Of a stretch of 64,000 nt of DNA, positions 1 through 64,000 are shown piece after piece. Made by a program: the position numbers and the translations under genes. The number at the start of each line of letters is the position of its first letter. Positions within the stretch are counted from its first letter, which is position 1. Where the stretch lies: assembly GCA_000004985.1 (NCBI GenBank), contig GG738863.1, one strand, 5' to 3'. The stretch comes from Naegleria gruberi (Eukaryota). The notes under the pieces are model-generated. The model did not search any database and was not told where the DNA came from. It worked only from the letters and a program-made list of their open reading frames with translations.

Positions 1-268
1 CCTTATTAGATTGCTCATCCATTATCATGGATTTTGCTATCCTTGATGCGGAATCAAATATAAACCTTCTCTGCTGCTGAGAGGATGACAATAACCTATT
101 CATCATTTGCAAGCCACCTCCAGAATTACAAACACTCTTATTTGATTTAATGTTGGTAGCTTCTTGATGATTTTGTTGTTGTTTTAATAAACCAATCATC
201 ATTGTTTGAAATGACGCCGTATTATTAAACGACGAAGAAAAACAGTGTCGTTGTGTGCTCAATGCCAA
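1..268 (-). CDS. 5' part of an uncharacterised protein. The CDS starts at an ATG at 266-268 (minus strand) and runs off the window start. Reading begins MKRLALSTQRHCFSSSFNNTASFQTMMIGLLKQQQNH...
   Basis: Manual reverse-complement translation gives an open frame from an A-rich-context ATG to the window edge. It is shorter than the ORF-track threshold and has no recognisable domain. Confidence 0.3.
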   Translation of the reverse strand, partial: MALSTQRHCFSSSFNNTASFQTMMIGLLKQQQNHQEATNIKSNKSVCNSGGGLQMMNRLLSSSQQQRRFIFDSASRIAKSMIMDEQSNK

Positions 269-533
269 GCGCTTCATTTTTTTATTTGATTTTATTTTGT
301 GAGTTATAGAATTTAAACCTCCGATAATTACCTGTGTTACAATTTCGATAATACCCAATCAAAACAGGACGGTTGACAAGAATTGGGAATATTGTCTTTT
401 TTATATTTGAAGATTGGGTTGGTACAATTGACTGAATGAGATTTTGAATTATTAGATTTTGAATGTCTTTTGATATAAGTTTTGTAATCTTCCAACAAGA
501 ATATGAGATAATATTAAAGAAGATTCTGAAAAA

Positions 534-2216
534 ATGGCACAACATCTTCCTCCAGAATTGCTGCAGCTCATCATTTCATTCATTCCACCATCAGAATATT
601 TAAAAAATAATGTCATCACTGTTTGTTCCGATTGGTTTGAATTGGGAGAGTATGAAATGTTTTGGTTGGCTACTCTAAAATCACTACTTCAGGAGGAGAT
701 CTTCTTTACAGAGAATGAAGAATGTGAATTTGTGGGAGTGGTTCATTATACATTCCTCGATTCATTGTTTAATTTTAAAATGGAAAGAGAGTCCTATGCT
801 CAACAATTAAAACGATTGGAGCAAATTTTAATTTTTGATCGTAAACCTTTTCAACTTAGGAGAGAAACTAATAGTGATATTTTTGGAAAAACTTATTGGA
901 AAAGGTCGCGCCAATTTGTTACAGAGAGAAGGAGGAGACGTATTATGCTGGAGGTTTTAAGAAGAGTTATTCAAATGGGATTTTCAGCCAATATTTCAGA
1001 ATGGATTGATATTGTAAAATTTATCAAAAGTCATAAGGATTTAAAATCAATAGCTAGGTACAATTACGCACATGTAAATTTGGCAAATTTATTCTTATTT
1101 CATTATGCATATGATTATTTCAAAGTTGTAGATCAAAAATGGAGAGATTTTGCATATTATATGCTAGATTTCTTTTTCAATGAATGTGAAACACCAATAT
1201 TAGACTGTATAGAGCGAATTTTTAAAATGAAACTTATAAGAGTTTTTAATGATAAATCTCTAGGGCTCTTTGAAAAATTCAAAAAGGAGCTCGTAGCATG
1301 TGGGAAGAAAGGTGTTCCAGATTATTTTATTGTAACACTTTTAAATTCTGCAGACATGACAAAGGCAGAAGACATTGAAATTGTAACCAAATTTGTAACT
1401 TTAATAAGAGATAGAAAGCAATCAAAATTTACTGAAACCATAGCAGCTCGTGACGTCAATTCTCTATTCTTATATGTACGAGGAAATTGGGAATGTATTG
1501 AATTTTACTTGAAAGTATTGGAAGTCCAAAAGTACCAACAATTTTCTCCTAAAATATTTATTGATAATATTATTAGAAATAGTGACCCAGAGTCATGTAA
1601 TATTATTGGGATTTTAAGGAGAATTCATAACGAATATGGATTGGAAATGAATTACCTTTCAAAGTTTTTGGTTCAAGAGAAAACAAATGACCTACTCTTA
1701 TTTTTTGTTGATGAGTGTGGAGCTAATGTTAATCAACTAATAGGTGAGAGTGATAACAGTTTTTTAATTAGTGAGTGCATCCATGCCACAGGGTTGAGAC
1801 GATCTCAAACAGAACTGATTTTAACATTAATGGAGAGGGGAGCAACCATACCAAATCATGAATTTTTTTCAACAATATTTAACAACTATTTCGATAGAGA
1901 GGAGCTTTATTTACCTACATTGAAAAAGCTTGTTGAGAAATATGGTCCACGATTTGACTCTCTTGACTTTTTCTCTTATCATGTAAAATATATAGATGAT
2001 GGCTTTCTCTTTTCTCCAAAAAGTTTAGTTTCAGTATTTCAATATTTCGTCGAATATTTAGGCAGCAAACAATTAGCAACCAGAGATCTCAAGGAGAATA
2101 TTCAAGACTATTGCAGTCGAATATCTAATAATTGGTTTGACATTAATCTAGAGGAAGTTGAAGAATTGAAGAAAAAAGTTAAGGAATTATTTGGATTTAC
2201 AATAACTACTAAGTGA
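534..2216 (+). CDS. F-box-like domain protein of 560 aa, unknown function
   Basis: ORF with ATG in aaaaATGG context. The N-terminus LPPELLQLIISFIPP...CSDWFEL matches the F-box consensus (LPxEil..Il..L). The rest is helical with no recognised domain. Confidence 0.6.
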   Translation: MAQHLPPELLQLIISFIPPSEYLKNNVITVCSDWFELGEYEMFWLATLKSLLQEEIFFTENEECEFVGVVHYTFLDSLFNFKMERESYAQQLKRLEQILIFDRKPFQLRRETNSDIFGKTYWKRSRQFVTERRRRRIMLEVLRRVIQMGFSANISEWIDIVKFIKSHKDLKSIARYNYAHVNLANLFLFHYAYDYFKVVDQKWRDFAYYMLDFFFNECETPILDCIERIFKMKLIRVFNDKSLGLFEKFKKELVACGKKGVPDYFIVTLLNSADMTKAEDIEIVTKFVTLIRDRKQSKFTETIAARDVNSLFLYVRGNWECIEFYLKVLEVQKYQQFSPKIFIDNIIRNSDPESCNIIGILRRIHNEYGLEMNYLSKFLVQEKTNDLLLFFVDECGANVNQLIGESDNSFLISECIHATGLRRSQTELILTLMERGATIPNHEFFSTIFNNYFDREELYLPTLKKLVEKYGPRFDSLDFFSYHVKYIDDGFLFSPKSLVSVFQYFVEYLGSKQLATRDLKENIQDYCSRISNNWFDINLEEVEELKKKVKELFGFTITTK

Positions 2217-2614
2217 ATTTTGAGAAAAATTCCTTAATTCTAAGACAATTAATTTCTAACTTGATGCATATTGAAGTTCATTTTCAATGAGTAATTACTG
2301 AAGAGAGAAAATAACACCTTATTTACGAACTGTGGATATCGATTCAATCAAAATAATTAATGATTGCCTTCTCTTTGTAATCTACAAAAACATCTTAACA
2401 CCCAGAATATTCAACATCCACCTTTTTTTGATCCAATTTCTCCTTTTAGACTTATTTTTGTGGTCGTTTCAAAAATATTCCCCTTTTGCATGCGCGCAAA
2501 TGGTTCATCTTGTTCAACAAGTATGAGTAAGGTCATCTCGATATGCTGAGTAACAAAGCCTATTTAACCAAGGCTAACAAATTACCAAGTTGAAAAAAAC
2601 AACACTAATACACA

Positions 2615-3385
2615 ATGGAAGTTATCGAAGAAAAGAGATTATTCACTGATTTACCTTATAGATTTGCCTATGTTGCCAAGTTTGTTGGTTTCGGTGAAGA
2701 AGATGTCAAGTATATTCATGAATCAGCTGCTGTTTTGGCTCCACTCGTGCCAACAGTTGTTGATTTGGTTTATAAAAAGTTGTTCAGTTTTGATGTGACA
2801 AAGAAGACCTTTATGGTTCGTAATGATAAATTTCAAGGAAAGATGGAAGATACTTTGGATGAATTGTCTGATACTTCTAGTGAACAAATTAAATTCAGAA
2901 AGGATATGTTGAGCAAGTATTTGGTTAAATTGGTTACTGCTGATTACTCTGATCCTGCTCTTGTTAAATATTTGGATTGGGTTGGTAAAATCCACACAAC
3001 TAAGGCTGGTAACAAGGATATTGTTATCGATTATATTCACATTAATGCTTTGTTTGGTTATGTTTCCGATGTCTTGTTGGGTACTATTGCTATGTGTCCA
3101 CAATTGAATGAAGAACAAAGAGCCAAGACTGTCCAAGCTTTTAACAAGTTATTGTGGATTCAAAATGATTTATTTGCTAAATATTATGTTGATGATGATT
3201 CTAGACATGGAATTACTCAACCTGAATCTACTGAATCTGCTCCATCATCTGGTGGTTGTTGTTTTGGATTCAAGTCAGCTAAGCCACAAACTTGTCAAAA
3301 GACTTGTCCATTGAAACCTCTTGCTTGTATTTCTATTGTTGCTGCTGCTTCATTCTTCCTTGGTAAATACCTTGCCAATAAGTAA
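2615..3385 (+). CDS. Protoglobin / globin-coupled-sensor-like (sensor-globin) domain protein with a Cys-rich hydrophobic C-terminal tail
   Basis: 256-aa ORF. It carries motifs typical of the protoglobin/sensor-globin fold: EEDVKYIHESAAVLAPLVPTVVDLVYKKLFSFD, YLDWVGKIH (proximal His region) and AFNKLLWIQNDLFAKYYV. The C-terminal SSGGCCFGFK...CPLKPLACISIVAAASFFLG looks like a lipidation or TM anchor. The call rests on remembered family motifs, not on a search. Confidence 0.5.
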   Translation: MEVIEEKRLFTDLPYRFAYVAKFVGFGEEDVKYIHESAAVLAPLVPTVVDLVYKKLFSFDVTKKTFMVRNDKFQGKMEDTLDELSDTSSEQIKFRKDMLSKYLVKLVTADYSDPALVKYLDWVGKIHTTKAGNKDIVIDYIHINALFGYVSDVLLGTIAMCPQLNEEQRAKTVQAFNKLLWIQNDLFAKYYVDDDSRHGITQPESTESAPSSGGCCFGFKSAKPQTCQKTCPLKPLACISIVAAASFFLGKYLANK

Positions 3386-3454
3386 ATTATCATTGAATTG
3401 ATAACCCTAGTTTTTAATTCCGATAGAGCAATTCTTTTCACATCTTTCAAAAAA

Positions 3455-4927
3455 ATGATTCGAAACCATCATCAATCCTTTCACTCACAAGTTTATCAAT
3501 TGCTATCCTGTTGCCATTTAATGTTTGGTCATTTATTGATACTCTTTGTCTTGTCGATAGTTTCTGCTAAATCCATTACACCATTCCTTCTCTACGTGTC
3601 AATGATCATCACAAGTGACATTCTCATTTCACAATTAATTCCTCTCCTTGACAATTCATCATACCGAAAGATTATTCTAATGACATGTTTAATTATTTAT
3701 AATATTGGTGGAGTACTTTCTAATTATTATTGTTATTCGGAAATGGTTCGAGTTGTTAAACATGATTTGGCATATTCAGAATCTGCAATTAATGATACTG
3801 ATTGGGATGTTCACGATTCTGTCAAGACTTTACGATATTATTCATTTGTTTGTTTGATTGGTTTTATTCAGGGATTTGGAAAGGTTATTAATCAAACCAT
3901 TTTACAACAAGCATATGGAAAGAAAATTAGTTTTATTGAAATGATTGCTTTTTGGATGAGTGGTTTGCTAGTTTTAAATGTTAGCAAATTTCAATATGTT
4001 TCAGATTTTATGGCAATGTTTCAGTTGGGAGTTTTTTGGGTTGTTTTGGGAATTATTGATTCAATAGTTGGAGTTTTACTCATTTGTAAAATTGAATTCA
4101 ATAATGAAAGTGTGAAAACATATGAGCAAACTGAGGAGGAGGATGAACCACTGAATCTTGAGGAGGAAGACGAAGGATTGGAATTGACTGTATTTTACAA
4201 ACTCTTCATGTTTGGATCGAGTTCTAAATATCCAAGTTTTATCTACTCAATTTCTCACACTCTAAGTAATTGGGCTAATTTGTGTTTCAGTGCAAGAATT
4301 CATGAAAATTCCAATCTGATACTGTATTACTTACTAATTATGAATTTTAATCCATTATTAATTGCATTCTATATCATTCTGAAAGGACTCTTCTTGATGA
4401 ATATTAATAAGAGTGATAATATGTGGTTTGTGAAATTTATTTCCTCTTCTAGAGTTGAAATTAAGCCTACCATTGGTTCAATATCTTTCCATTTCATCAC
4501 TTTACTAATTTATCTTGCAATTTTATTCATGAATTCACTGCCTTTCAATTATATAGGATATCAACAGGTAGTTAGGAGCGTGAGAGATCAATTTGTGTTC
4601 GGAATTACAATTTTCATTCCAACAATCCTATCTCTATTGGAAAGTATTTTAATTTCAGATCCAAGCAAGCTATCAATAACCCATGGAATTTCAGTGGAGA
4701 ACTATTTTGAAAGTAAGGAAATACCAATCGCCACTACCATTAACAAATATCTGGGAATTGCAGTTCAAATATTAATAATTTCCATAATTTCTACATATTT
4801 CAAAAGAAGTGGACTTGTTGCCTTCAAGTTCTTTAGTGATCTCTCGGTGGTGATGCAAATTTTGGGAACCTGTTGTCTTTTACTTAGCTTTTTGCTTTAC
4901 AGAAAACCAAAGGTTAAATCTGATTAA
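3455..4927 (+). CDS. Multi-pass integral membrane protein of about 490 aa, unknown family
   Basis: Long ORF with many hydrophobic 20-aa segments and an acidic loop (EEEDEPLNLEEEDEG). The track start at 3398 is a TTG; the first ATG in A-rich context is at 3455. Unrecognised introns may be present. Confidence 0.45.
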   Translation: MIRNHHQSFHSQVYQLLSCCHLMFGHLLILFVLSIVSAKSITPFLLYVSMIITSDILISQLIPLLDNSSYRKIILMTCLIIYNIGGVLSNYYCYSEMVRVVKHDLAYSESAINDTDWDVHDSVKTLRYYSFVCLIGFIQGFGKVINQTILQQAYGKKISFIEMIAFWMSGLLVLNVSKFQYVSDFMAMFQLGVFWVVLGIIDSIVGVLLICKIEFNNESVKTYEQTEEEDEPLNLEEEDEGLELTVFYKLFMFGSSSKYPSFIYSISHTLSNWANLCFSARIHENSNLILYYLLIMNFNPLLIAFYIILKGLFLMNINKSDNMWFVKFISSSRVEIKPTIGSISFHFITLLIYLAILFMNSLPFNYIGYQQVVRSVRDQFVFGITIFIPTILSLLESILISDPSKLSITHGISVENYFESKEIPIATTINKYLGIAVQILIISIISTYFKRSGLVAFKFFSDLSVVMQILGTCCLLLSFLLYRKPKVKSD

Positions 4928-5157
4928 TTGTTATTTATTGTATTCGTTCCAAATATGGATTTTGTAAAATATGCAATATTTACATTTAATAATCTTTGAA
5001 TATCATCATATTTTAATAACTACATTTCTGTTTTACAAACACCAAAAGTACTACTCAACCAAAAGAGGCCCATTTTGGGAATTAACCCAAAAAGTTACAT
5101 GGCAATATATTTAAAACAACCACAAAGGAAAACCAGCACCAGAATCTTTATCAAAAA

Positions 5158-5700
5158 ATGTATCCTAACTATCAAACACCCACACTTTCGTCTACCACCT
5201 CTTCAAGTGTTCATCCAGGAGATGCAGTAAATCCACTCAGTTCACCATTCAGTCCAATTGGAACATATCCAATGAGTCGTTCAAATTCTGCACCTTTGGA
5301 TAAAGCACACAGTTTGATGGGTTGTTGGAATAATAATATTTTGTAAGTTTGTAGAGTTGTAAAGATCTATTGATCGGGATGGATTTTTGTAATGATCAAT
5401 AGTTATCCGTGTACTTTAAAAGTTTTTGATAACTCTGTTGTGCTTGATAAGATTAGAGTAATTAATAATGTAGATGTTGATGAATGGAAAGAGATGGTTT
5501 CATTATTATTGTCACACAATCATTCAAATTGGAATATAATAGAAAGAACAGAGAACAAAATGATTCTTTCAAAACAAATTGAAGGAGTCATGTTTGAAAT
5601 TGTAATTAATCAAACAAGTTTTACAATGGCAGAATTGAGATATGAGAAAAATGGATTGAAAATATTTATTGATTACATGTTAATTTATAAATTTGGTTAA
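5158..5700 (+). CDS. Hypothetical protein of about 160 aa with 2 exons (5158-5342, 5403-5700)
   Basis: Exon 1 ends ...ATT TT|GTAAGT in phase 2. A 60-nt intron ends ...caatag|. TT+T then restores the downstream ORF frame (YPCTLKVFDNSVVLDK...). The C-terminal region is loosely KA1-like, but this is not certain. Confidence 0.45.
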
Positions 5701-5713
5701 TATAATTAATATC

Positions 5714-5784
5714 AAATCTTAGTTCCTGAACAAGTGAACAAGTCGGGGAGAAGACATTTGACTTCTCGCCACATGACGGTCATT
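5714..5784. repeat. Degenerate local duplicate of the last ~65 nt of the WD40 gene CDS (copy at 6057-6120)
   Basis: aaatcttagttcctgaacaagt...ggggagaagacatttgacttctcgccacatgacgg is about 90% identical to the 3' terminus of the minus-strand WD40 CDS. It carries a 9-nt internal duplication (gaacaagtc) that breaks the frame. Confidence 0.7.
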
Positions 5785-6055
5785 AGATTTATTAATTTCA
5801 ATGCTTAATGATGTCTAGATGATTTTGAAAACAGATTTAAAACGTGTTGCCTCTCGAATGAATTCTGTCAAAGTCTCAATAAATATATTGAAAGGATGAC
5901 AAATCTCACTTCACTAATATCTTGAACAGTCTCATAAAAGGTAAAACTCAGTCTAATGTGGATAAGAGAAAACCATTGACAAATTCAACAGTTACAATCC
6001 ATTTTTCTCATATCTCACAACATTACGTAATTTATAAATTTTGTTAATTTTTATT

Positions 6056-9000
6056 TTAAATCTTAGTTCCTGAACAAGTTGGGGAGAAGACATTGACTTC
6101 TCTCCACATGACGGACTCAGCCAAACTGATTATTGAGCCACCATCTTCTAACAAGACAGGAGGTTGAGCTTCTTTCTTTGAAATGACACTTATTGCCCTC
6201 TTTCCATCAATTGAACGAACAGGTAAATTGGATCCTGATGGTATTACTAAATTTGATGGAGTCCATTCATGAACTAAAGTTTTTTGTTCTAATCTCTTCT
6301 TGAATGAAATGAGTGGCTTGCTGTATTGTTCTTCCAGTACTTCATTGGTATCGCTAAGAGCTTGAGAAAGTATACTAATAGCCTCATCAATTTCACCCGA
6401 ATAAGCCATACTAAGGCAATAAATATATTCAGCAAACTGTCTTGGTGCAAAGAATTCTTTTGGAATATTCTTGAGACAATCCTTAGCATTGAGTGCTAAC
6501 TTAGGAGCAATAACAAAATATTCTTTCCATAAAGCAAGTTGAGCACCAATCAAATTAGAGTAGAATAGAATCTTATTCCTCATAATGGTTTCCAATTTGT
6601 ATGCATCAATACATTGAACAGCATTATGTATACTGCTAATGAGTGGCCAGTTCCAATCTTGCTCAGCAAATAATTCTTCATAATTTACCACAGCAACTAA
6701 GGCAGCATTAATATTATCGTAGGCAAATGAATAAAATCTGATGCATTCGGCTGGATTTTCATGTTCCAAAGCAGGTGCCTGGGCAGCATAGAATGAAGGA
6801 GTTTGGAAACCTCCTTTAATGAACAAATTATCTCTCTGAGGATGAGTTGGTGGAAGCTTACACATCATCTTGGAGGCTTCTTCTCTGTTTTTAACTTGTG
6901 CAAGTGTTTCGCAGGCAATATCCCATTCTCCATTCATAGTACAAACATTTGCGAACGCCAAAAGTATGCTATCGTCTGTGTTTCTTATGAGAAGAGCTTT
7001 GGCCAAAGAATAAGCTAAATGTCCCTCACATCCTTTAACTAGGTAATGGAAGCATTTATCAACATCCTTGATTGAAAGGAATGCAGAAGCTGCCAGAATA
7101 GGTTTCGATTCTCTCATAAAGTTCTTAGCTTGCAACTCAGCAATTCTTCTCATTTCAATAGTTACAGGTGCATTCTCGGAGCTTTCTTCTTGGTTGGCCG
7201 TCTTGGTTTGTTCGGCGATAGGTTTAGGATAACCTGATTCTGCACTTCTTCTTGCAACAATGGAAGCTTCAGTCAATTGATTCTTTCTAATGAAATAATT
7301 CAGCAGCTTATCAGTTTCAGATGTTGCAATGTAGTATGGAATAACATCTTCGCTTTCATTCTCAGCTAGTTGTTTAGTATACTTGGCTGTCAGATCTTTC
7401 CAATAATCAATTGAAACAGATGGAGCAACTGAAAGAGCTTTTTCCCATTCTCCAACCTCACACATGATTTCGCAATAATTTCTTACCTTACCAATTTTAA
7501 GGTAAAGTTTTGCAGCTTCCTTTAATTGCTCGGCCACTCTTTGTGCAGCTCCTGTACCCTTATTCTTATATCTAGCGGATTCCATTTCCTTGGCCTTATT
7601 ATATACAGTTTCAGTAATAGCATTACAGAACAAAACATCAGACTTGAGAGATGATTTGTACTTTTTACCTTGGAAGAAACTGTTAGCAAGTTCCCACAAG
7701 TTTCTGCTAGTACTTGGGAAGTTGAAATATTCGGAGAGAATGGTGTGCTTTTCAACATCTGTCTTTGCTTCAGCCAACTTGGTGCTAACGAGTTTAGCTC
7801 CCGGCCCAGATAATCCATCTCCCTGAGAATCAGAATCAAAAGGACTCTTTGGAGTGGTAAGCAGAGGTGCAAGTGATTGGATATTAATTGCCTTAACATA
7901 GAATTTTGTTGAAATATTATCAAGGCTCCAGAATCTAATTGTGGTATCTCTTGAAGTTGATCCAAAGGTGAATGGTCTTTCAGGATGAGATGATAAACCA
8001 TAGACGTCAGCATGGTGATCGTTAGAGACAGCAATTTGGCATTCCTTCTTTGTATCCCAAACTCTGATTGTACCATCCCAAGAACCACTGAGTAAAATGT
8101 TAGAAACCTCATAGTTCCAAGCTAAAGCTCTCACATAGTGAGTATGCCCTTTCAACACTTTGGAATTACCAGTATCACTGTCCCATATTCTAATAGTCTT
8201 ATCATTTGATCCTGAAGCTAACACATTAGGAATAGTTGGATGCCATGTTACGTTGAAAACTTCAGCAGTGTGACCTTTGAGAATTGAAATTGGAGCATCA
8301 TTTGGATTATTAATGTTGAAAACTCTTACAATATGATCATGGCAACCTGTAGCAATAATATTCTTGTTGGTTGGATGCCATTGAACACCAAAGACTGGTG
8401 CTGGGTGCTTGAACTTTTTAATTACCTTTCCTTCCTCGTTGAATACAATACAGAATGTATCCTTAGAGGTAGTTGCCAGAAGAGAGTGGTCAATTGGATT
8501 CCATGCAACTCTATAAATACAGTCTTTGTGAATTTCTTGTTGAAGTTTTGGAATTCTCTTTTGGGCGTCCCAAATGATGACCATACCAGTGTTGAAAGCT
8601 CCGGCAATTTCTCTCTTAGTTGGATGCCAAGCAAGGCCATAGATAACACCAGTTTCGTGAGTAAGATTTTCTACAACCTTCATTCTGTGAGTATCCCAAA
8701 GTCTGATACTGTGATCAAAACCTGAAGTGGCGAAAATATCTGGATTGGCAGGACAATACTCACAATCGAAAATGGTTTCTGTATGAGAACCGGGTGTCAA
8801 AAAGTCGAATTGCTTCTTTGAAATATCAAATAATCCTACGGCTCCATCCTTGAAAGCACAAGCTAACTTTTGACATCCTGGAAGTAAAAACATATCCTGG
8901 AATCCACTATTTTTTCTAACTCTTTGCACTTTGAGAGGAGCTGTTTGAGAAACGTTCCAGTATCTAATAACACCTGCTCTTACATCAGAAGTTATGAAAT

Positions 9001-9815
9001 TACCAGGTTCATTCTTTATCCATGCAATCGAAGATATACCAGCTCCGGATTTTTCAAATACCTTAACTTTCATATTTTCTTCTTTGGCATCAGTATCGAA
9101 AAGTACAGTCTGGCCGTTTTCGTAGCTACAAATGAGATAATTATTAGAAAGAGAATCCCATTGGAAATCTACAATCTTGTAATCTGAAAATTTGTGTCTG
9201 CAAATTGGCTTTTTCTTCTTAATATCCACTAAAAACAATTCAGCTCCACAAGCAGCAAATAAAACAGTAGGATTTCTAGTATTAAACCCTATTGATCTTA
9301 GATCATCTCCCGAAAGATTGATTGTATAATTTGAATCGTCATTAAAGTCAATTACTTTGATTGCACCTTTTTTACCTCCAACAACTAATTGATATGAATC
9401 CGTACAACTCCAATCGATACAATAAGGCTTGAATTGTGAAGATTTTAAATCCACTACTTTGATTGTTTTTCCATCGGTAATATCCCAAACTCTGATTGTT
9501 TGATCTAAACTGGCTGTGGCAATTAAATAGGGCGAGTGAGGCGAGACGGCCACACCAGTTATTGCCATACCATGACCAGTAAGAATTCTTTCCAAACGGA
9601 AATCACTCAAATTGTAAACATAAACAGCAATGGTAGAACAATAAATAAGTCTTCCTTGAGTTACAGTTATTATTCTCTTGTACCAAAGTTGAGCTCCGGA
9701 AGGAATTAATCCCTACATTAATTGTAACAATGATGAAATATATAAATTAATACAACAACAACAATAACATTAATAAAAAACAAATCCTCAACAAAATACA
9801 TACAATTTGTTTCAT
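6056..9815 (-). CDS. WD40-repeat protein of about 1218 aa: two N-terminal beta-propellers plus a C-terminal alpha-helical/TPR-like region. 2 exons: 9804-9815 and 6056-9712.
   Basis: A 3.6-kb ORF with many WD repeats (GHxxxV..WD motifs recur). The frame stays open upstream of the track 'M', which is a TTG, as far as a TAG. A 12-nt first exon ATGAAACAAATT|GTATGT sits in aaaaaaATG context, followed by a 91-nt intron ending ...aatgtag|. This gives MKQI-GLIPSGAQLWYKRIITVTQGRLIYCSTIAVYVYNLSDFRLER. The propeller + helical-tail architecture resembles Gemin5 or IFT-type proteins; orthology is unresolved. Confidence 0.75.
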
Positions 9816-9867
9816 TTTTTTAAGGTTAAAAAGCATGGTGATTGATGTTCTCTGAGAGTTATGTGGA

Positions 9868-9878
9868 TTGGCGCCAAA
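9868..9878. promoter_or_regulatory. E2F-type palindromic element (aTTGGCGCCAAAt) 53 nt upstream of the WD40 gene ATG
   Basis: GGCGCC-core palindrome matching the E2F consensus TTTSGCGCSAAA. The same motif recurs at 30549-30560 and 33484-33495 at similar distances from an ATG. Confidence 0.5.
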
Positions 9879-10000
9879 TTTGACCTCTCAATACGAGTTC
9901 GTAAACTGTAGCAGGAGTTGAGTTGCACAACACTTGATAGAGATTAAATATCAGAGATTGCACCACCACAAATATATTGAGGCTATTTGAGGATGAAGAT

Positions 10001-10040
10001 CAGTCCTATGGATTAATGAGGAAGTTTTCACATAGGACTG
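10001..10040. repeat. Perfect 10-bp inverted repeat (CAGTCCTATG ... CATAGGACTG, 20-nt loop) in the G-patch gene 3' UTR / WD40 promoter region
   Basis: Seen directly in the sequence. It sits in an unusually GC-richer block (9840-10070) between two minus-strand genes. Confidence 0.6.
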
Positions 10041-10074
10041 GTGATGTTTCACTTTAACTGAGTTGGTGCTCATT

Positions 10075-10977
10075 CTAGAACTCTCTATACTCACAACAGT
10101 TATCGAATGAGACGACCGCAACATCATCATCTTGATTTTTGAGGAGACATGTCTCTTTTTCTCTATCTTTTGATACTAAACTGCCCACAAATCCCTTATG
10201 TTCTCCCTTCACAACCATGCATTGAAGTCCTTTTTGCTTTGGAATAATGGTTTCAAGGGAATCCTCTCCAATATGTTCCAATATTTCTCCAGTATCCATT
10301 TTGATTGTGCATTCATAACTAGTTGGAATATCCATTACAAGACCTTTTTGTAAATAATGTTTTCCATTACTGATATATCTCACATAGAGGTTTGGTAATA
10401 ACCAAGTGATGGCCTTCTTTTTCTTTGGTGCTACTGAGCTTGAAGATGCTGATTCATTAGTTTTTGGTCGTTGTTGTTCAGATTTGTTTTGAATACTTGT
10501 GGTTGCTGTCTTTTTACTGTCAGCTTGTTTTTCCTTTTCCAATTGGTCTTTCAATTTCTTATTCCTTGGATCCAATTCAATTTGATGCTGAAGACTACTT
10601 CCCAATCCAGCCAAATGAGGTCTAGGTTTTGGCTCTACAGGTTCAACGATTTGTTTCGATCTTCCAAATGGTTGACCATCCTTCCAACCCATTCCTCTCA
10701 ACATTGCAGCACCAAATCCTTCAACTGGCTTGGACGGAATAAACTCCTCATCCTTAGTATAATGATGATGATGATTTTCCAATTTTGCTTGTTTTATATT
10801 CAAATGATTTCCCTTGCACGGAATTACTTGATCAATTTTTCTCTTATTAGATTCTTCCTCTTTTCTTTCGGATTTTTCTTCTTCGGGATTTAAAAATTGA
10901 AGTGAAGATGATGCTGATTTGATATTTTTTGATTGTTTTGAAAGTTGAATTAAAAGTCTCTTGTCCTCACTCATCAT
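10075..10977 (-). CDS. G-patch and KOW-motif protein (GPKOW/MOS2/Spp2-like splicing factor), 300 aa
   Basis: G-patch signature GFGAAMLRGMGWKDGQPFG...AGLG. A KOW-like segment KGLQCMVVKGEHKGFVGSLVS lies near the C-terminus. ATG is verified. Confidence 0.65.
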   Translation of the reverse strand: MMSEDKRLLIQLSKQSKNIKSASSSLQFLNPEEEKSERKEEESNKRKIDQVIPCKGNHLNIKQAKLENHHHHYTKDEEFIPSKPVEGFGAAMLRGMGWKDGQPFGRSKQIVEPVEPKPRPHLAGLGSSLQHQIELDPRNKKLKDQLEKEKQADSKKTATTSIQNKSEQQRPKTNESASSSSVAPKKKKAITWLLPNLYVRYISNGKHYLQKGLVMDIPTSYECTIKMDTGEILEHIGEDSLETIIPKQKGLQCMVVKGEHKGFVGSLVSKDREKETCLLKNQDDDVAVVSFDNCCEYREF

Positions 10978-11128
10978 GTTTAAATATTTTTTTTATTATA
11001 TTTATTAAATATTTAATCAACTATTAAAAACCAGTTTACCAAATACTTAATAATTAAATTATTTAATTTAATATATTAACAGTAAATACTATTTAATATT
11101 TAATAAAGTCAATCAATATATCAAAAAA

Positions 11129-12094
11129 ATGTCTGCACTTGATAGACCAATCTTTATCGATGATAGAACAGAGGAAGAAAAAGTAGAATTGCAAGCTGCT
11201 CAAGCAGCCTACTTTAGATGTTTTTCATATGTGGATAATATGATGAGTAGACTATTTCCGAGTGCAAAAGTAACTGAACAACATGAAGATTATGCACAAA
11301 AGATAACATTGGCTTGTACTTTGGAGGCTTTATATGAAGATTCTCATGTGGGGTTCAAGTCAGCATGTGTGGATTCAATTAAAAGAGCAAAGGACGTAAA
11401 TGAATATGCTAATTCGGACTTGTTAATTGATAATCCAAACCAAATTACAAGAATGACTGAACAGGATTTTAAGAATGTAGGAAAATCATTAACTCAATGT
11501 ATTAGATCCAACAGAAACTTTGAAGGATTAATTCAATTTGCAACTAGAAAATATTTTTATTGGACTGAGGAAGGAAGTAGCAAGTTTTATGCTCCATATC
11601 TAGTTAAAAATTTCACAGAGGATAGGAATAGATTTAAGAGTTATGAATTTAAGGGGGATGAGGACCAAGATGGTTTGGAATATAAATTGGATTATCTGAC
11701 TGATAGATTTGCTAGACATCAAATTAAAGATTATTATGTCTGTATGACATCCAATTCTCCAGCAATGTCAGATAAATTTGATATGGCAGATATGAAATTA
11801 AACTGTCTTCCAGAAAGATTATCCTATCACCTTAATGTTCATTCAGTTTTTTGTAGAAGATTATACGAAAGATGTTTGAGAAAGAGAGATAACTATATGC
11901 TTTCCAAAAATCCAAATTATGATATGAATATTGCAATGCAAGAAAGACCATTCAATGATTTCGTTGAATGCCAACTGTATGATGCAGATATTGCCAAGGT
12001 TTGTGTCTCTGTGGTTGAGGAATATGTCAATAGGAAAGCTGTGACAGATGCTGAAGCTGCTTATAATGAAAAGCTGCAAGAAATGAGAAAATAA
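11129..12094 (+). CDS. Hypothetical protein, 321 aa
   Basis: Clean ORF with aaaaaaATG start and TAA stop. No recognised domain. Confidence 0.5.
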   Translation: MSALDRPIFIDDRTEEEKVELQAAQAAYFRCFSYVDNMMSRLFPSAKVTEQHEDYAQKITLACTLEALYEDSHVGFKSACVDSIKRAKDVNEYANSDLLIDNPNQITRMTEQDFKNVGKSLTQCIRSNRNFEGLIQFATRKYFYWTEEGSSKFYAPYLVKNFTEDRNRFKSYEFKGDEDQDGLEYKLDYLTDRFARHQIKDYYVCMTSNSPAMSDKFDMADMKLNCLPERLSYHLNVHSVFCRRLYERCLRKRDNYMLSKNPNYDMNIAMQERPFNDFVECQLYDADIAKVCVSVVEEYVNRKAVTDAEAAYNEKLQEMRK

Positions 12095-12097
12095 ACT

Positions 12098-15000
12098 CTA
12101 TTTATTTAATTCTTCCATCAAAATATTGATAGCATCATTAAATTTATCTTGAACCACAGGAGAGCACCTACGTATTTCGAAATTATCCTTAATGAGGGCA
12201 GTCATTGAGCATTGATTATAAAAAGGAAGGGAGGTAAATTGTCTAGTTCTGAATTGAAGCTGTTCCAAGAGAGGTTTACATGTTCTATCAATCAACTCCT
12301 TGTTTTTGGTTCTAACAATCTCAAGAGCTCTATTATCCAACTCAATGAGTTGATATGTTTGTGTAATTTGATCAAAACCTCTTTTACCTTGTTCAATTTC
12401 GCTCAAAATATTCAAGTGAATGGTTGCTGTCTCAAACAGAGCTCCTAATATCAAAGGTTGAACTAGATGGAAAGGACCAGAAGCTGTTGTCAATGTAAAA
12501 AGCTTTGCCTCATTTTCTATTCTCTCGTCCAATACGCCAGCTTCCTTATATAGCTGCACGTTACACCCATGATAGAATAATTGATGTAAACACTTCATAC
12601 AACTCCTAGTTGTTTCACTAATATTTCTTTCATCTTCGTGAACAGTCAAGAAGTTGGCAGAAAACTCGACCAACATGGTATACAGGTTCAAATTCTCTAA
12701 TGACACTTTCTGAGACATGATGCTCATAATAGTATTGGGAATTTTTCCAATAGCATACAAGCAACCATCGCAAATAATCTTGGAAACATATGAACCAAAA
12801 GTAAATCCAGGAAAGTTAGAACAATCATCCAAAAAGAACTCTCCAGATTTGTCTACACTGATTCCACACAATACTCTATACTTGAGTAGATGCAAATCAT
12901 CTACAGGTAATCCATTAAATATTGAATAGTTTTCTCCATTCTTGTTTTCATCTTCAATAGAATAGTTCAAGTGAGTTTTGTTTTTAAAAGTCTTATTTCT
13001 CTTTCTGAAAAATAAATCTACATAATTGAGATAAAACTTTGCCTTTCCCTTATCACCAATACCACTGCAATATCTAGCAAAATGACAGTAAGTACCAGCA
13101 ACAAAAAGGCATTGAGAATTGTCAAAACTTTCTGTGAGAAGAGTTCTTGATTTTTGGAAACTTATTTGAGCCTCATCATGAACTCCAAATGCCTGACAGG
13201 TAACAGCATGAATAGCATACAAGAGTGCCAAAACATCATTTGAATAAATTCCTCTCGTGGCCTCCTCGTTGAAAAATGCCAATTCAAGAGTAGTTTTTGA
13301 AAGAAGTGGATAACCCATTGAAATCACCTCATCATACAACTCTACAGTACGTTTCTTGTATGCATTCATATTCAGTCTTTGATTCATCTCTGCATCTTTA
13401 ATTAAATCATGAGCTATCGCATTATTATTAATATCCAATTTGATATTGAGATTTTGAGGGAAATTAGTTTGGTTAACACCCAACGATCCGAGTAAATCAC
13501 TAATAGAATCCTTTGATAAATTCAATAAAAATTCTCTATCAATCTTCGGTGATTGAGATCTTTGATTATTTTGAAAATTATCAATTAATGCAAGTGCTTT
13601 TTCCTCTTCCTCATTCTCTTTAGAACTACTGCTATCTGAATTCGAGAGTGATGTAAATAGTGTCGAAAAGGTATCATTATTAAAATTGGATGTATTTTGT
13701 GCTATTACTAATTGTAACTGATTTTGCAATTGATTGGAAACAGTCATTGGACTGAAATTAATATTTGGTTCTTCAATTGGTTGAGGAGGTTGAGACTGTT
13801 GTGGAGGTTGTTGATTCCATTGTGCTGTAAAATGATTATCAACAATGTGATTAATTACATTTTGTTCCTTCTTTTGTTTCTTTGGTTTAGGTTGAGTTGA
13901 AGATGAAACAAGTGGAACAGTATTAGTTGGAGGAATGTAGAGTAAACTTGAGTAAGGATGAAACTTTTGATCCTTTCTTCCTTTCATCTTTGGAGATCGA
14001 TAAGTACATTCCACACCTCTCTTAGTACAATTCAAACATGCAGGCAATGTACGATCACACTTCTCTGGGTTAGATTAAATTATTCGAAACTACACATACC
14101 TTTTTGTGTCTCGACCTACATTGCACACATGCAATAGGATGTCCATGTTCAGGTAATATAGATTCCTGAGAAAATCCATTTACATCCACATTTTCACTAC
14201 CTAAAGATTTTTTCCTTTTTTGTTTCTTTGCTGGGGAATCTGTCGCCACCATGTTGTTGGACGAAACAAGAGAAGGATTAAATGTAGTGCTAGTACTATT
14301 ATTTGGCTGTTGTTGAGGTGATGATGCAAAACTAGTAGCAATTTCATAATTACTATAATTTTGTTGCTGCTGACTCACGTCGTATTGATTCGTTGACATG
14401 TTACTACTGCTCAAAGGAACATTCGTAGAATAGTTAGCATTCGAATAAGTTGTGGTAGGATATGTCTGTTGTGGTGGAATGTGATGATGTTGCTGCGGAT
14501 ACAAATTATTATTGTTATTAGGCATCAAATAATTAAAATGTTGCTGCTGATGTGGGTTAACCATAGGAGGTGTTTGTTTAAAAGATGTTGTTGGTTGTTG
14601 TTGCGTATTATACTGAAATGATGATGATGGAGGATTGGATGTATATTGATTATTATTAATCACCACTTTTTGCATGGAAGGATAGCTATTATTATTGAGC
14701 ATGTTATTGTTAATAACATTCGGGGAAGAAGTGAACACATGTGATGCTTGTTCGGCACCACCAACATGCTGCTGAGGTTGTGATAAATTTGGTTGAGATT
14801 CTCCATTGCCAGTAAAATTCTGTTGGGCGGAGGAGGGATGTTGTTGTTGTGATCTTTGGTTGTAGTATTGAATATGATCATAGTCCATGTGACGATTCAT
14901 CATTGGAATGTTATTATTTGATTGTTGTTGTTGTTGGTGAAGCATATGATGATGTGAATTATTTAGCATGTTATTGGTAGTAGTCATCATGTAGGATGAT

Positions 15001-15128
15001 GAAGAAGAATTTGGAAGAGCATTCTGCACCATGTAATTGTTGTTATTGCCTGAATGTTGTGATGAAGATGAACCTATTGTTGATGCTGAGGGTGGAAGCT
15101 GCTGTTGATGAGGTGGGTTATTGTTCAT
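12098..15128 (-). CDS. Fungal-type Zn(II)2Cys6 binuclear-cluster transcription factor with a long Q/N/S-rich N-terminus. 2 exons (14100-15128, 12098-14062) and a 37-nt intron at 14063-14099.
   Basis: Exon 1 ends ...ACVQCRSRHKK|GTATGT. The intron ends ...cccagag|. Exon 2 continues KCDRTLPACLNCTKRGVECTY, giving the cluster C-x2-C-x7-C-x6-C-x2-C-x6-C. The downstream part contains a fungal-specific-TF-like middle homology region. The exact splice choice may change the x7 spacing to x6. Confidence 0.65.
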
Positions 15129-15940
15129 GATAGTTCTTTTATGAGGAGTAAGTATGGGGTGCTGTTCTGATTTTTGGATGTGATTGGTGATGGAAGAGGA
15201 GAGGCAGGGGAACAGTGTGGTTTAATTTTCTTCTGATCAGAAAAGTGCTTGGTCAATCCGGAATAAAAAACGATATCTCAAATTGATAATGTTTCAATCT
15301 AGAAAGCAACTCTAGATTTCAAGAATTTGAATCGACTCTTTAAATTGGTCTACTATCCTAGAATGAGTTGAAATTTGAGAGAAATGCAAGTTTTTGGCTG
15401 CAGTTGGAAGATAGAACCAAAATAAATACGCGACAACACAAAAAATGAAAGCAAAGAAAATGCGATTTGGATGTTTTGGCAATTTTTTAAAACTTGAAAT
15501 AATAAAAATATGAAATATTGTGTCAAACCAAACAACATCTATGTGGTTCACGGGGGCAGAAAAGTTTAGCCCACCAATTTGTCAGTTTGTTCAGTTGATG
15601 TGGGTTGATTTGTTTAATTGTGAAAGTGGAGGATTTATTGCACCTGGTTTTAGTTGTGAAAGAGCATGATGAATGATCAACAACTTCTATTGCCTTTTGT
15701 TTTGAGCTCGTGGATTTTTGGAGTTATTTAGGAAGGGGATCTTTCCATATTTTCATTATCGTAGAACTCGATATTCAGTTTATTGAGGCCAATCTAGTCC
15801 GGTATATCGCTCTCAATTACAGATTTTTTTACACTAAGGCGAAAGAGGAATGCATGCTCATTCCTATCCCATGGGCTGTTATGGATGCATCCAGAAAGAA
15901 AAGAGCATTCTACTCATTATTTCTTCTATTTATATTTTTA

Positions 15941-17062
15941 TTACTGGTAATTAATTAACATACCCAACAAACAATTTAGGATGACCACAAAGGACAGGTT
16001 CATGCTGTAAAAGCCTGATTCAAGAACAATTTGAGAACCACCAATATGCACAGAGCTTGAGTTTGAAGTCACAACGATATTTTCATATTCAAATTCGCTC
16101 ACTCCCACACTCACATTCGAGATTGCTTTGATCCACTCTTTGTGGAATGGAATAGTTGTGTAAACACCTCGATTAGAACTGGCGGCTGGTGTACCACATT
16201 GACTAGGACCATAGCTTACAATACCAATCTCAATGAAATCAGTTGAATTCACAGTATGAAAAAGTCCACTTCCGGAATCTCCAGCACAAGCATCTTTGCC
16301 ATCTCCAGCCCCAGCACATAATTTACCGACAGTGGTACTCATGTCTAATTCCAGATCATTACAATACTTGTCTTCAACATAGGGAACCGTGGCCTTCATC
16401 ATGTGGTCAACAGCTTGATTGACATAACTTGAAGTGATTCCCCAACCAGCAACAATTTGCATGGCATTAAAAGCAGGAAGCGATGATGCAAGTGTAACAG
16501 GTTTAATAGTCGACGAATAAGGAATATCATCGTACAGTTCCACTATTGCTATATCATTATTGAGCGAGTAATCATCATAGCTTGGATGTAGATGAAGAGC
16601 CTTAACTCTGGCCACAACACAACTCGATGATGATTGTATAGTGTAACCTGATGAAAATAGACTCTTCGTTATGGTACACTCTGATAAGGTTGTAACTCCC
16701 ATTACAGCTGCATAATTTGTTGCCGAGGCTTCATAGGCACAGTGTCCAGCTGTTAGAATGAACCTTTTAGAAATAATAGAGCCACAACACTTATGAAAAA
16801 CATTGCCACTCACTGATCGTTGCTGAAGAGAAACAAGGAAGGGAAATTCATGATTGCTGGTTTGTATCCCTCCCTGGATTTTCGTATCTTGTGGAGAGTG
16901 AATATTCAAACTTGCTCTCTTATTTCCTTCTATTGGGCATAAAACATTGAATAGAGTAATTAAAAATAATATCTGTAATAATATTGCACAATAGGTTGTT
17001 GTACAATTCCGTATTATTTTTCGTGTGGATGATAATGGCCAAGATAATTGATATCTCCTCAT
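15941..17062 (-). CDS. Secreted trypsin-like (S1 family) serine protease, 373 aa
   Basis: N-terminal hydrophobic signal. Catalytic-triad contexts are TAGHC (His), DIAIVEL (Asp) and GDSGSGL (Ser). A disulfide-pattern Cys are present. ATG is verified. Confidence 0.7.
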   Translation of the reverse strand: MRRYQLSWPLSSTRKIIRNCTTTYCAILLQILFLITLFNVLCPIEGNKRASLNIHSPQDTKIQGGIQTSNHEFPFLVSLQQRSVSGNVFHKCCGSIISKRFILTAGHCAYEASATNYAAVMGVTTLSECTITKSLFSSGYTIQSSSSCVVARVKALHLHPSYDDYSLNNDIAIVELYDDIPYSSTIKPVTLASSLPAFNAMQIVAGWGITSSYVNQAVDHMMKATVPYVEDKYCNDLELDMSTTVGKLCAGAGDGKDACAGDSGSGLFHTVNSTDFIEIGIVSYGPSQCGTPAASSNRGVYTTIPFHKEWIKAISNVSVGVSEFEYENIVVTSNSSSVHIGGSQIVLESGFYSMNLSFVVILNCLLGMLINYQ

Positions 17063-17383
17063 TATTCCTTAATATTGATTGTTTGGTTTTTTTTTCAATT
17101 TAAGGAGAACACACCGATCAATTTAATGTGTTGCTTTCCATCCTACAGGTTCTAAAATTCAAAAAGAAGAACTCTCAACTGAAAATTTCTCGTTACTAGT
17201 ACAATTTTTAATTTCCAATCACTTTATCCTTATCAGGCAGTAAATGTGGTTTGAATACTTTTTCTTCTGATATACTCTTGAACGGGCTTTCATCGTTAAA
17301 ACATTGTTTAAACACATCATCCACATCCTATAAAGCGTGTGAATTAGATCAACATATATGGATTAGTATTTTGAAAAATTCAC

Positions 17384-17827
17384 TTAATTAGTACATACAG
17401 ATAACGCCGATTGTTTGCATGCACTCACAGTACTTGCAAATGCGTGTCTTTTCAGACATTCTTCCTTGTTTGAGTAATTCTTTAAATCTTCTGCACTTGC
17501 ACATGATCCACCAAGATAATATGCTCTTACTTCAGAGCATGCTCTCACTTTACAATAAAACAATTGTCTAAATCTACAAAAATCATATGCATGAACCAAT
17601 TCATGTACTACAGTATTTTCTAAATCACTTTTTCCTATCATTCTATTACAACAAATCACAATTTGATTTTTAGATGATGAATAATATCCGCTCACACCAT
17701 CCTCTTCTGGTGATTCACATTTCTTCAAATCCAATCCTCTTTTCAGCATGCCACATCCTTTAGTATTTTGCTCCTTTATCTCTTGAAGTAATTTATTGAC
17801 TCTCTTTTCCGTCAACACTGATACCAT
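17384..17827 (-). CDS. ATP23: ATP23-like mitochondrial inner-membrane metallopeptidase (peptidase M76 / XRCC6BP1 family). An upstream exon is possible.
   Basis: HEXXH motif VHELVHAYD. It is flanked by the family's conserved Cys pattern (GCGMLKRG...IVICCN...ACSEVRAYYLGGSC), which aligns with human and yeast ATP23. The ATG is at 17825-17827. The N-terminus is shorter than in homologues, so a small 5' exon may be missed. Confidence 0.6.
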   Translation of the reverse strand: MVSVLTEKRVNKLLQEIKEQNTKGCGMLKRGLDLKKCESPEEDGVSGYYSSSKNQIVICCNRMIGKSDLENTVVHELVHAYDFCRFRQLFYCKVRACSEVRAYYLGGSCASAEDLKNYSNKEECLKRHAFASTVSACKQSALSVCTN

Positions 17828-18241
17828 GTCTATCAATTCCGAAGATGTGAGAAATTAATCATTTAAAAATTACCCTATAATTATTAAATAAAAACACATG
17901 TGTAATAGAATGTTAAAGAAGAATCGGCATAAACCAATCAAAGATGAAACTCTTACTTTTTGACACGCCTTCAACTCTTCGTATGGTGGCATTTTTTATC
18001 TTGTTGATATGATGAATTTATTTTGATTATTATCTTGTTGCTCTATTTAATAAAGAGTTCTGATAAAAATAGTGAGGAAAGAATCCTCAAATCAATTTCT
18101 GTATCGTTCTACTGTGATGAATTGATGAATTTGAAACTCTGTTTAGAGAGTTTGGTTCGTAAAATTGATTGAATGCCTTTCTTTTGGCATCGAGATGGTT
18201 TTGGTCAATCAATTAATTGGTCTCGTATGAATCAAAATTGT

Positions 18242-20641
18242 TTATTTTACGAGTTGGAATTTCTTAGCAAGGTCTAGCACTTTAATTTCTAATGAGGTGA
18301 GAGTTGGAGGAGGTATTGCCCATCTCTCTTCGATAATATCTGGCATGATACGTTGAACATTCTTTACATCACAAACGAGAGGAGTATACTTTTCAAAGAT
18401 GAATTTGAATAATCTTTCATAAAGTGCACCATCTCCTAATTTGACCTTCTTTTGTGCAATAAGTGTTGAAATAAGGTAATAGTATAATTGCCACGAAATT
18501 CTTGGAATGTTTTCTTTCATGATAAATTCTAAACTGTCATTAAATGATTTGTAATCATTGGATAATTCACAAGATGATAAGGCAATCAAATAAATGGAAC
18601 CATCTAATTTTGATTTGTGAGGAAGTCTAGCCCTCACTGCACGCCATATTTTAATGACAGTTCCATACTCCTTAGTTGCTTTAAATCTTTTCATGGCTGC
18701 TGAAATAACAACAAAATTGACTGGTTTTCCTTGACATGCATCATCAATGATATCCTTTAGTAAAAGATCCAATGTATGTTTGTATCTTTCCAATCTTTCC
18801 ACAATTTCAGTATCAACTTCTCCAGGTTTGTACAGAAGATCTCTCAACTTGGTTTCAATACTCAGTAAACTGACAAGAATAAAGTCGCTTGGATGAACCT
18901 TATCTTCTAGCATATAGTTCAAAATATTGAAAGCCAATGTAATTTGCTTCAGATCATTCGTTACAGCTTGAAGGATAATATTGTAGGCAGAGGAGGATAG
19001 TGCATTACCATTTAATTTGGATGTCTCTCTAGCACTACAGAAGAATGAGTAACCTGCCGTTATTCCTCCTTGTAAAACAGACTGGTGAATGAGTTCTGTA
19101 ATTGAATGGCTATCTAAATTCTTCATTCCATATAAATCAGAACTAACTTGTTCTCTCAATCTGTCAAATCTTTGACTGTGTCGTTTTGTAATACTCAAAA
19201 ATGTTGTTAATAAATGTTGATTAATCAAGTTCTTCTTCTTAATTTCTTCATAAATTGTTAGTAATTGTTGTTCATCATCTTCTGTCAGTTTCTTTCCGTA
19301 ATGTTTGATAAGTGTACAGTAGGTACCAGTATCTGGTTTGATATGTTCGAGATTCCTTATTTCTTCAAAGAATTCCATCGTATTATTACTGTTATTTCTT
19401 ACCAGAATTTCCAAAGCAAAATTATACTTGTGAATATCCATATAAACTCCCTTTTCATGAATTTTTCTGAAACTCTTAATGAATAATTCTGAATCGAATT
19501 TTCCCTTACTAATTGTCTTTTTCTCTAAACTTTCCATATATTGGAATATTTGCTCGGATAATGATCTAACACAGCTAAACAACCCATAGCTGTTTTGGGA
19601 TGGAAGGATTTTAGTTTGATTCTTAAACTTTTCGTGAACTTCTTCTGCACTGGAACCTAGAGCTCCCTTTGGAATAACCTTTGCTGAAATTTCAAAGATT
19701 TTATCAACCAAATGTTCGTGTGTAATTGAAAATGTTGGTAAAAGGAGATGTGCTGACATTAAATAGTCACAATAGAAGGACTGATCTTTTTTGATCAATA
19801 CTTCTAAAATCTCAGCAATATGATTTTCAAATAATGACTGAGCAAATTCAATATCATTCAATACTTTAAATCCATAAGCCAATTGATAACAAGGAATTTG
19901 AAGAGATGAAAAGTTTTTGAACTGTATCATGCAAATTAAATTATAGACATCTCTCAAACTTTGTGGATTATTTCCAATGATTTTCAAAACATTCTTAGAG
20001 ATGGAATAAACCATTCCAACCATCTTTTTAGATGCCATAAATTGAGTTGCTTCTGCATAGGTAAGAACAAACTTCATCATTTTGAAGAATTCATGAATGG
20101 CTTCTTCCTTTGAGATTTGGAATTTGTTCTTGATGAGATATTGATCAATTTCATGGACAGAAGTTAACATGAACTGTATTTCAGTCCATCTTTGTTTGTG
20201 TTTCTGTTGCTCTTCTTTAATTTCCTCTAAATCCTTATCAACTTTTCGATTCATTCTCATACTCTTTAGTTTTACAAAGTTATTATATGATAATTCTTGA
20301 ATTTCTTTCATTTCTTGTGTTGTTGATGATTTGTTCTTATTAGATTGTTTTCTAGATGTATTTTCCGAGTGTGATGATGTTAATTTACCTGTTGCATCAT
20401 TCTCGGAGGAAGGTAATGAAGTTGATGATGAAGGTGTTTCAATTTTAATTCTTCTATTGGGTGCAGAATAACTTCTATTCATACCACTCAGCAATTCAAT
20501 CAACAATCCTCCTCCGATACTACCCATCATTATCAGTGGTGATGAAGATTTCCTATTGGTTTTAAACAAATTCAAAGAACTCAACAATGGATCCGATGAT
20601 AAGGATGAATTTGTAGAAATGTGTGTTTTAATCGTTGACAT
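18242..20641 (-). CDS. Helical-repeat (PPR/TPR-like) protein of about 800 aa, possibly organellar RNA-binding
   Basis: A long ORF. The first ATG is at 20639-20641; the track start at 20674 is TTG. Repeated ~35-aa helical units show Y/F..LI.. periodicity. The N-terminus is S/T-rich and presequence-like. Weak call. Confidence 0.45.
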   Translation of the reverse strand: MSTIKTHISTNSSLSSDPLLSSLNLFKTNRKSSSPLIMMGSIGGGLLIELLSGMNRSYSAPNRRIKIETPSSSTSLPSSENDATGKLTSSHSENTSRKQSNKNKSSTTQEMKEIQELSYNNFVKLKSMRMNRKVDKDLEEIKEEQQKHKQRWTEIQFMLTSVHEIDQYLIKNKFQISKEEAIHEFFKMMKFVLTYAEATQFMASKKMVGMVYSISKNVLKIIGNNPQSLRDVYNLICMIQFKNFSSLQIPCYQLAYGFKVLNDIEFAQSLFENHIAEILEVLIKKDQSFYCDYLMSAHLLLPTFSITHEHLVDKIFEISAKVIPKGALGSSAEEVHEKFKNQTKILPSQNSYGLFSCVRSLSEQIFQYMESLEKKTISKGKFDSELFIKSFRKIHEKGVYMDIHKYNFALEILVRNNSNNTMEFFEEIRNLEHIKPDTGTYCTLIKHYGKKLTEDDEQQLLTIYEEIKKKNLINQHLLTTFLSITKRHSQRFDRLREQVSSDLYGMKNLDSHSITELIHQSVLQGGITAGYSFFCSARETSKLNGNALSSSAYNIILQAVTNDLKQITLAFNILNYMLEDKVHPSDFILVSLLSIETKLRDLLYKPGEVDTEIVERLERYKHTLDLLLKDIIDDACQGKPVNFVVISAAMKRFKATKEYGTVIKIWRAVRARLPHKSKLDGSIYLIALSSCELSNDYKSFNDSLEFIMKENIPRISWQLYYYLISTLIAQKKVKLGDGALYERLFKFIFEKYTPLVCDVKNVQRIMPDIIEERWAIPPPTLTSLEIKVLDLAKKFQLVK

Positions 20642-20964
20642 CTTAAATATGCTCCTCTCCACAGATAATAACAATTAGCTAATGAATTGTTGCGTTTGTT
20701 TTTTGATTGAATTTTCTCTCAACTCTTGGGATTCAATAAGAAAAATGAATGATTTTGATTAGGTTGATGGTTTTAATCAATTCAATAGCTGCACCACCAA
20801 CCAGTATCGGAATTTTAACCAAGCCATCATTTGGTTTTGATAGAATTTAAAATGGATATCAATGATGCAATTATTGTTGTACACAAATTTCAATATATAT
20901 TATTATGAATATTTAGAAAAGTATTAAATACATCAGCTGATGAATTGAATTGTAAAACAAAAAA

Positions 20965-21966
20965 ATGTCGCAAAGTGTTGGTGCTGGAGGTGAATTATTG
21001 TTGGAGTGGACAAGAAAGTTGATCACCTCCCAGAGTGAGAAGGCTTTCTTTTATAATATTGTACAGACAAGGAGTGGAAATGATGAATCATTATTCAACT
21101 TTCCCAAGTGTAGTATTTCTAAAGGAACGGAACAATTCATTGAGAGGATTAATTCCATCATTGAAAAGTCTCAATCTTTAAATCATGTACTTGCTAAATA
21201 TATTAAACAAGCTACAGTGTTGTATAGAGTTTTAATTCCTAAAATTTATGGAGAATTGATTAATCAATTTCCTCAATTCTCGATGATATTATTTAATGAT
21301 TGTCATTGGATTGCAAAGGAATTAGATATATTATGTGTAAAATATAAAATTGATGATGGTTTCAAGTCATTGGTTTGTGATGGAGCTAGTACTTTGAGAG
21401 CATTCTCGGAAGAACACAGAAAGGAATTTATTGACAAGCAAACAATTATTTTAATTACTTACTTGCAAGATTGTAACAAATTCAAGGATGTTTACAGTAA
21501 TATGAAGCAGAACAAAAAGAGTTTTGAAAAGATTGTCGATCATTTGGATCATTTAAGGAGATTGTGGGTTCAGGTTATTCCACAAGACAATGGAATTGTT
21601 ATGGCATCACTTGGAGCTATTTTAGAACCAATAATCGCTACTATTTGTAGCTATATTCTCAATCGCAAAGATATTGGAGAGAATGAATCACAGGATATTA
21701 GTTCTTTAATGACATACTTGGTAAAGTGGATTTCAGAAAATTTCTCCTATGAAAATGAAGACATTTTGAAATTTATTCCATCCTTATACAAATTCAGAGC
21801 TATCAAGTCAATGCTGGTAATGTCATTGTTAAATGTTGTGGAAAATTTTAAAGTTGGAGGCACTCTTTATGGCTTAACTTCAGCAGAATTAACAAAATTG
21901 ATTCAGGCTATTTTCGAAGACAGTAAAACCAGACGAGAGGTCATCAACCAGATATCACAACCATAA
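20965..21966 (+). CDS. Hypothetical protein, 333 aa
   Basis: Clean ORF with A-rich start context. Alpha-helical. No confident family assignment. Confidence 0.45.
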   Translation: MSQSVGAGGELLLEWTRKLITSQSEKAFFYNIVQTRSGNDESLFNFPKCSISKGTEQFIERINSIIEKSQSLNHVLAKYIKQATVLYRVLIPKIYGELINQFPQFSMILFNDCHWIAKELDILCVKYKIDDGFKSLVCDGASTLRAFSEEHRKEFIDKQTIILITYLQDCNKFKDVYSNMKQNKKSFEKIVDHLDHLRRLWVQVIPQDNGIVMASLGAILEPIIATICSYILNRKDIGENESQDISSLMTYLVKWISENFSYENEDILKFIPSLYKFRAIKSMLVMSLLNVVENFKVGGTLYGLTSAELTKLIQAIFEDSKTRREVINQISQP

Positions 21967-22369
21967 TCCAATTTACCTATTAATAGTTCACCCAATCCAA
22001 CAATCCAGAACATTTATGAATAAGCAATACCACAACCAATTTGGATTTCAAAAATCTTATTAAATTATGTACTTGAAAATATAGTTTATCAATTCTTTAA
22101 CTGCAAATTTCCATTTTGAACGATAAAGGTCAACTCAATGGATTACCTGTAATTACAGTTGGTTGAACACTACGTTTCTTGACAAATAGAAATAAACTCC
22201 ACCATGGCACTCCAATTTACTTCGAAGTTGATTCGTTTCCATTCCAAAAATATCCAACTTGTCGAATAAAGCAGCCAAGCTCTCCGTTCTCCTAATGCAA
22301 TTCTATTTTAAATTGTAATTTAAAAACGTTAATTCTTTCAAATTTCATCCAATAAACTATTCAAAAAAA

Positions 22370-23162
22370 ATGTTTTTACCTTTGCTTGATTTAACAGCTG
22401 GAAGTCCATTCTGTTCTTCTAGTGCTGCCTTCTTTGGTTATATGGGAGTTGCATGTGCTTTAATTTTCTCAAATCTTGGTTCTGCTTATGGAGCTGGTAA
22501 AGCTGGTAAGTGATAAACAGATAATAGATTGGCTAAATGAGTTTACTCATGTCTTGATAATGTTGCATGTATTGTGTATTGTATTCATTCACTGATTCAG
22601 GTGTTGGTGTTGCTCATTTGGGTAAGTAAGCATGATTGTTATTGAGTAATAATTGTTTCATTCGTGCATGAAAAGGTATTTTAAATCCAAAACTTGTCAT
22701 GAAAGGATTGATTCCAGTCATCATGTCTGGTATCTTGGGTATTTTTGGTTTAATTGTTGCCATTATTATTAGTACAAATGTTACAACTGGAGTAAGTTGC
22801 TTTGAAGATTTATGGATTTTTAACCAATTTTTAGAGTGGATACAGTAACCATAAGGGTTATTCTCATCTTGCTTCTGGTTTATCTGCTGGTTTATCCTGT
22901 TTAGCTGCTGGTTTAGCTCTTGGGGTAGCAGGTGATGCTGGTAAGTTTCAAATATTAATGAGACGAAACTATTCAAATATTAACTTTTGTACGTAAATTC
23001 ATCCAACAAATAGGTGTTAGAGCATTTGGAAAGCAACCAAAAGTTTTCGTTGGTTTGGTATTAATCTTAATTTTCGGTGAAGCTCTTGGATTGTATGGCT
23101 TGATTGTTGCCTTGGTTACTTCATTGAATGACAGCGGTCCAAAATGTTTAGCACCACATTAA
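22370..23162 (+). CDS. ATP6V0C: V-type H+-ATPase 16-kDa proteolipid subunit c. 5 exons: 22370-22505, 22601-22621, 22676-22791, 22835-22940, 23014-23162.
   Basis: The spliced product is [46 protein letters not shown]|VGVAHLG|[38 protein letters not shown]|[36 protein letters not shown]|[36 protein letters not shown]... This is a canonical 4-TM proteolipid with the conserved Glu in TM4. All introns are GTAAGT...AG and 43-95 nt long. Exon 2 is a 21-nt micro-exon. Confidence 0.85.
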
Positions 23163-23441
23163 GATTAATTTTGAAATAATAAATTAATCAATAGTGAGTT
23201 TTCTTTTGGAGGTTAAGATTACCACAATTAAAGTATTGTAGAATAAAAATATGTATGATAATATTGTAAATACGCTCCTTGTATTCATTAGTTAAACTAG
23301 CAGATTTTAATAACATTTTCCAAAATCTGTAACAAGAGTAATTTCCATCACTTTGATAATTCTCAATTTCTAATAAAGAACTATTCAAATATTTTGCAGT
23401 ATTGTTCACATTGTCAATTATTTTCTTCTGGGCTCCATAAA

Positions 23442-24389
23442 TTACTTATTCCAAATTACTGATGTGATACTTCCAAGAGAAACTGAGAGAGCAACCTCAC
23501 TTCTGTATACAATTTTACGAGCCAGAGAAAGAGATTCAAATCCCAATTCTGCTAACTGAGCTCGTTCTTGATCAAATAAATCTCTTTCTGGTCCAACAAG
23601 CAAATTGATATTCATCTTGTTCATCTTTTGTTTGTTTTCTTCAATTTCATTCAAGAGGGAAAGCCAAGGCTTTTCTCCATCAACATCCAAGAAAACTCTT
23701 CTTTCATTCAATTGCTCTTTCATTTGCTTGCAATAATCTTGAATTGAAAGAGGTGAAGCAATTTCTGGCATTCCATAAAATTGTTTGGATTGCTCCACTG
23801 CTGAAATCATAATCTTTTCAAGTCTATCCTTCTTATTTTCAAAATATTCAGCATGTTGTTTCTTTTCAGTCATGATTGGAATAATCTTGTTCACTCCCAT
23901 AGAGGAACATGTATACATCATCTCTTCAAAAGTATCTCTTGATTTTGTCATACATATTGATGCAGTGACTGAGAATAATTTTCTCTGATTTAATAATTGA
24001 CTGGTTGTTTCATCTTGTTCGAGAGTTAGTACTTTGGCTTGAATCATTCGATTTTCCATTTTAATTACTTCAAATAATTGATGATTTGATTGAGTGTCGA
24101 ATAAAACAAATTGATCACCAGTTTTAAATCTGAGAATATTATTCATTCTCCTCACCAAATTTCCATCATCAATTCCAATAATTTCATTCGGCTCCACATC
24201 AACCATCATTTCCGATAATTCATTATAATTCAATGCAAAAACATGTCTATTATGATTATGAATATTTCTTGTACAATTTTCCAAAATCCTTCCACCACAC
24301 CTCCTCTTACTTCCCAAAGCTCCTATTGCAAATTTTAAATTGTGCACAGAATAAGCTAGTGAGTTTGCTGCTGTTATTGATTTGAACAT
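23442..24389 (-). CDS. RsmE-like RNA methyltransferase (DUF558 / 16S rRNA m3U methyltransferase family), probably organellar
   Basis: The C-terminal SPOUT-type motifs LLVGPERDLFDQERAQLAELGFESLSLARKIVYRSEVALSVSLG resemble the RsmE family signature. ATG is verified. Confidence 0.55.
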   Translation of the reverse strand: MFKSITAANSLAYSVHNLKFAIGALGSKRRCGGRILENCTRNIHNHNRHVFALNYNELSEMMVDVEPNEIIGIDDGNLVRRMNNILRFKTGDQFVLFDTQSNHQLFEVIKMENRMIQAKVLTLEQDETTSQLLNQRKLFSVTASICMTKSRDTFEEMMYTCSSMGVNKIIPIMTEKKQHAEYFENKKDRLEKIMISAVEQSKQFYGMPEIASPLSIQDYCKQMKEQLNERRVFLDVDGEKPWLSLLNEIEENKQKMNKMNINLLVGPERDLFDQERAQLAELGFESLSLARKIVYRSEVALSVSLGSITSVIWNK

Positions 24390-24509
24390 TTTTTATTGTG
24401 TGTTCATTACAAATGGATGCACCACTCATGAAGACAACTTGATGTAAAGTACTTTAACATTTACATTGTGTCTTGCAGATGAATGGATTCATCCCTAATA
24501 ATTTAAATT

Positions 24510-25415
24510 TTACCAAAAAACGCTAGTAATCTTACTAATAAAACCAGTGACACCACTTCCATTCTCTTCCTTTGGTTGTTGTTGTTGCTTCTTTTTCCTT
24601 CTGGCTTGCAAACTGTTATCTTCACAGGCAACTAAACTTTGCATGTAACTGGAGGCTTTGGTTGGTTGTTTTTGGGCGGCTTGAGTCTTTTCAGGTGAAA
24701 GATATTGTGGTTGATAGTTTTCCTTATCATAGTTAATATTGTTATACTCGGTTTCACAAACACTATCAGAAATAACAGAGATGGTGTAAGAGTTCTTAGC
24801 TAATTCTTCCAGAATCTTATCTGTTGAGGTTCTAGTGTATACAGTGACTTGTTTCTTAGGTACATTGAATGTGTAGGAGATGGTTCCTTTGAGTTGCAAG
24901 ATTAATTCTTCTAATCTTTGTCTTTGTTTTTCATTTGTCAATTGTTCAATTTGAAGAACAACATTTCTCTTCTTTCTTCTCTTCTTCTTCTTAGCATCGA
25001 TATTAGAAGCATTGATTTGTTCATTCATTGGTGCTTGAACAGAAATGAGATCATTTGGAAGAAGTTCCAATTGTTCACGGCCTAGATTCATATACAAATT
25101 ATTGATAATTTCATGGATGAGTGTACACAATGTATTTGTCTTATCAACTTCAGACTTGTACAAAGCAACAAGTGATTCTATAATATTAGGTTCCTTGGAC
25201 ATTAAATCGGTATTGTCTGGATGAGAGGAGAGCATCTTGATTGTTTCGCAAGCAATAATCTTTACATTGGTAGAGTAATGTGGTTGAGAGAGGAAGGAAA
25301 CAAGAGATGTAGTAACACCTCTACGAACAATGACTGGCTGATTGTCTCTGTCGAGGGCCAATGTTCGAAGCTTGGTAACTACTCTGTGGACATCGACGGC
25401 AACTGTTTCCTTCAT
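24510..25415 (-). CDS. Armadillo/HEAT-like helical protein with a C-terminal HMA-like beta-alpha segment (ARMC1-like architecture), 301 aa
   Basis: The N-terminal region is ARM-like. A KKQVTVYTRTSTDKILEELAKNSYTISVISD segment has a ferredoxin-like HMA flavour. The call is by architecture only. Confidence 0.35.
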   Translation of the reverse strand: MKETVAVDVHRVVTKLRTLALDRDNQPVIVRRGVTTSLVSFLSQPHYSTNVKIIACETIKMLSSHPDNTDLMSKEPNIIESLVALYKSEVDKTNTLCTLIHEIINNLYMNLGREQLELLPNDLISVQAPMNEQINASNIDAKKKKRRKKRNVVLQIEQLTNEKQRQRLEELILQLKGTISYTFNVPKKQVTVYTRTSTDKILEELAKNSYTISVISDSVCETEYNNINYDKENYQPQYLSPEKTQAAQKQPTKASSYMQSLVACEDNSLQARRKKKQQQQPKEENGSGVTGFISKITSVFW

Positions 25416-25778
25416 TTTGTGATGATGTGATGGAAGGCTGAGGGTAAAAATGCTTGTTTTTTTTTATTGAGAAAAATGAATAGATTTTTAAATTATGTGT
25501 AACGGATAGAGTTTTAGAAAATGTAACGGAAAGAGCGCCAAAACAATTACAACGGTAATTATTTAATATTATTTAAATTAGAATTTATTGAAGATTTAAT
25601 AGATTAAACTGAATATCAATGACAGATAACTACCATTAAAAGCTACACAACCAATAATAATGGTTTAACAACCTCCCGCCATTTCTTGCCATTACAAATT
25701 CCAAAAGCAAAAAAAGAATTAAATAATGAACACTAACGGATTTGCTTTTGGAAGCAGTCATCACCAACAAAGGCAATC

Positions 25779-26175
25779 TTGTTGCCTTCTCAATCTGACA
25801 ATCATCACACAATATTCCAACATCCATCAGAACATCAGCAACACATTCAATCCTTTCCGAGAGTGAGAAGGAGTAATCCCTATCTTTTCAATCATCATTA
25901 TTCTTCATCACAGGATGAAATTACTTGCTTCTCGAATAATCATCATCAAATAGATAAAAGAGAGGTATCCTATTATCGTAAGTAGTATTCATATGATCAG
26001 TAGTAGAATAGAACCATATAATTATCACTAGAACAAACACTAAACATGATGAAACAAGCCCAAAAAGATATTGTTGCCAATAATTCTACCAATCCAATGA
26101 TGATTGATTCGGAACAGACAACAACAGAGCAAAAAGCACCAAAAAGCAAGGATATCAGAGACTATTTTTCTAGAA
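25779..26175 (+). CDS. Fragments of an uncharacterised multi-exon plus-strand gene (exon-like ORFs ending at GTAAGT/GTATTA donors)
   Basis: The ORF 25779-25985 ends immediately before gtaagtag. The ORF 26041-26175 ends before gtatta. Both are Q/H-rich. The gene structure is not resolved. Confidence 0.2.
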
Positions 26176-26277
26176 GGTATTAATTTAATCTTCAGACCTG
26201 TACAATAATAGAATACAATTTATGTAGTTTAATAATTTAAATTTTGAACTAATTAGTGATTAGGTTCGTTGGTTGGT

Positions 26278-26808
26278 TTACTTCTTGTTAAGATTTTCCA
26301 AAAGCCATTCCTCAGTTAAATCCTCATAATCACGAATTTCGTAACTTCTTGGTACGTCCAATTTTCTTGCCAATGTTAAAAAAAGTCAGCTGCCAAATAA
26401 AACTTACCTAATCAATGGCAATTTCAATCTAGAGTACATCACTGTTTGTGAAAAATGTCACTATGATAAATAATCAACACAATAAAACATACTTTGGTCA
26501 TATGGATTAGCATTCTTTGGAGTGTAGAAAATAGACATGAGTGGATATTGAACTCTATCACTTCTTTGCCAAGCATAGGACAAGATAATAAATCTTGGTT
26601 GGAGGTTACAATCATCAAGGAAAGTTTGCAAATCATCAAAATTGGTTTCTTCTAATTTATCATCAATAATAATAGATCCATCATCCTTTTTAATCTTGAG
26701 AATGAGAGCAACCATTGATTTGCTGCTACTCAAACGAACCTTCTTATATTCCTTCAAAACTTCTTCTCCGAGGATAATATCAGATTGTGCTTCTGTTGTA
26801 GTGGCCAT
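26278..26808 (-). CDS. GMF: Glia maturation factor (ADF-H domain) homologue. 3 exons (26493-26808, 26408-26441, 26278-26365) with introns of 51 and 42 nt.
   Basis: ...PRFIILSYAWQRSDRVQYPLMSIFYTPKNANPYDQ|MMYSRLKLPLI|RKLDVPRSYEIRDYEDLTEEWLLENLNKK aligns closely with human GMFB ([28 protein letters not shown]...EQQMMYAGSKNKL...VFEIRNTEDLTEEWLREKL). The middle exon is only 34 nt. Confidence 0.7.
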
Positions 26809-27263
26809 ATTTTTTATGAATAATGAAACTTTTCAACACAAACCAATCACCGACAATGAGAGGAGAATGTTTGATGGATTTTGAGTTATCGATGTCGATT
26901 CCAAATTGCGAGAAGCTCCTCTTGTATTGAAAACTCCTTTCCATATTTATGATTATGGAGTAAGGAAGAATCTGCATCAATGCAAGTGCTTTGTAAAAAA
27001 GCCTTATTGTTTGAACACTAAAGAAAAAGAATGAATTGTGTTGTTTGAATTCGTAAATAAACCAATTATTCATCATCCAATATCCTCTTCTTATCCTACC
27101 TCTATAAAAAATATTGTAAAGTTAATAGTATTTAAATATTTAAATATTAGTAAATAGTAACACACAATAAAATTAATATGAATATTAATTTCAATCAAGA
27201 TTGATTTAAATACGCCGAATAAATATTTTCATCATTTCGGGACCTGAAACAATTTAGAAAAAA

Positions 27264-28499
27264 ATGATGAGAAATATGAAGACGCTCTTGAAGCCATCAT
27301 CGTCATTGGCTTGCATCACTAGACAACCACAACAATTCGCCACCAAACTTTTCAATAACAGTAGTAATATTCGTAATTTTTCATTATCGAGAATTAGTAA
27401 ACAACAACAACAATCCGAACAAAATAGTGGTGGATCATCGGAATCGTCAGGAAAAAGACAAAGTCCATTCAGAAGGCTTTTAAAGACTTCCTTGTTGTTG
27501 TCATTGGGTATTTCAACTGTGGCCATTGTTTGGTCAGTAAGACAATATAATCAAGAACCAAATGACTCAGTTTTGGATAAGGTTTTCAAGAACTTGTATG
27601 GTCCATATAGAAATTATGTTCAATTGACCACTCCTCAACCAAATATTGAGGAAACTTTAGTTTATAATAATGATATGCTTTCCTTTGATGCCTCTAATAG
27701 TGCTGATCCAACTGATCCACTTTCTAATTTATTTGTCAAGCCAGGTCTTTTGATTAAAGAGGAAATTCACAATGTTGGAGGTACCTTTGAAGTTTTTGAT
27801 GATTATGGACATACTCTTGATTTAATTTGGATGCTTATGAGTAGAGATGAATTCAACAAGGCATCCAATAGTGTTGATTCAGGATCTAGAGAAGAATTAT
27901 TGAACGGAGAAGATTTTGAATTACTCGAATTTAGTATTAACAGAGGATTAAACCCAGAGGAAGAAATTGTTTATATGGAAAGAATTAATCCAAAGGTAAG
28001 CTCTTTATTTCTATAATAGTAGGTATTAATTATTGAGTAGAATATGGTTTCTTCAAAAGAATATGCAAGCTTACCAGAAAGTATCAAGAACAAACCAAAT
28101 TGTGTAGTTGCTGTTATCAAAACACCAAATGCCTATGCTCATAAGAAGGATTATTTCGAAACAAGATATGGTGTTGATTCTGCTAAAAAAATCACTTCAC
28201 CTCCAAATCGTGACTTGTACAGAGCTATGGTCTTGACAACATACTTTAACTATTACATTGCTATTGGTAGAGCTTATCCAAATCAAATGATTAATTTCGA
28301 TTTGGCTAAAAAGGATTTAAGCAGAGAAGAAATGCAAAAGGTTTTGAGTTTTATTCCAGAATCTCAACAAGCTACCTTCCAAGCTATTGCTCGCCAAAGT
28401 ACCTCCAAATCATATGAAGTGATAAGAGATCTCAGAAATACTGCTTTGAAATTGTATGCTGATAGATTGACATTTAAAGTTCCTCCAGAGGACAATTAA
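27264..28499 (+). CDS. Hypothetical protein with a presequence-like N-terminus. 2 exons: 27264-27996 and 28041-28499.
   Basis: The exon 1 donor is AAG|GTAAGC. A 44-nt intron ends ...gagtag|. Exon 2 is in phase (...RINPK|NMVSSKEY...). The N-terminus MMRNMKTLLKPSSSLACITRQ is R/S-rich, suggesting mitochondrial targeting. Confidence 0.45.
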
Positions 28500-28518
28500 A
28501 TCAATCTTAATGTACATG

Positions 28519-30507
28519 TTAAATCTTTAATGTGCTCAGTTTAGTGCAAACAACATCTTTGAAGTTAGATTGTTTTTGAATAAGGTGGAATGCTCGGACA
28601 AACTCATATCTAATGGCATCTAATCCAGTAATAGAAACATTTCTGGCTGTGTTAAACTCTGTTTCGAATGGATCTTCTACAGCAAACAATGCTTTCCAAG
28701 ATTTATCTTCTTTCGAGAAGATTCTATTTCCTGAGTTTCTAATGCTAATGGCGTTATTTTCATAATCAAACTCAAAGGCATAGTACTTGAAGAATTTTAA
28801 CAATAGAGATCCAAGAGAGTCATCTTTCTTGGTTATCTTTTTGTTAATTTCATCAAGAGATTCTTCAAAGGAGCAATCATAATTGTTACCATCAAGTCCA
28901 TCCACTATTTTTGTTTTCATGTTTGTAAACACAGTTTTGTCTTGTAAGAATGGCAATACATCACATTGTTGGAGTAGGTGAATAACCATTATTACCAAAC
29001 AATAGGAGCTGAGTGTGCCTCCAAATGGGTCATTGATACATCTTTGCTTAGACCAGTATTTGATTAAAAATATTAATTGCTTGCATCTAATATCAATATT
29101 GCAATAGAGTCCAATTAATCTCGTATTGTAAACTGCCAAAATATTATTTACACCAATGTCACAGTTAATTTTGAGATTTTGTTCGGTAAATGTTACAATA
29201 GGAATTCTTGCAGTAAATATTCCCTTCACGTCTGTATAGTTTAGTTTTGATTCTAAAAATTGTTTGAGTTGTGAAACATAATTTTTCTTGTGATATTGTT
29301 CTTGGGATAGCTTCTTCTTAGGCTTGGACTTCTTTTTAACTTCAGTCTTTTGAGATTCTTCTCCCTCCTCATCTTGCTCCTCTACAACTTCTTCTTCAGC
29401 TGTTTCTGTATTTTCATTGGGTTTTTCTTCCTCTACTTCTTTAGAGACTGGTATTTTCTTCATTCTATCTGGTGTTAATTCCACAACAAGACAAAAATCA
29501 ACGTCACAATATTCATTCTTTCCTTGTAATTGTCTTAAGCATAGTCCATTAGCACTTGATCCAAACATGTAAAGTTTAGCATCACTCCACTTGTTAATTA
29601 TTAACTTTTCAAAATTTTTGAAGAATTCATTTCTCTTTTCAATCTCCTTTTGTGTAGGAATGAGTTCATTATAAAGTTTCAATATGGATGGTGTTACACT
29701 ACTTGTCAAAAATGAATCTATTGGTTTGAGCTTTTCTGGTATGGTTAACATTCTCTCATCGAGCTCAACTCTATAGGCTCCAAATTTAAAATTAATAGGT
29801 TGATCCTTTTTCTTATTTTTTGTAGGCTTTTTTTGTGTTTTTTCTGGAGAGGTATCAGATTGTTCAGTAGTTGAATTAGTAATTGAATTTTGAACAGTTT
29901 CAGTAAGTTGTTCTTTTGGAGGGTTGACAAATTCTTTTTGTGAAGGAGTCTCGACAGCCTTATTTTGAACTGGTTTGGGTTGTTCTCCTCCCAGCAAAAG
30001 TGATTTTAATTCATTTTCAATTTGTTTTGCATTAGTTTGATTTTCTTGGGGATGTTGATTAGGATAGTAGTAAGGATACATTGGATTGTACATCATAGTT
30101 GGCTGACCTGTTTGATAATAACTATTCAGAGCATCCATGTTAGGAGGATATCCAAACATTTGATGGACTTGTTGAATGGTGTTGTAATCATAAAAATTAT
30201 AAGGTGGTCGATTAAATATTTCACTGTTCATCATCTGATTTTGATAGTAATTTTGTTGCATAAAACTCGTATCGTAATAAACAGGCTGTTGACTGAAATG
30301 TGGTTGTCCATTATTTTCCATTCCGTTCGGAGGCTGATGATAATGTTGTGATGGCACATTCCAATTATTTAAATTATTATTTGTACTATTACCGTTCACA
30401 TGAGAAGATGTCGTGGATGGAAATTGATTTCGAAGGCTAGAATTCATCGTTTGATGATGATGTTGTGGTGGATTTGAATGCTGCTGTTGCGTTTGTCGTT
30501 GTTGCAT
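28519..30507 (-). CDS. Cid1/GLD2-type non-canonical poly(A) polymerase or terminal uridylyltransferase. Nucleotidyltransferase domain plus PAP-associated domain, with Q/N/Y-rich N-terminus.
   Basis: The NTase motif is MFGSSANGLCLRQLQGKNEYCDVDFCLVV (GS...DxD). The PAP/OAS1-associated region is LLLKFFKYYAFEFDYENNAISIRN. A long prion-like N-terminus is present. ATG is verified. Confidence 0.65.
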   Translation of the reverse strand: MQQRQTQQQHSNPPQHHHQTMNSSLRNQFPSTTSSHVNGNSTNNNLNNWNVPSQHYHQPPNGMENNGQPHFSQQPVYYDTSFMQQNYYQNQMMNSEIFNRPPYNFYDYNTIQQVHQMFGYPPNMDALNSYYQTGQPTMMYNPMYPYYYPNQHPQENQTNAKQIENELKSLLLGGEQPKPVQNKAVETPSQKEFVNPPKEQLTETVQNSITNSTTEQSDTSPEKTQKKPTKNKKKDQPINFKFGAYRVELDERMLTIPEKLKPIDSFLTSSVTPSILKLYNELIPTQKEIEKRNEFFKNFEKLIINKWSDAKLYMFGSSANGLCLRQLQGKNEYCDVDFCLVVELTPDRMKKIPVSKEVEEEKPNENTETAEEEVVEEQDEEGEESQKTEVKKKSKPKKKLSQEQYHKKNYVSQLKQFLESKLNYTDVKGIFTARIPIVTFTEQNLKINCDIGVNNILAVYNTRLIGLYCNIDIRCKQLIFLIKYWSKQRCINDPFGGTLSSYCLVIMVIHLLQQCDVLPFLQDKTVFTNMKTKIVDGLDGNNYDCSFEESLDEINKKITKKDDSLGSLLLKFFKYYAFEFDYENNAISIRNSGNRIFSKEDKSWKALFAVEDPFETEFNTARNVSITGLDAIRYEFVRAFHLIQKQSNFKDVVCTKLSTLKI

Positions 30508-30548
30508 TTTTTCTCAAACTCTTCAAATCCAGCCTGGAGGTGCATTAA

Positions 30549-30560
30549 TTTGGCGCCAAT
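30549..30560. promoter_or_regulatory. E2F-type element TTTGGCGCCAAT, 42 nt upstream of the Cid1-like gene ATG, in a divergent promoter shared with the GGTase-I beta gene
   Basis: The GGCGCC core is flanked by TTT/AAT. It lies between the divergent genes at 30507 (minus) and 30745 (plus). Confidence 0.5.
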
Positions 30561-30744
30561 CAATTCTTCCACCAAATTGAACCTTTAACATCATTCGCTA
30601 CTGTAGCAATCAATTAATTCTATTCATCATCAAATTCTTTTATTCAAAACTTATTTAATATATGAAAAGAAGTGAACAGGGAAATTGTAACAAAATCATC
30701 AATCTATCCATCATCAGCAATTTATATAATAAAATTATTAAAAA

Positions 30745-31827
30745 ATGTCTTCATCATCAGCATCAACCAATTATCCACCTCTCGAAGTTGATAAACATGT
30801 AAAATACTTTATGGGACATTGTAGTGTACTTCCACACTTTTATGGTTCTCAAGATACCAACAGAATGACAATATTGTATTTTATAATTTCCGGCTTGGAT
30901 GTTCTCGGAAAAGTTGATCTGGCTTTGAATGATGAGAGAAAAAAGGAAATTATTGAATGGGTTTATTCTAATCAAATTGGACCAGATCAAAATGAAAGTA
31001 ATTTGGAGAAGTGTGGATTTAGAGGAGGTAATTTTATTGGTTTACCAATTGGCTGTTATGAATGTTGTCATGAACATCCACTCTCTGAAAATCAGATCAG
31101 ATATGATGTTGGACATATTGCTATGACTTATACTGCTCTTGCAATTTTAAGAATTCTTGGAGATGATTTCTCTAGAGTTAATAAGAAAAGTATTATTGGA
31201 GCTTTGAAATACTTACAAGATAAGAATGGTTGTTTTAAAGCAACTTGTTTTGGAAGTGAGACTGATATTAGATTTACATTTTGTGCTTGTGCTATTTCAG
31301 CATTTTTGAATGATTGGAGTGGTGTAAATAAGGAATTAGCTTTTGAATATATTAAAAGCAGTCGTGGATATGATTATTGCTTCTCTCATGGTCCAGGATT
31401 GGAATCTCATGGAGGAAGTACTTATTGTGCAATTGCTGCGCTGGATTTGATGGGATATCTTGATAAATTGGATCATCAAGAAGAAATGAAGGAATGGTTA
31501 TTGAAAAGACAACTTTCTGGATTCCAAGGAAGACCACAAAAGGATGCTGATACTTGTTATTCATTCTGGGTTGGTGGTACTTTACAAACACTTGATTGCT
31601 TACAATATGTGGATGAAGTACAAACAAAATTGTTCACATTATCTTGTCAAACTGAATATGGCGGTATAAGTAAGGTCAAAGATACCTATCCAGATGTATT
31701 GCACACTTACATGTCATTAGCAGGTTTGAGCATGCTAGGATTTGAGGGTTTGAACAAGGTTTTCCCATCTTTAAATATTACTGAAAGAGCTGCTAAAGGA
31801 CTTGAATGCTTTGATTCAAGACAATAA
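30745..31827 (+). CDS. PGGT1B: Protein geranylgeranyltransferase type-I beta subunit (prenyltransferase alpha-alpha toroid repeats), 360 aa
   Basis: Collinear similarity to human PGGT1B. For example, [16 protein letters not shown]...[29 protein letters not shown] corresponds to NLNRCGFRGSSYLGIP...[29 protein letters not shown]. Also [16 protein letters not shown] and [12 protein letters not shown] match. Confidence 0.75.
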   Translation: [360 protein letters not shown]

Positions 31828-31986
31828 ACACTTAATTTATTTAGATCCTTATTGGAGACTATCCTAAATAATAAAGAAATGGAAGAAACAATAATTGATG
31901 ACGAAGGGGAAGAGGAAGAACTAACACCAACAACGATTTTAAGGTTAACAACATTGGGGTGCTGATAACTGGCAAATACAGATAGT

Positions 31987-33444
31987 TTATTGAAAATCTG
32001 AGGAGAGATGCAATATTTTGGGTAGTTTGACTTTAAGTATTTCTAAATTTTCTGATAATTCAGCCTTTTCATTTCTTAGCTGATTGAGAGCTTGTTCCAA
32101 ACTATTTACTATTTGACTATTTTTCAAAAAGTTAGATTCTAGATTAGTATTTGCTTCCTTAAGAATTCTAATCATTTCCACTGATTTCTGTAATTCTTTC
32201 TTGTATCTATTTGACTTTTCAATGAGAGTTTGTTTTTCTTGCTCATTCGCATTATCCTTGTGAGATAGAGTATTTTCGTATTTATCTTGTTGCTCCCTTA
32301 GTTGACTATTCAGAGAATTCAAAAGCTCTTGGCTATTCAAATGTTGAGATTGGTAATAATTCTCCTTCTCACGAAATTCGCTTTCAAGCCTATCCACAAT
32401 CGAGGTCAGATTGGAAATCTCCTTTTTGAATGACTTCTCTTGTTCCTCTGTTTTTAAAGCAAATTGTTGACTTTGATTTAGCATTTCCTCTTGAAACTTC
32501 TTATTCTCTGACCTTAATTGATCAACCAACAGTTCCAATTTTTCATTCTCCTTCTTTAGTTTTTCCTTTCCCAGATTTTCATTAAATTGCAGCTTTTGAA
32601 ATTCAAAAATTGTTTTCTTCTCTTCTGCAATTGCTCTCAAAAGTTCATCTTGCATGATGGTCAACTCTTCACATTCTGCTCTTTTATGTTCAAAATTAAT
32701 TTTAAGGGTGTTTAATTCTGATTTTAATCTGTCATTCTCATTATGATTTTTTGTCAACTCATGTTTGACATGTTGTAATTCTTCTCTCATCTCACTAGAT
32801 TTAATTTCAAGATTCATCAATTGATTATTCCTCCTATCCAACTCTCCTTGAACAACTCCTTGTTTGTACATATTCAATTGATCCTGAATTCCATTCTTCT
32901 GTAGACGAAGTTGTTCAGCATATTCCTGAATTGAACTTTTTTCATGAATCAATTGAGAAACTCTCACTGAATCACCACTCATTAATTGATTAAGATTGTT
33001 CAATTTTTTAATTTCCTCCTTTAGGTGAATCACTTGTTTCGAAAAATCCTCAATCCTCATCAAATTCAAATTTCGTTCATTTTCTAATAATCTAATCTTT
33101 TCATCTCTCCAAATAATCTCATAATTACCAATATCATTGGCAGTCATATTCATCAATCCAGATTTCCTCTTCCCCTCACTTACCAAATTATTAATTGCAC
33201 TCAAATCAGAGCATGATGATTTAGCAGATGATGTAGTTTCGGATAAATAATGAGGGGAAGCAATTAAATCCTCATCAAACGAAAGTGGACCACTAGGAGA
33301 GCCCGAAGATTGAATATCAAACAATGATTGATTATAACAACCTCCTCCTCTACCACGAACAGCCCCATCATTTCCATTAGTATCATTATTCATTGTTATA
33401 TTTCCATCATCAGATGAAGATGATGAAGGCGATGAAAAATTCAT
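31987..33444 (-). CDS. Coiled-coil protein (485 aa) with an S/N/G-rich N-terminus
   Basis: There are long heptad-type K/E/L/Q-rich segments and no globular domain. ATG is verified. An E2F palindrome lies 40 nt upstream. Confidence 0.5.
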   Translation of the reverse strand: MNFSSPSSSSSDDGNITMNNDTNGNDGAVRGRGGGCYNQSLFDIQSSGSPSGPLSFDEDLIASPHYLSETTSSAKSSCSDLSAINNLVSEGKRKSGLMNMTANDIGNYEIIWRDEKIRLLENERNLNLMRIEDFSKQVIHLKEEIKKLNNLNQLMSGDSVRVSQLIHEKSSIQEYAEQLRLQKNGIQDQLNMYKQGVVQGELDRRNNQLMNLEIKSSEMREELQHVKHELTKNHNENDRLKSELNTLKINFEHKRAECEELTIMQDELLRAIAEEKKTIFEFQKLQFNENLGKEKLKKENEKLELLVDQLRSENKKFQEEMLNQSQQFALKTEEQEKSFKKEISNLTSIVDRLESEFREKENYYQSQHLNSQELLNSLNSQLREQQDKYENTLSHKDNANEQEKQTLIEKSNRYKKELQKSVEMIRILKEANTNLESNFLKNSQIVNSLEQALNQLRNEKAELSENLEILKVKLPKILHLSSDFQ

Positions 33445-33483
33445 TTTTTTTATTGTAAAGATTTTTGAAAATTGTAATTAAAT

Positions 33484-33495
33484 TTGGCGCCAAAT
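33484..33495. promoter_or_regulatory. Perfect palindromic E2F site TTTGGCGCCAAA, 40 nt upstream of the coiled-coil gene ATG
   Basis: It matches the canonical E2F consensus TTTSGCGCSAAA exactly and is an unusual GC-only hexamer in AT-rich intergenic DNA. Confidence 0.55.
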
Positions 33496-33513
33496 ATTGA
33501 TGGTAAAAGATCT

Positions 33514-34672
33514 TTACAAATCCAATGAATGGATTTTGTCCATGACAGTTTCAACAATACAGAGATTATCTTGAGTTTCGTATTCGTAGAGTAAACCCAT
33601 GGAAGAATCGTTTAGTTCAATAATACGCTCAGAACCATCTTTGAGTTTCATAACATCGAGAGTAAACAAGTCGAGACCTCCAAACAGTTGAGATACTTCA
33701 TCCATCCACAATCTATTGATTTAGAATAAAGTTTAGAATAAAATTTAAATGAATACTTACTTGTATCGTTCTTCAATAGTGTCGAGTGCTTTGAATTTCA
33801 TAGCTCCCCAATTCTAAAATATTAAATAATCAATTTCTATATTCTAAACTTACATTCTTCCATGAAGAATCACTACTTCTTTGATAAACTCTATAATGAT
33901 TTCCAATTTTTTGTAATCTCAAATCATAGTCAACTTGACAAAATGGCTCACAAGTAAAATAATCCTTATAAAGAGCCAGAACTGTTGTAAAATCAGTGAA
34001 ACTTGACTTGGTGTCCAATTTTTGTTTACCAAATCCTGCATGAACAGTTCCAACTTTACAAACAACTGGAAATTCTTGTGGTGTTGTCTTTTTCAGATTA
34101 AATTAAAATGAATTGTATTCAAGCTCCTTACCTTTTCATTCTCATCAAAGAAATCAGTGCTTCTAATGTTAGGATAATAAATTTGTGGAATGAGTGGGAA
34201 ATTTTCAAATCCTCCCAATTTCTTTTGAATTTCCTTCAATTTTCCATAAATAATTGGTTTTTCACTGCACATGTAAACAGATTCCAATGAATTAACAGCA
34301 GGAATATCTAAATTTACGATAAATAATCATCAAAATTCAATTATTTCCATTAAATAATCCAAAATTCAATAAGAAACCTACTTGCAAACATTAAACCAAG
34401 TAAAACATTTCTAAAAGTTTCAGTGTGGAGAGAACTTGGGAAATTTCTAACCAAAACAAAATCTGGTTTGAAATCACGATCCTTGGATTGTTGGCTGAAC
34501 ATGGAATCATTCTTTGCCTTCAATTCCAATATTGGACCATATTCACTATTAGAAACAAGTTTAATTTCCTCCCAACCAGCTTGTTCAACCTTGATCTTTT
34601 TACCTTGTTTTGTTGTCTTGTTTGCAAATAATTTGTACCAATTTGATTGATCCGATTGATTATAGTCAATAA
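33514..34672 (-). CDS. Synapsin-family ATP-grasp protein (synapsin C-domain homologue). At least 5 exons: about 34382-34672, 34132-34307, 33854-34087, 33761-33813 and 33514-33712. The 5' end and start codon are unresolved.
   Basis: The spliced product ...DWYKLFANKTTKQGKKIKVEQAGWEE...FKPDFVLVRNF...LLGLMFAN|IPAVNSLESVYMCSEKPIIYGKLKEIQKKLGGFENFPLIPQIYYPN...|TTPQEFPVVCKVGTVHAGFGKQKLD...[100 protein letters not shown] is collinear with vertebrate synapsin domain C. The matching vertebrate segments are [70 protein letters not shown] and [43 protein letters not shown]. Confidence 0.7.
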
Positions 34673-34886
34673 CTAGTAAATTAAATGAAGATGTTGTAAC
34701 TTGATGACATTTTTTTTTGATTTGTTGATTTCACAAGTTCAAACACCACCAAACAACACAAAGAATTGCAACATGGAACTCTGAAATCAACTTGAACTGT
34801 AATTCAATTGAACAGTACAAGTATTCAAAATAAGGAAAGTCAAGTTGAATGGGTCTTATTTGAATGATAGAAAACTTGTTACAATT

Positions 34887-36917
34887 TTATTCATCAGAGT
34901 GAATGGTATCATGTTGAAGAATCATATCATCTTCCTGTGGTTCAGTTTGATTATTGGTGGTGGTATTCTTTTGCAATTTCTTCTTTTTCTTTGCATGTCT
35001 TTCTAATCTTTGATGATACTTTTGACTGTGAGAGGCAACTTGAATTCTAGTTCTGGTTTTGACATATCTGTCAGCGATTTCTCTCCATTTACCATAACCC
35101 AAGTCCTTTAAACCTCTGAGGAATGCTTGGTGTTCTCTTTCTGACCAAGCTCCTTGGTTGACTCCTTCTTCCTTAATGTCAGAGTTGACAAATTTCATCT
35201 TTTTTGATGATTTTTCAACAATGAGATTTCTAAAGCAGAATTTCTTTTGATTGGAATCAGATGAATCATTGGAATCATCATCTAATAGTGCTGCATTGCT
35301 ATCTTCTGGTAGAATTTTAGTGGGTTGAGATTTCTCATCAAAGTCGAATTGTGATGAACTGGCAAGAATAATTTCTTGATTGGAGAGTTGAGATTCTGAG
35401 GAATGACCTTGAGATTTGATCTTTTTCTTCTTTTCAGGTGTGCCTTCTTTCGCCTTTCTCTTTTTTCTATTCTTTGAGTTGGATGGTGAATTAGTAACTG
35501 CTGGTTGACTAGGTTGATTTGACTTTTGATTGTCAATTGACTTTTGGCTATTTGAACCAAATTGATAACTAGGATGATGACTCATAAAACCAATATTGCA
35601 ACTATCATTAGATCTTGGAGTATTGTTTAGTGAATGTGATTGAACAGCAATGGTATTTAGTGGAACATGTTTCTCTAAAAGTGGATTCTCCTTATTAAGA
35701 AAAGCATTTTGATTAAATTGAGCATTAAATATATTCTCAGCAAGAAATCTTTCATTTGTTCTCTGAGCATTCATAATAGAGTTCCAAACCAATTGTTGAT
35801 CAGTTGGTTGTTGTTGCTGTTGTGCTTGTTTCATCAAACTTGGATCAACGTATGAATTTTGTTGAATTCTTTCTTGATTATTGAGAATTATTTGTTGCAT
35901 GTTGAGAAGTTTTTGCATGGTTGTTTGGTTGTTAGAATTTAATGCATCATAATTGAATGGATTATTGTACAATTCGTTGAAGGAGAGGTTTCTTTGTTGA
36001 GGTTGACTAGTGGATGAAGTGCAGGTTAGAGATTTGCCAGTGGAGGCGAAAGATAATTTGGAAGATTCGTCTAGTAAATCTCTTGATGGAAACTTGAATT
36101 CATTTTCATTATTTACAGTACCTAGAAGAGGAGATGATAGTGGAGGAAGTGGAAACTGATCAGTTTTTTGTGGAATTAGAGCACTTCCTGCATTGAGAGG
36201 AACGGTTGTATTAGTTTCGGCTACTTTAGAATATCTTCTCTGTTCCATAAAACTGAACAAGGAATTATCATACTCTCCAATATCATTCTTCTTATCGCTT
36301 AGAGTATGTTCACCAAAAGAGAAGCAACTATCTTCCTTATTGGTTGCATTAAAAACATTATTGGAACCAAAGAGTCCTATTCCTCCTTCCAAAGAATCTC
36401 TTGAATTTTCAATATCGAAAATTGAAGAGAGTCTTCTTTCTCTATTACCAAACCCTCCTTGGGAAGATTGATTCATAGAAGAAACTAATCCAGAAGAGGA
36501 TTGATTGACGACACTTTGTGGTTGAGTACCACTAGATCCCAATTGAAAGGGATCGTTAGGATTTGAGAATGGATTCATTGAGAGAAAGTCAAAACCACTA
36601 TTTGAGTTCATATTAGTATCTTCGAGTGGTGTTACATTTGAAACTACTCCTATTTGATTTGCTTGTAAATGAGAATTTGCTGATGTTGCACTCGATGAAG
36701 GAACCACTCCAGAGAAGAGTGAATGTTGTGAGAAGGGTAATTGAGGATTCACTCCAGCAACACTATTAGAGGTTGCTGAGGCTGCAGTTGTAGATGTTGC
36801 AAGTGCTGATGATGATAATGATGATGGAACTGTTGCTGAGGTAGTTGTAGATGTGAATGAAGAAGGACCAAATTGATTCATATTATTAGTATTTGCAACA
36901 TTACTCATTACTTTCAT
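34887..36917 (-). CDS. Myb-like DNA-binding protein of the SHAQKYF class, with a long S/N/Q-rich N-terminal region. The 5' end is probably interrupted by the assembly gap.
   Basis: The C-terminal Myb/SANT repeat is AWSEREHQAFLRGLKDLGYGKWREIADRYVKTRTRIQVASHSQKYHQRL, a SHSQKYH variant of SHAQKYF. A basic NLS-like stretch is present. The reading frame stays open upstream of the track ATG as far as the N run. Confidence 0.6.
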   Translation of the reverse strand: MKVMSNVANTNNMNQFGPSSFTSTTTSATVPSSLSSSALATSTTAASATSNSVAGVNPQLPFSQHSLFSGVVPSSSATSANSHLQANQIGVVSNVTPLEDTNMNSNSGFDFLSMNPFSNPNDPFQLGSSGTQPQSVVNQSSSGLVSSMNQSSQGGFGNRERRLSSIFDIENSRDSLEGGIGLFGSNNVFNATNKEDSCFSFGEHTLSDKKNDIGEYDNSLFSFMEQRRYSKVAETNTTVPLNAGSALIPQKTDQFPLPPLSSPLLGTVNNENEFKFPSRDLLDESSKLSFASTGKSLTCTSSTSQPQQRNLSFNELYNNPFNYDALNSNNQTTMQKLLNMQQIILNNQERIQQNSYVDPSLMKQAQQQQQPTDQQLVWNSIMNAQRTNERFLAENIFNAQFNQNAFLNKENPLLEKHVPLNTIAVQSHSLNNTPRSNDSCNIGFMSHHPSYQFGSNSQKSIDNQKSNQPSQPAVTNSPSNSKNRKKRKAKEGTPEKKKKIKSQGHSSESQLSNQEIILASSSQFDFDEKSQPTKILPEDSNAALLDDDSNDSSDSNQKKFCFRNLIVEKSSKKMKFVNSDIKEEGVNQGAWSEREHQAFLRGLKDLGYGKWREIADRYVKTRTRIQVASHSQKYHQRLERHAKKKKKLQKNTTTNNQTEPQEDDMILQHDTIHSDE

Positions 36918-36985
36918 TGATTGAGAAGGTTGATTGAGAAAGAATGAGTTACTTGTAAGAGGAGGACCATTTGAAATATTAGAAN

Positions 36986-37034
36986 NNNNNNNNNNNNNNN
37001 NNNNNNNNNNNNNNNNNNNNNNNNNNNNNNNNNN
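36986..37034. other. Assembly gap (49 N)
   Basis: Literal run of n characters. Confidence 1.
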
Positions 37035-37079
37035 TTGGTCAATTAATAAATTAGATTTATTTTAAAAATGATGATACAA

Positions 37080-38625
37080 TTACTCTTCATAAATTGAAGC
37101 ATTAACTTGTGGTATGAGTTGGGACCATTGTTCGTGTAACTTTTGGTTGTATTCGATTTGTAAATTAAGGAAACTTTGCAACATGCAACTGAAATCAATC
37201 TTTCTTTCTAAATCGAAACGTTCCAAATCACTCTTGAATGATTGTTCAGATTCATTAAGTCTGTCAGTCTTTTGAACAACTCTTAGTTGACCTTCTTCAA
37301 TTTGAGTTTCCAAAATTTGTCTCTTATCTTCCTTCAAATTTGGCTTTTCCTTTTGAGCTTGCAATGAAGCCAAGTGAGATTGAGCACTATCCTTTTCATT
37401 TCTAGCTTCTTCAACTTGGGAAGCAGTATGTCTAATAGAATCACACATACCCAAATAATAAGTTAAGGTTTCAATAACTTGCATAGTTTCCTTTTGAGCT
37501 TGGTCATCGGTAACTTTGCTAATTTGTTCAGCTGATTGACCAACTGATAAAAGATTCTTAGCCAAAGTATTAGATTGGTCATATTCCTTTTCAATAGTAC
37601 CAACAAGAGCAAATGATTTACCATATTCCATAAAACCAGTTGCCATTTCCTTTCTCTTTGTAATCATGACTTGCAATCTTTGTCTAAGTTCCTTTAATGA
37701 ACTGTCCAACTTTTCAATAAACTTCTTGTGAGAGGTAATCCATTCTGGTTCTGGTGTAGAACCCTTTGATTTGAAAAGGGAGAAAGAACTACCACTTTTG
37801 GCTTTAGTTTTAACATTTTTCATTTGGTTGAATTCATCTTCATTTGCTTCGAGGAATTGTTGCAATTCTGATGAAGTTTGTAAAACTGGATGTTCACCAA
37901 CACGTGTCAAGAACTTGGTCAATGCACGTTGTCTATATTCTAACAATGAATTTGTATCTACAGAAGAGAAAATCTTTTCACTGAAGATTTTAATCCGTTA
38001 AAATTTCACATTAATTTTGACAGCAGTCAATAAATCGATTCAAAAAACAAAACTTACACTGAAGCCAAAATACTCTTTTCTGGCAATGGAGGAATAATAA
38101 TTCCACTATAAGAAGAAACTAACAATTCTCTGAACCAAACAAAGTCATTATATCTTCTATGACAAATCAAAGTAGCTTGTTTGTATTGATCAAGCTTGGT
38201 GTCAATAGTAATCTTGTACACCCAGTAAGACAAATCAAAAGTCTTACCAGTAGACTTCTTTTCAGGTTCACTGACAGAGAAAATAAACTACATATATTGT
38301 GATCCGATCCAAAAGTATTTAAAATATCATTAATAATCAAAATAATCAAAATATTAACAACAACAATAAAACCCCACACTACTTACAGCTGGTTCATCAC
38401 TATCGGCACTAGCTTGTACTTGATGTGGTTGAGAAGCAGGAAGAGTTGGATAATCCTCATTGTCAGCACTACGAATATCTTCACCTGTTGGTGGAGAAAT
38501 GAAGCCAGATTCATAATTATTGTTTTGGATTCTTCGTATTGTTGTTGTTCTTGATGTTCTTGGGCATCGTATTGTTGATGTTGTTGGTCGTCTTGTCCAA
38601 CTTGTTGATCGTCGTATGAGTCCAT
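37080..38625 (-). CDS. Sorting nexin of the SNX1/2 / Vps5 type (acidic N-terminus, PX domain, C-terminal BAR domain). At least 3 exons: about 38387-38625, ~38050-38287, 37080-~37985.
   Basis: The PX-domain exon FSVSEPEKKSTGKTFDLSYWVYKITIDTKL...LICHRRYNDFVWFRELLV...IPPLPEKSILASV is joined by GTAAGT...AG introns to ...LEYRQRALTKFLTRVGEHPVLQTSSELQQFLEAN. A helical BAR-like C-terminus follows. An apparent +1 frame inconsistency in exon 1 is described in the findings. Confidence 0.65.
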
Positions 38626-39116
38626 TTTTTCTGTGTGGTAAAACATTAAAAAAATCAAATGGTGCGATTTGGAGAGTTGTAAGAATCGATTGACATCACA
38701 CCATTATTAACAATTGTATATTGTTTAATTGGGCGACTGTATAGAGGTTGGCTATTTACCGGTGGTTATCGTATGGGGCGTGTTTTGAAAGGAGAATTTT
38801 GTAATTGAATTTTGAATGGTTATTCTGTGTGAAAAGTGTTTAACAACCGATAGCCTTAATGACACAACTTAGAAGCACCTTTGGAAGATATTTTTACGGA
38901 GTTTCAACAGTTGAGTAGATTTTCATTGTGAAATGGCAAGATTGTTAAGGATAAACTGAAATAATCATTAATATTCATTAATTTACAAATTTATTTACAT
39001 TATTGTTGATTGGGTATTGAAGGAGGGGTTTGTTTCTTGATTTGTATATACTTTTTACTTCCTGGTGGTGATTCTTCCCTATTTGAAATATTTTAGAATT
39101 GCAAATCCAAATATAC

Positions 39117-39575
39117 TTACCATTCAATAGCAGAAATATTCTTAGATTCATTAAATACCATGCAATATTCTCCAACTCTTGAAATATTTGCATTCCTTGA
39201 TGTTGTTAAATTAATACAATTCTTTTGCCACAATTGAGTTTGAGCTCCAATAATTCTGATAATATCACCTCCTACAATATAATCGGCTTTGTGATTCCAT
39301 AAAGTTAATGTAATGTAAGCTGTATCATCAGCCACAACAAAATATGTAATAAATTGATTATCCTTTGTTTTGATTGTTTGTTGTTTGTCTAGAACAATAC
39401 AAGTAATCGAAAAATCGGTCATGTTTGGTTTAAGATCAGCAATTTTATAATGTTTTTGATTCGGATCCATCAATTGTTGATTATTCGGATTATTATTTGT
39501 TGGAGGTGAATGTCTTCTATTCATTGATTGTTGTTGGCCATTGGGTGGCACGTTCACTGACGGAGGTTGTTGCAT
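39117..39575 (-). CDS. SOSS complex subunit B / NABP (hSSB1/2-like) OB-fold single-stranded-DNA-binding protein, 152 aa
   Basis: IADLKPNMTDFSITCIVLDKQQTIKTKDNQFITYFVVADDTAYITLTLWN...GGDIIRIIGAQTQLWQKNCINLTTSRNANISRVGEYCMVFNESKN is collinear with human NABP2 ([48 protein letters not shown]...[43 protein letters not shown]). Confidence 0.65.
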   Translation of the reverse strand: MQQPPSVNVPPNGQQQSMNRRHSPPTNNNPNNQQLMDPNQKHYKIADLKPNMTDFSITCIVLDKQQTIKTKDNQFITYFVVADDTAYITLTLWNHKADYIVGGDIIRIIGAQTQLWQKNCINLTTSRNANISRVGEYCMVFNESKNISAIEW

Positions 39576-39660
39576 TTTTTAATAATTATTAAATAAATAA
39601 TTAATAATAATTATATGGTCCAATGATGGTTTTGTTTGGCTTTAAACACAGCAACTGTGG

Positions 39661-40331
39661 TTAAATTTTAGGCAATACTGTTTCTCCACTAGATCCTATA
39701 TTTGGCATTTTAATATTAGAGAAATTAGGAATATTAGCAGAAGAACCATCAACAAAATAATCAGAAAATTCCATATTTTGTGATGCTTGTTGTTGATTCA
39801 TCATCATGTTTTGTTGTAAAATATCTTCAGCTGTAATATATCTCTTCACTCGAGTAAATACATTGGCAGCATTTACAGCCATTCCTCCAATATTTTCCAA
39901 ATTCTTTTTAAATTAATTCCAACTCAAAGTTTTCATTTCCAACTTACCAATGGGAGAGCATTATCCGTTTTATGTCTCTGTTGATGTAATTTAACATAGT
40001 AAATATCTTCATCAATTTCATTTTCATCAATTTTTAATTCCTCTTCCTTCTTTTCAGGTTGAATATTGTTCTGAATTGATTTCCGATCATTAAAAAACGG
40101 TTTTCCACTCAATACATTCAACATTCCCCATACTAAAAACAATGGATTTTCTCTCATCAATTTTCTAAATGAATTAATTTTTCTAGTTGTGTATTGTGTG
40201 ACGTAGACAGACAATAGGCTTGTTAAAATTACTACGAATATATTCTTTGAATTTCCAATCAATAATTGATTCATGAGTAAATTACCCATAGCCTTGTCGG
40301 TACCTGGATTGTTCGATTGTTGCCTTTGCAT
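39661..40331 (-). CDS. Small membrane protein of unknown family. 2 exons (39933-40331 and 39661-~39905).
   Basis: The exon 1 ORF carries two hydrophobic segments and ends near a GTAAGT donor. The exon 2 ORF continues ...GMAVNAANVFTRVKRYITAEDILQQ. ATG is verified. No family is recognised. Confidence 0.4.
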
Positions 40332-40879
40332 TTTTTTAATTCAAATATTTATTATTTAAATAATATTTAATTTATTACAATTTGAAAGTGATGAAAAGAA
40401 CCCCTAATAAAATTATTACAAACAAGGATTCAGAAGATAAGATCCTATCTATAATTGGATAGAGTTTTTGTTGATGAATAAAAAAGTCTTTTTCATTGTG
40501 AATCTCAATGGTTCATAGTAAGGATTAACGATTAATAAACATCTGAAGTGCTTGTTACAAGGTCGATCGACCAATGTTCATCAATTCGGTGCTGTTATCA
40601 AATGATTGTAGTGCAGAGACAATATTGGCCAAGTTGTTCACCTCTTTGAAATCCATCAGTAGATCTCGAGCAAAAAGGCGCCAACAGTGTTTCTGTTTAT
40701 TATGTCCCTGTACATTTTAGCTTCAAAAAAAAACATCAAACCATCACCACCCTTTTAGCTCTCCCTTAGTAATCAAATTATTTTCCATCTACAACCATCT
40801 TGTACAGAGTTTTTCTTTTGCGAAATCTTATCAAACATATCTCAAACCCTTGTTAATAGAGGAAATTTAAAATAACAAA

Positions 40880-43511
40880 ATGTCATCTCCCAATAGTAGT
40901 AGACACCAGAGTCCTCTCTTCAGAAGAAGGAACGATCTTTCGATAAATGTCGATAATGATAATTCATTTCAAAAATCGGATGATAATTCTAACTCTTCTC
41001 AATCAAGATCGAGTAAGTATATTATTGACTTTTTAATATGGAAGGCATTATGAAATAATTTAAGGAGGAAGATATCTTTCCCCAGTTTCAAGAAATAGAG
41101 TGATACAAATGGAAAACGAGATATATGATGATGTATTTATGCAAAATAATAACTCTCTCATATATGAGAGGTTGTTCAATGCAATGGAAAAAGATAGAAC
41201 ACAAATAGTCGAGAAGGATAGGGAGAAGAAGTGGAACTCTCGATTCCATTTAGATCCAATGCCCTCATACAATGTAATGAAAGACAAACATGCCAAAATG
41301 TATACAGGTTCGACTACCTTTATTTCCCCTAATACGTCACAACAAAGAACAAGAATACAACCCTATGAACCTGCTTCTTCAGCAAAACAAGAACAACAAC
41401 CAGTCTCTGTAAGTACATCAACAAGAGAGTTATGTTATTCATACACGAACAACAAAAAGAAGAGAAAAATTAGTTCTGCCTCCTCAACCCGAAGAAGAAG
41501 TAACTCGGATAATCAAAAATCCACAATAAGTGATAATGGGAAGTCCTCATCAAAACCTCCTTTGGAACAAAAGAAATCATTGGCCGATATTGAGGCAGAA
41601 CACTTCTTTGCTAAGTCAAAATCTAGGATACAAAAACTCTGGAGTGAACTCAGAGTACCACAAGATGAAATAGATAGATTCTCTCGAATCTATCTTTCTA
41701 AATGCTCCAATGATAATATTGCCATTGTTACAGAAGAAATTAAGCGATTAACAGAACAAAGAAATCTCATTCTCTCAATTCTTAAAAATATTGAAAACAG
41801 AGAATTACTGCTGGAAACTCTGTATTCTCTCGTAGAGCGTTATGGTGACGAAAAGATATTCAGTAAGCATTTAGTTGCAAGAGAAGTCAAGAATATCGCT
41901 GCTTCATTGAGGCTTTGTACTTTGGAAATTGTAGAATCTATTGTACAGTGGAGAAATATTTTACAAGCACCAAAGCCATTTGTTTGGAGATCGAAGAATT
42001 ATTTACTCAAAATCCAAACAGATCTAGATTTCTTTTTAATGTCATCACTCATTTCACTCCTTCCAAATGTAAACCCTCTTAAAAATCCATTCCTAATGCC
42101 AGGTATTGAATTTGGAGCAACAACCAATTCTCAATCACTCGACAAGAAATCACATCCAACCTCGCCAAACAGAAAAAGACCAAAATTTGATTCTTCACCT
42201 TATCTTGCTGGAGGTAGTACTGCATTACCTCCTCTTTCAAAATTGAGACAGGCATCACCTGCTGACAATGATCCTCTCAAAGAAAGAATTTTATATGCCC
42301 AAAAAGTAGTCTTCTCTGAAGGAAAAGGAGTGAATGATTCATTTGGATCCCAAACTTGTAATTCTCCATCCAGAGATGACAAGGTTGTAATAGCCCCATA
42401 CGAAGAATTAGGTGGAAAGGAGGAAGAAGTCGGTGAAGAAAATGATTTATATGCTAGACAAATTGAGGAACAGAGATTGAAAGAGGAGAGAAAGAGACAA
42501 TTAGAAGAAGAGCAAAGAATGAAGGAGGAAAAGAAGAGACAGCAACTTGCAGAAAAGAAGAAGGAAGAAGAAAGACTGAGGAAAGAGAGGGAAACAATAG
42601 GCTTTGTTCTTATTATTCAATCTGCTTTAAGAGGAAGAAAGGCAAGACAAATTCTTGCACACGAGTATAAGGTTGAGGCTGAACGAGCAGCTGTCAAAAT
42701 CCAATCCCAAGTTAGAAAGAATATGGCCAAAAAGAAGGTTGACAATATCAAGAGAGATAAGTCAATCTTGATTATGCAAGCATGTTATAGAGGAAAGTCC
42801 GAGTTGGCAATGTTTGAATACACTAAGGAATTCTGCTCAATCATTGAGGCCTGTGTTGAAGGTATGACAGCTAGAAGAGCCTATTTTGAGGAACAAAACC
42901 ATAATGCCATCACTGAAAATATCTATGGTGAAGAGGAAGAAGAACCATCTGTTGAGGAAGTTGAGCAGGATTTGTCTCAATTTGAAAAACTTGTTGCTCT
43001 TTGTAAGGGTCATTTGAGTAGAGTTGTCTTCAGATCAGAATTGAAAGCACACAAGCAACAAGAAGCTGACAGATTGAAACAATTGAAGGAAGAAGAATTG
43101 AGACTCGAAGCAGAAAAAAGAGAAAAAGCTGCCATCAAAATTCAAAGTCAAATCAGATCCTTCTTGGCAAAGAAGAAGACTCAACAAGTTGCTGAACAAA
43201 AGAAGCAAGCCTTCATGGAAGAATTAGAACAAGAGAGAAGAGAATACGAAGCTGCCAGAGAAGAAAGAAAGAGACTGAAACAAGAAAGTGCCATTATCAC
43301 TATTCAAAAGAGTTTCAGAGGCTACTTGGGAAGAGCACAATATGCTGAATTGCTCAGAAGGTATGAAGCAGCCACAAAGATTCAATGTATGGTAAGACAA
43401 AAGTTTGCCAGAAAGAAGGCCATGTCTGTCAAACAAAGAAAACAAATGGAAATGGAAAAGTTTTTGCAAGACGAAAGAGCACAATATGAAGCTCTCCTTG
43501 CTCAATTATAA
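40880..43511 (+). CDS. IQ-motif, coiled-coil protein of about 850 aa. 2 exons (40880-41012, 41086-43511).
   Basis: Exon 1 (MSSPNSSRHQSPLF...SQSRS) ends TCG A|GTAAGT. A 73-nt intron ends ccccag|. The C-terminal half has multiple IQ motifs (IQSALRGRKARQIL, IQSQVRKNMAKKKV, IQSQIRSFLAKKKT, IQKSFRGYLGRAQY, IQCMVRQKFARKKA). These are interleaved with E/K/R-rich coiled coil. Confidence 0.6.
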
Positions 43512-43686
43512 ACAAATGTATTTCAATGTAATTCATTGAACACTTGAGTTGTGCGATGCGATGATAAGGTTTCTACTACTGCCGCCTTGATGAAATTATT
43601 GCTGAAAAGATTACTATCAAACTAGTTACTAAACAAAAGAATTAATATTCGTATTATTTAAATTTTAAATATGGTTTGCAAAAGAT

Positions 43687-43875
43687 TTATTCTTGCTTTT
43701 GAGCAGCTTCCTTCATAGCCTTGAGAGTACCCTTCTTAGCATACTTGGAGTTGGTCTTCCATGGTCTGTACAAACCCTTGGATGTGGCCTTTCTTTCCTT
43801 TCTTTGCTTCTTGATACCATTTCTATGGTTCTTCTTTTGTTCGTGTTGACCAGTGTGATTCTTGCTCTTTGCCAT
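43687..43875 (-). CDS. RPL29: 60S ribosomal protein eL29 (L29e), 62 aa
   Basis: MAKSKNHTGQHEQKKNHRNGIKKQRK... matches the eL29 signature (MAKSKNHT.HNQ..KAHRNGIKKP). It is a single exon and ATG is verified. Confidence 0.85.
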   Translation of the reverse strand: MAKSKNHTGQHEQKKNHRNGIKKQRKERKATSKGLYRPWKTNSKYAKKGTLKAMKEAAQKQE

Positions 43876-44396
43876 CTTTTATGTTTTTTTTTCAACAAAT
43901 TTTTGATGGCGACACTATTGATATTTTACAATGAAAGTTTTCCTCTGCATCCCACACATCAAAAATATTGGCTTGCAATGGATTATTCTCGAGAACTAGC
44001 ACAGTGACTAGCAAGCTATTGAAGACTATGCAATGACAAGAATAACATACTGGAGTTTAATAATATTATAATAATATTTTGAAATTTGGAAAGATGAATA
44101 ACAAGAACATTTAATAAACAAACCTTCAAAATTAAATTGGGATATTTACATAGATCAACAATGTCCTTTAAATAAAAAAAGGAGATAATACACTTGGAAC
44201 ACCCAAGTCACCATCAAGAAATGCCACCTCACAATCTTCATCATCACACAGCTAACAGCTAACATAATAGAGGATCTTCATACCGAGATTGAATAAGCAT
44301 CACCAAAGCCCATTCTCTCGCTCGGAATCATCAAGAGAGAGCGTTGATTTGGCTTGTCCAGAATTGAGAAGAGCACCAAATTTATTAACAAAAAAA

Positions 44397-45904
44397 ATGA
44401 GTCTCGTTAAGAAGAAGCAAGAAAAGAATCAAGACACTATTCGTAAACTCTCCCTTGCTGGAGACAACAAGGAATGTATGGATTGTGTTCTCAAGAGTAC
44501 TCCATACGTTGTTTTGGATTTTGGTATCTTTGTTTGTACTTTCTGTTCAGGTATACAGTAAGTATTATTATTGTTATTGTTGTGGTGGATTGATTGTATT
44601 TTACTTTGTATTAATTAATCAAATAATTGAATTATTTTGATAATATTATTTAAATTATAATCGGTTAAATATCTAGTCGTGGTTTTAACTACAAGGCTAA
44701 GGGTATTTCAATGACTAACTTTGAAGATAAAGATGTTGAATTCTTTGAAACACACGGAAACAAAGTTGCTTCATCAATATGGAGAGCTAAGTGGGATCAA
44801 AACAAGGTTCCAAAGCCAAAATCAACTGATGAAAAGGGAATTAAGGACTTTATTCAAAAGACCTATGTTCAAAAGATGTGGTATGATGCTAGCGGAGCTG
44901 CAGCTAAACAAGAAGATATTCCAGTTAGACCAATTGAAAGTATTGGAATTACTCCATCTAAAGTAGAAGTTAGACCTGCTGGTAAGACAACTCAGCCACA
45001 ACCTCAACAAGAAGAACTGTTCTCTTTTGAATCTGTTCCAGTTTCCAAGCCACAACCAACTCAATCACAACCACAATCTGCCGGATTGGATTTCGATTTT
45101 GGTTTTACTAACACTCAACCAACAACTCAACCAACTCAAAAAGTTTCTCAAAAACATCAATCATCTGGGTTCGGTGATGATGATAACTGGGGATTCGATA
45201 ATCAACCTCAACAAACAACTCACACACAACCACAACAAAAAGCTTCAATTAATGTTGATGATTTATTTGCAGGATTTGGATCGCAACCAACCCAACAATC
45301 TCAAGGTGGATGGGGTAATCAACAATCTCAAGGCGGATGGGGACAACAATCCCAAGGAGGTGGTTTTGGAGGTCAACAATCCCAAGGAGGATGGGGACAA
45401 CAACCACAAAATCAAGGTGGATTTGGAGGTCAACATCAAGGTTGGGGACAATCTCACCAAGGAGGTTTCGGTGGTCAACAAGGCGGATTTGGAGGCCAAC
45501 AATCTCAAGGCGGATTTGGACAACAATCCCAAGGTGGTTTTGGAGGTCAACAATCTCAAGGTGGATTCGGTCAACAAGGAGGTTTTGGACAACAAACTCA
45601 AGGATGGGGCCAACAAGGTGGTCAACAAGGAGGATGGGGTCAACCACAATCACACCAACAACCTCAACAAAATCAAGGATGGGGTCAACAACAAACCCAA
45701 GGTGGATTTGGAGGTCAACCACAAGGTGGTCAACAAGGAGGATGGGGTCAACCACAACCAGCCAGAAACTTACAAACTTCACCACCTCCAGTTAAAGATC
45801 CTTTCAGTAATTTGACTGGAGCTTTTGGTTCATCAACTACTACTTCCAAGCCACCATCTAATCAAGGAGGTTTTGGTGCAGGCAACAATCCTTTCGATTT
45901 TTAA
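44397..45904 (+). CDS. ArfGAP-domain protein with a long GW/FG-repeat, Q/G-rich tail (AGFG-like). 2 exons (44397-44557, 44677-45904).
   Basis: Exon 1 ends ...CMDCVLKSTPYVVLDFGIFVCTFCSGI + CA|GTAAGT. A 119-nt intron ends atctag|. CA+T gives His, so the join reads CSGIHRGFNYKAKGIS..., which is the canonical C-x2-C-x16-C-x2-C ArfGAP zinc finger with CSGIHR. The tail has about 25 QSQGGWG / QGGFGGQ repeats. Confidence 0.75.
45280..45780 (+). repeat. Degenerate tandem repeat (period about 24-30 nt) encoding QSQGGWGQQ / QGGFGGQQ units within the ArfGAP tail
   Basis: Visible directly, for example caacaatcccaaggaggatggggacaa recurring with variants. It generates overlapping ORFs in all six frames, which are artefacts. 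Confidence 0.8.
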
Positions 45905-45963
45905 ATAAATAATGTAATTTATCAGTTAATCATGTCCTGTCATCCATCACCAATTAAAAAAAA

Positions 45964-47403
45964 ATGTTAAAAAACATATTTCTGAAAATTTATGCTCAAA
46001 AGGTTGAACAACCGAAACAAAATCAATTATTAAAATTAGTTAATAACCCCAAGACTAAAGATGAATTAAATAGTGCCTGCACTGCCATGTATACAATCAT
46101 GACCTCGGAACAAGGATATACAGCCTTCTTTGAATTTATTCAAAATTATATCAAGAATACAATTTCTCTAAATTCACCTCGTTCTCCAACATCATCCGAT
46201 ACTGATTCCAATTCCAATTCTAATAGTGGAAGAGTTTCACATAGAACGGCAACTTCTGCATTTCCAATCGTTAGAAAGAGATTTCAACAATTGTCCATCT
46301 CTGAATACACATTTATGGCCATGATGAATGATTTGAAACCTAATAGCAATCCTTTTAAATTTAATAATAATAATAATAGCAGCAATAGCAGTAACAATAC
46401 CTTTAATAATAATGGCAATGGTAATGGAAATGGTTTATCTAATAATAATTCATTGACAGTTTCTAATTCTCCTAATGATCATGGAGGAAATGGTAGAATT
46501 CCTTCAACTTCAACTGTCGATTCAGAATTTATTGAAAATGATGATGATTATTATCAAATATCATTTGATGAATATCAATTATTAGATTTATTCGATATTT
46601 TAGATGTTAAAGGAAAGGGAACTATTTCAATAGAAAGTGTTTACATGTTTTTATGCTTGTTTGTTTGTAGGGAAGGAAAATTGCTTACAAAATTCCTGTA
46701 CCAATTTGGAGAATTTGTCTATGATACTTTCTGCTCAATTGTAACTGTAAATGAAATGGAAACTAATCCATACTTGTCATCAACTCCTGGTAGATCAAGA
46801 AGTGGCTCACTTTCAATGTGGAGTAGTAATAGTCCAAATAATGTTCAAACCAAAAACTCAACTGGTGTTACTAATATTGTAAATAATATTTCTCAGAAAT
46901 TTCATCAGTCAATCACTCCAGTTTCCTCACGTTCTACTAATTCAAGTCCTCAACATGTTGCTCAAGCTCCTCCATTAGTGGTTGAAAAGAGTTCAGAAGA
47001 GATTGATCAAGCTCAAGATGTTCAAGAAGAATCGAGTGATGAATTGGATTATTATGAGTCGTTTGATGAGTGGACTCAACACGAAGATATTGATTTGGAT
47101 TATTATTCAAAGAAGAGATCTGACTTTTTGAAATTGGCAATGCTTATTGGTTTTGATGACATGACAATTGTCAATCATGTTAATGAGCTTCAAAATTTGA
47201 TTTTAAAGAATAGAGCACAAAAAACCAAGCAACAAAACATTACACTCAAGAGAGAAGATTTCATGTTTATTTACTATTCAGTTTTCAAGGAGTTTGATAA
47301 TCCTAATACAAGAAGTTCAAGTTCTAGTGCTTCCTCAGGAGGAGTTATCAAAAGAAAGAAGAGAAAAAACAAAGCTCTACAACAATCTTCAGAGAGAAGA
47401 TAA
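45964..47403 (+). CDS. Hypothetical N/S-rich protein (479 aa) with a possible EF-hand-like segment
   Basis: Clean ORF with aaaaaaaaATG. There are long poly-N/S tracts. DLFDILDVKGKGTISIESVYMFL is EF-hand-like. No other domain is recognised. Confidence 0.45.
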   Translation: MLKNIFLKIYAQKVEQPKQNQLLKLVNNPKTKDELNSACTAMYTIMTSEQGYTAFFEFIQNYIKNTISLNSPRSPTSSDTDSNSNSNSGRVSHRTATSAFPIVRKRFQQLSISEYTFMAMMNDLKPNSNPFKFNNNNNSSNSSNNTFNNNGNGNGNGLSNNNSLTVSNSPNDHGGNGRIPSTSTVDSEFIENDDDYYQISFDEYQLLDLFDILDVKGKGTISIESVYMFLCLFVCREGKLLTKFLYQFGEFVYDTFCSIVTVNEMETNPYLSSTPGRSRSGSLSMWSSNSPNNVQTKNSTGVTNIVNNISQKFHQSITPVSSRSTNSSPQHVAQAPPLVVEKSSEEIDQAQDVQEESSDELDYYESFDEWTQHEDIDLDYYSKKRSDFLKLAMLIGFDDMTIVNHVNELQNLILKNRAQKTKQQNITLKREDFMFIYYSVFKEFDNPNTRSSSSSASSGGVIKRKKRKNKALQQSSERR

Positions 47404-47404
47404 T

Positions 47405-48427
47405 TTACAATTTTGTCAATGTATTCACAAAAGTATATCTGGAAAAGAGAACAAACAATTTTCTAAACCAAACAAATTGACTTTCGTGGGAGCTCATTGC
47501 TTTCCATGCAATAAATGGGTTTGGAGTAAAAATTGTAACATTTTCGTCACTGTTAAAGTGTAAACTAATAGCAAATTCAATAATTCCCAAATATTTGCGA
47601 AGTAAATTAACTGATTCCAATGTAAATATATCAATTGAGGTTTGTTCTCTTTTACATCTATCTGAAAAGTATGAAACTCCTCTGAATACGTCAATATGAT
47701 TTGGATGGCTTGAAATTCCATCCTTGTCAAATGTTAACAAAGTTGTAATTCCATTCTGTTCTACAAATTTGGCAACAAAATTAGAAATCAATTCATCGCT
47801 CCACTTATTATTCATTCCATCCAATAATTGATCATTGTCAACTATCACTAAAGAACCACTCAAATCATCTTGTAATTCCTTAACAACTTTTGCATTATTA
47901 CAATTCAATCCCATTGAAGAACAACTCAATTCCAATTCCTTAACTCTCTTTTCTCCCAATCCATCAAAATTTCCATTCGACAAGCACAAAATGCTCACAG
48001 ATACTTGTTGCTCAACCAATGAAAGTAACATTGGAGAAAAGAACATGGCTTCATCATCTGGATGTGCAATCACCAAAGCCACTTTCTTTCTATTATTTGA
48101 AGTTTCATTTGTTTGTTGTTGAGTTTGATTCAGAAATTTGGAAAGAATTGTTTCCTTTGAATATTTCCTCTTCATTAAATATAAAATGTAAATGAATATT
48201 CCAACATTGAACACAACTAGAAGAGCCTTTACCAAAGCAAGAATATTATTCAAATCCGAGTATTCAAATAGACTATCATTTTGACGGTAATATTGTTGTT
48301 CTTTTGAAACTTTTTTAAATTGTTTATATAAATCTTGTACTTGTCTATTTACACGTTGTGATGATTCATCACGAACAACATTGAATCGACTATCAACTAC
48401 ACCTTGCTGCTGCTGATTATTATTCAT
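47405..48427 (-). CDS. PIGL: N-acetylglucosaminyl-phosphatidylinositol de-N-acetylase (PIG-L family, GPI-anchor biosynthesis), with N-terminal TM anchor
   Basis: VALVIAHPDDEAMFFSPMLLSL is the PIG-L/LmbE signature (HPDDE). Downstream FDKDGISSHPNHIDV is the second conserved His region. The N-terminal hydrophobic segment fits an ER membrane anchor. Confidence 0.75.
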   Translation of the reverse strand: MNNNQQQQGVVDSRFNVVRDESSQRVNRQVQDLYKQFKKVSKEQQYYRQNDSLFEYSDLNNILALVKALLVVFNVGIFIYILYLMKRKYSKETILSKFLNQTQQQTNETSNNRKKVALVIAHPDDEAMFFSPMLLSLVEQQVSVSILCLSNGNFDGLGEKRVKELELSCSSMGLNCNNAKVVKELQDDLSGSLVIVDNDQLLDGMNNKWSDELISNFVAKFVEQNGITTLLTFDKDGISSHPNHIDVFRGVSYFSDRCKREQTSIDIFTLESVNLLRKYLGIIEFAISLHFNSDENVTIFTPNPFIAWKAMSSHESQFVWFRKLFVLFSRYTFVNTLTKL

Positions 48428-48514
48428 CTTTAATAAATTAAATAAATTATTAATAATATATTGAGAGTTTCAATTTGATTCCCTCGCTTTTAAAAACTGT
48501 GATTGGGAATTTGC

Positions 48515-48925
48515 TTATTTTTTCTCTTCGTTTGTTGTTGTAGGTTCATTGGTGGTAGTTGTTGTTGTAGATGTGGAAGAAGCATTGTTTTGGTCATTCT
48601 CTTGATTTCCTGTCAAGGCAGAGGAGACTTGATTGTAAGTATCACCAACGAGTGAAGTTACATTACTAGAAAACCATGAATAGGCACTAGTTAAAGTAGT
48701 AGCAGTGGTTTGGGCAGTTTCTTGGAGTTTTTGTTTGGCTTCTTCCGATGTAATGTAGTGATAGACTTCTTCAGTCTTTTCAGCAGCAACACTGTAGGCA
48801 TCTTTTACACCTGTAAGTACAACTGTAGATCCTTCAATGGTCTTATTCTTGACAATATTAACAATTTCTTCGACCTTTTCGAGATTTAAATCTTGATTGT
48901 TATTCTTATCGTCGTTGTTGCTCAT
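48515..48925 (-). CDS. Small hydrophilic T/N/S-rich protein (136 aa), unknown function
   Basis: ORF with ATG in A-rich context. Low complexity. No domain is recognised. Confidence 0.35.
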   Translation of the reverse strand: MSNNDDKNNNQDLNLEKVEEIVNIVKNKTIEGSTVVLTGVKDAYSVAAEKTEEVYHYITSEEAKQKLQETAQTTATTLTSAYSWFSSNVTSLVGDTYNQVSSALTGNQENDQNNASSTSTTTTTTNEPTTTNEEKK

Positions 48926-49105
48926 TTTATTTGATTGGAAGAATTAATTGTAACGAAAGATGAAATTAGAATGTTGGGATGGACTCAATTGAGATTGTTA
49001 AGTAGATGACGATTAGTGATGATTGAACACCTAATTTCAAGTTTTAAATAAATTGAAAATTACTAATTTTAGTGTTAGAAGTAACCTATGAAATGAGATT
49101 CAATT

Positions 49106-50044
49106 TTATCGAAATACTTGAATTCTCTTATTGTGCGTATCTGCAACAAATAATTCTCCTCTCGATTCACTAATACATAGGCCAGTAGGGAATTTAAAGT
49201 GACTCTTTCCAGTCGATCCAATCTCTCCAAATGATTGAATAAAAGAACCAAAGTTATCAAATACGTGAATTCTTGAATTTGATTGATCACAAATATAAAT
49301 GTATCCACTTAATTTCTCAACAAAAACTCCTCTTGGATATTGGAACTCGTGTAAACCCACACCTTTCTTTCCAAACGAAAAGTAAATTTGTTTTTTCTCC
49401 AAAACTTTTGAAATTACTGAAATGGTATGAGTTGCAAGACTTGTTACAATCAAATCTCCATCTGTATTGATTTCCAATCCAAATGGAAATTTACAAGCCC
49501 CAAATGATGAAATCAATTTACCATCTTGTTTTGATAGGCACTTAATCTCATTATTCGAACAATCGGATACATATAACCTTCCATCAATTGAATTATCTGC
49601 AACAATTCCACTTGGATGCCTCAAATTCTGAGATGTTTCCCATATGATTTTTTTCTGTTCAATGTCATATTTTCCAACTTGATTATTCATATTTGAAAAG
49701 TAAATGTATTTCTGATCAGAGGAGTCAATCGAAATCATTAATGGAGAGGTAATTCCAGTAAATGATTGTATAAACTTTTTGGTTTTCAAATCAAATACCA
49801 TTATTCTATTACTTCCAGAATCTGAAACAAAAATCAATGAAAGCATATCTGAAACCTTTACATCAGAAGGCTGTATAAATTCAATATTTTCTCTTCCCTC
49901 TCCAATAATATTAATGCATCGGAATGATAGACTGAATTTCATTCTAGAGTATAGAAGTTTTCCTCTCAAGAATTCTAATCCTTTACGAAATCGGTGATCT
50001 TGTAAATCAAGGCTCGTTCCATTATCCAATATCAGTTTGACCAT
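49106..50044 (-). CDS. NHL-repeat (six-bladed beta-propeller) protein, 312 aa
   Basis: There are repeated NHL-type units, for example RIMVFDLKTKKFIQSFTG, RIHVFDNFGSFIQSFGEIG and GELFVADTHNKRIQVFR. ATG is verified. Confidence 0.6.
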   Translation of the reverse strand: MVKLILDNGTSLDLQDHRFRKGLEFLRGKLLYSRMKFSLSFRCINIIGEGRENIEFIQPSDVKVSDMLSLIFVSDSGSNRIMVFDLKTKKFIQSFTGITSPLMISIDSSDQKYIYFSNMNNQVGKYDIEQKKIIWETSQNLRHPSGIVADNSIDGRLYVSDCSNNEIKCLSKQDGKLISSFGACKFPFGLEINTDGDLIVTSLATHTISVISKVLEKKQIYFSFGKKGVGLHEFQYPRGVFVEKLSGYIYICDQSNSRIHVFDNFGSFIQSFGEIGSTGKSHFKFPTGLCISESRGELFVADTHNKRIQVFR

Positions 50045-50271
50045 TTGAAATTAATTGTGTGTCTATGAGATGTTCTTCTATTTTTTAATCGTTTTGCTTC
50101 TTTCATCTTCTCTCATGTTTTTTAAAAAATGAAATATTGTATTTAATAAATTAAATAGTATTAGTGTTATTATTTGATCATTGATGATGACCAATAATAA
50201 TACTTTGGCAATAAAACTAATTAGTAGAATAATAATACTAGTAATAATAAATATTAAAGCTAAGAAAAAAA

Positions 50272-50543
50272 ATGACTCAATTTTTCGATAGAAAGAAACT
50301 CATCCGTCCAGGAAGATTTGATTTGGATACTTTTAAATCAAAGATTGGTCTTGCCATTTCAGTTTTCGGATTGTTATACGGAGCCAATATGGCCTTTGGT
50401 GGTTTCCTTAAACCAACCTATGAAAAGTGGGCTAAACCATCAACAGAAAAATATATTAATTGTACGTAATAATAATAATAATAATTTATTAATCATCATC
50501 ATCGCAAATAGTCATGAAGGACGAAGTTTCAGGAAAGCACTAA
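50272..50543 (+). CDS. Small single-TM protein of about 74 aa. Probably 2 exons (50272-50461, 50512-50543).
   Basis: Exon 1 (MTQFFDRKKLIRPGRFDLDTFKSKIGLAISVFGLLYGANMAFGGFLKPTYEKWAKPSTEKYIN) ends T|GTACGT. The intron ends aaatag|. Exon 2 adds FMKDEVSGKH. It might be a small mitochondrial membrane subunit, but the family is not recognised. Confidence 0.3.
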
Positions 50544-50746
50544 ATTCAACAATCTAAACAAAATTAATTTATATAAAATTGGAATTTTTCTTTAACGTTC
50601 TACCACTATAGTATTAACACCATCAAAATATTCAATTAAACACAACAATATCGGAATAATAGAAAAGTTTCTAATTCCTCTCCTCTTTGGTTATTATTGT
50701 TATTCCATCTTTTAAACAATAACCAAATATATAAATATATTAAAAA

Positions 50747-52102
50747 ATGAATCAGAAGACACTCTACAAGACAATTGGTATTTCTCTGCTTGTGTTTCAG
50801 GTAGTGATGGTTGTTTACATGTTATTTAATAGGAAGAGGTCATCGTTTGCTACCTCTCATAAATTGTTTGTTCCACACTACTTTAACGAAACTTTGAGTT
50901 ATGCTGATAAAGGTTTGGCTCCACCAAAGGAAGCCTTTGAAAAGATGTTGTATCTTTATCAACAATATCATCAATCTGTGTTGGATTCGTATGTCTTTTC
51001 GGGAAGGAATTGTTTTTCGAATGGAGTCATTCAAGGACATGAAAAATCACCACAATTTGTTGTATTCAAGGCTCATATGTATAGTGGATATGGTAATATT
51101 ATTATGGGACTCTTTTCGACTTTGTTATATGCCTTGTTGAGTAATAGAGTTTTCTTGGTAAATTGGAATGGAGGAGAAGTTGGTTGTCATGCTTCTCTTT
51201 CTCAATTATTGAAGGATCCTGTTCTTAAATCTCATTCTTTAATGTGGAATTATGCTGATGTTAAAAGTAAATCTATTGAAAATGGTTGTCCAAGAGAAAG
51301 ATGGGAGTCAATTGAGAGAAATTGGCTTCATATGGAAAGTACTGTTTATCATGACAGATCTAAATTATCGTATAGATATTTCAAATGTAGCAAAGGATTT
51401 GCTCAAATTCTTCCAACATATTTAAGCAAGGAAAATGAGAAATTCAATCAAATTAATTCTAAAGATTTTATTGAAATGGAAGCAGCTCAATACTTTGCCC
51501 CATCTTTGTATGCTGACAATGATGTGTACTATCAATTATTTTCAAAATTTGAGAAAAAGAATATGGATTGGGAATTAGTTCCTCAACTTTATAGGATTAA
51601 TATTTTCGAAAAATTAGCACCTTTCTTATTCAAACCTATTGATACCATTCAAAACAAAATTGATGAATATGAAAAGGAATTATTTGGAGAAAAATTGGCT
51701 AATCCTGATAGTACTTTTATTTTGGGAGTTCAAATCAGAAAGAATTTACAGGAAAATCTTTTCCACAATACTCCAGTGAGTATTTACTGGGACTGTGCAA
51801 AGCAAAGAATATCAGCCCTTGACACGAAAAAGTATAAGAAGGTCATTATCTTCCTTACAAGTGATTATGTTCCTGCATATGATGAAGCCAAACATGTATT
51901 TAGTGAAATGAAAATTAAGGGAATTGAAATATCACTTGTTCACATGCCTCAAAACGTTCCAAAATCTAGATCTGTAGAATCTGTTCAAACTGCCTTGGTT
52001 GACTTGTATGTCATGATGAAAGCAGATGATTTAATTATGAGTGAAAAATCTACATGTAAGTTTATTGAAATATTTGACAATATTTACAAACTGGTTTGTT
52101 AA
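50747..52102 (+). CDS. Type-II membrane glycosyltransferase, probably a fucosyltransferase-like enzyme (GT11/GT23/GT37 superfamily motif I)
   Basis: N-terminal signal-anchor (LLVFQVVMVVYMLF). SGYGNIIMGLFSTLLYALLSNRVFLV resembles fucosyltransferase motif I ([26 protein letters not shown] in FUT1/2). The assignment is by motif only. Confidence 0.4.
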   Translation: MNQKTLYKTIGISLLVFQVVMVVYMLFNRKRSSFATSHKLFVPHYFNETLSYADKGLAPPKEAFEKMLYLYQQYHQSVLDSYVFSGRNCFSNGVIQGHEKSPQFVVFKAHMYSGYGNIIMGLFSTLLYALLSNRVFLVNWNGGEVGCHASLSQLLKDPVLKSHSLMWNYADVKSKSIENGCPRERWESIERNWLHMESTVYHDRSKLSYRYFKCSKGFAQILPTYLSKENEKFNQINSKDFIEMEAAQYFAPSLYADNDVYYQLFSKFEKKNMDWELVPQLYRINIFEKLAPFLFKPIDTIQNKIDEYEKELFGEKLANPDSTFILGVQIRKNLQENLFHNTPVSIYWDCAKQRISALDTKKYKKVIIFLTSDYVPAYDEAKHVFSEMKIKGIEISLVHMPQNVPKSRSVESVQTALVDLYVMMKADDLIMSEKSTCKFIEIFDNIYKLVC

Positions 52103-52300
52103 TCATTGCAAGTTGGTCATATTATTCACGCAACAGTAGGTATTGCTCCACTTTTTGTCAGAAAGGAAGGAAAATATGAAAAGATTCCAAAATGTGTTAG
52201 AGCTCAAAATAGTGAACCTTGGTAAGTTATTTTTCGATATCAATATGTATTTATTAGATAATAGGTTCCATTTAAGATTTAGAAATCAACTCGAAAATTG

Positions 52301-54816
52301 TTAATCAGATTGGATTGCTTTCAAGCTGAGATGATCTGATACACTCTTTGGACTTTCTAATGCTAAACGACTTGATCTAAGACCAAGTTTAATACATTTT
52401 TCAATTGGTTCATTACAGAAAAGTCCAAAGCAGAAACCTCCTGAAAAATTATCTCCACATCCAGTTACATTAGCTATGAAATTATCAAGTCAGATATTGT
52501 AAGCTATCAGTACTATCAAAAATTTAACATACCTTTTGGATCAGAAAGTTTTTCTCTCTTTGGAAGAGCTGCATAGTGCTTGATTACCATCTTCCCCTTT
52601 ATAAGTGTTCCGTGTTTGAGTCCTTTTGGTCCCTTTTCAAAGAATTAGAATTTTAGTTTGTGATTCATTCAACTTACCTGTGTTAAAAGTACATGTTTAA
52701 CACCAGCTTTTTCCAGTAAAACTCTAATGCATTCATCAGCACTCAGTTTAACTTTCTTTTTCAAAAAACATTCCACAATACTGAATATTTCATGCTCATT
52801 AGGTTTGATATAAGTGATACAATCAAGAATTCCTGCAACAACAGCTTGTTTTGATTTGGCAATACTCGTTGGATCTAAAAAGATGTCTGCTTTACCTTTC
52901 AATAATTTTCCAATTGCTTTAAACGCATCGACTGAGGAGTTACTATCAAGGAATACTATTGGATTTTGCTTTTCATTAAGGAGGGAAGTAAGGCACATCT
53001 CTATATGTTTGGTGGTTTTGGCATCTGTCAAAATTGCCATATCTGCGACAGCTGAAACAAGTTCACCAGTTTCATCAATCAAACAATTGTAAATTGCAGT
53101 TCTGTTGTTAATATTCTCAATGACTGTTTTTTCTGGCATTTGAATTTTAAGATCATACCTCAAGTGAGAAAGAAGAGATTTTCCAAATGTATCACCACCA
53201 ACAGATGTAACAAAGTTGAGTGGTAATTTTTCAAGATCTGTAGATTGTAAGAGTTTTGAAAGTACCTCACATACATTTCTTGCCACACCCCCAAATGACA
53301 GTGACACTGATCCAATATTTGAAGTTTTTGGAATTAGTTTAGTACCTTGTTGTGGTTGACACATAATATCCAAAACTGAACCACCAATAACCACTAATTC
53401 ACGTTTCTGGGATCCAAACGGAGATAATTTAGAAAGAATTGATTTTTTCTCAGATTGAGCATACTTTAAGTCGTCCAAGAATAAATCTTTTTCTAGAGTT
53501 TTATCCAAGAAGTTATTCTATTTATTTACAATTACTGTTATTATAGTCAAATAAATAATTAAATAAAGAAACTTACATTTAAACTTTGAATCTTGCTCAA
53601 TTCAACAGCAATTTGTGCACCAACACGAGCATTATTCAAGACTAATTCAATATTAGCTCTCAAACTATCACCTCCTGTTAATTCGTTAATACGTTGTAAA
53701 AGGAATGGTGTAACATCCTTTCCTTTAACGTTCTTTTGTTTGGCTTCAGTTAAACCTTGTTCAATGGCCTTAGTCAAGATTCCAGATTTAGCTTCCAAAT
53801 TTTCTGGAATTGGAACAGCAACCAACATTCCAGAATTTAATCCAAGTTGAAGATTTGAATTAATTAATTTGGCACATTCAAGAGGTGAATCCAATCTACA
53901 ATGAGCTTTACAACCACTCTTTGATGTAAAGAAAGCAGGGAATTCATCAGTTTGATAAGATGCTACTGTCACACCTTGAGTTTCTAAATATTCAAGAGTT
54001 CTTGGAATATCCAAAATTGATTTAACACCAGCAGAAACTACCAATGTTGGTGTTCTTCCTAATTCTGTCAAATCACTACTAACATCCATTGGATCAATTT
54101 CATTATTATTTAAAACTCTATGTACACCTCCAATACCACCTGTGACAAAGACATGAATTCCAAAACGATGAGCCAAAAGCATTGTTGCAGAAACAGTAGT
54201 AGCACCATGTTTTTGTTGACTACAAACCAAAGCAACATCTCTTCTCGAACACTTTACAACTTTCTTTTCAGATCCTAATTTTCCAAATTTATCCAATTCT
54301 TGATCATTAATTCCAACATGAATAATACCATCAATAATACAAATAGTGGCAGGTGTAGCACCATATTTTCTAATTTGATCTTCAACACGTTTAGCAGTTT
54401 CAATATTCTTTGGATAAGGCATTCCATGACTATATTCATCGTTAAATTATTATTCAATTATTATTTAATATATATTTAAATTCAATATTAATATTAATTA
54501 TTATTCATTGATCAAAAGATGATGAATTTAATTAAACTAACCTAATAATTGTAGATTCCAATGCAACAACAGCCTTGTTTTGTGCGAGGGCTTCCTTTAC
54601 TTCGGGATGAATCTTAGCCTTCACCAAATAATCATCAAATGAATTCTTCTTAGCCTTTTCAGCAGACATTGTATTCACTAAATTCGATTGATGTTGTTCA
54701 ACAACAACAGGAGAGGAATTGCTTTGGAACATGGAAGCGAATTGGCTCACTCTATTGGAAAACAAATGATCCCTGATGGAAAATAATCTTCTTTGTGTTG
54801 TATCGTTGTTTTGCAT
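52301..54816 (-). CDS. Bifunctional pseudouridine-catabolism protein: N-terminal PsuG (pseudouridine-5'-phosphate glycosidase) fused to C-terminal PsuK (PfkB-family pseudouridine kinase). At least 5 exons.
   Basis: Exon 1 (54542-54816) ...AKIHPEVKEALAQNKAVVALESTII ends AG|GTTAGT. A 112-nt intron follows. Exon 2 (53577-54429) SHGMPYPKNIETAKRVEDQIRKYGATPATI...GGIGGVHR...LVVSAGVKSILD is collinear with E. coli YeiN. A 59-nt intron follows. The kinase part NNFLDKTLEKDLFL...VVIGGSVLDIM...SFGGVARNV runs from 53517. Two more short introns lead to the PfkB C-terminal motif NVTGCGDNFSGGF and a stop at 52301. Confidence 0.75.
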
Positions 54817-55000
54817 TTTTTTATTACTTTAATATTTAAATATTAAATATATTTAAATATATTAAAGTATTAAAGAATGAACAGATGGTAAAAAGAATGG
54901 AAAATCATGTGGTGAAAATTGTCTTTGGAGATTCTTTTTGGAAATCTTCAAAACTCCTCGGAAATTCCATGAATTAGTTTCTTCCACACACTAGAAAAAA

Positions 55001-56233
55001 ATGTCTTCATCATCGGAGGAACACGTGCTGTCGCCAGCTCTATCAACATTCAGTGCTGTCGTATGTAAATCTATTCATCAGATGATTGTGAGATTTGAAT
55101 TTATTGATTTTTAATATCTTTGTAATTGATGATTTTAATGATTTGATGTTTTATTATATATATATTGGAATGATTATGATGATGAATTTAAATGATATAA
55201 TATATAAACAGGTCGGATGGGGATACTTTTTAGCATGGTCACTTTCTTTCTATCCACAAAATATTGAAAATTTCTGGAGAAAGAGTGTTGTTGGTTTGAG
55301 TTTTGATTTCTTAACTTTGAATATTATTGGACACACTTCCTATTTGATTTTTAATTGTGTCTTGTTTTGGGATCCTACAATGAAAAAGCAATATGAACTT
55401 AGACATGGCTCAGCAAATGTTCAAACAAATGATGTCTTCTTTTCGATACATGCAGTGACTTTGACTGCCATTACAATTTTCCAATGTATTATTTATGAAA
55501 GAGGTGGACAAACTATTTCAGTTCTTGCTAGAGGAATCAGTTTGACATTATTATTGTCAATTAGTGTTGCTGTCTTTTTGGCATTAGGTACTAGAATTGA
55601 ATGGGTTGACTTTTTAAAGTATTTGGGTATTGTTAAATTGTAAGTTTTTATTGATGAGTGTTAAATATTGAAATTTGAAAAGAATTGTTACAACTATTAA
55701 GGTATGTTTTCAATCAGTTGATTAATTAATTAATTCATTCATGTAATTGGAAATAGTACATTCCACAAGCATTTATCAATTACAAGAGAAAATTAACAAT
55801 TGGTTGGAGTATTGGAAATATCTTGTTAGATTTTTCAGGAGGAGCTCTTTCAATTTTCCAAATGGTCATTGATGGAATTAATACTGGAGATTGGACACCT
55901 TTCTATGGTGATTTCGTCAAGACAGGACTTGGATTCCTTTCTATTGCATTTGATATAATTTTCATGATTCAACATTACATTCTCTATCGTAAGAATAATA
56001 AGGAATATTATGCAAAATTGAGAGAAACTAGGAAATTATCCATGTATGAGGAGATGTGGGAATCATTCAAGACTAAATTCCTTTCAAGATTTAGAAAGAA
56101 TAGACAACAAGAACAACAACATTCTGAGAATGGTGAATCAAATCCATTAATTGTTTCGAATGGTGAATCTTTGGAACCAAATAATGTTCAATCATCAACA
56201 TATTATCAACAAGAAGAAGGAGCAACCATTTAA
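55001..56233 (+). CDS. CTNS: Cystinosin / PQ-loop lysosomal cystine transporter homologue. 4 exons: 55001-55060, 55212-55639, 55683-55701 (19-nt micro-exon), 55757-56233.
   Basis: The spliced product ...VGWGYFLAWSLSFYPQNIENFWRKSVVGLSFDFLTLNIIG...NDVFFSIHAVTLTAITIFQCIIYERGGQ...FLKYLGIVKL|IVTTIK|YIPQAFINYKRKLTIGWSIGNILLDFSGGALSIFQM...FDIIFMIQHYILYRK is collinear with human CTNS ([41 protein letters not shown]...[29 protein letters not shown]...[46 protein letters not shown]...FDVVFFIQHFCLYRK). Both PQ loops are present. Confidence 0.75.
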
Positions 56234-56726
56234 ATTATGATGGTGTTTTTTTTCATTTCAAACATTAAATATTTTGTAAAATACAATACTTCCATTTTTG
56301 TATAAACCACTATCTTGTTTAAATTGTCACTAATCATTAGAACAACAATAATTGTAAAAGATGGTTGTACAATATACCTTACGGTAGTTAGTTTCAGTTT
56401 TATGATTCCAAGTCAAGTTGATGAGTACTGACACTATTTCATAAAATAATCAATTGACATCTAATGCCAATCTCTGCTTAATGTTTATTGTTTCGCTCTC
56501 ATTACTCTTTTGAAATCGATTAATGCCTCAAAGATTCAATGTAACGATTTCGTACTGGTAGTAGTTTCCTCACTTTTTTACAAATAACCGAAAAACAGTC
56601 AACTAACAAAAAACCTTCAAATGCTGTCACTATCTCCTTAATTTTAATGTAAATTCATAAAGAAAAAGAGACAACCCTCACACTAATCAACAAGTGTATT
56701 TTAATTGGTTGACGTTTAAGAGAAAT

Positions 56727-57605
56727 ATGACTTCACTTTCAAATCCATCAAATAACATTTTGACAGCTGCCATGAATAATTCAACAACTACTTACCATCA
56801 ACAAGGACATGTTTCTGCAGAACAAGCCCTCCTTTCCATGATTAGTAATCCAAACTCCTCCCTTTCATTCTCCAATCCAAATTCCAATAATTCCTTCTTA
56901 CTTTCCAATAACTTTAATCCTCAACAACAACAACAAATCTTGAATTCCTCAGCCAATTCTCAACAGATTATGAATCCACAACAAGAATATATGAAACACA
57001 TTCTAATGAGAATTGATCAATCTCTTGATATGGTCTCTCAAAATCTGTTCAGAGATTTGGACAGTTTCTACATGATGCAACATCAAGAATTTAATCATAA
57101 AAAGAGAAAGTTTTCAGAATATGAAGAAGCTACTGATTACAATCATGGTATTGGTGCTGAGTTGATTGAAGAAGGTGCAGAGGGAGTTGGTTGTAACAAT
57201 TCGTCCAATTTCGTCCAAAAATCAGCAGTTCAACAAGAACTTGACAATGAATCCATTGAATTACAACAATTAACTGATTGGATTCAAAATAAGAAGAGAA
57301 AGAAGAATACCTCTCAAGGAAAAAAGGAAATTTTGAAAGAATTCTTAATGCTCAATAAGAATAATCCATATCCATCCGAAAGACAGAAAGAAATTTTCAT
57401 GAAGGAACTTGATTACGATAAGAAACAACTTAACAATTGGTTTATCAATGCTAGAAAGAGATATTTACGAAAGAAGGTTGCCTATACTCCACCAGATATT
57501 AGAAACAAGAATGAATTTGATTCAATTTTGGAAAATAAGGTTAGACAATCAATGAATCACAATGGAGAGGAAGATGATGAGCAGAATTTACCACTTCTCA
57601 ACTAG
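56727..57605 (+). CDS. TALE-class homeobox transcription factor (292 aa) with Q/N-rich N-terminus
   Basis: The C-terminal homeodomain is KKRKKNTSQGKKEILKEFLMLNKNNPYPSERQKEIFMKELDYDKKQLNNWFINARKRYLRKK. It has the three-residue loop insertion (NPYPS) and the WFINAR helix-3 signature of TALE homeodomains. The track start is a GTG; the first ATG is at 56727. Confidence 0.7.
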   Translation: MTSLSNPSNNILTAAMNNSTTTYHQQGHVSAEQALLSMISNPNSSLSFSNPNSNNSFLLSNNFNPQQQQQILNSSANSQQIMNPQQEYMKHILMRIDQSLDMVSQNLFRDLDSFYMMQHQEFNHKKRKFSEYEEATDYNHGIGAELIEEGAEGVGCNNSSNFVQKSAVQQELDNESIELQQLTDWIQNKKRKKNTSQGKKEILKEFLMLNKNNPYPSERQKEIFMKELDYDKKQLNNWFINARKRYLRKKVAYTPPDIRNKNEFDSILENKVRQSMNHNGEEDDEQNLPLLN

Positions 57606-57697
57606 GAAATGCTAGGAAATTTAATATTCGAGTTTAAATAAATGTAAAATAATAATGTAAATAATTATTCGAAAGTGAAAAAGTTTAATCAAAAAAA

Positions 57698-58852
57698 ATG
57701 AATAGACTTTGGGATGAATCATCATTGGAATCTGTGGATATTTTTTCTCATGTTTTTCAATATTTAAAGTTAGAGGAATTATATACGCTTCAAAAAGTTT
57801 CTCCCTTTTTTTACCGAACTATCGAATATTTAAAATCACTTCTCATCAAACCACTCTTTGATATTGGAATAGTTTCAAGTGATAGGGATCAATTAGAAGA
57901 CTTTATTCAACTTTTCCTAAAAGAAAAATTAACATCCACCAATCCGAAACCTTTCCACAATATAAATGAGCTAAAGACAAGCAACCAAAAAGACGAAATG
58001 CACAGTGTGAGTTTTAATGGATCACAAATTCACGTCTTCCACCCAATTGAAAAGGAATTCATTCTCAAAAAGGATCGATACAGAGTATTTTTCTATCCTC
58101 TTCTTTGTGAATACAAGACAAGTCTTGCCCATGGAGAATTCGAACGATTGGATGGGTTTATCTTTCTGAAACCGAAAGATTTGAGTATCTATGCCAGTAT
58201 GCCGAGAGGTTGTGGCTATTGTGCAACTCTGTTGGAATTGGGAGAGTCTGGAATAAGCTCTAATGATGAAGCATTGAGTATGCCAGTTAGTGAATTTGGA
58301 AAATTTAAAATTGAGAGAATGGAAAGATTGAATATCGAAAAGGAAATTATTAATAGTCTGAATTATATTTCGGAAAATTCAGGTCGAGTATTGGATTTGA
58401 ATTCTTCGGAGGAGGGTGGAGTGAAAACTTGTTTATTGGAGAAAATAGAGTCGATTATAAGAGAGCCAAATGATGGAAAAGTTACTGATATGGTTTACTG
58501 TCTATTTAAAAAGAGGTTTAGTTTAAGATATTTGATATTGGCAGAGAAAGTGAGATACACAGTAAGAAAATTGAATTTCTTCAATTTACCTCATAATGTT
58601 CAATTCAGTCTGTTGGAAAGATTGTACAGAGCTGAAATGGGACAGAATGCTGTCAAAATAATTGACGATGTGTATTCCATTAAGGTTATTTACAACAGCG
58701 GTTTAAAATATGTTCTAAACTATCAAAAAAACAAATGGGAAACAAAGGAATTTGAAACTACGATATTATTTGATTTGGTTTCTCAGGAAATTAGATTTGA
58801 CAGCAAGCAAACGAACAGATACACTAATAATTCCAAATGTATAATTTGTTAA
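57698..58852 (+). CDS. F-box-like domain protein (384 aa)
   Basis: N-terminus FSHVFQYLKLEELYTLQKVSPFFYRTI is an F-box-like L..L..V...F pattern. The rest is unrecognised. Confidence 0.4.
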   Translation: MNRLWDESSLESVDIFSHVFQYLKLEELYTLQKVSPFFYRTIEYLKSLLIKPLFDIGIVSSDRDQLEDFIQLFLKEKLTSTNPKPFHNINELKTSNQKDEMHSVSFNGSQIHVFHPIEKEFILKKDRYRVFFYPLLCEYKTSLAHGEFERLDGFIFLKPKDLSIYASMPRGCGYCATLLELGESGISSNDEALSMPVSEFGKFKIERMERLNIEKEIINSLNYISENSGRVLDLNSSEEGGVKTCLLEKIESIIREPNDGKVTDMVYCLFKKRFSLRYLILAEKVRYTVRKLNFFNLPHNVQFSLLERLYRAEMGQNAVKIIDDVYSIKVIYNSGLKYVLNYQKNKWETKEFETTILFDLVSQEIRFDSKQTNRYTNNSKCIIC

Positions 58853-58869
58853 TTAAATATTAAATTGAT

Positions 58870-61581
58870 TCAGTAATATTGATAACCATCCAACTGCTTA
58901 ATTTTCGACTCTCTATCTCTATTAAAGGTTATTCTTTTTAGTATGTCACCTTCTTTTTCGAGGATTGTTATATGATCTAGCTGATCAGAATAAATAGCAT
59001 CCCTTCGTTGTGTCAAAAAATCTTGTGCACTAAGGGTTGAATAGGTTGGCTCAGCACTTCCATGTTCAAGAATATCATCATATTCCTCAATGCATACATT
59101 AGAAATCATACTGTCATCACTGTAATAAGTTTCCTCATTTGATGATTCGCTGTCACTACTTTCAGTATCACTCTCATATCTATTTTTGAGCAAGTTGATT
59201 GGTGTTTCAGTTTCATAATCTTTATCCATTTCATCATCTTGAGTTTCATCCAAATAACTTGACTCAAATTGTCCTTCAATAATCTCAATTAAGGTGTTCA
59301 AAATTGTTTCATCACGAATAAACTTTTCCAGTTGATTTCTTACTTCTTCTGAATTAATTTGCATTATTTCTACCAAATTATTTTCAAATTCTCCAAGTTT
59401 CACATATTCCCTATCAACACTTTGGTAATCTAAATTTGTTGTGGAGGTAATCAAAGATCCAGCCAAAGACACATCTGCACCAATAATAAAATCTCTCTCA
59501 GAGAAATTGGCAATATCTTCAGCAAGAGTGAAATTGTTGGAGATTAAATTCTCACAAGCTTGTTGAATAAACATCTTGGCATTTGGCATGATTTTGATAT
59601 CACACTTGAAATCGAGTGAAGTTTCTTGAATAAGAGGCCCTATATGATTTTTTGGAATTACTAAATCTTTTCTGAAAACAAACTCTGGTCCTATTGTAAT
59701 ACTTGTTTCATCATTGGTTGTTTCAGTTACTACCTCTTTTGGTTGTTCGTCATCTTGATCATTTTCTATTGAATTGGCTTTTCTCTTTAGAATTTTAACA
59801 AAGTTTCCATCATCTTGTTCACTCATATATCCATTCATCATATTAACAAAGTCAAAATATTCGTATCTACTATAACTCCAATCAACAAGCTCAAGTTCTT
59901 CAAGAGGTTTCCGTAATTTTCTCAAATTTTCATTGTAAACGTAATCCTTGTGAGGATTTCTCTTTCTTTTCGATGCTTTTACATTTTTCATTTCCTTCAC
60001 AACCCATTCGTACGACAATCCATACTCATTTTCAGATTCATCAGATTCGTCAGAATCATCAGAATCTTCATCCATTAATTCATCATTGAATGATTTTTCT
60101 ACAATTACGAATTCCTTCATTGGTGTATAATGTTTGTCATCTACAACACCTGCTTCATCCAACAAGATGCCCTTCTCCAAGCTCAGCTTGTGAAGATCGT
60201 TTGGTCTGTCGACATCTTTGATTTTCTCCACTGTATCAAATGTTATATTCACTTGTCCATATTTTCCTTCCAATATTTCAAGTATTTGAGATTGTTCTGA
60301 ATTGACTTCACCAATTTTGCAAAGAGTGAAACAGTTGAGTTTCCTTCCTCTGTGTTCAATTTTTGATTCAACAAATGGATTTGCCAAGTATTTGTGAATT
60401 AGCAATTCACACATTTCAACATTTCTCTTTTTGACTGCATGATGAAGAATTGTCAATCCACATCCATCATGAATATAGGTCTTTACATGTGCCTCAAGAC
60501 AAACATTCAAACAATCCAAACTTGATGTATTCGAAAGAGAGGCAAGTGTTGTTTCATTCTTATTTCCAACATTTAAACACCATTCCAATAATTGTGAACT
60601 GTTTATCCAAACTGCCAAATGTTGTAAATAAAATCCTTTTGATATCTTTGGTATAAAACTATCAAATACTTCACATGTTTCATAATTTCTCTTCATACCA
60701 ATATCACTGAATCTCATTCTATCAACCTTAATTCCACACACTCTCAGTTTTTTCATTATATTGGTTACTAAACATGAACTGATTGAACTACCAGATACTA
60801 AACATGAACTATCTGAGTTATTTGATTCTTTTTTCAAACAGTTAATACCTTGAAACTTTTCAATAATAAATAAAATGTAATCTCTTGGAATGCAAGAGTA
60901 TGTATCATCCAATTCACTCCAGCAGTTCGCAATATCTTCATCAAACAAACTTCGTGTTTCAATGATTTCTAATAAATTCTTGTCAAAAATGATTTTATCA
61001 TTCCATTCAATTTCTTTTGGTTTCTCTTGCCATGAATTCACAAGTTTAACAGCTGGTTCAAATAATTTGCCAAAAAACAATCCAATAGGAATTGAGACTT
61101 GACCCATTCCAATGTGTGAAATCATCTCTCTTCCTAAACATGATTGAATCATTGCTTTTAACACCAATGCCTTCTCTTTCGAATAACTTTTAATCCATTC
61201 TTCAAATCTTTCAAATAAATTCATTGATTTATCATCATTTTCAGATTCATACGTAATTAATTCTTCATCTCTTGTAAGATAGACAACCTGGCTTTCTTCA
61301 TCCTTGGTAAAATCTTTGAATTTGTTTCTATGAGTTTTAAATAATAATTGATCATGAAATGCATGTGTTGGAAAGAAGGAATCGGAATCTGAAAATTTAT
61401 TATTCTTTCCTCTCAATTGATTCATCAAAACATTCCAAAAAGCAGCTTCATCATCAAGCAGAACTCGGAATGTTTTGTTAATGTTTCTAAAAGTGATAAT
61501 TTGATGAAACAATTGATATGGATCCACTTGAAAATAAAAGATGTTTTCCAATATTTCATTGGGCAGATCTGTTAATAACAT
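58870..61581 (-). CDS. Large F-box-like plus ankyrin-repeat protein (903 aa) with an acidic D/E/S-rich C-terminal region
   Basis: The N-terminus LLTDLPNEILENIFYFQVDPYQLFHQIITFRNINKTFRVLL is F-box-like. Mid-protein ankyrin-like units occur (GLTILHHAVKKRNVEMCELLIHKYLANP). There is a long acidic tail. ATG is verified. Confidence 0.5.
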   Translation of the reverse strand: MLLTDLPNEILENIFYFQVDPYQLFHQIITFRNINKTFRVLLDDEAAFWNVLMNQLRGKNNKFSDSDSFFPTHAFHDQLLFKTHRNKFKDFTKDEESQVVYLTRDEELITYESENDDKSMNLFERFEEWIKSYSKEKALVLKAMIQSCLGREMISHIGMGQVSIPIGLFFGKLFEPAVKLVNSWQEKPKEIEWNDKIIFDKNLLEIIETRSLFDEDIANCWSELDDTYSCIPRDYILFIIEKFQGINCLKKESNNSDSSCLVSGSSISSCLVTNIMKKLRVCGIKVDRMRFSDIGMKRNYETCEVFDSFIPKISKGFYLQHLAVWINSSQLLEWCLNVGNKNETTLASLSNTSSLDCLNVCLEAHVKTYIHDGCGLTILHHAVKKRNVEMCELLIHKYLANPFVESKIEHRGRKLNCFTLCKIGEVNSEQSQILEILEGKYGQVNITFDTVEKIKDVDRPNDLHKLSLEKGILLDEAGVVDDKHYTPMKEFVIVEKSFNDELMDEDSDDSDESDESENEYGLSYEWVVKEMKNVKASKRKRNPHKDYVYNENLRKLRKPLEELELVDWSYSRYEYFDFVNMMNGYMSEQDDGNFVKILKRKANSIENDQDDEQPKEVVTETTNDETSITIGPEFVFRKDLVIPKNHIGPLIQETSLDFKCDIKIMPNAKMFIQQACENLISNNFTLAEDIANFSERDFIIGADVSLAGSLITSTTNLDYQSVDREYVKLGEFENNLVEIMQINSEEVRNQLEKFIRDETILNTLIEIIEGQFESSYLDETQDDEMDKDYETETPINLLKNRYESDTESSDSESSNEETYYSDDSMISNVCIEEYDDILEHGSAEPTYSTLSAQDFLTQRRDAIYSDQLDHITILEKEGDILKRITFNRDRESKIKQLDGYQYY

Positions 61582-61975
61582 TTTTTTTAGCTAATTCTAT
61601 TCATAATCGATTGGATTTGAAATTGGCATTCTGTTCACTCAAGTTTTATTATCAATACAAGTCAATTAATCTGTTTTAAGGGAAGTTAATTCTAGTTTAC
61701 TATATCTTTTGGTAATTGTAAATTATTTGATTCCATTCATTCACACAACCTTAATTGTTAGTGTTTGTACTTGTAATTTGCAACTTGATTTATGTAATAA
61801 ATTGAAAATTGAGGACCTTATCATCAATAACTTACCAAGTTGTTCAAACAATAGTTGTTCAAAATCAATGATCTAAACTATACACCTAGATTTTTTACAA
61901 ATCCAAACGTATCGATAGGATATTACGACTCTATTGTAAAATGTGATTGGAATTAACTCCGAGGACAATTTAAAA

Positions 61976-63376
61976 ATGAAAAGAAAGGCAGAAGCAGATT
62001 CTATCGAAAACGAGAAGAAACAAAAACCAAATAATTTCCAACACTATCATGATGACTCGGAAGACAAGGTAACATTCTATCTCGATTTAAACATTGCATC
62101 AAAATTGCTTTCAGATAAAATCAGAGACAACACAGACAAGACGAAAATAAGGAGATTTGTTACCAAGATCAAAAACAGCTCCACAGAAGAAGAAGGAAGA
62201 AATATTATGCGAGAATTCAATGTTGATGTGGTAAAAGAGAGATTTTTACTCACTCAATTGTGTAATTCAATTTTTAACAAGAAAATAATTTGGATTGGAT
62301 CTTTATTCAAGTTGTGGAATAATAGAACATTTGTGGAGAATATAGTTAAACAAAGTGGTAAATATTATTCATACTTTGAGTACGCATCTGAATCATTAAG
62401 GAATGACAGAGAAATGGTGATGATGGCAGTTCAACATGACAGCTTTGCACTTGGACGTGTATCTAAAGAATTAAAGAATGACAAAGAAATTGTAATGCTT
62501 GCTGTACAAACACTTGGCCTCACTCTTATTCATGCATCGACAGAATTGAAAAGTGATCGAGAAATTGTTTTGAAGGCAGTTCAGAAGGATGGTAAAGCAC
62601 TTTCGTGGGCAGCTGAAGAATTGAAAAGCGACAGAGAAATTGTAATGGCTGCTGTGAAACAATGGGGAAAATCAATCCAAAATGCATCTAAAGAATTGCA
62701 ACGTGACAGAGAAATTGTACTAAATGCCGTTCAACAGGATGGAAGAGCTCTTGATTATGCATGTGAGGAACTGCACAGTGATAGAGAACTTGTATTGGCT
62801 GCTGTCAAACAATATGGTAAAGCAATAGAAATTGCATCCACCAAATTGCAACAAGACAGAGAAATTGTAATGGCTGCCATTCAACAAGACATTGAAGCAC
62901 TCGAATATGCATCTGAATTATTAAGAGATGATAGAGAATTTATCAAAATGTTTGCTCTCTACAATGGAATTAGAGCACTTTCTTATGCAAGTGATGAATT
63001 TCAAAGTGATAGAGAAATTGTAATGCTTGCTGTAAAACAAAATGGTGTAGCACTTGCGTATGCATCTGAAAAATTGCAAGGTGATAGAGAAATTGTAATG
63101 CTTGCTGTTCAACAAGATGGATTAGCTCTTGAGTCTGCATCTGAAGAATTGAGGAATGATAGAGAAATTGTATTGGCTGCTGTTCAACAAGACGGATCAG
63201 CTCTTCAATTTACATCTGAGGAATTTCAACGTGATAGAGAAATTGTAAAAGCTGCAGTGAAACAAAATAATGATTCAATTATTTATGCAGCCGATGAAAT
63301 GAAATATGATAGAGAAATTTGTGAATTACTTTCTGAGGAGGAAGATGAAGAAGAAGATGAAGAGGAGGAAGAATAA
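61976..63376 (+). CDS. DUF4116-type tandem-repeat protein: 12 consecutive 25-aa repeats (L.sDREIVLaAVqQdG.AL.yASEE) with a basic N-terminus and an acidic EEEDEEEDEEEEE C-terminus
   Basis: The repeat units are seen directly, for example LKSDREIVLKAVQKDGKALSWAAEE, LQRDREIVLNAVQQDGRALDYACEE and LRNDREIVLAAVQQDGSALQFTSEE. The track start is a GTG; the first ATG is at 61976. The DUF4116 assignment is from memory of the Pfam repeat. Confidence 0.6.
   Translation: MKRKAEADSIENEKKQKPNNFQHYHDDSEDKVTFYLDLNIASKLLSDKIRDNTDKTKIRRFVTKIKNSSTEEEGRNIMREFNVDVVKERFLLTQLCNSIFNKKIIWIGSLFKLWNNRTFVENIVKQSGKYYSYFEYASESLRNDREMVMMAVQHDSFALGRVSKELKNDKEIVMLAVQTLGLTLIHASTELKSDREIVLKAVQKDGKALSWAAEELKSDREIVMAAVKQWGKSIQNASKELQRDREIVLNAVQQDGRALDYACEELHSDRELVLAAVKQYGKAIEIASTKLQQDREIVMAAIQQDIEALEYASELLRDDREFIKMFALYNGIRALSYASDEFQSDREIVMLAVKQNGVALAYASEKLQGDREIVMLAVQQDGLALESASEELRNDREIVLAAVQQDGSALQFTSEEFQRDREIVKAAVKQNNDSIIYAADEMKYDREICELLSEEEDEEEDEEEEE
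62390..63290 (+). repeat. 12 x 75-nt tandem repeat (coding) within the DUF4116-repeat gene
   Basis: The nucleotide-level recurrence of gaYagagaaattgtaatgSYtgctgt... at 75-nt spacing is visible directly. Confidence 0.75.
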
Positions 63377-63625
63377 ATATTTCGTGAGCCAACTCTTATT
63401 CTATGTTCTAATTGTCGAATTATGATTTTCTGATTTAAAGTTATTTCATTAATTCCTATTGCAGGAATTATTTCCAAGGTTATAAAAACTATTGTAAGGC
63501 AAATGAGGGTACAAAACATTTTTAAGTTATTTTTATCATTTCCACCAAAGAGAATTCTTCCCGCCAACGAAATTCAAAAAAACCTTGAAGCCTCTGTTAT
63601 GTGCTGAAGAAAAGGCTTAAAAAAA

Positions 63626-64000
63626 ATGCAACAACAACCTAGCGAACAAGACTTGACCAACTTTGGTATTTTGATGCAAAATACACTCAATCATGAAAAT
63701 AATGTGAGAGTGAAGGGTATGTAGATTGTTGTAGGAATGTATATATAACGTATTTTTTAACAGCGGAACAAGATTTAAAGTTAATGGAAAAACAACCTGG
63801 TTTTGTGATGTTGCTCCTTACTTTTATTTCTAAACAATTAACTAACAAGTTTATGGGTGCCCAATCGGCTATTATATTGAAGAATTTGGTGAAGAGAGAT
63901 TGGGATGTTGGTTTGATTTTAAAAAACGAAGACAAGGAAATTATAAAATCAGGAGTTGTGGATATTATGATTAGAAGTGATCTTACAATCCAAGAAATTT
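63626..64000 (+). CDS. Importin-beta-family transport receptor (importin-7/8- or exportin-2-like N-terminal domain). It is 3'-partial at the window end. Exons 63626-63716 and 63764->64000.
   Basis: Exon 1 MQQQPSEQDLTNFGILMQNTLNHENNVRVK + G|GTATGT. A 47-nt intron ends ttaacag|. Exon 2 AEQDLKLMEKQPGFVMLLLTFISKQLTNKFMGAQSAIILKNLVKRDWDVG... resembles the importin-beta N-terminal (IBN_N) domain, for example the RanBP7 segment ...[37 protein letters not shown]. Confidence 0.55.

Follow-up and report, generated by a model that had tools for sequence, protein, structure and literature searches.

The 64-kb stretch of Naegleria gruberi NEG-M DNA analysed here (scaffold_19:352001-416000; hereafter the window) raises the question of why one GC-only palindrome recurs just upstream of the start codons of three genes. 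A first-pass annotation regarded it as an E2F site and suggested that the three genes may be co-regulated at G1/S. We consider it likely that the three palindromes are binding sites of the N. gruberi E2F family, a prediction that draws on the observed sequence identity, factor presence, positional enrichment, and partial conservation described below.

Three palindromes close to start codons

Exact copies of TTGGCGCCAA were found at three positions in the window (9868-9877, 30550-30559, and 33484-33493), confirming the number first reported; the earlier coordinates were off by one for the third palindrome and for a partial fourth site. Only 0.02 copies are expected per window and at least three copies appeared in 0 of 100 dinucleotide shuffles, in agreement with the previous statement that chance occurrence is very unlikely. 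GGCGCC is present four times in the window (in the three palindromes and at 40677-40682), GGCGC six times, always in the context TTGGCGC, and SSCGS clusters only 22 times. Compared with the 12-mer ATTGGCGCCAAA, one of the full-length sites is exact and two carry one mismatch. The ATG of a minus-strand gene lies 39-53 nt downstream of each copy (52, 42, and 39 nt, respectively, measured from the proximal edge of the 12-mer to the A of the ATG), much as had been claimed (40-55 nt), and the intergenic DNA around all three copies is short.

The first palindrome, ATTGGCGCCAAA (9867-9878; like the others, listed without strand), is located 52 nt upstream of the ATG (9815) of a WDR17-like gene (6056-9815, minus strand), which encodes a 1222-aa protein with two beta-propellers and an alpha-solenoid. 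The 12-nt first exon proposed for this WD40 gene (9804-9815, followed by an intron at 9713-9803) is borne out by the orthologues of N. lovaniensis and Willaertia, both of which begin with MKQIGLIPSGAQ. The second palindrome, TTTGGCGCCAAT (30549-30560), lies 42 nt upstream of the ATG (30507) of a gene for a Cid1-like terminal nucleotidyl/uridylyl transferase (28519-30507, minus strand; XP_002678238.1, D2VCW7) and ~185 nt from the ATG (30745) of its divergent neighbour, the gene for the GGTase-I beta subunit (jgi_32923; 30745-31827, plus strand). The third, TTTGGCGCCAAA (33483-33494), is contained in the perfect 14-bp palindrome ATTTGGCGCCAAAT (33482-33495) and sits in a 69-nt spacer, ~20 nt past the stop codon of an upstream synapsin-like gene and 39 nt upstream of the ATG (33444) of a gene for a 485-aa coiled-coil protein (31987-33444, minus strand). 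This protein matched no Pfam family above the cut-off (BLOC1_2 was sub-threshold) and had no PDB relative, and no orthologue of its gene was detected in the syntenic loci.

When the surroundings of the three sites were aligned, the common parts were the motif and an A-run preceding each ATG, and nothing else. Because the flanks share only this A-run, the palindromes are not a repeat, and a dispersed repeat or mobile-element remnant was ruled out. The small sample, a single 64-kb window, is all that speaks for chance or for the relic of a repeat or mobile element; this explanation is effectively refuted by the shuffles, the dissimilar flanks, the location of all three copies 39-53 nt from a start codon, and the conservation of a GGCG core in the WDR17-like promoter of N. 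lovaniensis and Willaertia. An RNA hairpin was also ruled out, since a 12-nt perfect palindrome has no room for a loop.

The partial fourth site, GGCGCCAA (aaaGGCGCCAAc; 40677-40684, listed without strand), lies ~200 nt upstream of the ATG (40880) of the IQ-motif gene, its assignment to this gene being uncertain, and ~346 nt from the ATG of the ORF at 39933-40331. The distance to the IQ-motif gene is as first described, but it is unlike that of the other three sites and the copy is not promoter-proximal in the same way. A minus-strand ATG at 40655, 24 nt downstream of the site, begins an ORF of just 33 codons and is not preceded by the usual A-run; with no rescuing splice, it was rejected as a start codon served by this site.

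Identity of the motif and the E2F factors of N. gruberi

The palindromes match the E2F consensus TTTSGCGCSAAA or the SELEX optimum. The HT-SELEX consensus of human E2F1 is ATTGGCGCCAAA, identical to positions 9867-9878 of the window, and the consensus predicted for the E2F family is TTTGGCGCCAAA (PMC5449588), so that the motif is indeed a textbook E2F-type sequence. N. gruberi possesses one E2F, one DP, one E2F7/8-like DEL, and one Rb (NgruE2F, NgruDP, NgruDEL, and NgruRB in the source data of Medina 2016). Its E2F (P0135) contains the Pfam E2F domains PF02319 and PF16421, and a 24-residue stretch at the recognition helix is identical to that of human E2F4 in PDB 1CF7, the RRIYD recognition helix being common to N. 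gruberi and animal E2F. This protein also shares 55-60% identity with plant E2FA/B over the conserved region and is related to the E2F8 DNA-binding domain in PDB 4YO2. The DEL protein contains two DNA-binding domains.

The factor bound may be either an E2F-DP heterodimer under Rb control or a two-domain protein of the DEL/E2F7-8 type. The RRxYD motifs of two winged-helix domains would read the central CGCG/GGCG core, and the T/A tracts on either side would allow the site to work in both orientations. Site occupancy would then couple the genes to the proliferation state, with repression when Rb or DEL is bound and activity when E2F-DP is free. We infer binding at the sites, and likewise the direction and timing of the regulation.

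The same sequence, ATTGGCGCCAAA/TTTGGCGCCAAA, is found in animal E2F promoter sites (among others, those of E2F1, DHFR, and CDC6) and as the HT-SELEX optimum of human E2F1-4. In animals, E2F sites occur near the transcription start of TATA-poor promoters, and those of plants have been validated by EMSA, ChIP, and reporters, whereas the sites in Naegleria are predicted from sequence and, in contrast to those of animals, are linked to genes that are not classical replication genes, with CSE1 as a possible exception. With respect to atypical E2Fs (E2F7/8 and plant DEL), a palindrome with T/A tracts suits a two-domain monomer such as the DEL of Naegleria; use of the sites by DEL, which would mean pure repression, and use by E2F-DP are not distinguishable from the motif itself. 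Naegleria is not covered by Cao et al. 2010.

Position and conservation of E2F-like sites

Two further genes in the window carry GGCGGGAA-type E2F-like sites 49-64 nt upstream of their start codons. One site, ATGGCGGGAGG, with the E2F-like core GGCGGGA (25672-25682, minus strand), precedes by ~49 nt the ATG (25726) of a small gene on the plus strand (25726-26183; exact exon model uncertain), the product of which has no Pfam match but a conserved C-terminus, K[ST]KDIR[SD]YF, that resembles a PCNA-interaction box. The other, TTGGCGGGAA (TTCCCGCCAA on the plus strand; 63558-63567, minus strand), lies 64 nt upstream of the ATG (63626) of a CSE1/CAS (exportin-2) orthologue, the 5' end of which occupies 63626-64000 (plus strand), the gene continuing past the window end. 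In addition, a TTTTGGCGC half-site (25535-25543, minus strand), 120 nt upstream of the ATG (25415) of an ARMC1-like gene, adjoins two CCGTTAC Myb-type sites; it is not kept in N. lovaniensis or N. fowleri. The sites located 39-64 nt upstream of start codons may belong to the proximal promoter or to the 5'UTR. If the promoters are very compact, such short distances from the ATG would place the sites at the transcription start or immediately before it.

Of 26 TTSSCGS sites in 219 kb of DNA from Naegleria and Willaertia, 12 were found ≤130 nt upstream of start codons, a zone that accounts for 6.3% of the sequence (binomial P 1.6e-8), although the pooled sample includes orthologous promoters, which are not independent, and the 12 sites include the fourth site (40677) by way of the doubtful ATG at 40655, without which 11 remain. 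In this sample, E2F-like words are strongly concentrated close to start codons. The distance, which had been described as fixed, proved to be loose, the 12 pooled proximal sites lying 24-120 nt from the start, most of them ≤90 nt.

A GGCG core is conserved in the orthologous promoters of three genes. For the WDR17-like gene, N. lovaniensis has it at -25 and Willaertia at -28; for CSE1, Willaertia carries AATGGCGGGAAA at -89; and for the small PIP-like gene, N. lovaniensis carries GGCGGGAA at -57 and N. fowleri GGCGGGAG at about -45. Willaertia also has TTTAAGGCGCCAAAT 37 nt upstream of a different coiled-coil gene. The plant E2F elements TTTCCCGCC/TTTGGCGG (PCNA, RNR, MCM3, and CDC6 promoters) are of the same form as the GGCGGGAA/TTTCCCGCC variants at CSE1 and the small gene in Naegleria/Willaertia, which lie within ~100 nt of the start. 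The conserved proximal E2F architecture proposed earlier therefore holds in part: E2F-like words are concentrated upstream of starts and the WDR17-like core is kept, but the distance is loose and the site of the Cid1-like promoter has no counterpart in N. lovaniensis, N. fowleri, or Willaertia. This absence from three related species counts against the E2F explanation, as does the E2F gene itself, the one canonical target covered: its promoter has no clear site in N. lovaniensis, and in Willaertia the sole TTTGGCGC falls within the called coding sequence, 45 nt from its beginning.

Part of the positional signal may be unrelated to E2F, because GC-rich CG words are enriched near starts generally: 23 of the 94 SSCGS words of all kinds in the 219 kb are near starts. 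This enrichment, the turnover of the Cid1 site between species, and the location of two sites in very short spacers of tandem genes, directly past the upstream stop codon, would suit another, lineage-specific factor or, in compact tandem genes, a GC-rich core-promoter or boundary element of a general kind, the match to E2F being coincidental. We regard this as unlikely, since a 12/12 match to the SELEX optimum together with an unchanged recognition helix is hard to ascribe to chance and the conserved variants (TTGGCGC, GGCGGGAA, and TTTCCCGCC) are exactly the known degenerate E2F forms. Among other factors, NFI, the site of which is TTGGC-N5-GCCAA, was ruled out because the half-sites abut here (TTGGC, then GCCAA) without the required 5-nt spacer.

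Candidate targets and biological meaning

The WDR17-like, Cid1-like, and orphan coiled-coil genes are not members of the classical S-phase gene set, which is a further point against the E2F explanation, as is the behaviour of the GGTase-I beta gene, located 185 nt away from the Cid1 site: of the five genes found in the accessible part of Data S2 (preprint by Kennard et al.), it is the only one beside a site, and it is flat in RNA-seq of both differentiation and mitotic synchrony. Among the other genes with sites, CSE1 may be closer to the classical set, its human orthologue belonging to the MSigDB Hallmark E2F target set.

It is also conceivable, albeit improbable, that the palindromes are real E2F-family sites that serve amoeba-to-flagellate differentiation, with its de novo centriole and flagellum assembly, instead of G1/S, which would be a parallel to E2F4/5-Multicilin in animal multiciliated cells. 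Proteins of the WDR17 type are coatomer/IFT-like, and the literature connects them with a ciliary ARL13B subdomain; most full-length homologues of the WDR17-like protein belong to flagellated lineages (Andalucia, Plasmodiophora, oomycetes, volvocine algae, and crustaceans), but a ciliary role of WDR17 is weakly documented. Coiled-coil proteins are among the products of the other site-bearing genes, and the partial fourth site is near the IQ-motif gene, to which it is assigned with uncertainty; CSE1, the Cid1-like gene, and the small PIP-like gene are non-ciliary. Furthermore, RFX, FOXJ1, and XAP5 are absent from Naegleria, the cilia-gene transcription factors of which are unknown according to the literature, and mcm4, APC6, and GCP3 are transiently up-regulated 20-60 min into differentiation in published RNA-seq data. 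In its specific form, in which the single E2F-DP (or DEL) runs a regulon including cilia/centriole-linked genes (WDR17-like, coiled-coil, and possibly IQ-motif) that is switched on in the transcription burst of de novo basal-body and flagellum assembly, we consider the idea slightly less probable still.

The likeness to vertebrate E2F4/5-DP1-Multicilin in centriole amplification would consist of an E2F-family site upstream of possibly cilia/centriole-related genes in a cell with de novo centriole assembly; to our knowledge, the co-factors Multicilin and GEMC1 are animal inventions. Should differentiation genes belong to the regulon, this would inform the question of cilia-gene control in the lineage. 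Were a cilia/centriole regulon true, the E2F-driven centriole programme of animal multiciliated cells would reuse an ancestral eukaryotic link, and the missing cilia-gene transcription factor would be supplied for organisms without RFX, FOXJ1, and XAP5.

As predicted E2F-family sites, the palindromes probably extend a known system, as expected, to a remote branch of the eukaryotes. The E2F-DP-Rb proteins date to the last eukaryotic common ancestor, and E2F cis-elements have been documented chiefly in animals, plants, and a few algae and amoebozoans. Because an unchanged optimal site is found next to start codons and is partly conserved across Heterolobosea (Discoba), our results suggest that both the DNA specificity of E2F and its proximal promoter placement may be ancestral. 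No promoter grammar of the pathogen N. fowleri was found in the literature searched, and a rare 10-12-mer in an AT-rich genome would provide a simple handle for predicting the E2F regulon of Naegleria, including that of this species.

Palindromes and their putative target genes

The palindrome TTGGCGCCAA occurs exactly three times in the window (9868-9877, 30550-30559 and 33484-33493), against 0.02 expected copies, and three copies were reached in none of the dinucleotide shuffles. The 12-mers at these sites are, in order, ATTGGCGCCAAA, TTTGGCGCCAAT and TTTGGCGCCAAA. On the gene strand they lie 52 nt upstream of ATG 9815 of a WDR17-like (WD40) gene (scaffold_19:358056-361815), 42 nt upstream of ATG 30507 of a Cid1-like gene (scaffold_19:380519-382507) and 39 nt upstream of ATG 33444 of a coiled-coil gene (scaffold_19:383987-385444), respectively, which bears out both the three copies and the short distance to three minus-strand start codons proposed in the first-pass annotation. 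The occurrence and placement of the three palindromes are a solid observation. An A-run before each ATG is the sole common feature in the alignment of the flanks. GGCGCC is found four times in total; the fourth copy (40677-40682) belongs to a partial palindrome that does lie ~200 nt from the ATG of an IQ-motif gene, as had been claimed, but its position is not comparable to that of the other three.

The G+C content of the window is ~32% throughout, and CG-containing GC-rich words are very rare (the whole 64 kb has just 22 SSCGS clusters); all six GGCGC occurrences reside within TTGGCGC. The tally of intergenic E2F-like words in the window comprises the three palindromes, the partial fourth site and three further words: TTTTGGCGC (25535-25543), ATGGCGGGAGG (25672-25682) and TTGGCGGGAA (63558-63567). 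These are separated by 120 nt, ~49 nt and 64 nt from the start codons of an ARMC1-like gene, a small plus-strand gene and the CSE1/CAS orthologue (scaffold_19:415626 onward), respectively.

The WDR17-like gene starts with exon 1, ATGAAACAAATT (9815-9804), followed by a 91-nt GT..AG intron (9803-9713) and exon 2. The first-pass annotation had recognized this 12-nt first exon, and the spliced N-terminus, MKQIGLIPSGAQLWYKR, agrees with those of the Naegleria lovaniensis and Willaertia orthologues. The product is of the WDR17 type and combines two propellers with an alpha-solenoid; its full-length homologues are found chiefly in flagellated lineages. An in-frame ATG without an A-run is present at 9834-9836, 21 nt 5' of the conserved start; it either extends the N-terminus or precedes the transcription start. 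The spliced product has no exact entry in the protein collection, the nearest being an ENA metagenome model starting at an internal codon, and a correct model of this gene seems to be missing from the N. gruberi protein set. Exact NCBI protein matches were obtained for the Cid1-like product (a Cid1-family nucleotidyltransferase), GGTase-I beta, the ARMC1-like protein, a Myb protein and a protoglobin. By the published coordinates of jgi_32923 (GGTase-I beta), the window, from strain NEG-M, spans scaffold_19:352001-416000. For the coiled-coil protein (485 aa), no Pfam family scored above its cut-off, and neither a relative in the PDB nor an orthologue in the syntenic loci was detected. Synteny ends beside the GGTase-I beta gene (window 31987-34800 compared with 3956-8506 of the N. 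lovaniensis locus L004 and 3022-7559 of the N. fowleri locus L005). Beyond this break, N. lovaniensis and N. fowleri have an FWWh-domain gene, in place of which N. gruberi has the coiled-coil gene together with a gene for a synapsin-like ATP-grasp protein.

Probable E2F identity and orthologous promoters

The human E2F1 HT-SELEX consensus is ATTGGCGCCAAA and the family-predicted consensus is TTTGGCGCCAAA (PMC5449588), and the sequences at the WDR17-like and coiled-coil sites are equal to these, in line with the E2F consensus identity first suggested. The N. gruberi complement consists of one E2F, one DP, one DEL (an E2F7/8-like two-domain factor) and one Rb (source data, Medina et al. 2016). 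In the E2F (P0135), Pfam identifies an E2F_TDP and a CC-MB domain, and a 24-residue stretch is identical to E2F4 in the DNA complex 1CF7; orthologues of this protein are present in N. lovaniensis, N. fowleri, Willaertia and Acrasis. Because E2F and DP are encoded and this stretch is identical, a cognate factor is present and, judging from its sequence, its DNA specificity would be expected to be unchanged. The palindromes are probable E2F sites.

For N. lovaniensis and Willaertia magna, the comparison covered both the syntenic regions and the E2F loci; for N. fowleri, it covered the syntenic regions. The WDR17-like promoter contains aaATTGGCGCaatt at -25 in N. lovaniensis and ttATGGCGGtaaa at -28, within a 32-nt spacer, in Willaertia, and the CSE1 promoter of Willaertia contains AATGGCGGGAAA at -89. 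The small-gene promoter carries GGCGGGAA at -57 in N. lovaniensis and GGCGGGAG at ~-45 in N. fowleri. In Willaertia, a large coiled-coil gene is preceded by TTTAAGGCGCCAAAT at a distance of 37 nt. No E2F-like site was found in the Cid1-like promoters of N. lovaniensis, N. fowleri and Willaertia (all three species), nor any clear site in the E2F gene's own promoters in N. lovaniensis and Willaertia. In the pooled 219 kb, 12 of the 26 TTSSCGS words lie ≤130 nt upstream of start codons, a zone that makes up 6.3% of the sequence (binomial P 1.6e-8), where the orthologous promoters in the sample are not independent and the 12 take in the doubtful fourth site, counted via the rejected ATG 40655 (a 33-codon ORF) as a gene start. 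A further caveat is that SSCGS words generally are also enriched near starts (23/94).

An MGMT-type DNA_binding_1 domain is encoded by a Willaertia gene (locus L008) that has TTTGCCGC 41 nt upstream (15210-15217); this word may be a further E2F-like site beside a DNA-repair gene. An 8-kb ENA metagenome contig (ERZ929261) encodes proteins 97-100% identical to those of the N. gruberi region and includes the E2F-like site; this identity indicates a very close N. gruberi strain in that sample.

Small gene and other promoter words

The small gene (window 25726-26183, plus strand; scaffold_19:377726-378183) has counterparts on the minus strand in N. lovaniensis (L004 14335-15064), N. fowleri (L005 13697-14421) and Willaertia (L002 14589-14995). 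Its upstream GGCGGGA E2F-like site is kept in the three Naegleria species and absent in Willaertia. The protein is fast-evolving. Its C-terminus, K[ST]KDIR[SD]YF with basic residues after it, is strictly conserved and similar to a PCNA-interaction (PIP) box. In N. gruberi, the reading frame shifts after codon 45, which leaves the exon model uncertain.

Upstream of the ARMC1-like gene, whose product shows 73-80% identity among species, a conserved pair of CCGTTAC copies (Myb/MSA-type AACGG core) is spaced 24-27 nt apart in N. gruberi (25499-25505 and 25523-25529), N. lovaniensis (L004 15264-15270 and 15291-15297) and N. fowleri (L005 14635-14641 and 14662-14668). This pair could be a G2/M-type Myb element. 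The word tgcatGCGCGC (NRF1-like, GCATGCGC) is found at 2489-2500, ~120 nt upstream of the N. gruberi protoglobin gene, and at 17608-17620 of N. lovaniensis locus L007, 99 nt upstream of an unrelated 1233-aa gene, and may be a second GC-rich promoter word.

Proposed regulation

The palindromes are most likely E2F-family sites in very compact promoters, coinciding with the transcription start or immediately preceding it, and the binder would be E2F-DP under Rb control or DEL. With T/A tracts on either side, the palindromic core could be recognized in both orientations or by an atypical, two-domain E2F. Binding, sign of regulation and timing at the three sites are putative, and so is the G1/S co-regulation suggested in the first-pass annotation. 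The three target genes are not classical S-phase genes. Their cilium-like or coiled-coil character, together with the fact that Naegleria cilia-gene transcription factors are not known in the literature and that some cell-cycle genes rise transiently in differentiation, would be compatible with E2F acting in the flagellate differentiation programme, a reading that we regard as improbable. Among the genes adjacent to a site, the expression comparison covered the GGTase-I beta gene (jgi_32923), which lies across the Cid1 promoter from the Cid1-like gene; its profile is flat during differentiation as well as in mitotic synchrony (RNA-seq from Kennard et al., bioRxiv 10.1101/2024.01.08.573270, Curr Biol 2025).

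No description of E2F sites in Naegleria was found in the literature searched; the E2F system itself is textbook knowledge, and it is already established that E2F-DP-Rb was present ancestrally. Binding by an E2F-family factor would couple these genes to the proliferation state.

Follow-up and report, generated by a model that had tools for sequence, protein, structure and literature searches.

A stretch of 64,000 nucleotides of Naegleria gruberi DNA (the window) carries on its minus strand, at 33514-34710, a gene whose five coding exons are separated by four short introns with GT..AG ends and which encodes a stand-alone protein of the synapsin domain C family; we place at roughly 90% the probability of the account as a whole, in which the protein binds ATP, is most likely a working ligase, and has its start codon 1 nt out of frame. 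The gene, its protein, and their reading as a C-domain-only relative of synapsin have been known since 2010, when Candiani et al. (BMC Evol Biol 10:32, PMC2825198) published NaegleriaSyn (JGI scaffold_19:385514-386710) and described the N. gruberi and Entamoeba histolytica proteins as single-domain and similar to synapsin domain C. NaegleriaSyn is the same locus with the same 1,197-nt span, and its protein is identical to our first model at 320/320 amino acids; the original prediction, made from the letters of the window, is a correct rediscovery, and the novelty that it implied does not stand. Added here are the disruption of the 5' frame, the retention of the metal-binding triad in protist members of the family, and the occurrence of the family in Asgard archaea.

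All three peptide stretches that had been quoted for a five-exon synapsin-family (domain C) ATP-grasp gene were found in the minus-strand translation, with the frame open. Joining of exons 34688(or 34710)-34382, 34307-34132, 34087-33854, 33813-33761, and 33712-33514 gave a frame without interruption to the TAA at 33516-33514, with a predicted product of ~320 to 328 amino acids that has the two lobes of synapsin domain C and nothing else. The gene had been placed at 33514-34672; the locus was right, but the gene lies on the minus strand and reaches 5' past 34672, to at least 34691, with the orthologous ATG at 34710-34708. The introns are short and GT..AG as anticipated, but not uniformly of 44 to 74 nt with GTAAGT donors, as their individual lengths and donors show:

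33514-34710, minus strand: whole gene, orthologous ATG to stop
34382-34691, minus strand: exon 1, its conserved in-frame portion, SSFNLLVIDYNQ...LGLMFA; contains the greater part of the N-terminal lobe of synapsin (PF02078)
34308-34381, minus strand: intron 1, 74 nt, GTAGGT..TAG, phase 1; position and phase match N. fowleri (121 nt) and a metagenome relative, L002 (45 nt)
34132-34307, minus strand: exon 2, 176 nt, NIPAVNSLESVY...DENEK
34088-34131, minus strand: intron 2, 44 nt, GTAAGG..AAG, phase 0; kept in N. fowleri (71 nt), absent from L002
33854-34087, minus strand: exon 3, 234 nt, ATP-grasp core
33814-33853, minus strand: intron 3, 40 nt, GTAAGT..TAG, phase 0; inside the flexible ATP-covering loop
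33761-33813, minus strand: exon 4, 53 nt
33713-33760, minus strand: intron 4, 48 nt, GTAAGT..TAG, phase 2
33514-33712, minus strand: exon 5, with the stop codon (TAA, 33516-33514) and the metal-binding triad

The predicted similarity to synapsin domain C was borne out by profile, sequence, and fold searches, all of which showed a specific synapsin affinity when RimK and other ATP-grasp proteins were considered alongside. Pfam PF02750 (Synapsin_C) matched residues 106-315 of 320 at 3.8e-50 (170.7 bits, cut-off 22.5), the stop codon following 5 residues past the end of this match, and PF02078 (Synapsin N-domain) matched at 8.6e-20 (71.3 bits, cut-off 23). A phmmer search of the PDB returned only synapsins I/II/III, over ~305 residues and with E values from 7e-64 (synapsin II, covering residues 12-318 of the N. 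gruberi protein) to 3e-59. For fold comparison, Foldseek was run on an AF2 model of the N. fowleri ortholog (81% identical; pLDDT 91.7); the 15 best PDB matches were synapsin C domains without exception (E 1e-35 to 1e-31, TM up to 0.87/0.94), and the next, RimK/LysX/Ddl/MdnB, came at ~1e-13, about 20 orders of magnitude weaker. On the strength of this model, the N. gruberi protein has the predicted fold of a synapsin C domain.

That the gene might instead encode a generic bacterial-type ATP-grasp protein (RimK/glutathione-synthetase-like), or derive from animal contamination or recent horizontal transfer, has a negligible probability. IMG auto-annotation does label two metagenomic relatives "glutathione synthase/RimK-type ligase-like ATP-grasp enzyme", and there is a weak match to R2K_3, but this lies below threshold (17.7 bits versus a cut-off of 26.3, E 0.004), as does MptN (12.6 versus 350), and neither RimK/GSH-S nor any other ligase family scored above threshold in Pfam and NCBIfam. 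RimK, LysX-ArgX, D-Ala-D-Ala ligase, and microviridin-type macrocyclases share the superfamily fold and the D/E...E-x-N metal-binding logic, but identity is just 12-15%, TM is 0.52-0.66, and no profile match is significant; the gene is not of that family. As for contamination or transfer, the introns, base composition, and synteny are all of Naegleria type, and the protein groups with those of other Heterolobosea, apart from Metazoa, with 100% bootstrap.

The host had been taken for an organism with dictyostelid-like genes and a fungal-type factor; an exact match of a neighboring open reading frame to XP_002678241.1 identifies it as N. gruberi, a member of the Heterolobosea (Discoba). The gene order Myb/synapsin-like/~500-amino-acid protein is common to N. 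gruberi and N. fowleri, and the joining of the exons, which had been predicted from the letters, is corroborated by the N. fowleri ortholog, in which all four intron positions and phases (1,0,0,2) and the lengths of the internal exons (176, 234, and 53 nt) are identical. This ortholog (FDP41_002792, P0001; 81% identity) also has the same two Pfam domains, length class, and neighbors; it differs in its longer introns (67-161 nt) and in its intact ATG-initiated exon 1, the 5' disruption being in the N. gruberi copy. Willaertia magna ABK040_002247 (64% identity) and Acrasis kona AKO1_008087 (57%; "Synapsin" in UniRef) are further orthologs with the same two Pfam domains and length class. The heterolobosean clade received 100/100 bootstraps and branches in species order in an unrooted tree, which is informative for clade support only, as RimK-type proteins, 12-15% identical, are unusable as an outgroup. 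The dN/dS between N. gruberi and N. fowleri was 0.07-0.11, an approximate value since dS is near saturation and one that is blind to very recent inactivation; judged from this sequence comparison, the gene is under purifying selection. Taken together, these results show a Naegleria gene that was inherited vertically, bears introns, and is under selective constraint.

The 5' end required closer analysis. Three features are relevant:

34708-34710, minus strand: ATG start codon at the orthologous position, behind an A9 leader; offset by +1 from the frame of the remainder of exon 1
34683-34707, minus strand: frame-disruption interval; removal of any one base here gives back an ATG-initiated open reading frame
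34673-34700, minus strand: 28-nt "intron" of the published/JGI model, giving MSSIIDYN...; rejected here, being coding sequence in the exon frame

The A-rich leader followed by ATG TCA T... is common to N. fowleri (L001:6001) and the metagenome relative (L002:1119). The ATG at 34710 and the conserved SSFNLLVIDYN lie in different frames; the uncorrected ATG frame stops at the TAA at 34683-34681, after 9 codons, the disruption following codon ~6. The original prediction found no ATG in the most upstream recognizable exon, and this was accurate: the SSFNLLV body has no in-frame ATG at its 5' end because the ATG sits one base out of register, and in the conserved frame there is none upstream of Met61. 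With A34692 removed, the exon reads MSSSYNSSFNLLVIDYNQ, the best match to N. fowleri MSSQPNSSLFNLLIIDYNQ; if the assembly carries one base too many (AACATCT for AACTCT, at ~34692), the predicted protein begins MSSSYNSSFNLL. A 1-nt assembly error or strain-specific indel is most likely behind the out-of-frame start codon, and the true N terminus, as read from the corrected sequence, is likely MSSSYN-SSFNLLVIDYN... (~328 amino acids). The disruption probably explains both the absence of the gene from the catalogued proteome and the artificial N terminus of the published protein, whose gene model would have masked it with an artificial 28-nt intron.

It is highly unlikely that the published model is right, i.e., that a genuine, ultra-short intron at 34700-34673 joins ATGTCATCAA to TTATTGAC to give MSSIIDYNQ.... 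The 28-nt segment has GT..AG ends and restores the frame, and the first gene model of the present analysis, like that of Candiani et al. 2010, used it; it was dropped once the sequences of N. fowleri and L002 had been compared. Translated in frame with the exon, the segment gives SSFNLLV, matching N. fowleri SSLFNLLI and L002 MSFNLLV (the chance of the SFNLL match alone is ~3e-6), and neither relative has an intron at this position. Splicing would also take out a Leu conserved in at least 90% of the synapsin C-domain family. Among 11 validated introns from this gene family, 0/11 have the +3 T or the +5 C of the donor GTTACA, and 28 nt falls below their length range of 40-161 nt. The corrected N terminus scores higher than the published one against PF02078 (77.0 versus 71.3 bits) and covers more of the profile (5-103 versus 14-103). 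Other starts were considered as well. An upstream exon with an ATG at 34774, spliced to an AG at 34701/34700, was judged by eye only; its GTGGTG donor is poor, the hydrophobic peptide that it would add is not conserved, and the A-rich leader and ATG TCA conserved at 34710 speak against it. The only near-cognate in-frame start upstream is a weak ATC, which is unsupported. An independent copy of N. gruberi exon 1, sought in two metagenome scans, was not found.

If the 5' disruption is real, normal translation of the NEG-M copy might be doubtful, and the copy could be a recently inactivated pseudogene whose allele makes no full-length protein. The out-of-frame orthologous ATG and the lack of an in-frame one before Met61 are compatible with this, as is the absence of any protein of >81% identity from a database of 5.8 billion proteins, the N. 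gruberi proteome among them, which places the gene outside the catalogued set; Candiani et al. were likewise able to cite scaffold coordinates only. We nevertheless consider inactivation improbable: no stop interrupts the other ~320 codons, none of the four splice-site pairs is damaged, identity to N. fowleri is 80% with dN/dS of ~0.1, and the same facts are accounted for if the draft Sanger assembly has a single base wrong or represents one haplotype of a strain that is heterozygous.

The protein carries the canonical ATP-grasp set (D276...E289-L-N291-D292, K172, K182, and R218, residue numbers counting from SFNLL...), and all ATP- and metal-contacting residues are in place, namely, the VVCK Lys, GFGK Lys, CEPF Glu, DLR Arg, W-K loop, and D...E-x-N-D triad:

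34057-34055, minus strand: invariant Lys of FPVVCK, K172
34027-34025, minus strand: GFGK Lys, K182; ATP-grasp core, exon 3
33949-33947, minus strand: Glu of CEPF; ATP-grasp core, exon 3
33919-33917, minus strand: Arg of YDLRLQK, R218; ATP-grasp core, exon 3
33657-33655, minus strand: Asp of FTLD, D276; metal triad, equivalent to SynI E373
33618-33607, minus strand: E289-L-N291-D292; metal triad, the Glu equivalent to SynI E386

Across 120 family members, the K, K, E, R, and W-K positions are invariant and the acidic columns are invariant or conservative. An Asp/Glu...Glu-x-Asn triad marks active ATP-grasp enzymes, as in DdlB (D257/E270/N272) and biotin carboxylase (E276/E288/N290). K172 is equivalent to SynI K269 (numbering of Hosaka and Sudhof 1998), which fits the computed K-to-E373 spacing of 104. 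The triad is D...E-x-N-D in all protist members named here and in the archaeal members, whereas vertebrate synapsins have swapped it for E/K...E-V-V/M-G (D to E/K, N to V/M, D to G). In SynI, E373/E386 coordinate Ca2+ beside ATP, and ATP binding drives oligomerization (PMC9678998); synapsin is regarded as an ATP-grasp member with conserved ATP binding and no known activity, enzymatic activity never having been shown for any synapsin-family protein (PMC3249071).

The Naegleria protein would bind Mg/Ca-ATP in its ATP-grasp cleft, covered by the flexible loop, and, by analogy with the synapsin C domain, would probably form ATP-stabilized dimers or tetramers. Because the canonical Asn/Asp are kept and the next structural relatives are peptide/protein carboxylate ligases (RimK, LysX/ArgX, and RiPP macrocyclases), it is most likely still a working carboxylate-amine ligase, although conservation of the triad fits pure ATP/metal binding equally well. 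A non-enzymatic protein that binds ATP and a divalent cation, switches from monomer to dimer/tetramer, and tethers membranes, vesicles, or cytoskeleton without catalysis is a real possibility, at somewhat less than even odds: ATP-regulated binding and oligomerization is the sole documented biochemistry of the synapsin family (PMC3249071, PMC9678998), the fold of the N. fowleri model matches ATP-bound synapsin C domains very closely, and the Entamoeba "synapsin" has been linked to Rab GTPases and Sec1, by STRING-type coexpression and text mining only (PMC8514894). Set against this are the complete triad in protist and archaeal members, even if vertebrate synapsins tolerate its loss, the metabolic rather than membrane-traffic neighborhoods of the archaeal homologs (see below), and the lack of a membrane- or vesicle-binding extension. 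PF10581 (Synapsin_N) gave no match, unlike in vertebrates, and the domain C match starts after only ~8 residues; the N-terminal domain A with its PKA/CaMKI phosphorylation site, the proline-rich/disordered domains D-J, and domain E are all absent. A role as a vesicle-clustering scaffold is unlikely because the phospho-switch of domain A, the proline-rich disordered region, and domain E are all lacking. With domains A, B, D, and E, to which animal synapsins owe their role as regulators of neuronal vesicles, all missing, the protein alone says little about pre-neuronal function, on which it had been expected to bear. Naegleria itself has no synapses.

Annotated homologs are now in the databases from many Heterolobosea and Amoebozoa. 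E. histolytica EHI_127220 (XP_652171) is a stand-alone C-domain protein, ~40% identical and with the same D...E-x-N-D triad; Pelomyxa "synapsin II" and the proteins of Physarum, Ceratiomyxa, Soliformovum, and Luapelamoeba are also stand-alone members, the amoebozoan set (~310-430 amino acids, ~40% identical) belonging to a different eukaryotic supergroup and comprising several divergent paralogs, not one clade. Animal synapsins I/II/III (PDB 1AUV, 1AUX, 1PK8, 1PX2, 1I7L, 1I7N, and 2P0A) are alike in domain C fold (TM up to 0.94, rmsd ~2 Å) and, at ~37-40% identity, share the ATP-contacting Lys/Glu/Arg and the flexible W-K loop with the Naegleria protein, but add domains A (phosphorylation site), B, the proline-rich D and related regions, and E. 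Asgard archaea have proteins of the synapsin type as well, in MAGs of Heimdallarchaeota/Hodarchaeota; the gene contexts are genuinely archaeal, and the neighbors are genes of metabolism and translation (gatA-gatB and shikimate pathway genes) rather than of membrane traffic. The scan for related loci used a 7-sequence alignment and only two peptide patterns and gave at least one prokaryotic match; it is not a census. Our literature search found no paper on synapsin-type proteins in Asgard archaea and, on protist synapsin function (searched also by Pfam accession), only Candiani et al. 2010 and expression/association tables for EHI_127220.

The finding as originally given matters little in itself, its gene, protein, and interpretation having been published in 2010; recognition of the 1-nt disruption gives a concrete correction to the annotation of the N. 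gruberi reference. The family, whose members are small stand-alone "synapsin domain C" proteins, spans Heterolobosea, Amoebozoa, animals (as the synapsin core), and Asgard archaea, and retention of the complete catalytic triad everywhere but in vertebrates, together with Asgard presence, shifts the question of origin from "pre-neuronal" to "pre-eukaryotic." We propose, tentatively and at well short of even odds, that the synapsin C domain came from a stand-alone ATP-grasp enzyme of the Asgard lineage (Heimdallarchaeota/Hodarchaeota) and that the protist and archaeal proteins keep the ancestral ligase reaction, lost in vertebrates upon recruitment as an ATP-regulated vesicle tether. If true, the domain would be neither an animal nor even a eukaryotic invention, and knowing the ancestral reaction from Naegleria, Entamoeba, or an Asgard protein would answer a 25-year-old question on the original role of the "enzyme-like" synapsin C domain. 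The small, soluble, single-domain members of the family are tractable proteins in which to find the long-suspected enzymatic activity of the synapsin fold.

Translation of the reverse complement of 33440-34900 recovered every peptide quoted in the original prediction of a multi-exon synapsin-type gene, distributed over three frames in the way that a split gene should show, and splicing five exons gave a single open frame ending at a TAA stop (33516-33514), confirming that gene. The predicted span, 33514-34672, had the locus right, but the gene lies on the minus strand and reaches 5' past 34672; likewise, of the predicted intron range of 44 to 74 nt, the upper value holds but the shortest intron is 40 nt.

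Exons and introns of the synapsin-like gene in the splice model
34688-34382, minus strand, exon 1
74 nt, minus strand, intron 1 (donor GTAGGT, AG end)
34307-34132, minus strand, exon 2
44 nt, minus strand, intron 2 (donor GTAAGG, AG end)
34087-33854, minus strand, exon 3
40 nt, minus strand, intron 3 (donor GTAAGT, AG end)
33813-33761, minus strand, exon 4
48 nt, minus strand, intron 4 (donor GTAAGT, AG end)
33712-33514, minus strand, exon 5

In Pfam, the predicted protein matched PF02750 (Synapsin_C; E = 3.8e-50, 170.7 bits versus a cut-off of 22.5) and PF02078 (synapsin N-terminal domain; E = 8.6e-20), the sole further match being the generic ATP-grasp family R2K_3, which fell below threshold (17.7 versus 26.3 bits). 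An NCBIfam search returned nothing significant (top, MptN, 12.6 bits versus a cut-off of 350), and a sequence search of the PDB matched synapsins II, I, and III alone (E = 7e-64 to 3e-59, residues 12-318). For structural comparison, an AlphaFold2 model of the 81%-identical Naegleria fowleri ortholog (mean pLDDT, 91.7; pTM, 0.89) stood in for the window protein. Its best 15 Foldseek matches in the PDB were synapsin C domains (E = 1e-35 to 1e-31; TM up to 0.87/0.94; rmsd about 2 Å), and RimK, LysX/ArgX, D-Ala-D-Ala ligases, and RiPP macrocyclases ranked next at about 1e-13 with 12-15% identity. Because profile, sequence, and fold searches all point to synapsin, a generic RimK- or glutathione-synthetase-type identity was rejected and the specific synapsin affinity first proposed is upheld; the locus is a synapsin-family C-domain gene.

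Candiani et al. (PMC2825198) list JGI scaffold_19:385514-386710 as the source of a sequence named NaegleriaSyn (Additional file 5), an interval of 1,197 nt, the same length as window 33514-34710, and their 320-aa protein (Additional file 7) is identical (320/320) to a splice model with a 28-nt first intron. Database members are now annotated in Entamoeba ("Synapsin, putative"), Pelomyxa ("synapsin II"), and Acrasis ("Synapsin"), and transcriptome members occur in Physarum, Ceratiomyxa, Soliformovum, and Luapelamoeba. The gene is therefore already known, and the present finding is the rediscovery of a published gene.

The absence of an ATG from the first recognisable exon, noted in the original prediction, was explained by comparing the three Naegleria-type loci (N. 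gruberi, N. fowleri, and L002, a metagenomic Naegleria-like relative): the ATG is one base out of frame. In each of the three loci an A-rich leader precedes ATG TCA T..., the N. gruberi ATG lying at 34710-34708 (minus strand). The N. fowleri ORF continues straight from its ATG (MSSQPNSSLFNLLIIDYNQ); the N. gruberi ATG frame reads MSSSYNIFI and then a TAA stop (34683-34681), and the conserved SSFNLLVIDYNQ lies in a frame shifted by one base. Any single-base deletion within 34707-34683 restores an ATG-initiated ORF, and deletion of A34692 yields MSSSYNSSFNLLVIDYNQ, the best alignment to N. fowleri. The published JGI model instead joins the ATG to the gene body by splicing out 28 nt (34700-34673), so that the protein begins MSSIIDYN. 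We reject this intron as implausible because the segment, read in the exon frame, encodes SSFNLLV, matching N. fowleri and L002 (SFNLL alone at a fixed position has a chance of about 3e-6); its removal would delete a Leu that 90% or more of family members share; neither relative has an intron at this site; its donor, GTTACA, has a T (+3) and a C (+5) that none of the 11 validated introns of this gene has, and its length falls below their range of 40-161 nt; and once the N-terminus is corrected, PF02078 scores 77.0 rather than 71.3 bits, with profile coverage of 5-103 rather than 14-103. Either the assembly is in error at the extra base or strain NEG-M truly carries it as an allele; no independent copy of N. 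gruberi exon 1 was found in a scan of the metagenome collection. Among the matches listed from a 5.8-billion-protein database, none exceeded 81% identity, though N. gruberi proteins were included, and Candiani et al. cite scaffold coordinates only; this suggests that the catalogued N. gruberi proteome lacks the gene, plausibly owing to the frame problem. A short, fragmentary N. gruberi gene model may rank under the listed matches.

The window has a GC content of 31-35%, and the gene is adjoined upstream by a 676-aa Myb-domain ORF (34887-36917, minus strand; motif SHSQKYHQRL) that exactly matches N. gruberi XP_002678241.1 (NAEGRDRAFT_48527). The top homolog is N. fowleri FDP41_002792 (81% identity), followed by Willaertia magna (64%) and Acrasis kona (57%), with amoebozoan and animal homologs at about 40%. 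As in the window, the N. fowleri gene has a Myb (Myb_DNA-binding) gene upstream and a gene for a ~500-507-aa protein downstream; its four introns are identical in codon position and phase (1, 0, 0, 2), as are the internal exon lengths (176, 234, and 53 nt). The 79%-identical L002 relative (L002:1119-2240; JGI metagenome 3300002220, contig MLSBCLC_10192701) keeps introns 1, 3, and 4, three of the four, and has lost intron 2. Nei-Gojobori dN/dS among the three was 0.07-0.11, with dS near saturation (1.2-2.1). In neighbour-joining trees, a heterolobosean clade (100/100 bootstraps) followed species relationships internally, and animal synapsins formed a separate clade (100/100). Synteny, common introns, and this separation led us to reject contamination or a recent animal-to-Naegleria transfer; judged from these comparisons, the gene is a native, vertically inherited, and selectively constrained Naegleria gene.

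At L002, a prokaryote-style gene caller ran through the first intron, apparently taking TGA for Trp, and reported the gene as two separate calls. Directly downstream of the N. gruberi gene lies a single 485-aa ORF (31987-33444, minus strand) with a Ser/Asn-rich N-terminus, then a heptad-rich, by eye coiled-coil-like region; its only Pfam match is a weak, sub-threshold one to BLOC1_2, and the ~507-aa N. fowleri counterpart at the same position has no Pfam domains. The protein collection lacks this exact 485-aa sequence; any annotated N. gruberi model therefore differs from it.

The window protein consists of the synapsin C domain alone, with about 8 residues ahead of the match and 5 after; unlike in vertebrate homologs, domain A (PF10581) was not matched in Pfam, and the proline-rich region and domain E of animal synapsins are likewise absent. 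Because the phospho-switch and condensate regions are missing, a role as a phospho-regulated, condensate-forming vesicle tether is ruled out. Across a 120-member alignment, the VVxK Lys (which we take to be equivalent to SynI K269), the GxGK Lys, the EPF Glu, and the flexible-loop W-K are invariant, and the DxR Arg nearly so (117/120). The canonical ATP-grasp metal triad is Asp/Glu...Glu-x-Asn, which the Naegleria protein keeps.

Naegleria residues aligned to SynI E373 and E386
33657-33655, minus strand, D276 (SynI E373)
33618-33607, minus strand, E289-L-N291-D292 (SynI E386)

All named protist members of the alignment have the D...E-x-N-D triad, whereas vertebrate synapsins have E-V-V/M-G in place of E-x-N-D and Glu (Syn I) or Lys (Syn II) in place of the upstream Asp. 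The arthropod synapsins sampled retain N-D, two aphid sequences having Gly instead of Glu; given this retention beside the vertebrate replacements, the catalytic-type triad seems to have been lost lineage-specifically within animals. In SynI, E373 and E386 coordinate Ca2+ next to the phosphates of ATP, and oligomerisation is favoured when ATP is bound (PMC9678998). By homology, we predict with high confidence that the Naegleria protein would bind metal-ATP and oligomerise as the synapsin C domain does. It might also perform a ligase reaction, perhaps on a peptide or protein carboxylate as in its next-nearest structural relatives, and we tentatively infer that active ligase function is likelier for it than for vertebrate synapsins.

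A scan by peptide pattern, covering one genome for each prokaryotic species, yielded a single synapsin-type gene. It lies on a 24-kb "Candidatus Heimdallarchaeota" MAG contig (217 residues on the contig, uninterrupted; Synapsin_C, 1.1e-66), where its neighbours encode a GNAT acetyltransferase and a histidine-kinase ATPase domain. A search with its protein retrieved more full-length two-domain (PF02078 and PF02750) proteins of ~296-300 aa from other MAGs, among them "Candidatus Hodarchaeota archaeon" MFX0102514.1.

Synapsin-type genes on Asgard archaeal MAG contigs
L003 (JAOUKW010000014.1:1-655), Asgard MAG contig
L006:10001-10891, Asgard MAG contig of 52 kb
L008:4862-5764, Hodarchaeota contig
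L009:8154-9044, Asgard MAG contig, independent assembly
L010:10001-10900, Asgard MAG contig of 47 kb

These genes sit in clearly archaeal neighbourhoods: in L006 the gene lies next to an archaeosine-type TGT (TGT, DUF5591, and PUA), Toprim primase, EPSP synthase, chorismate synthase, and GatA-GatB, and L009 has the same order (PAP2-EPSPS-chorismate synthase ... GatA-GatB-synapsin-like); a Ras/Roc GTPase adjoins the gene in L008, and L010 contains an Arf/Ras/Roc GTPase as well as dnaJ-dnaK-grpE. Scanned against Pfam, three archaeal proteins (P0157, P0139, and P0138) exceeded both thresholds, and D...E-L-N-D was kept in all five archaeal sequences read. These five formed a clade (100/100 bootstraps) at ~40% identity to, and roughly equidistant from, Heterolobosea, Amoebozoa, and Metazoa; the neighbour-joining tree, unrooted and with no outgroup, is consistent with either vertical descent or ancient transfer. 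A literature search for synapsin and Asgard archaea found no paper, and supplementary domain tables may hold a mention. Beyond the published gene, value remains in the correction of the 5' end, in a catalytic triad that is intact outside vertebrates, and in the archaeal homologs, which bear on the origin of the synapsin-type family.
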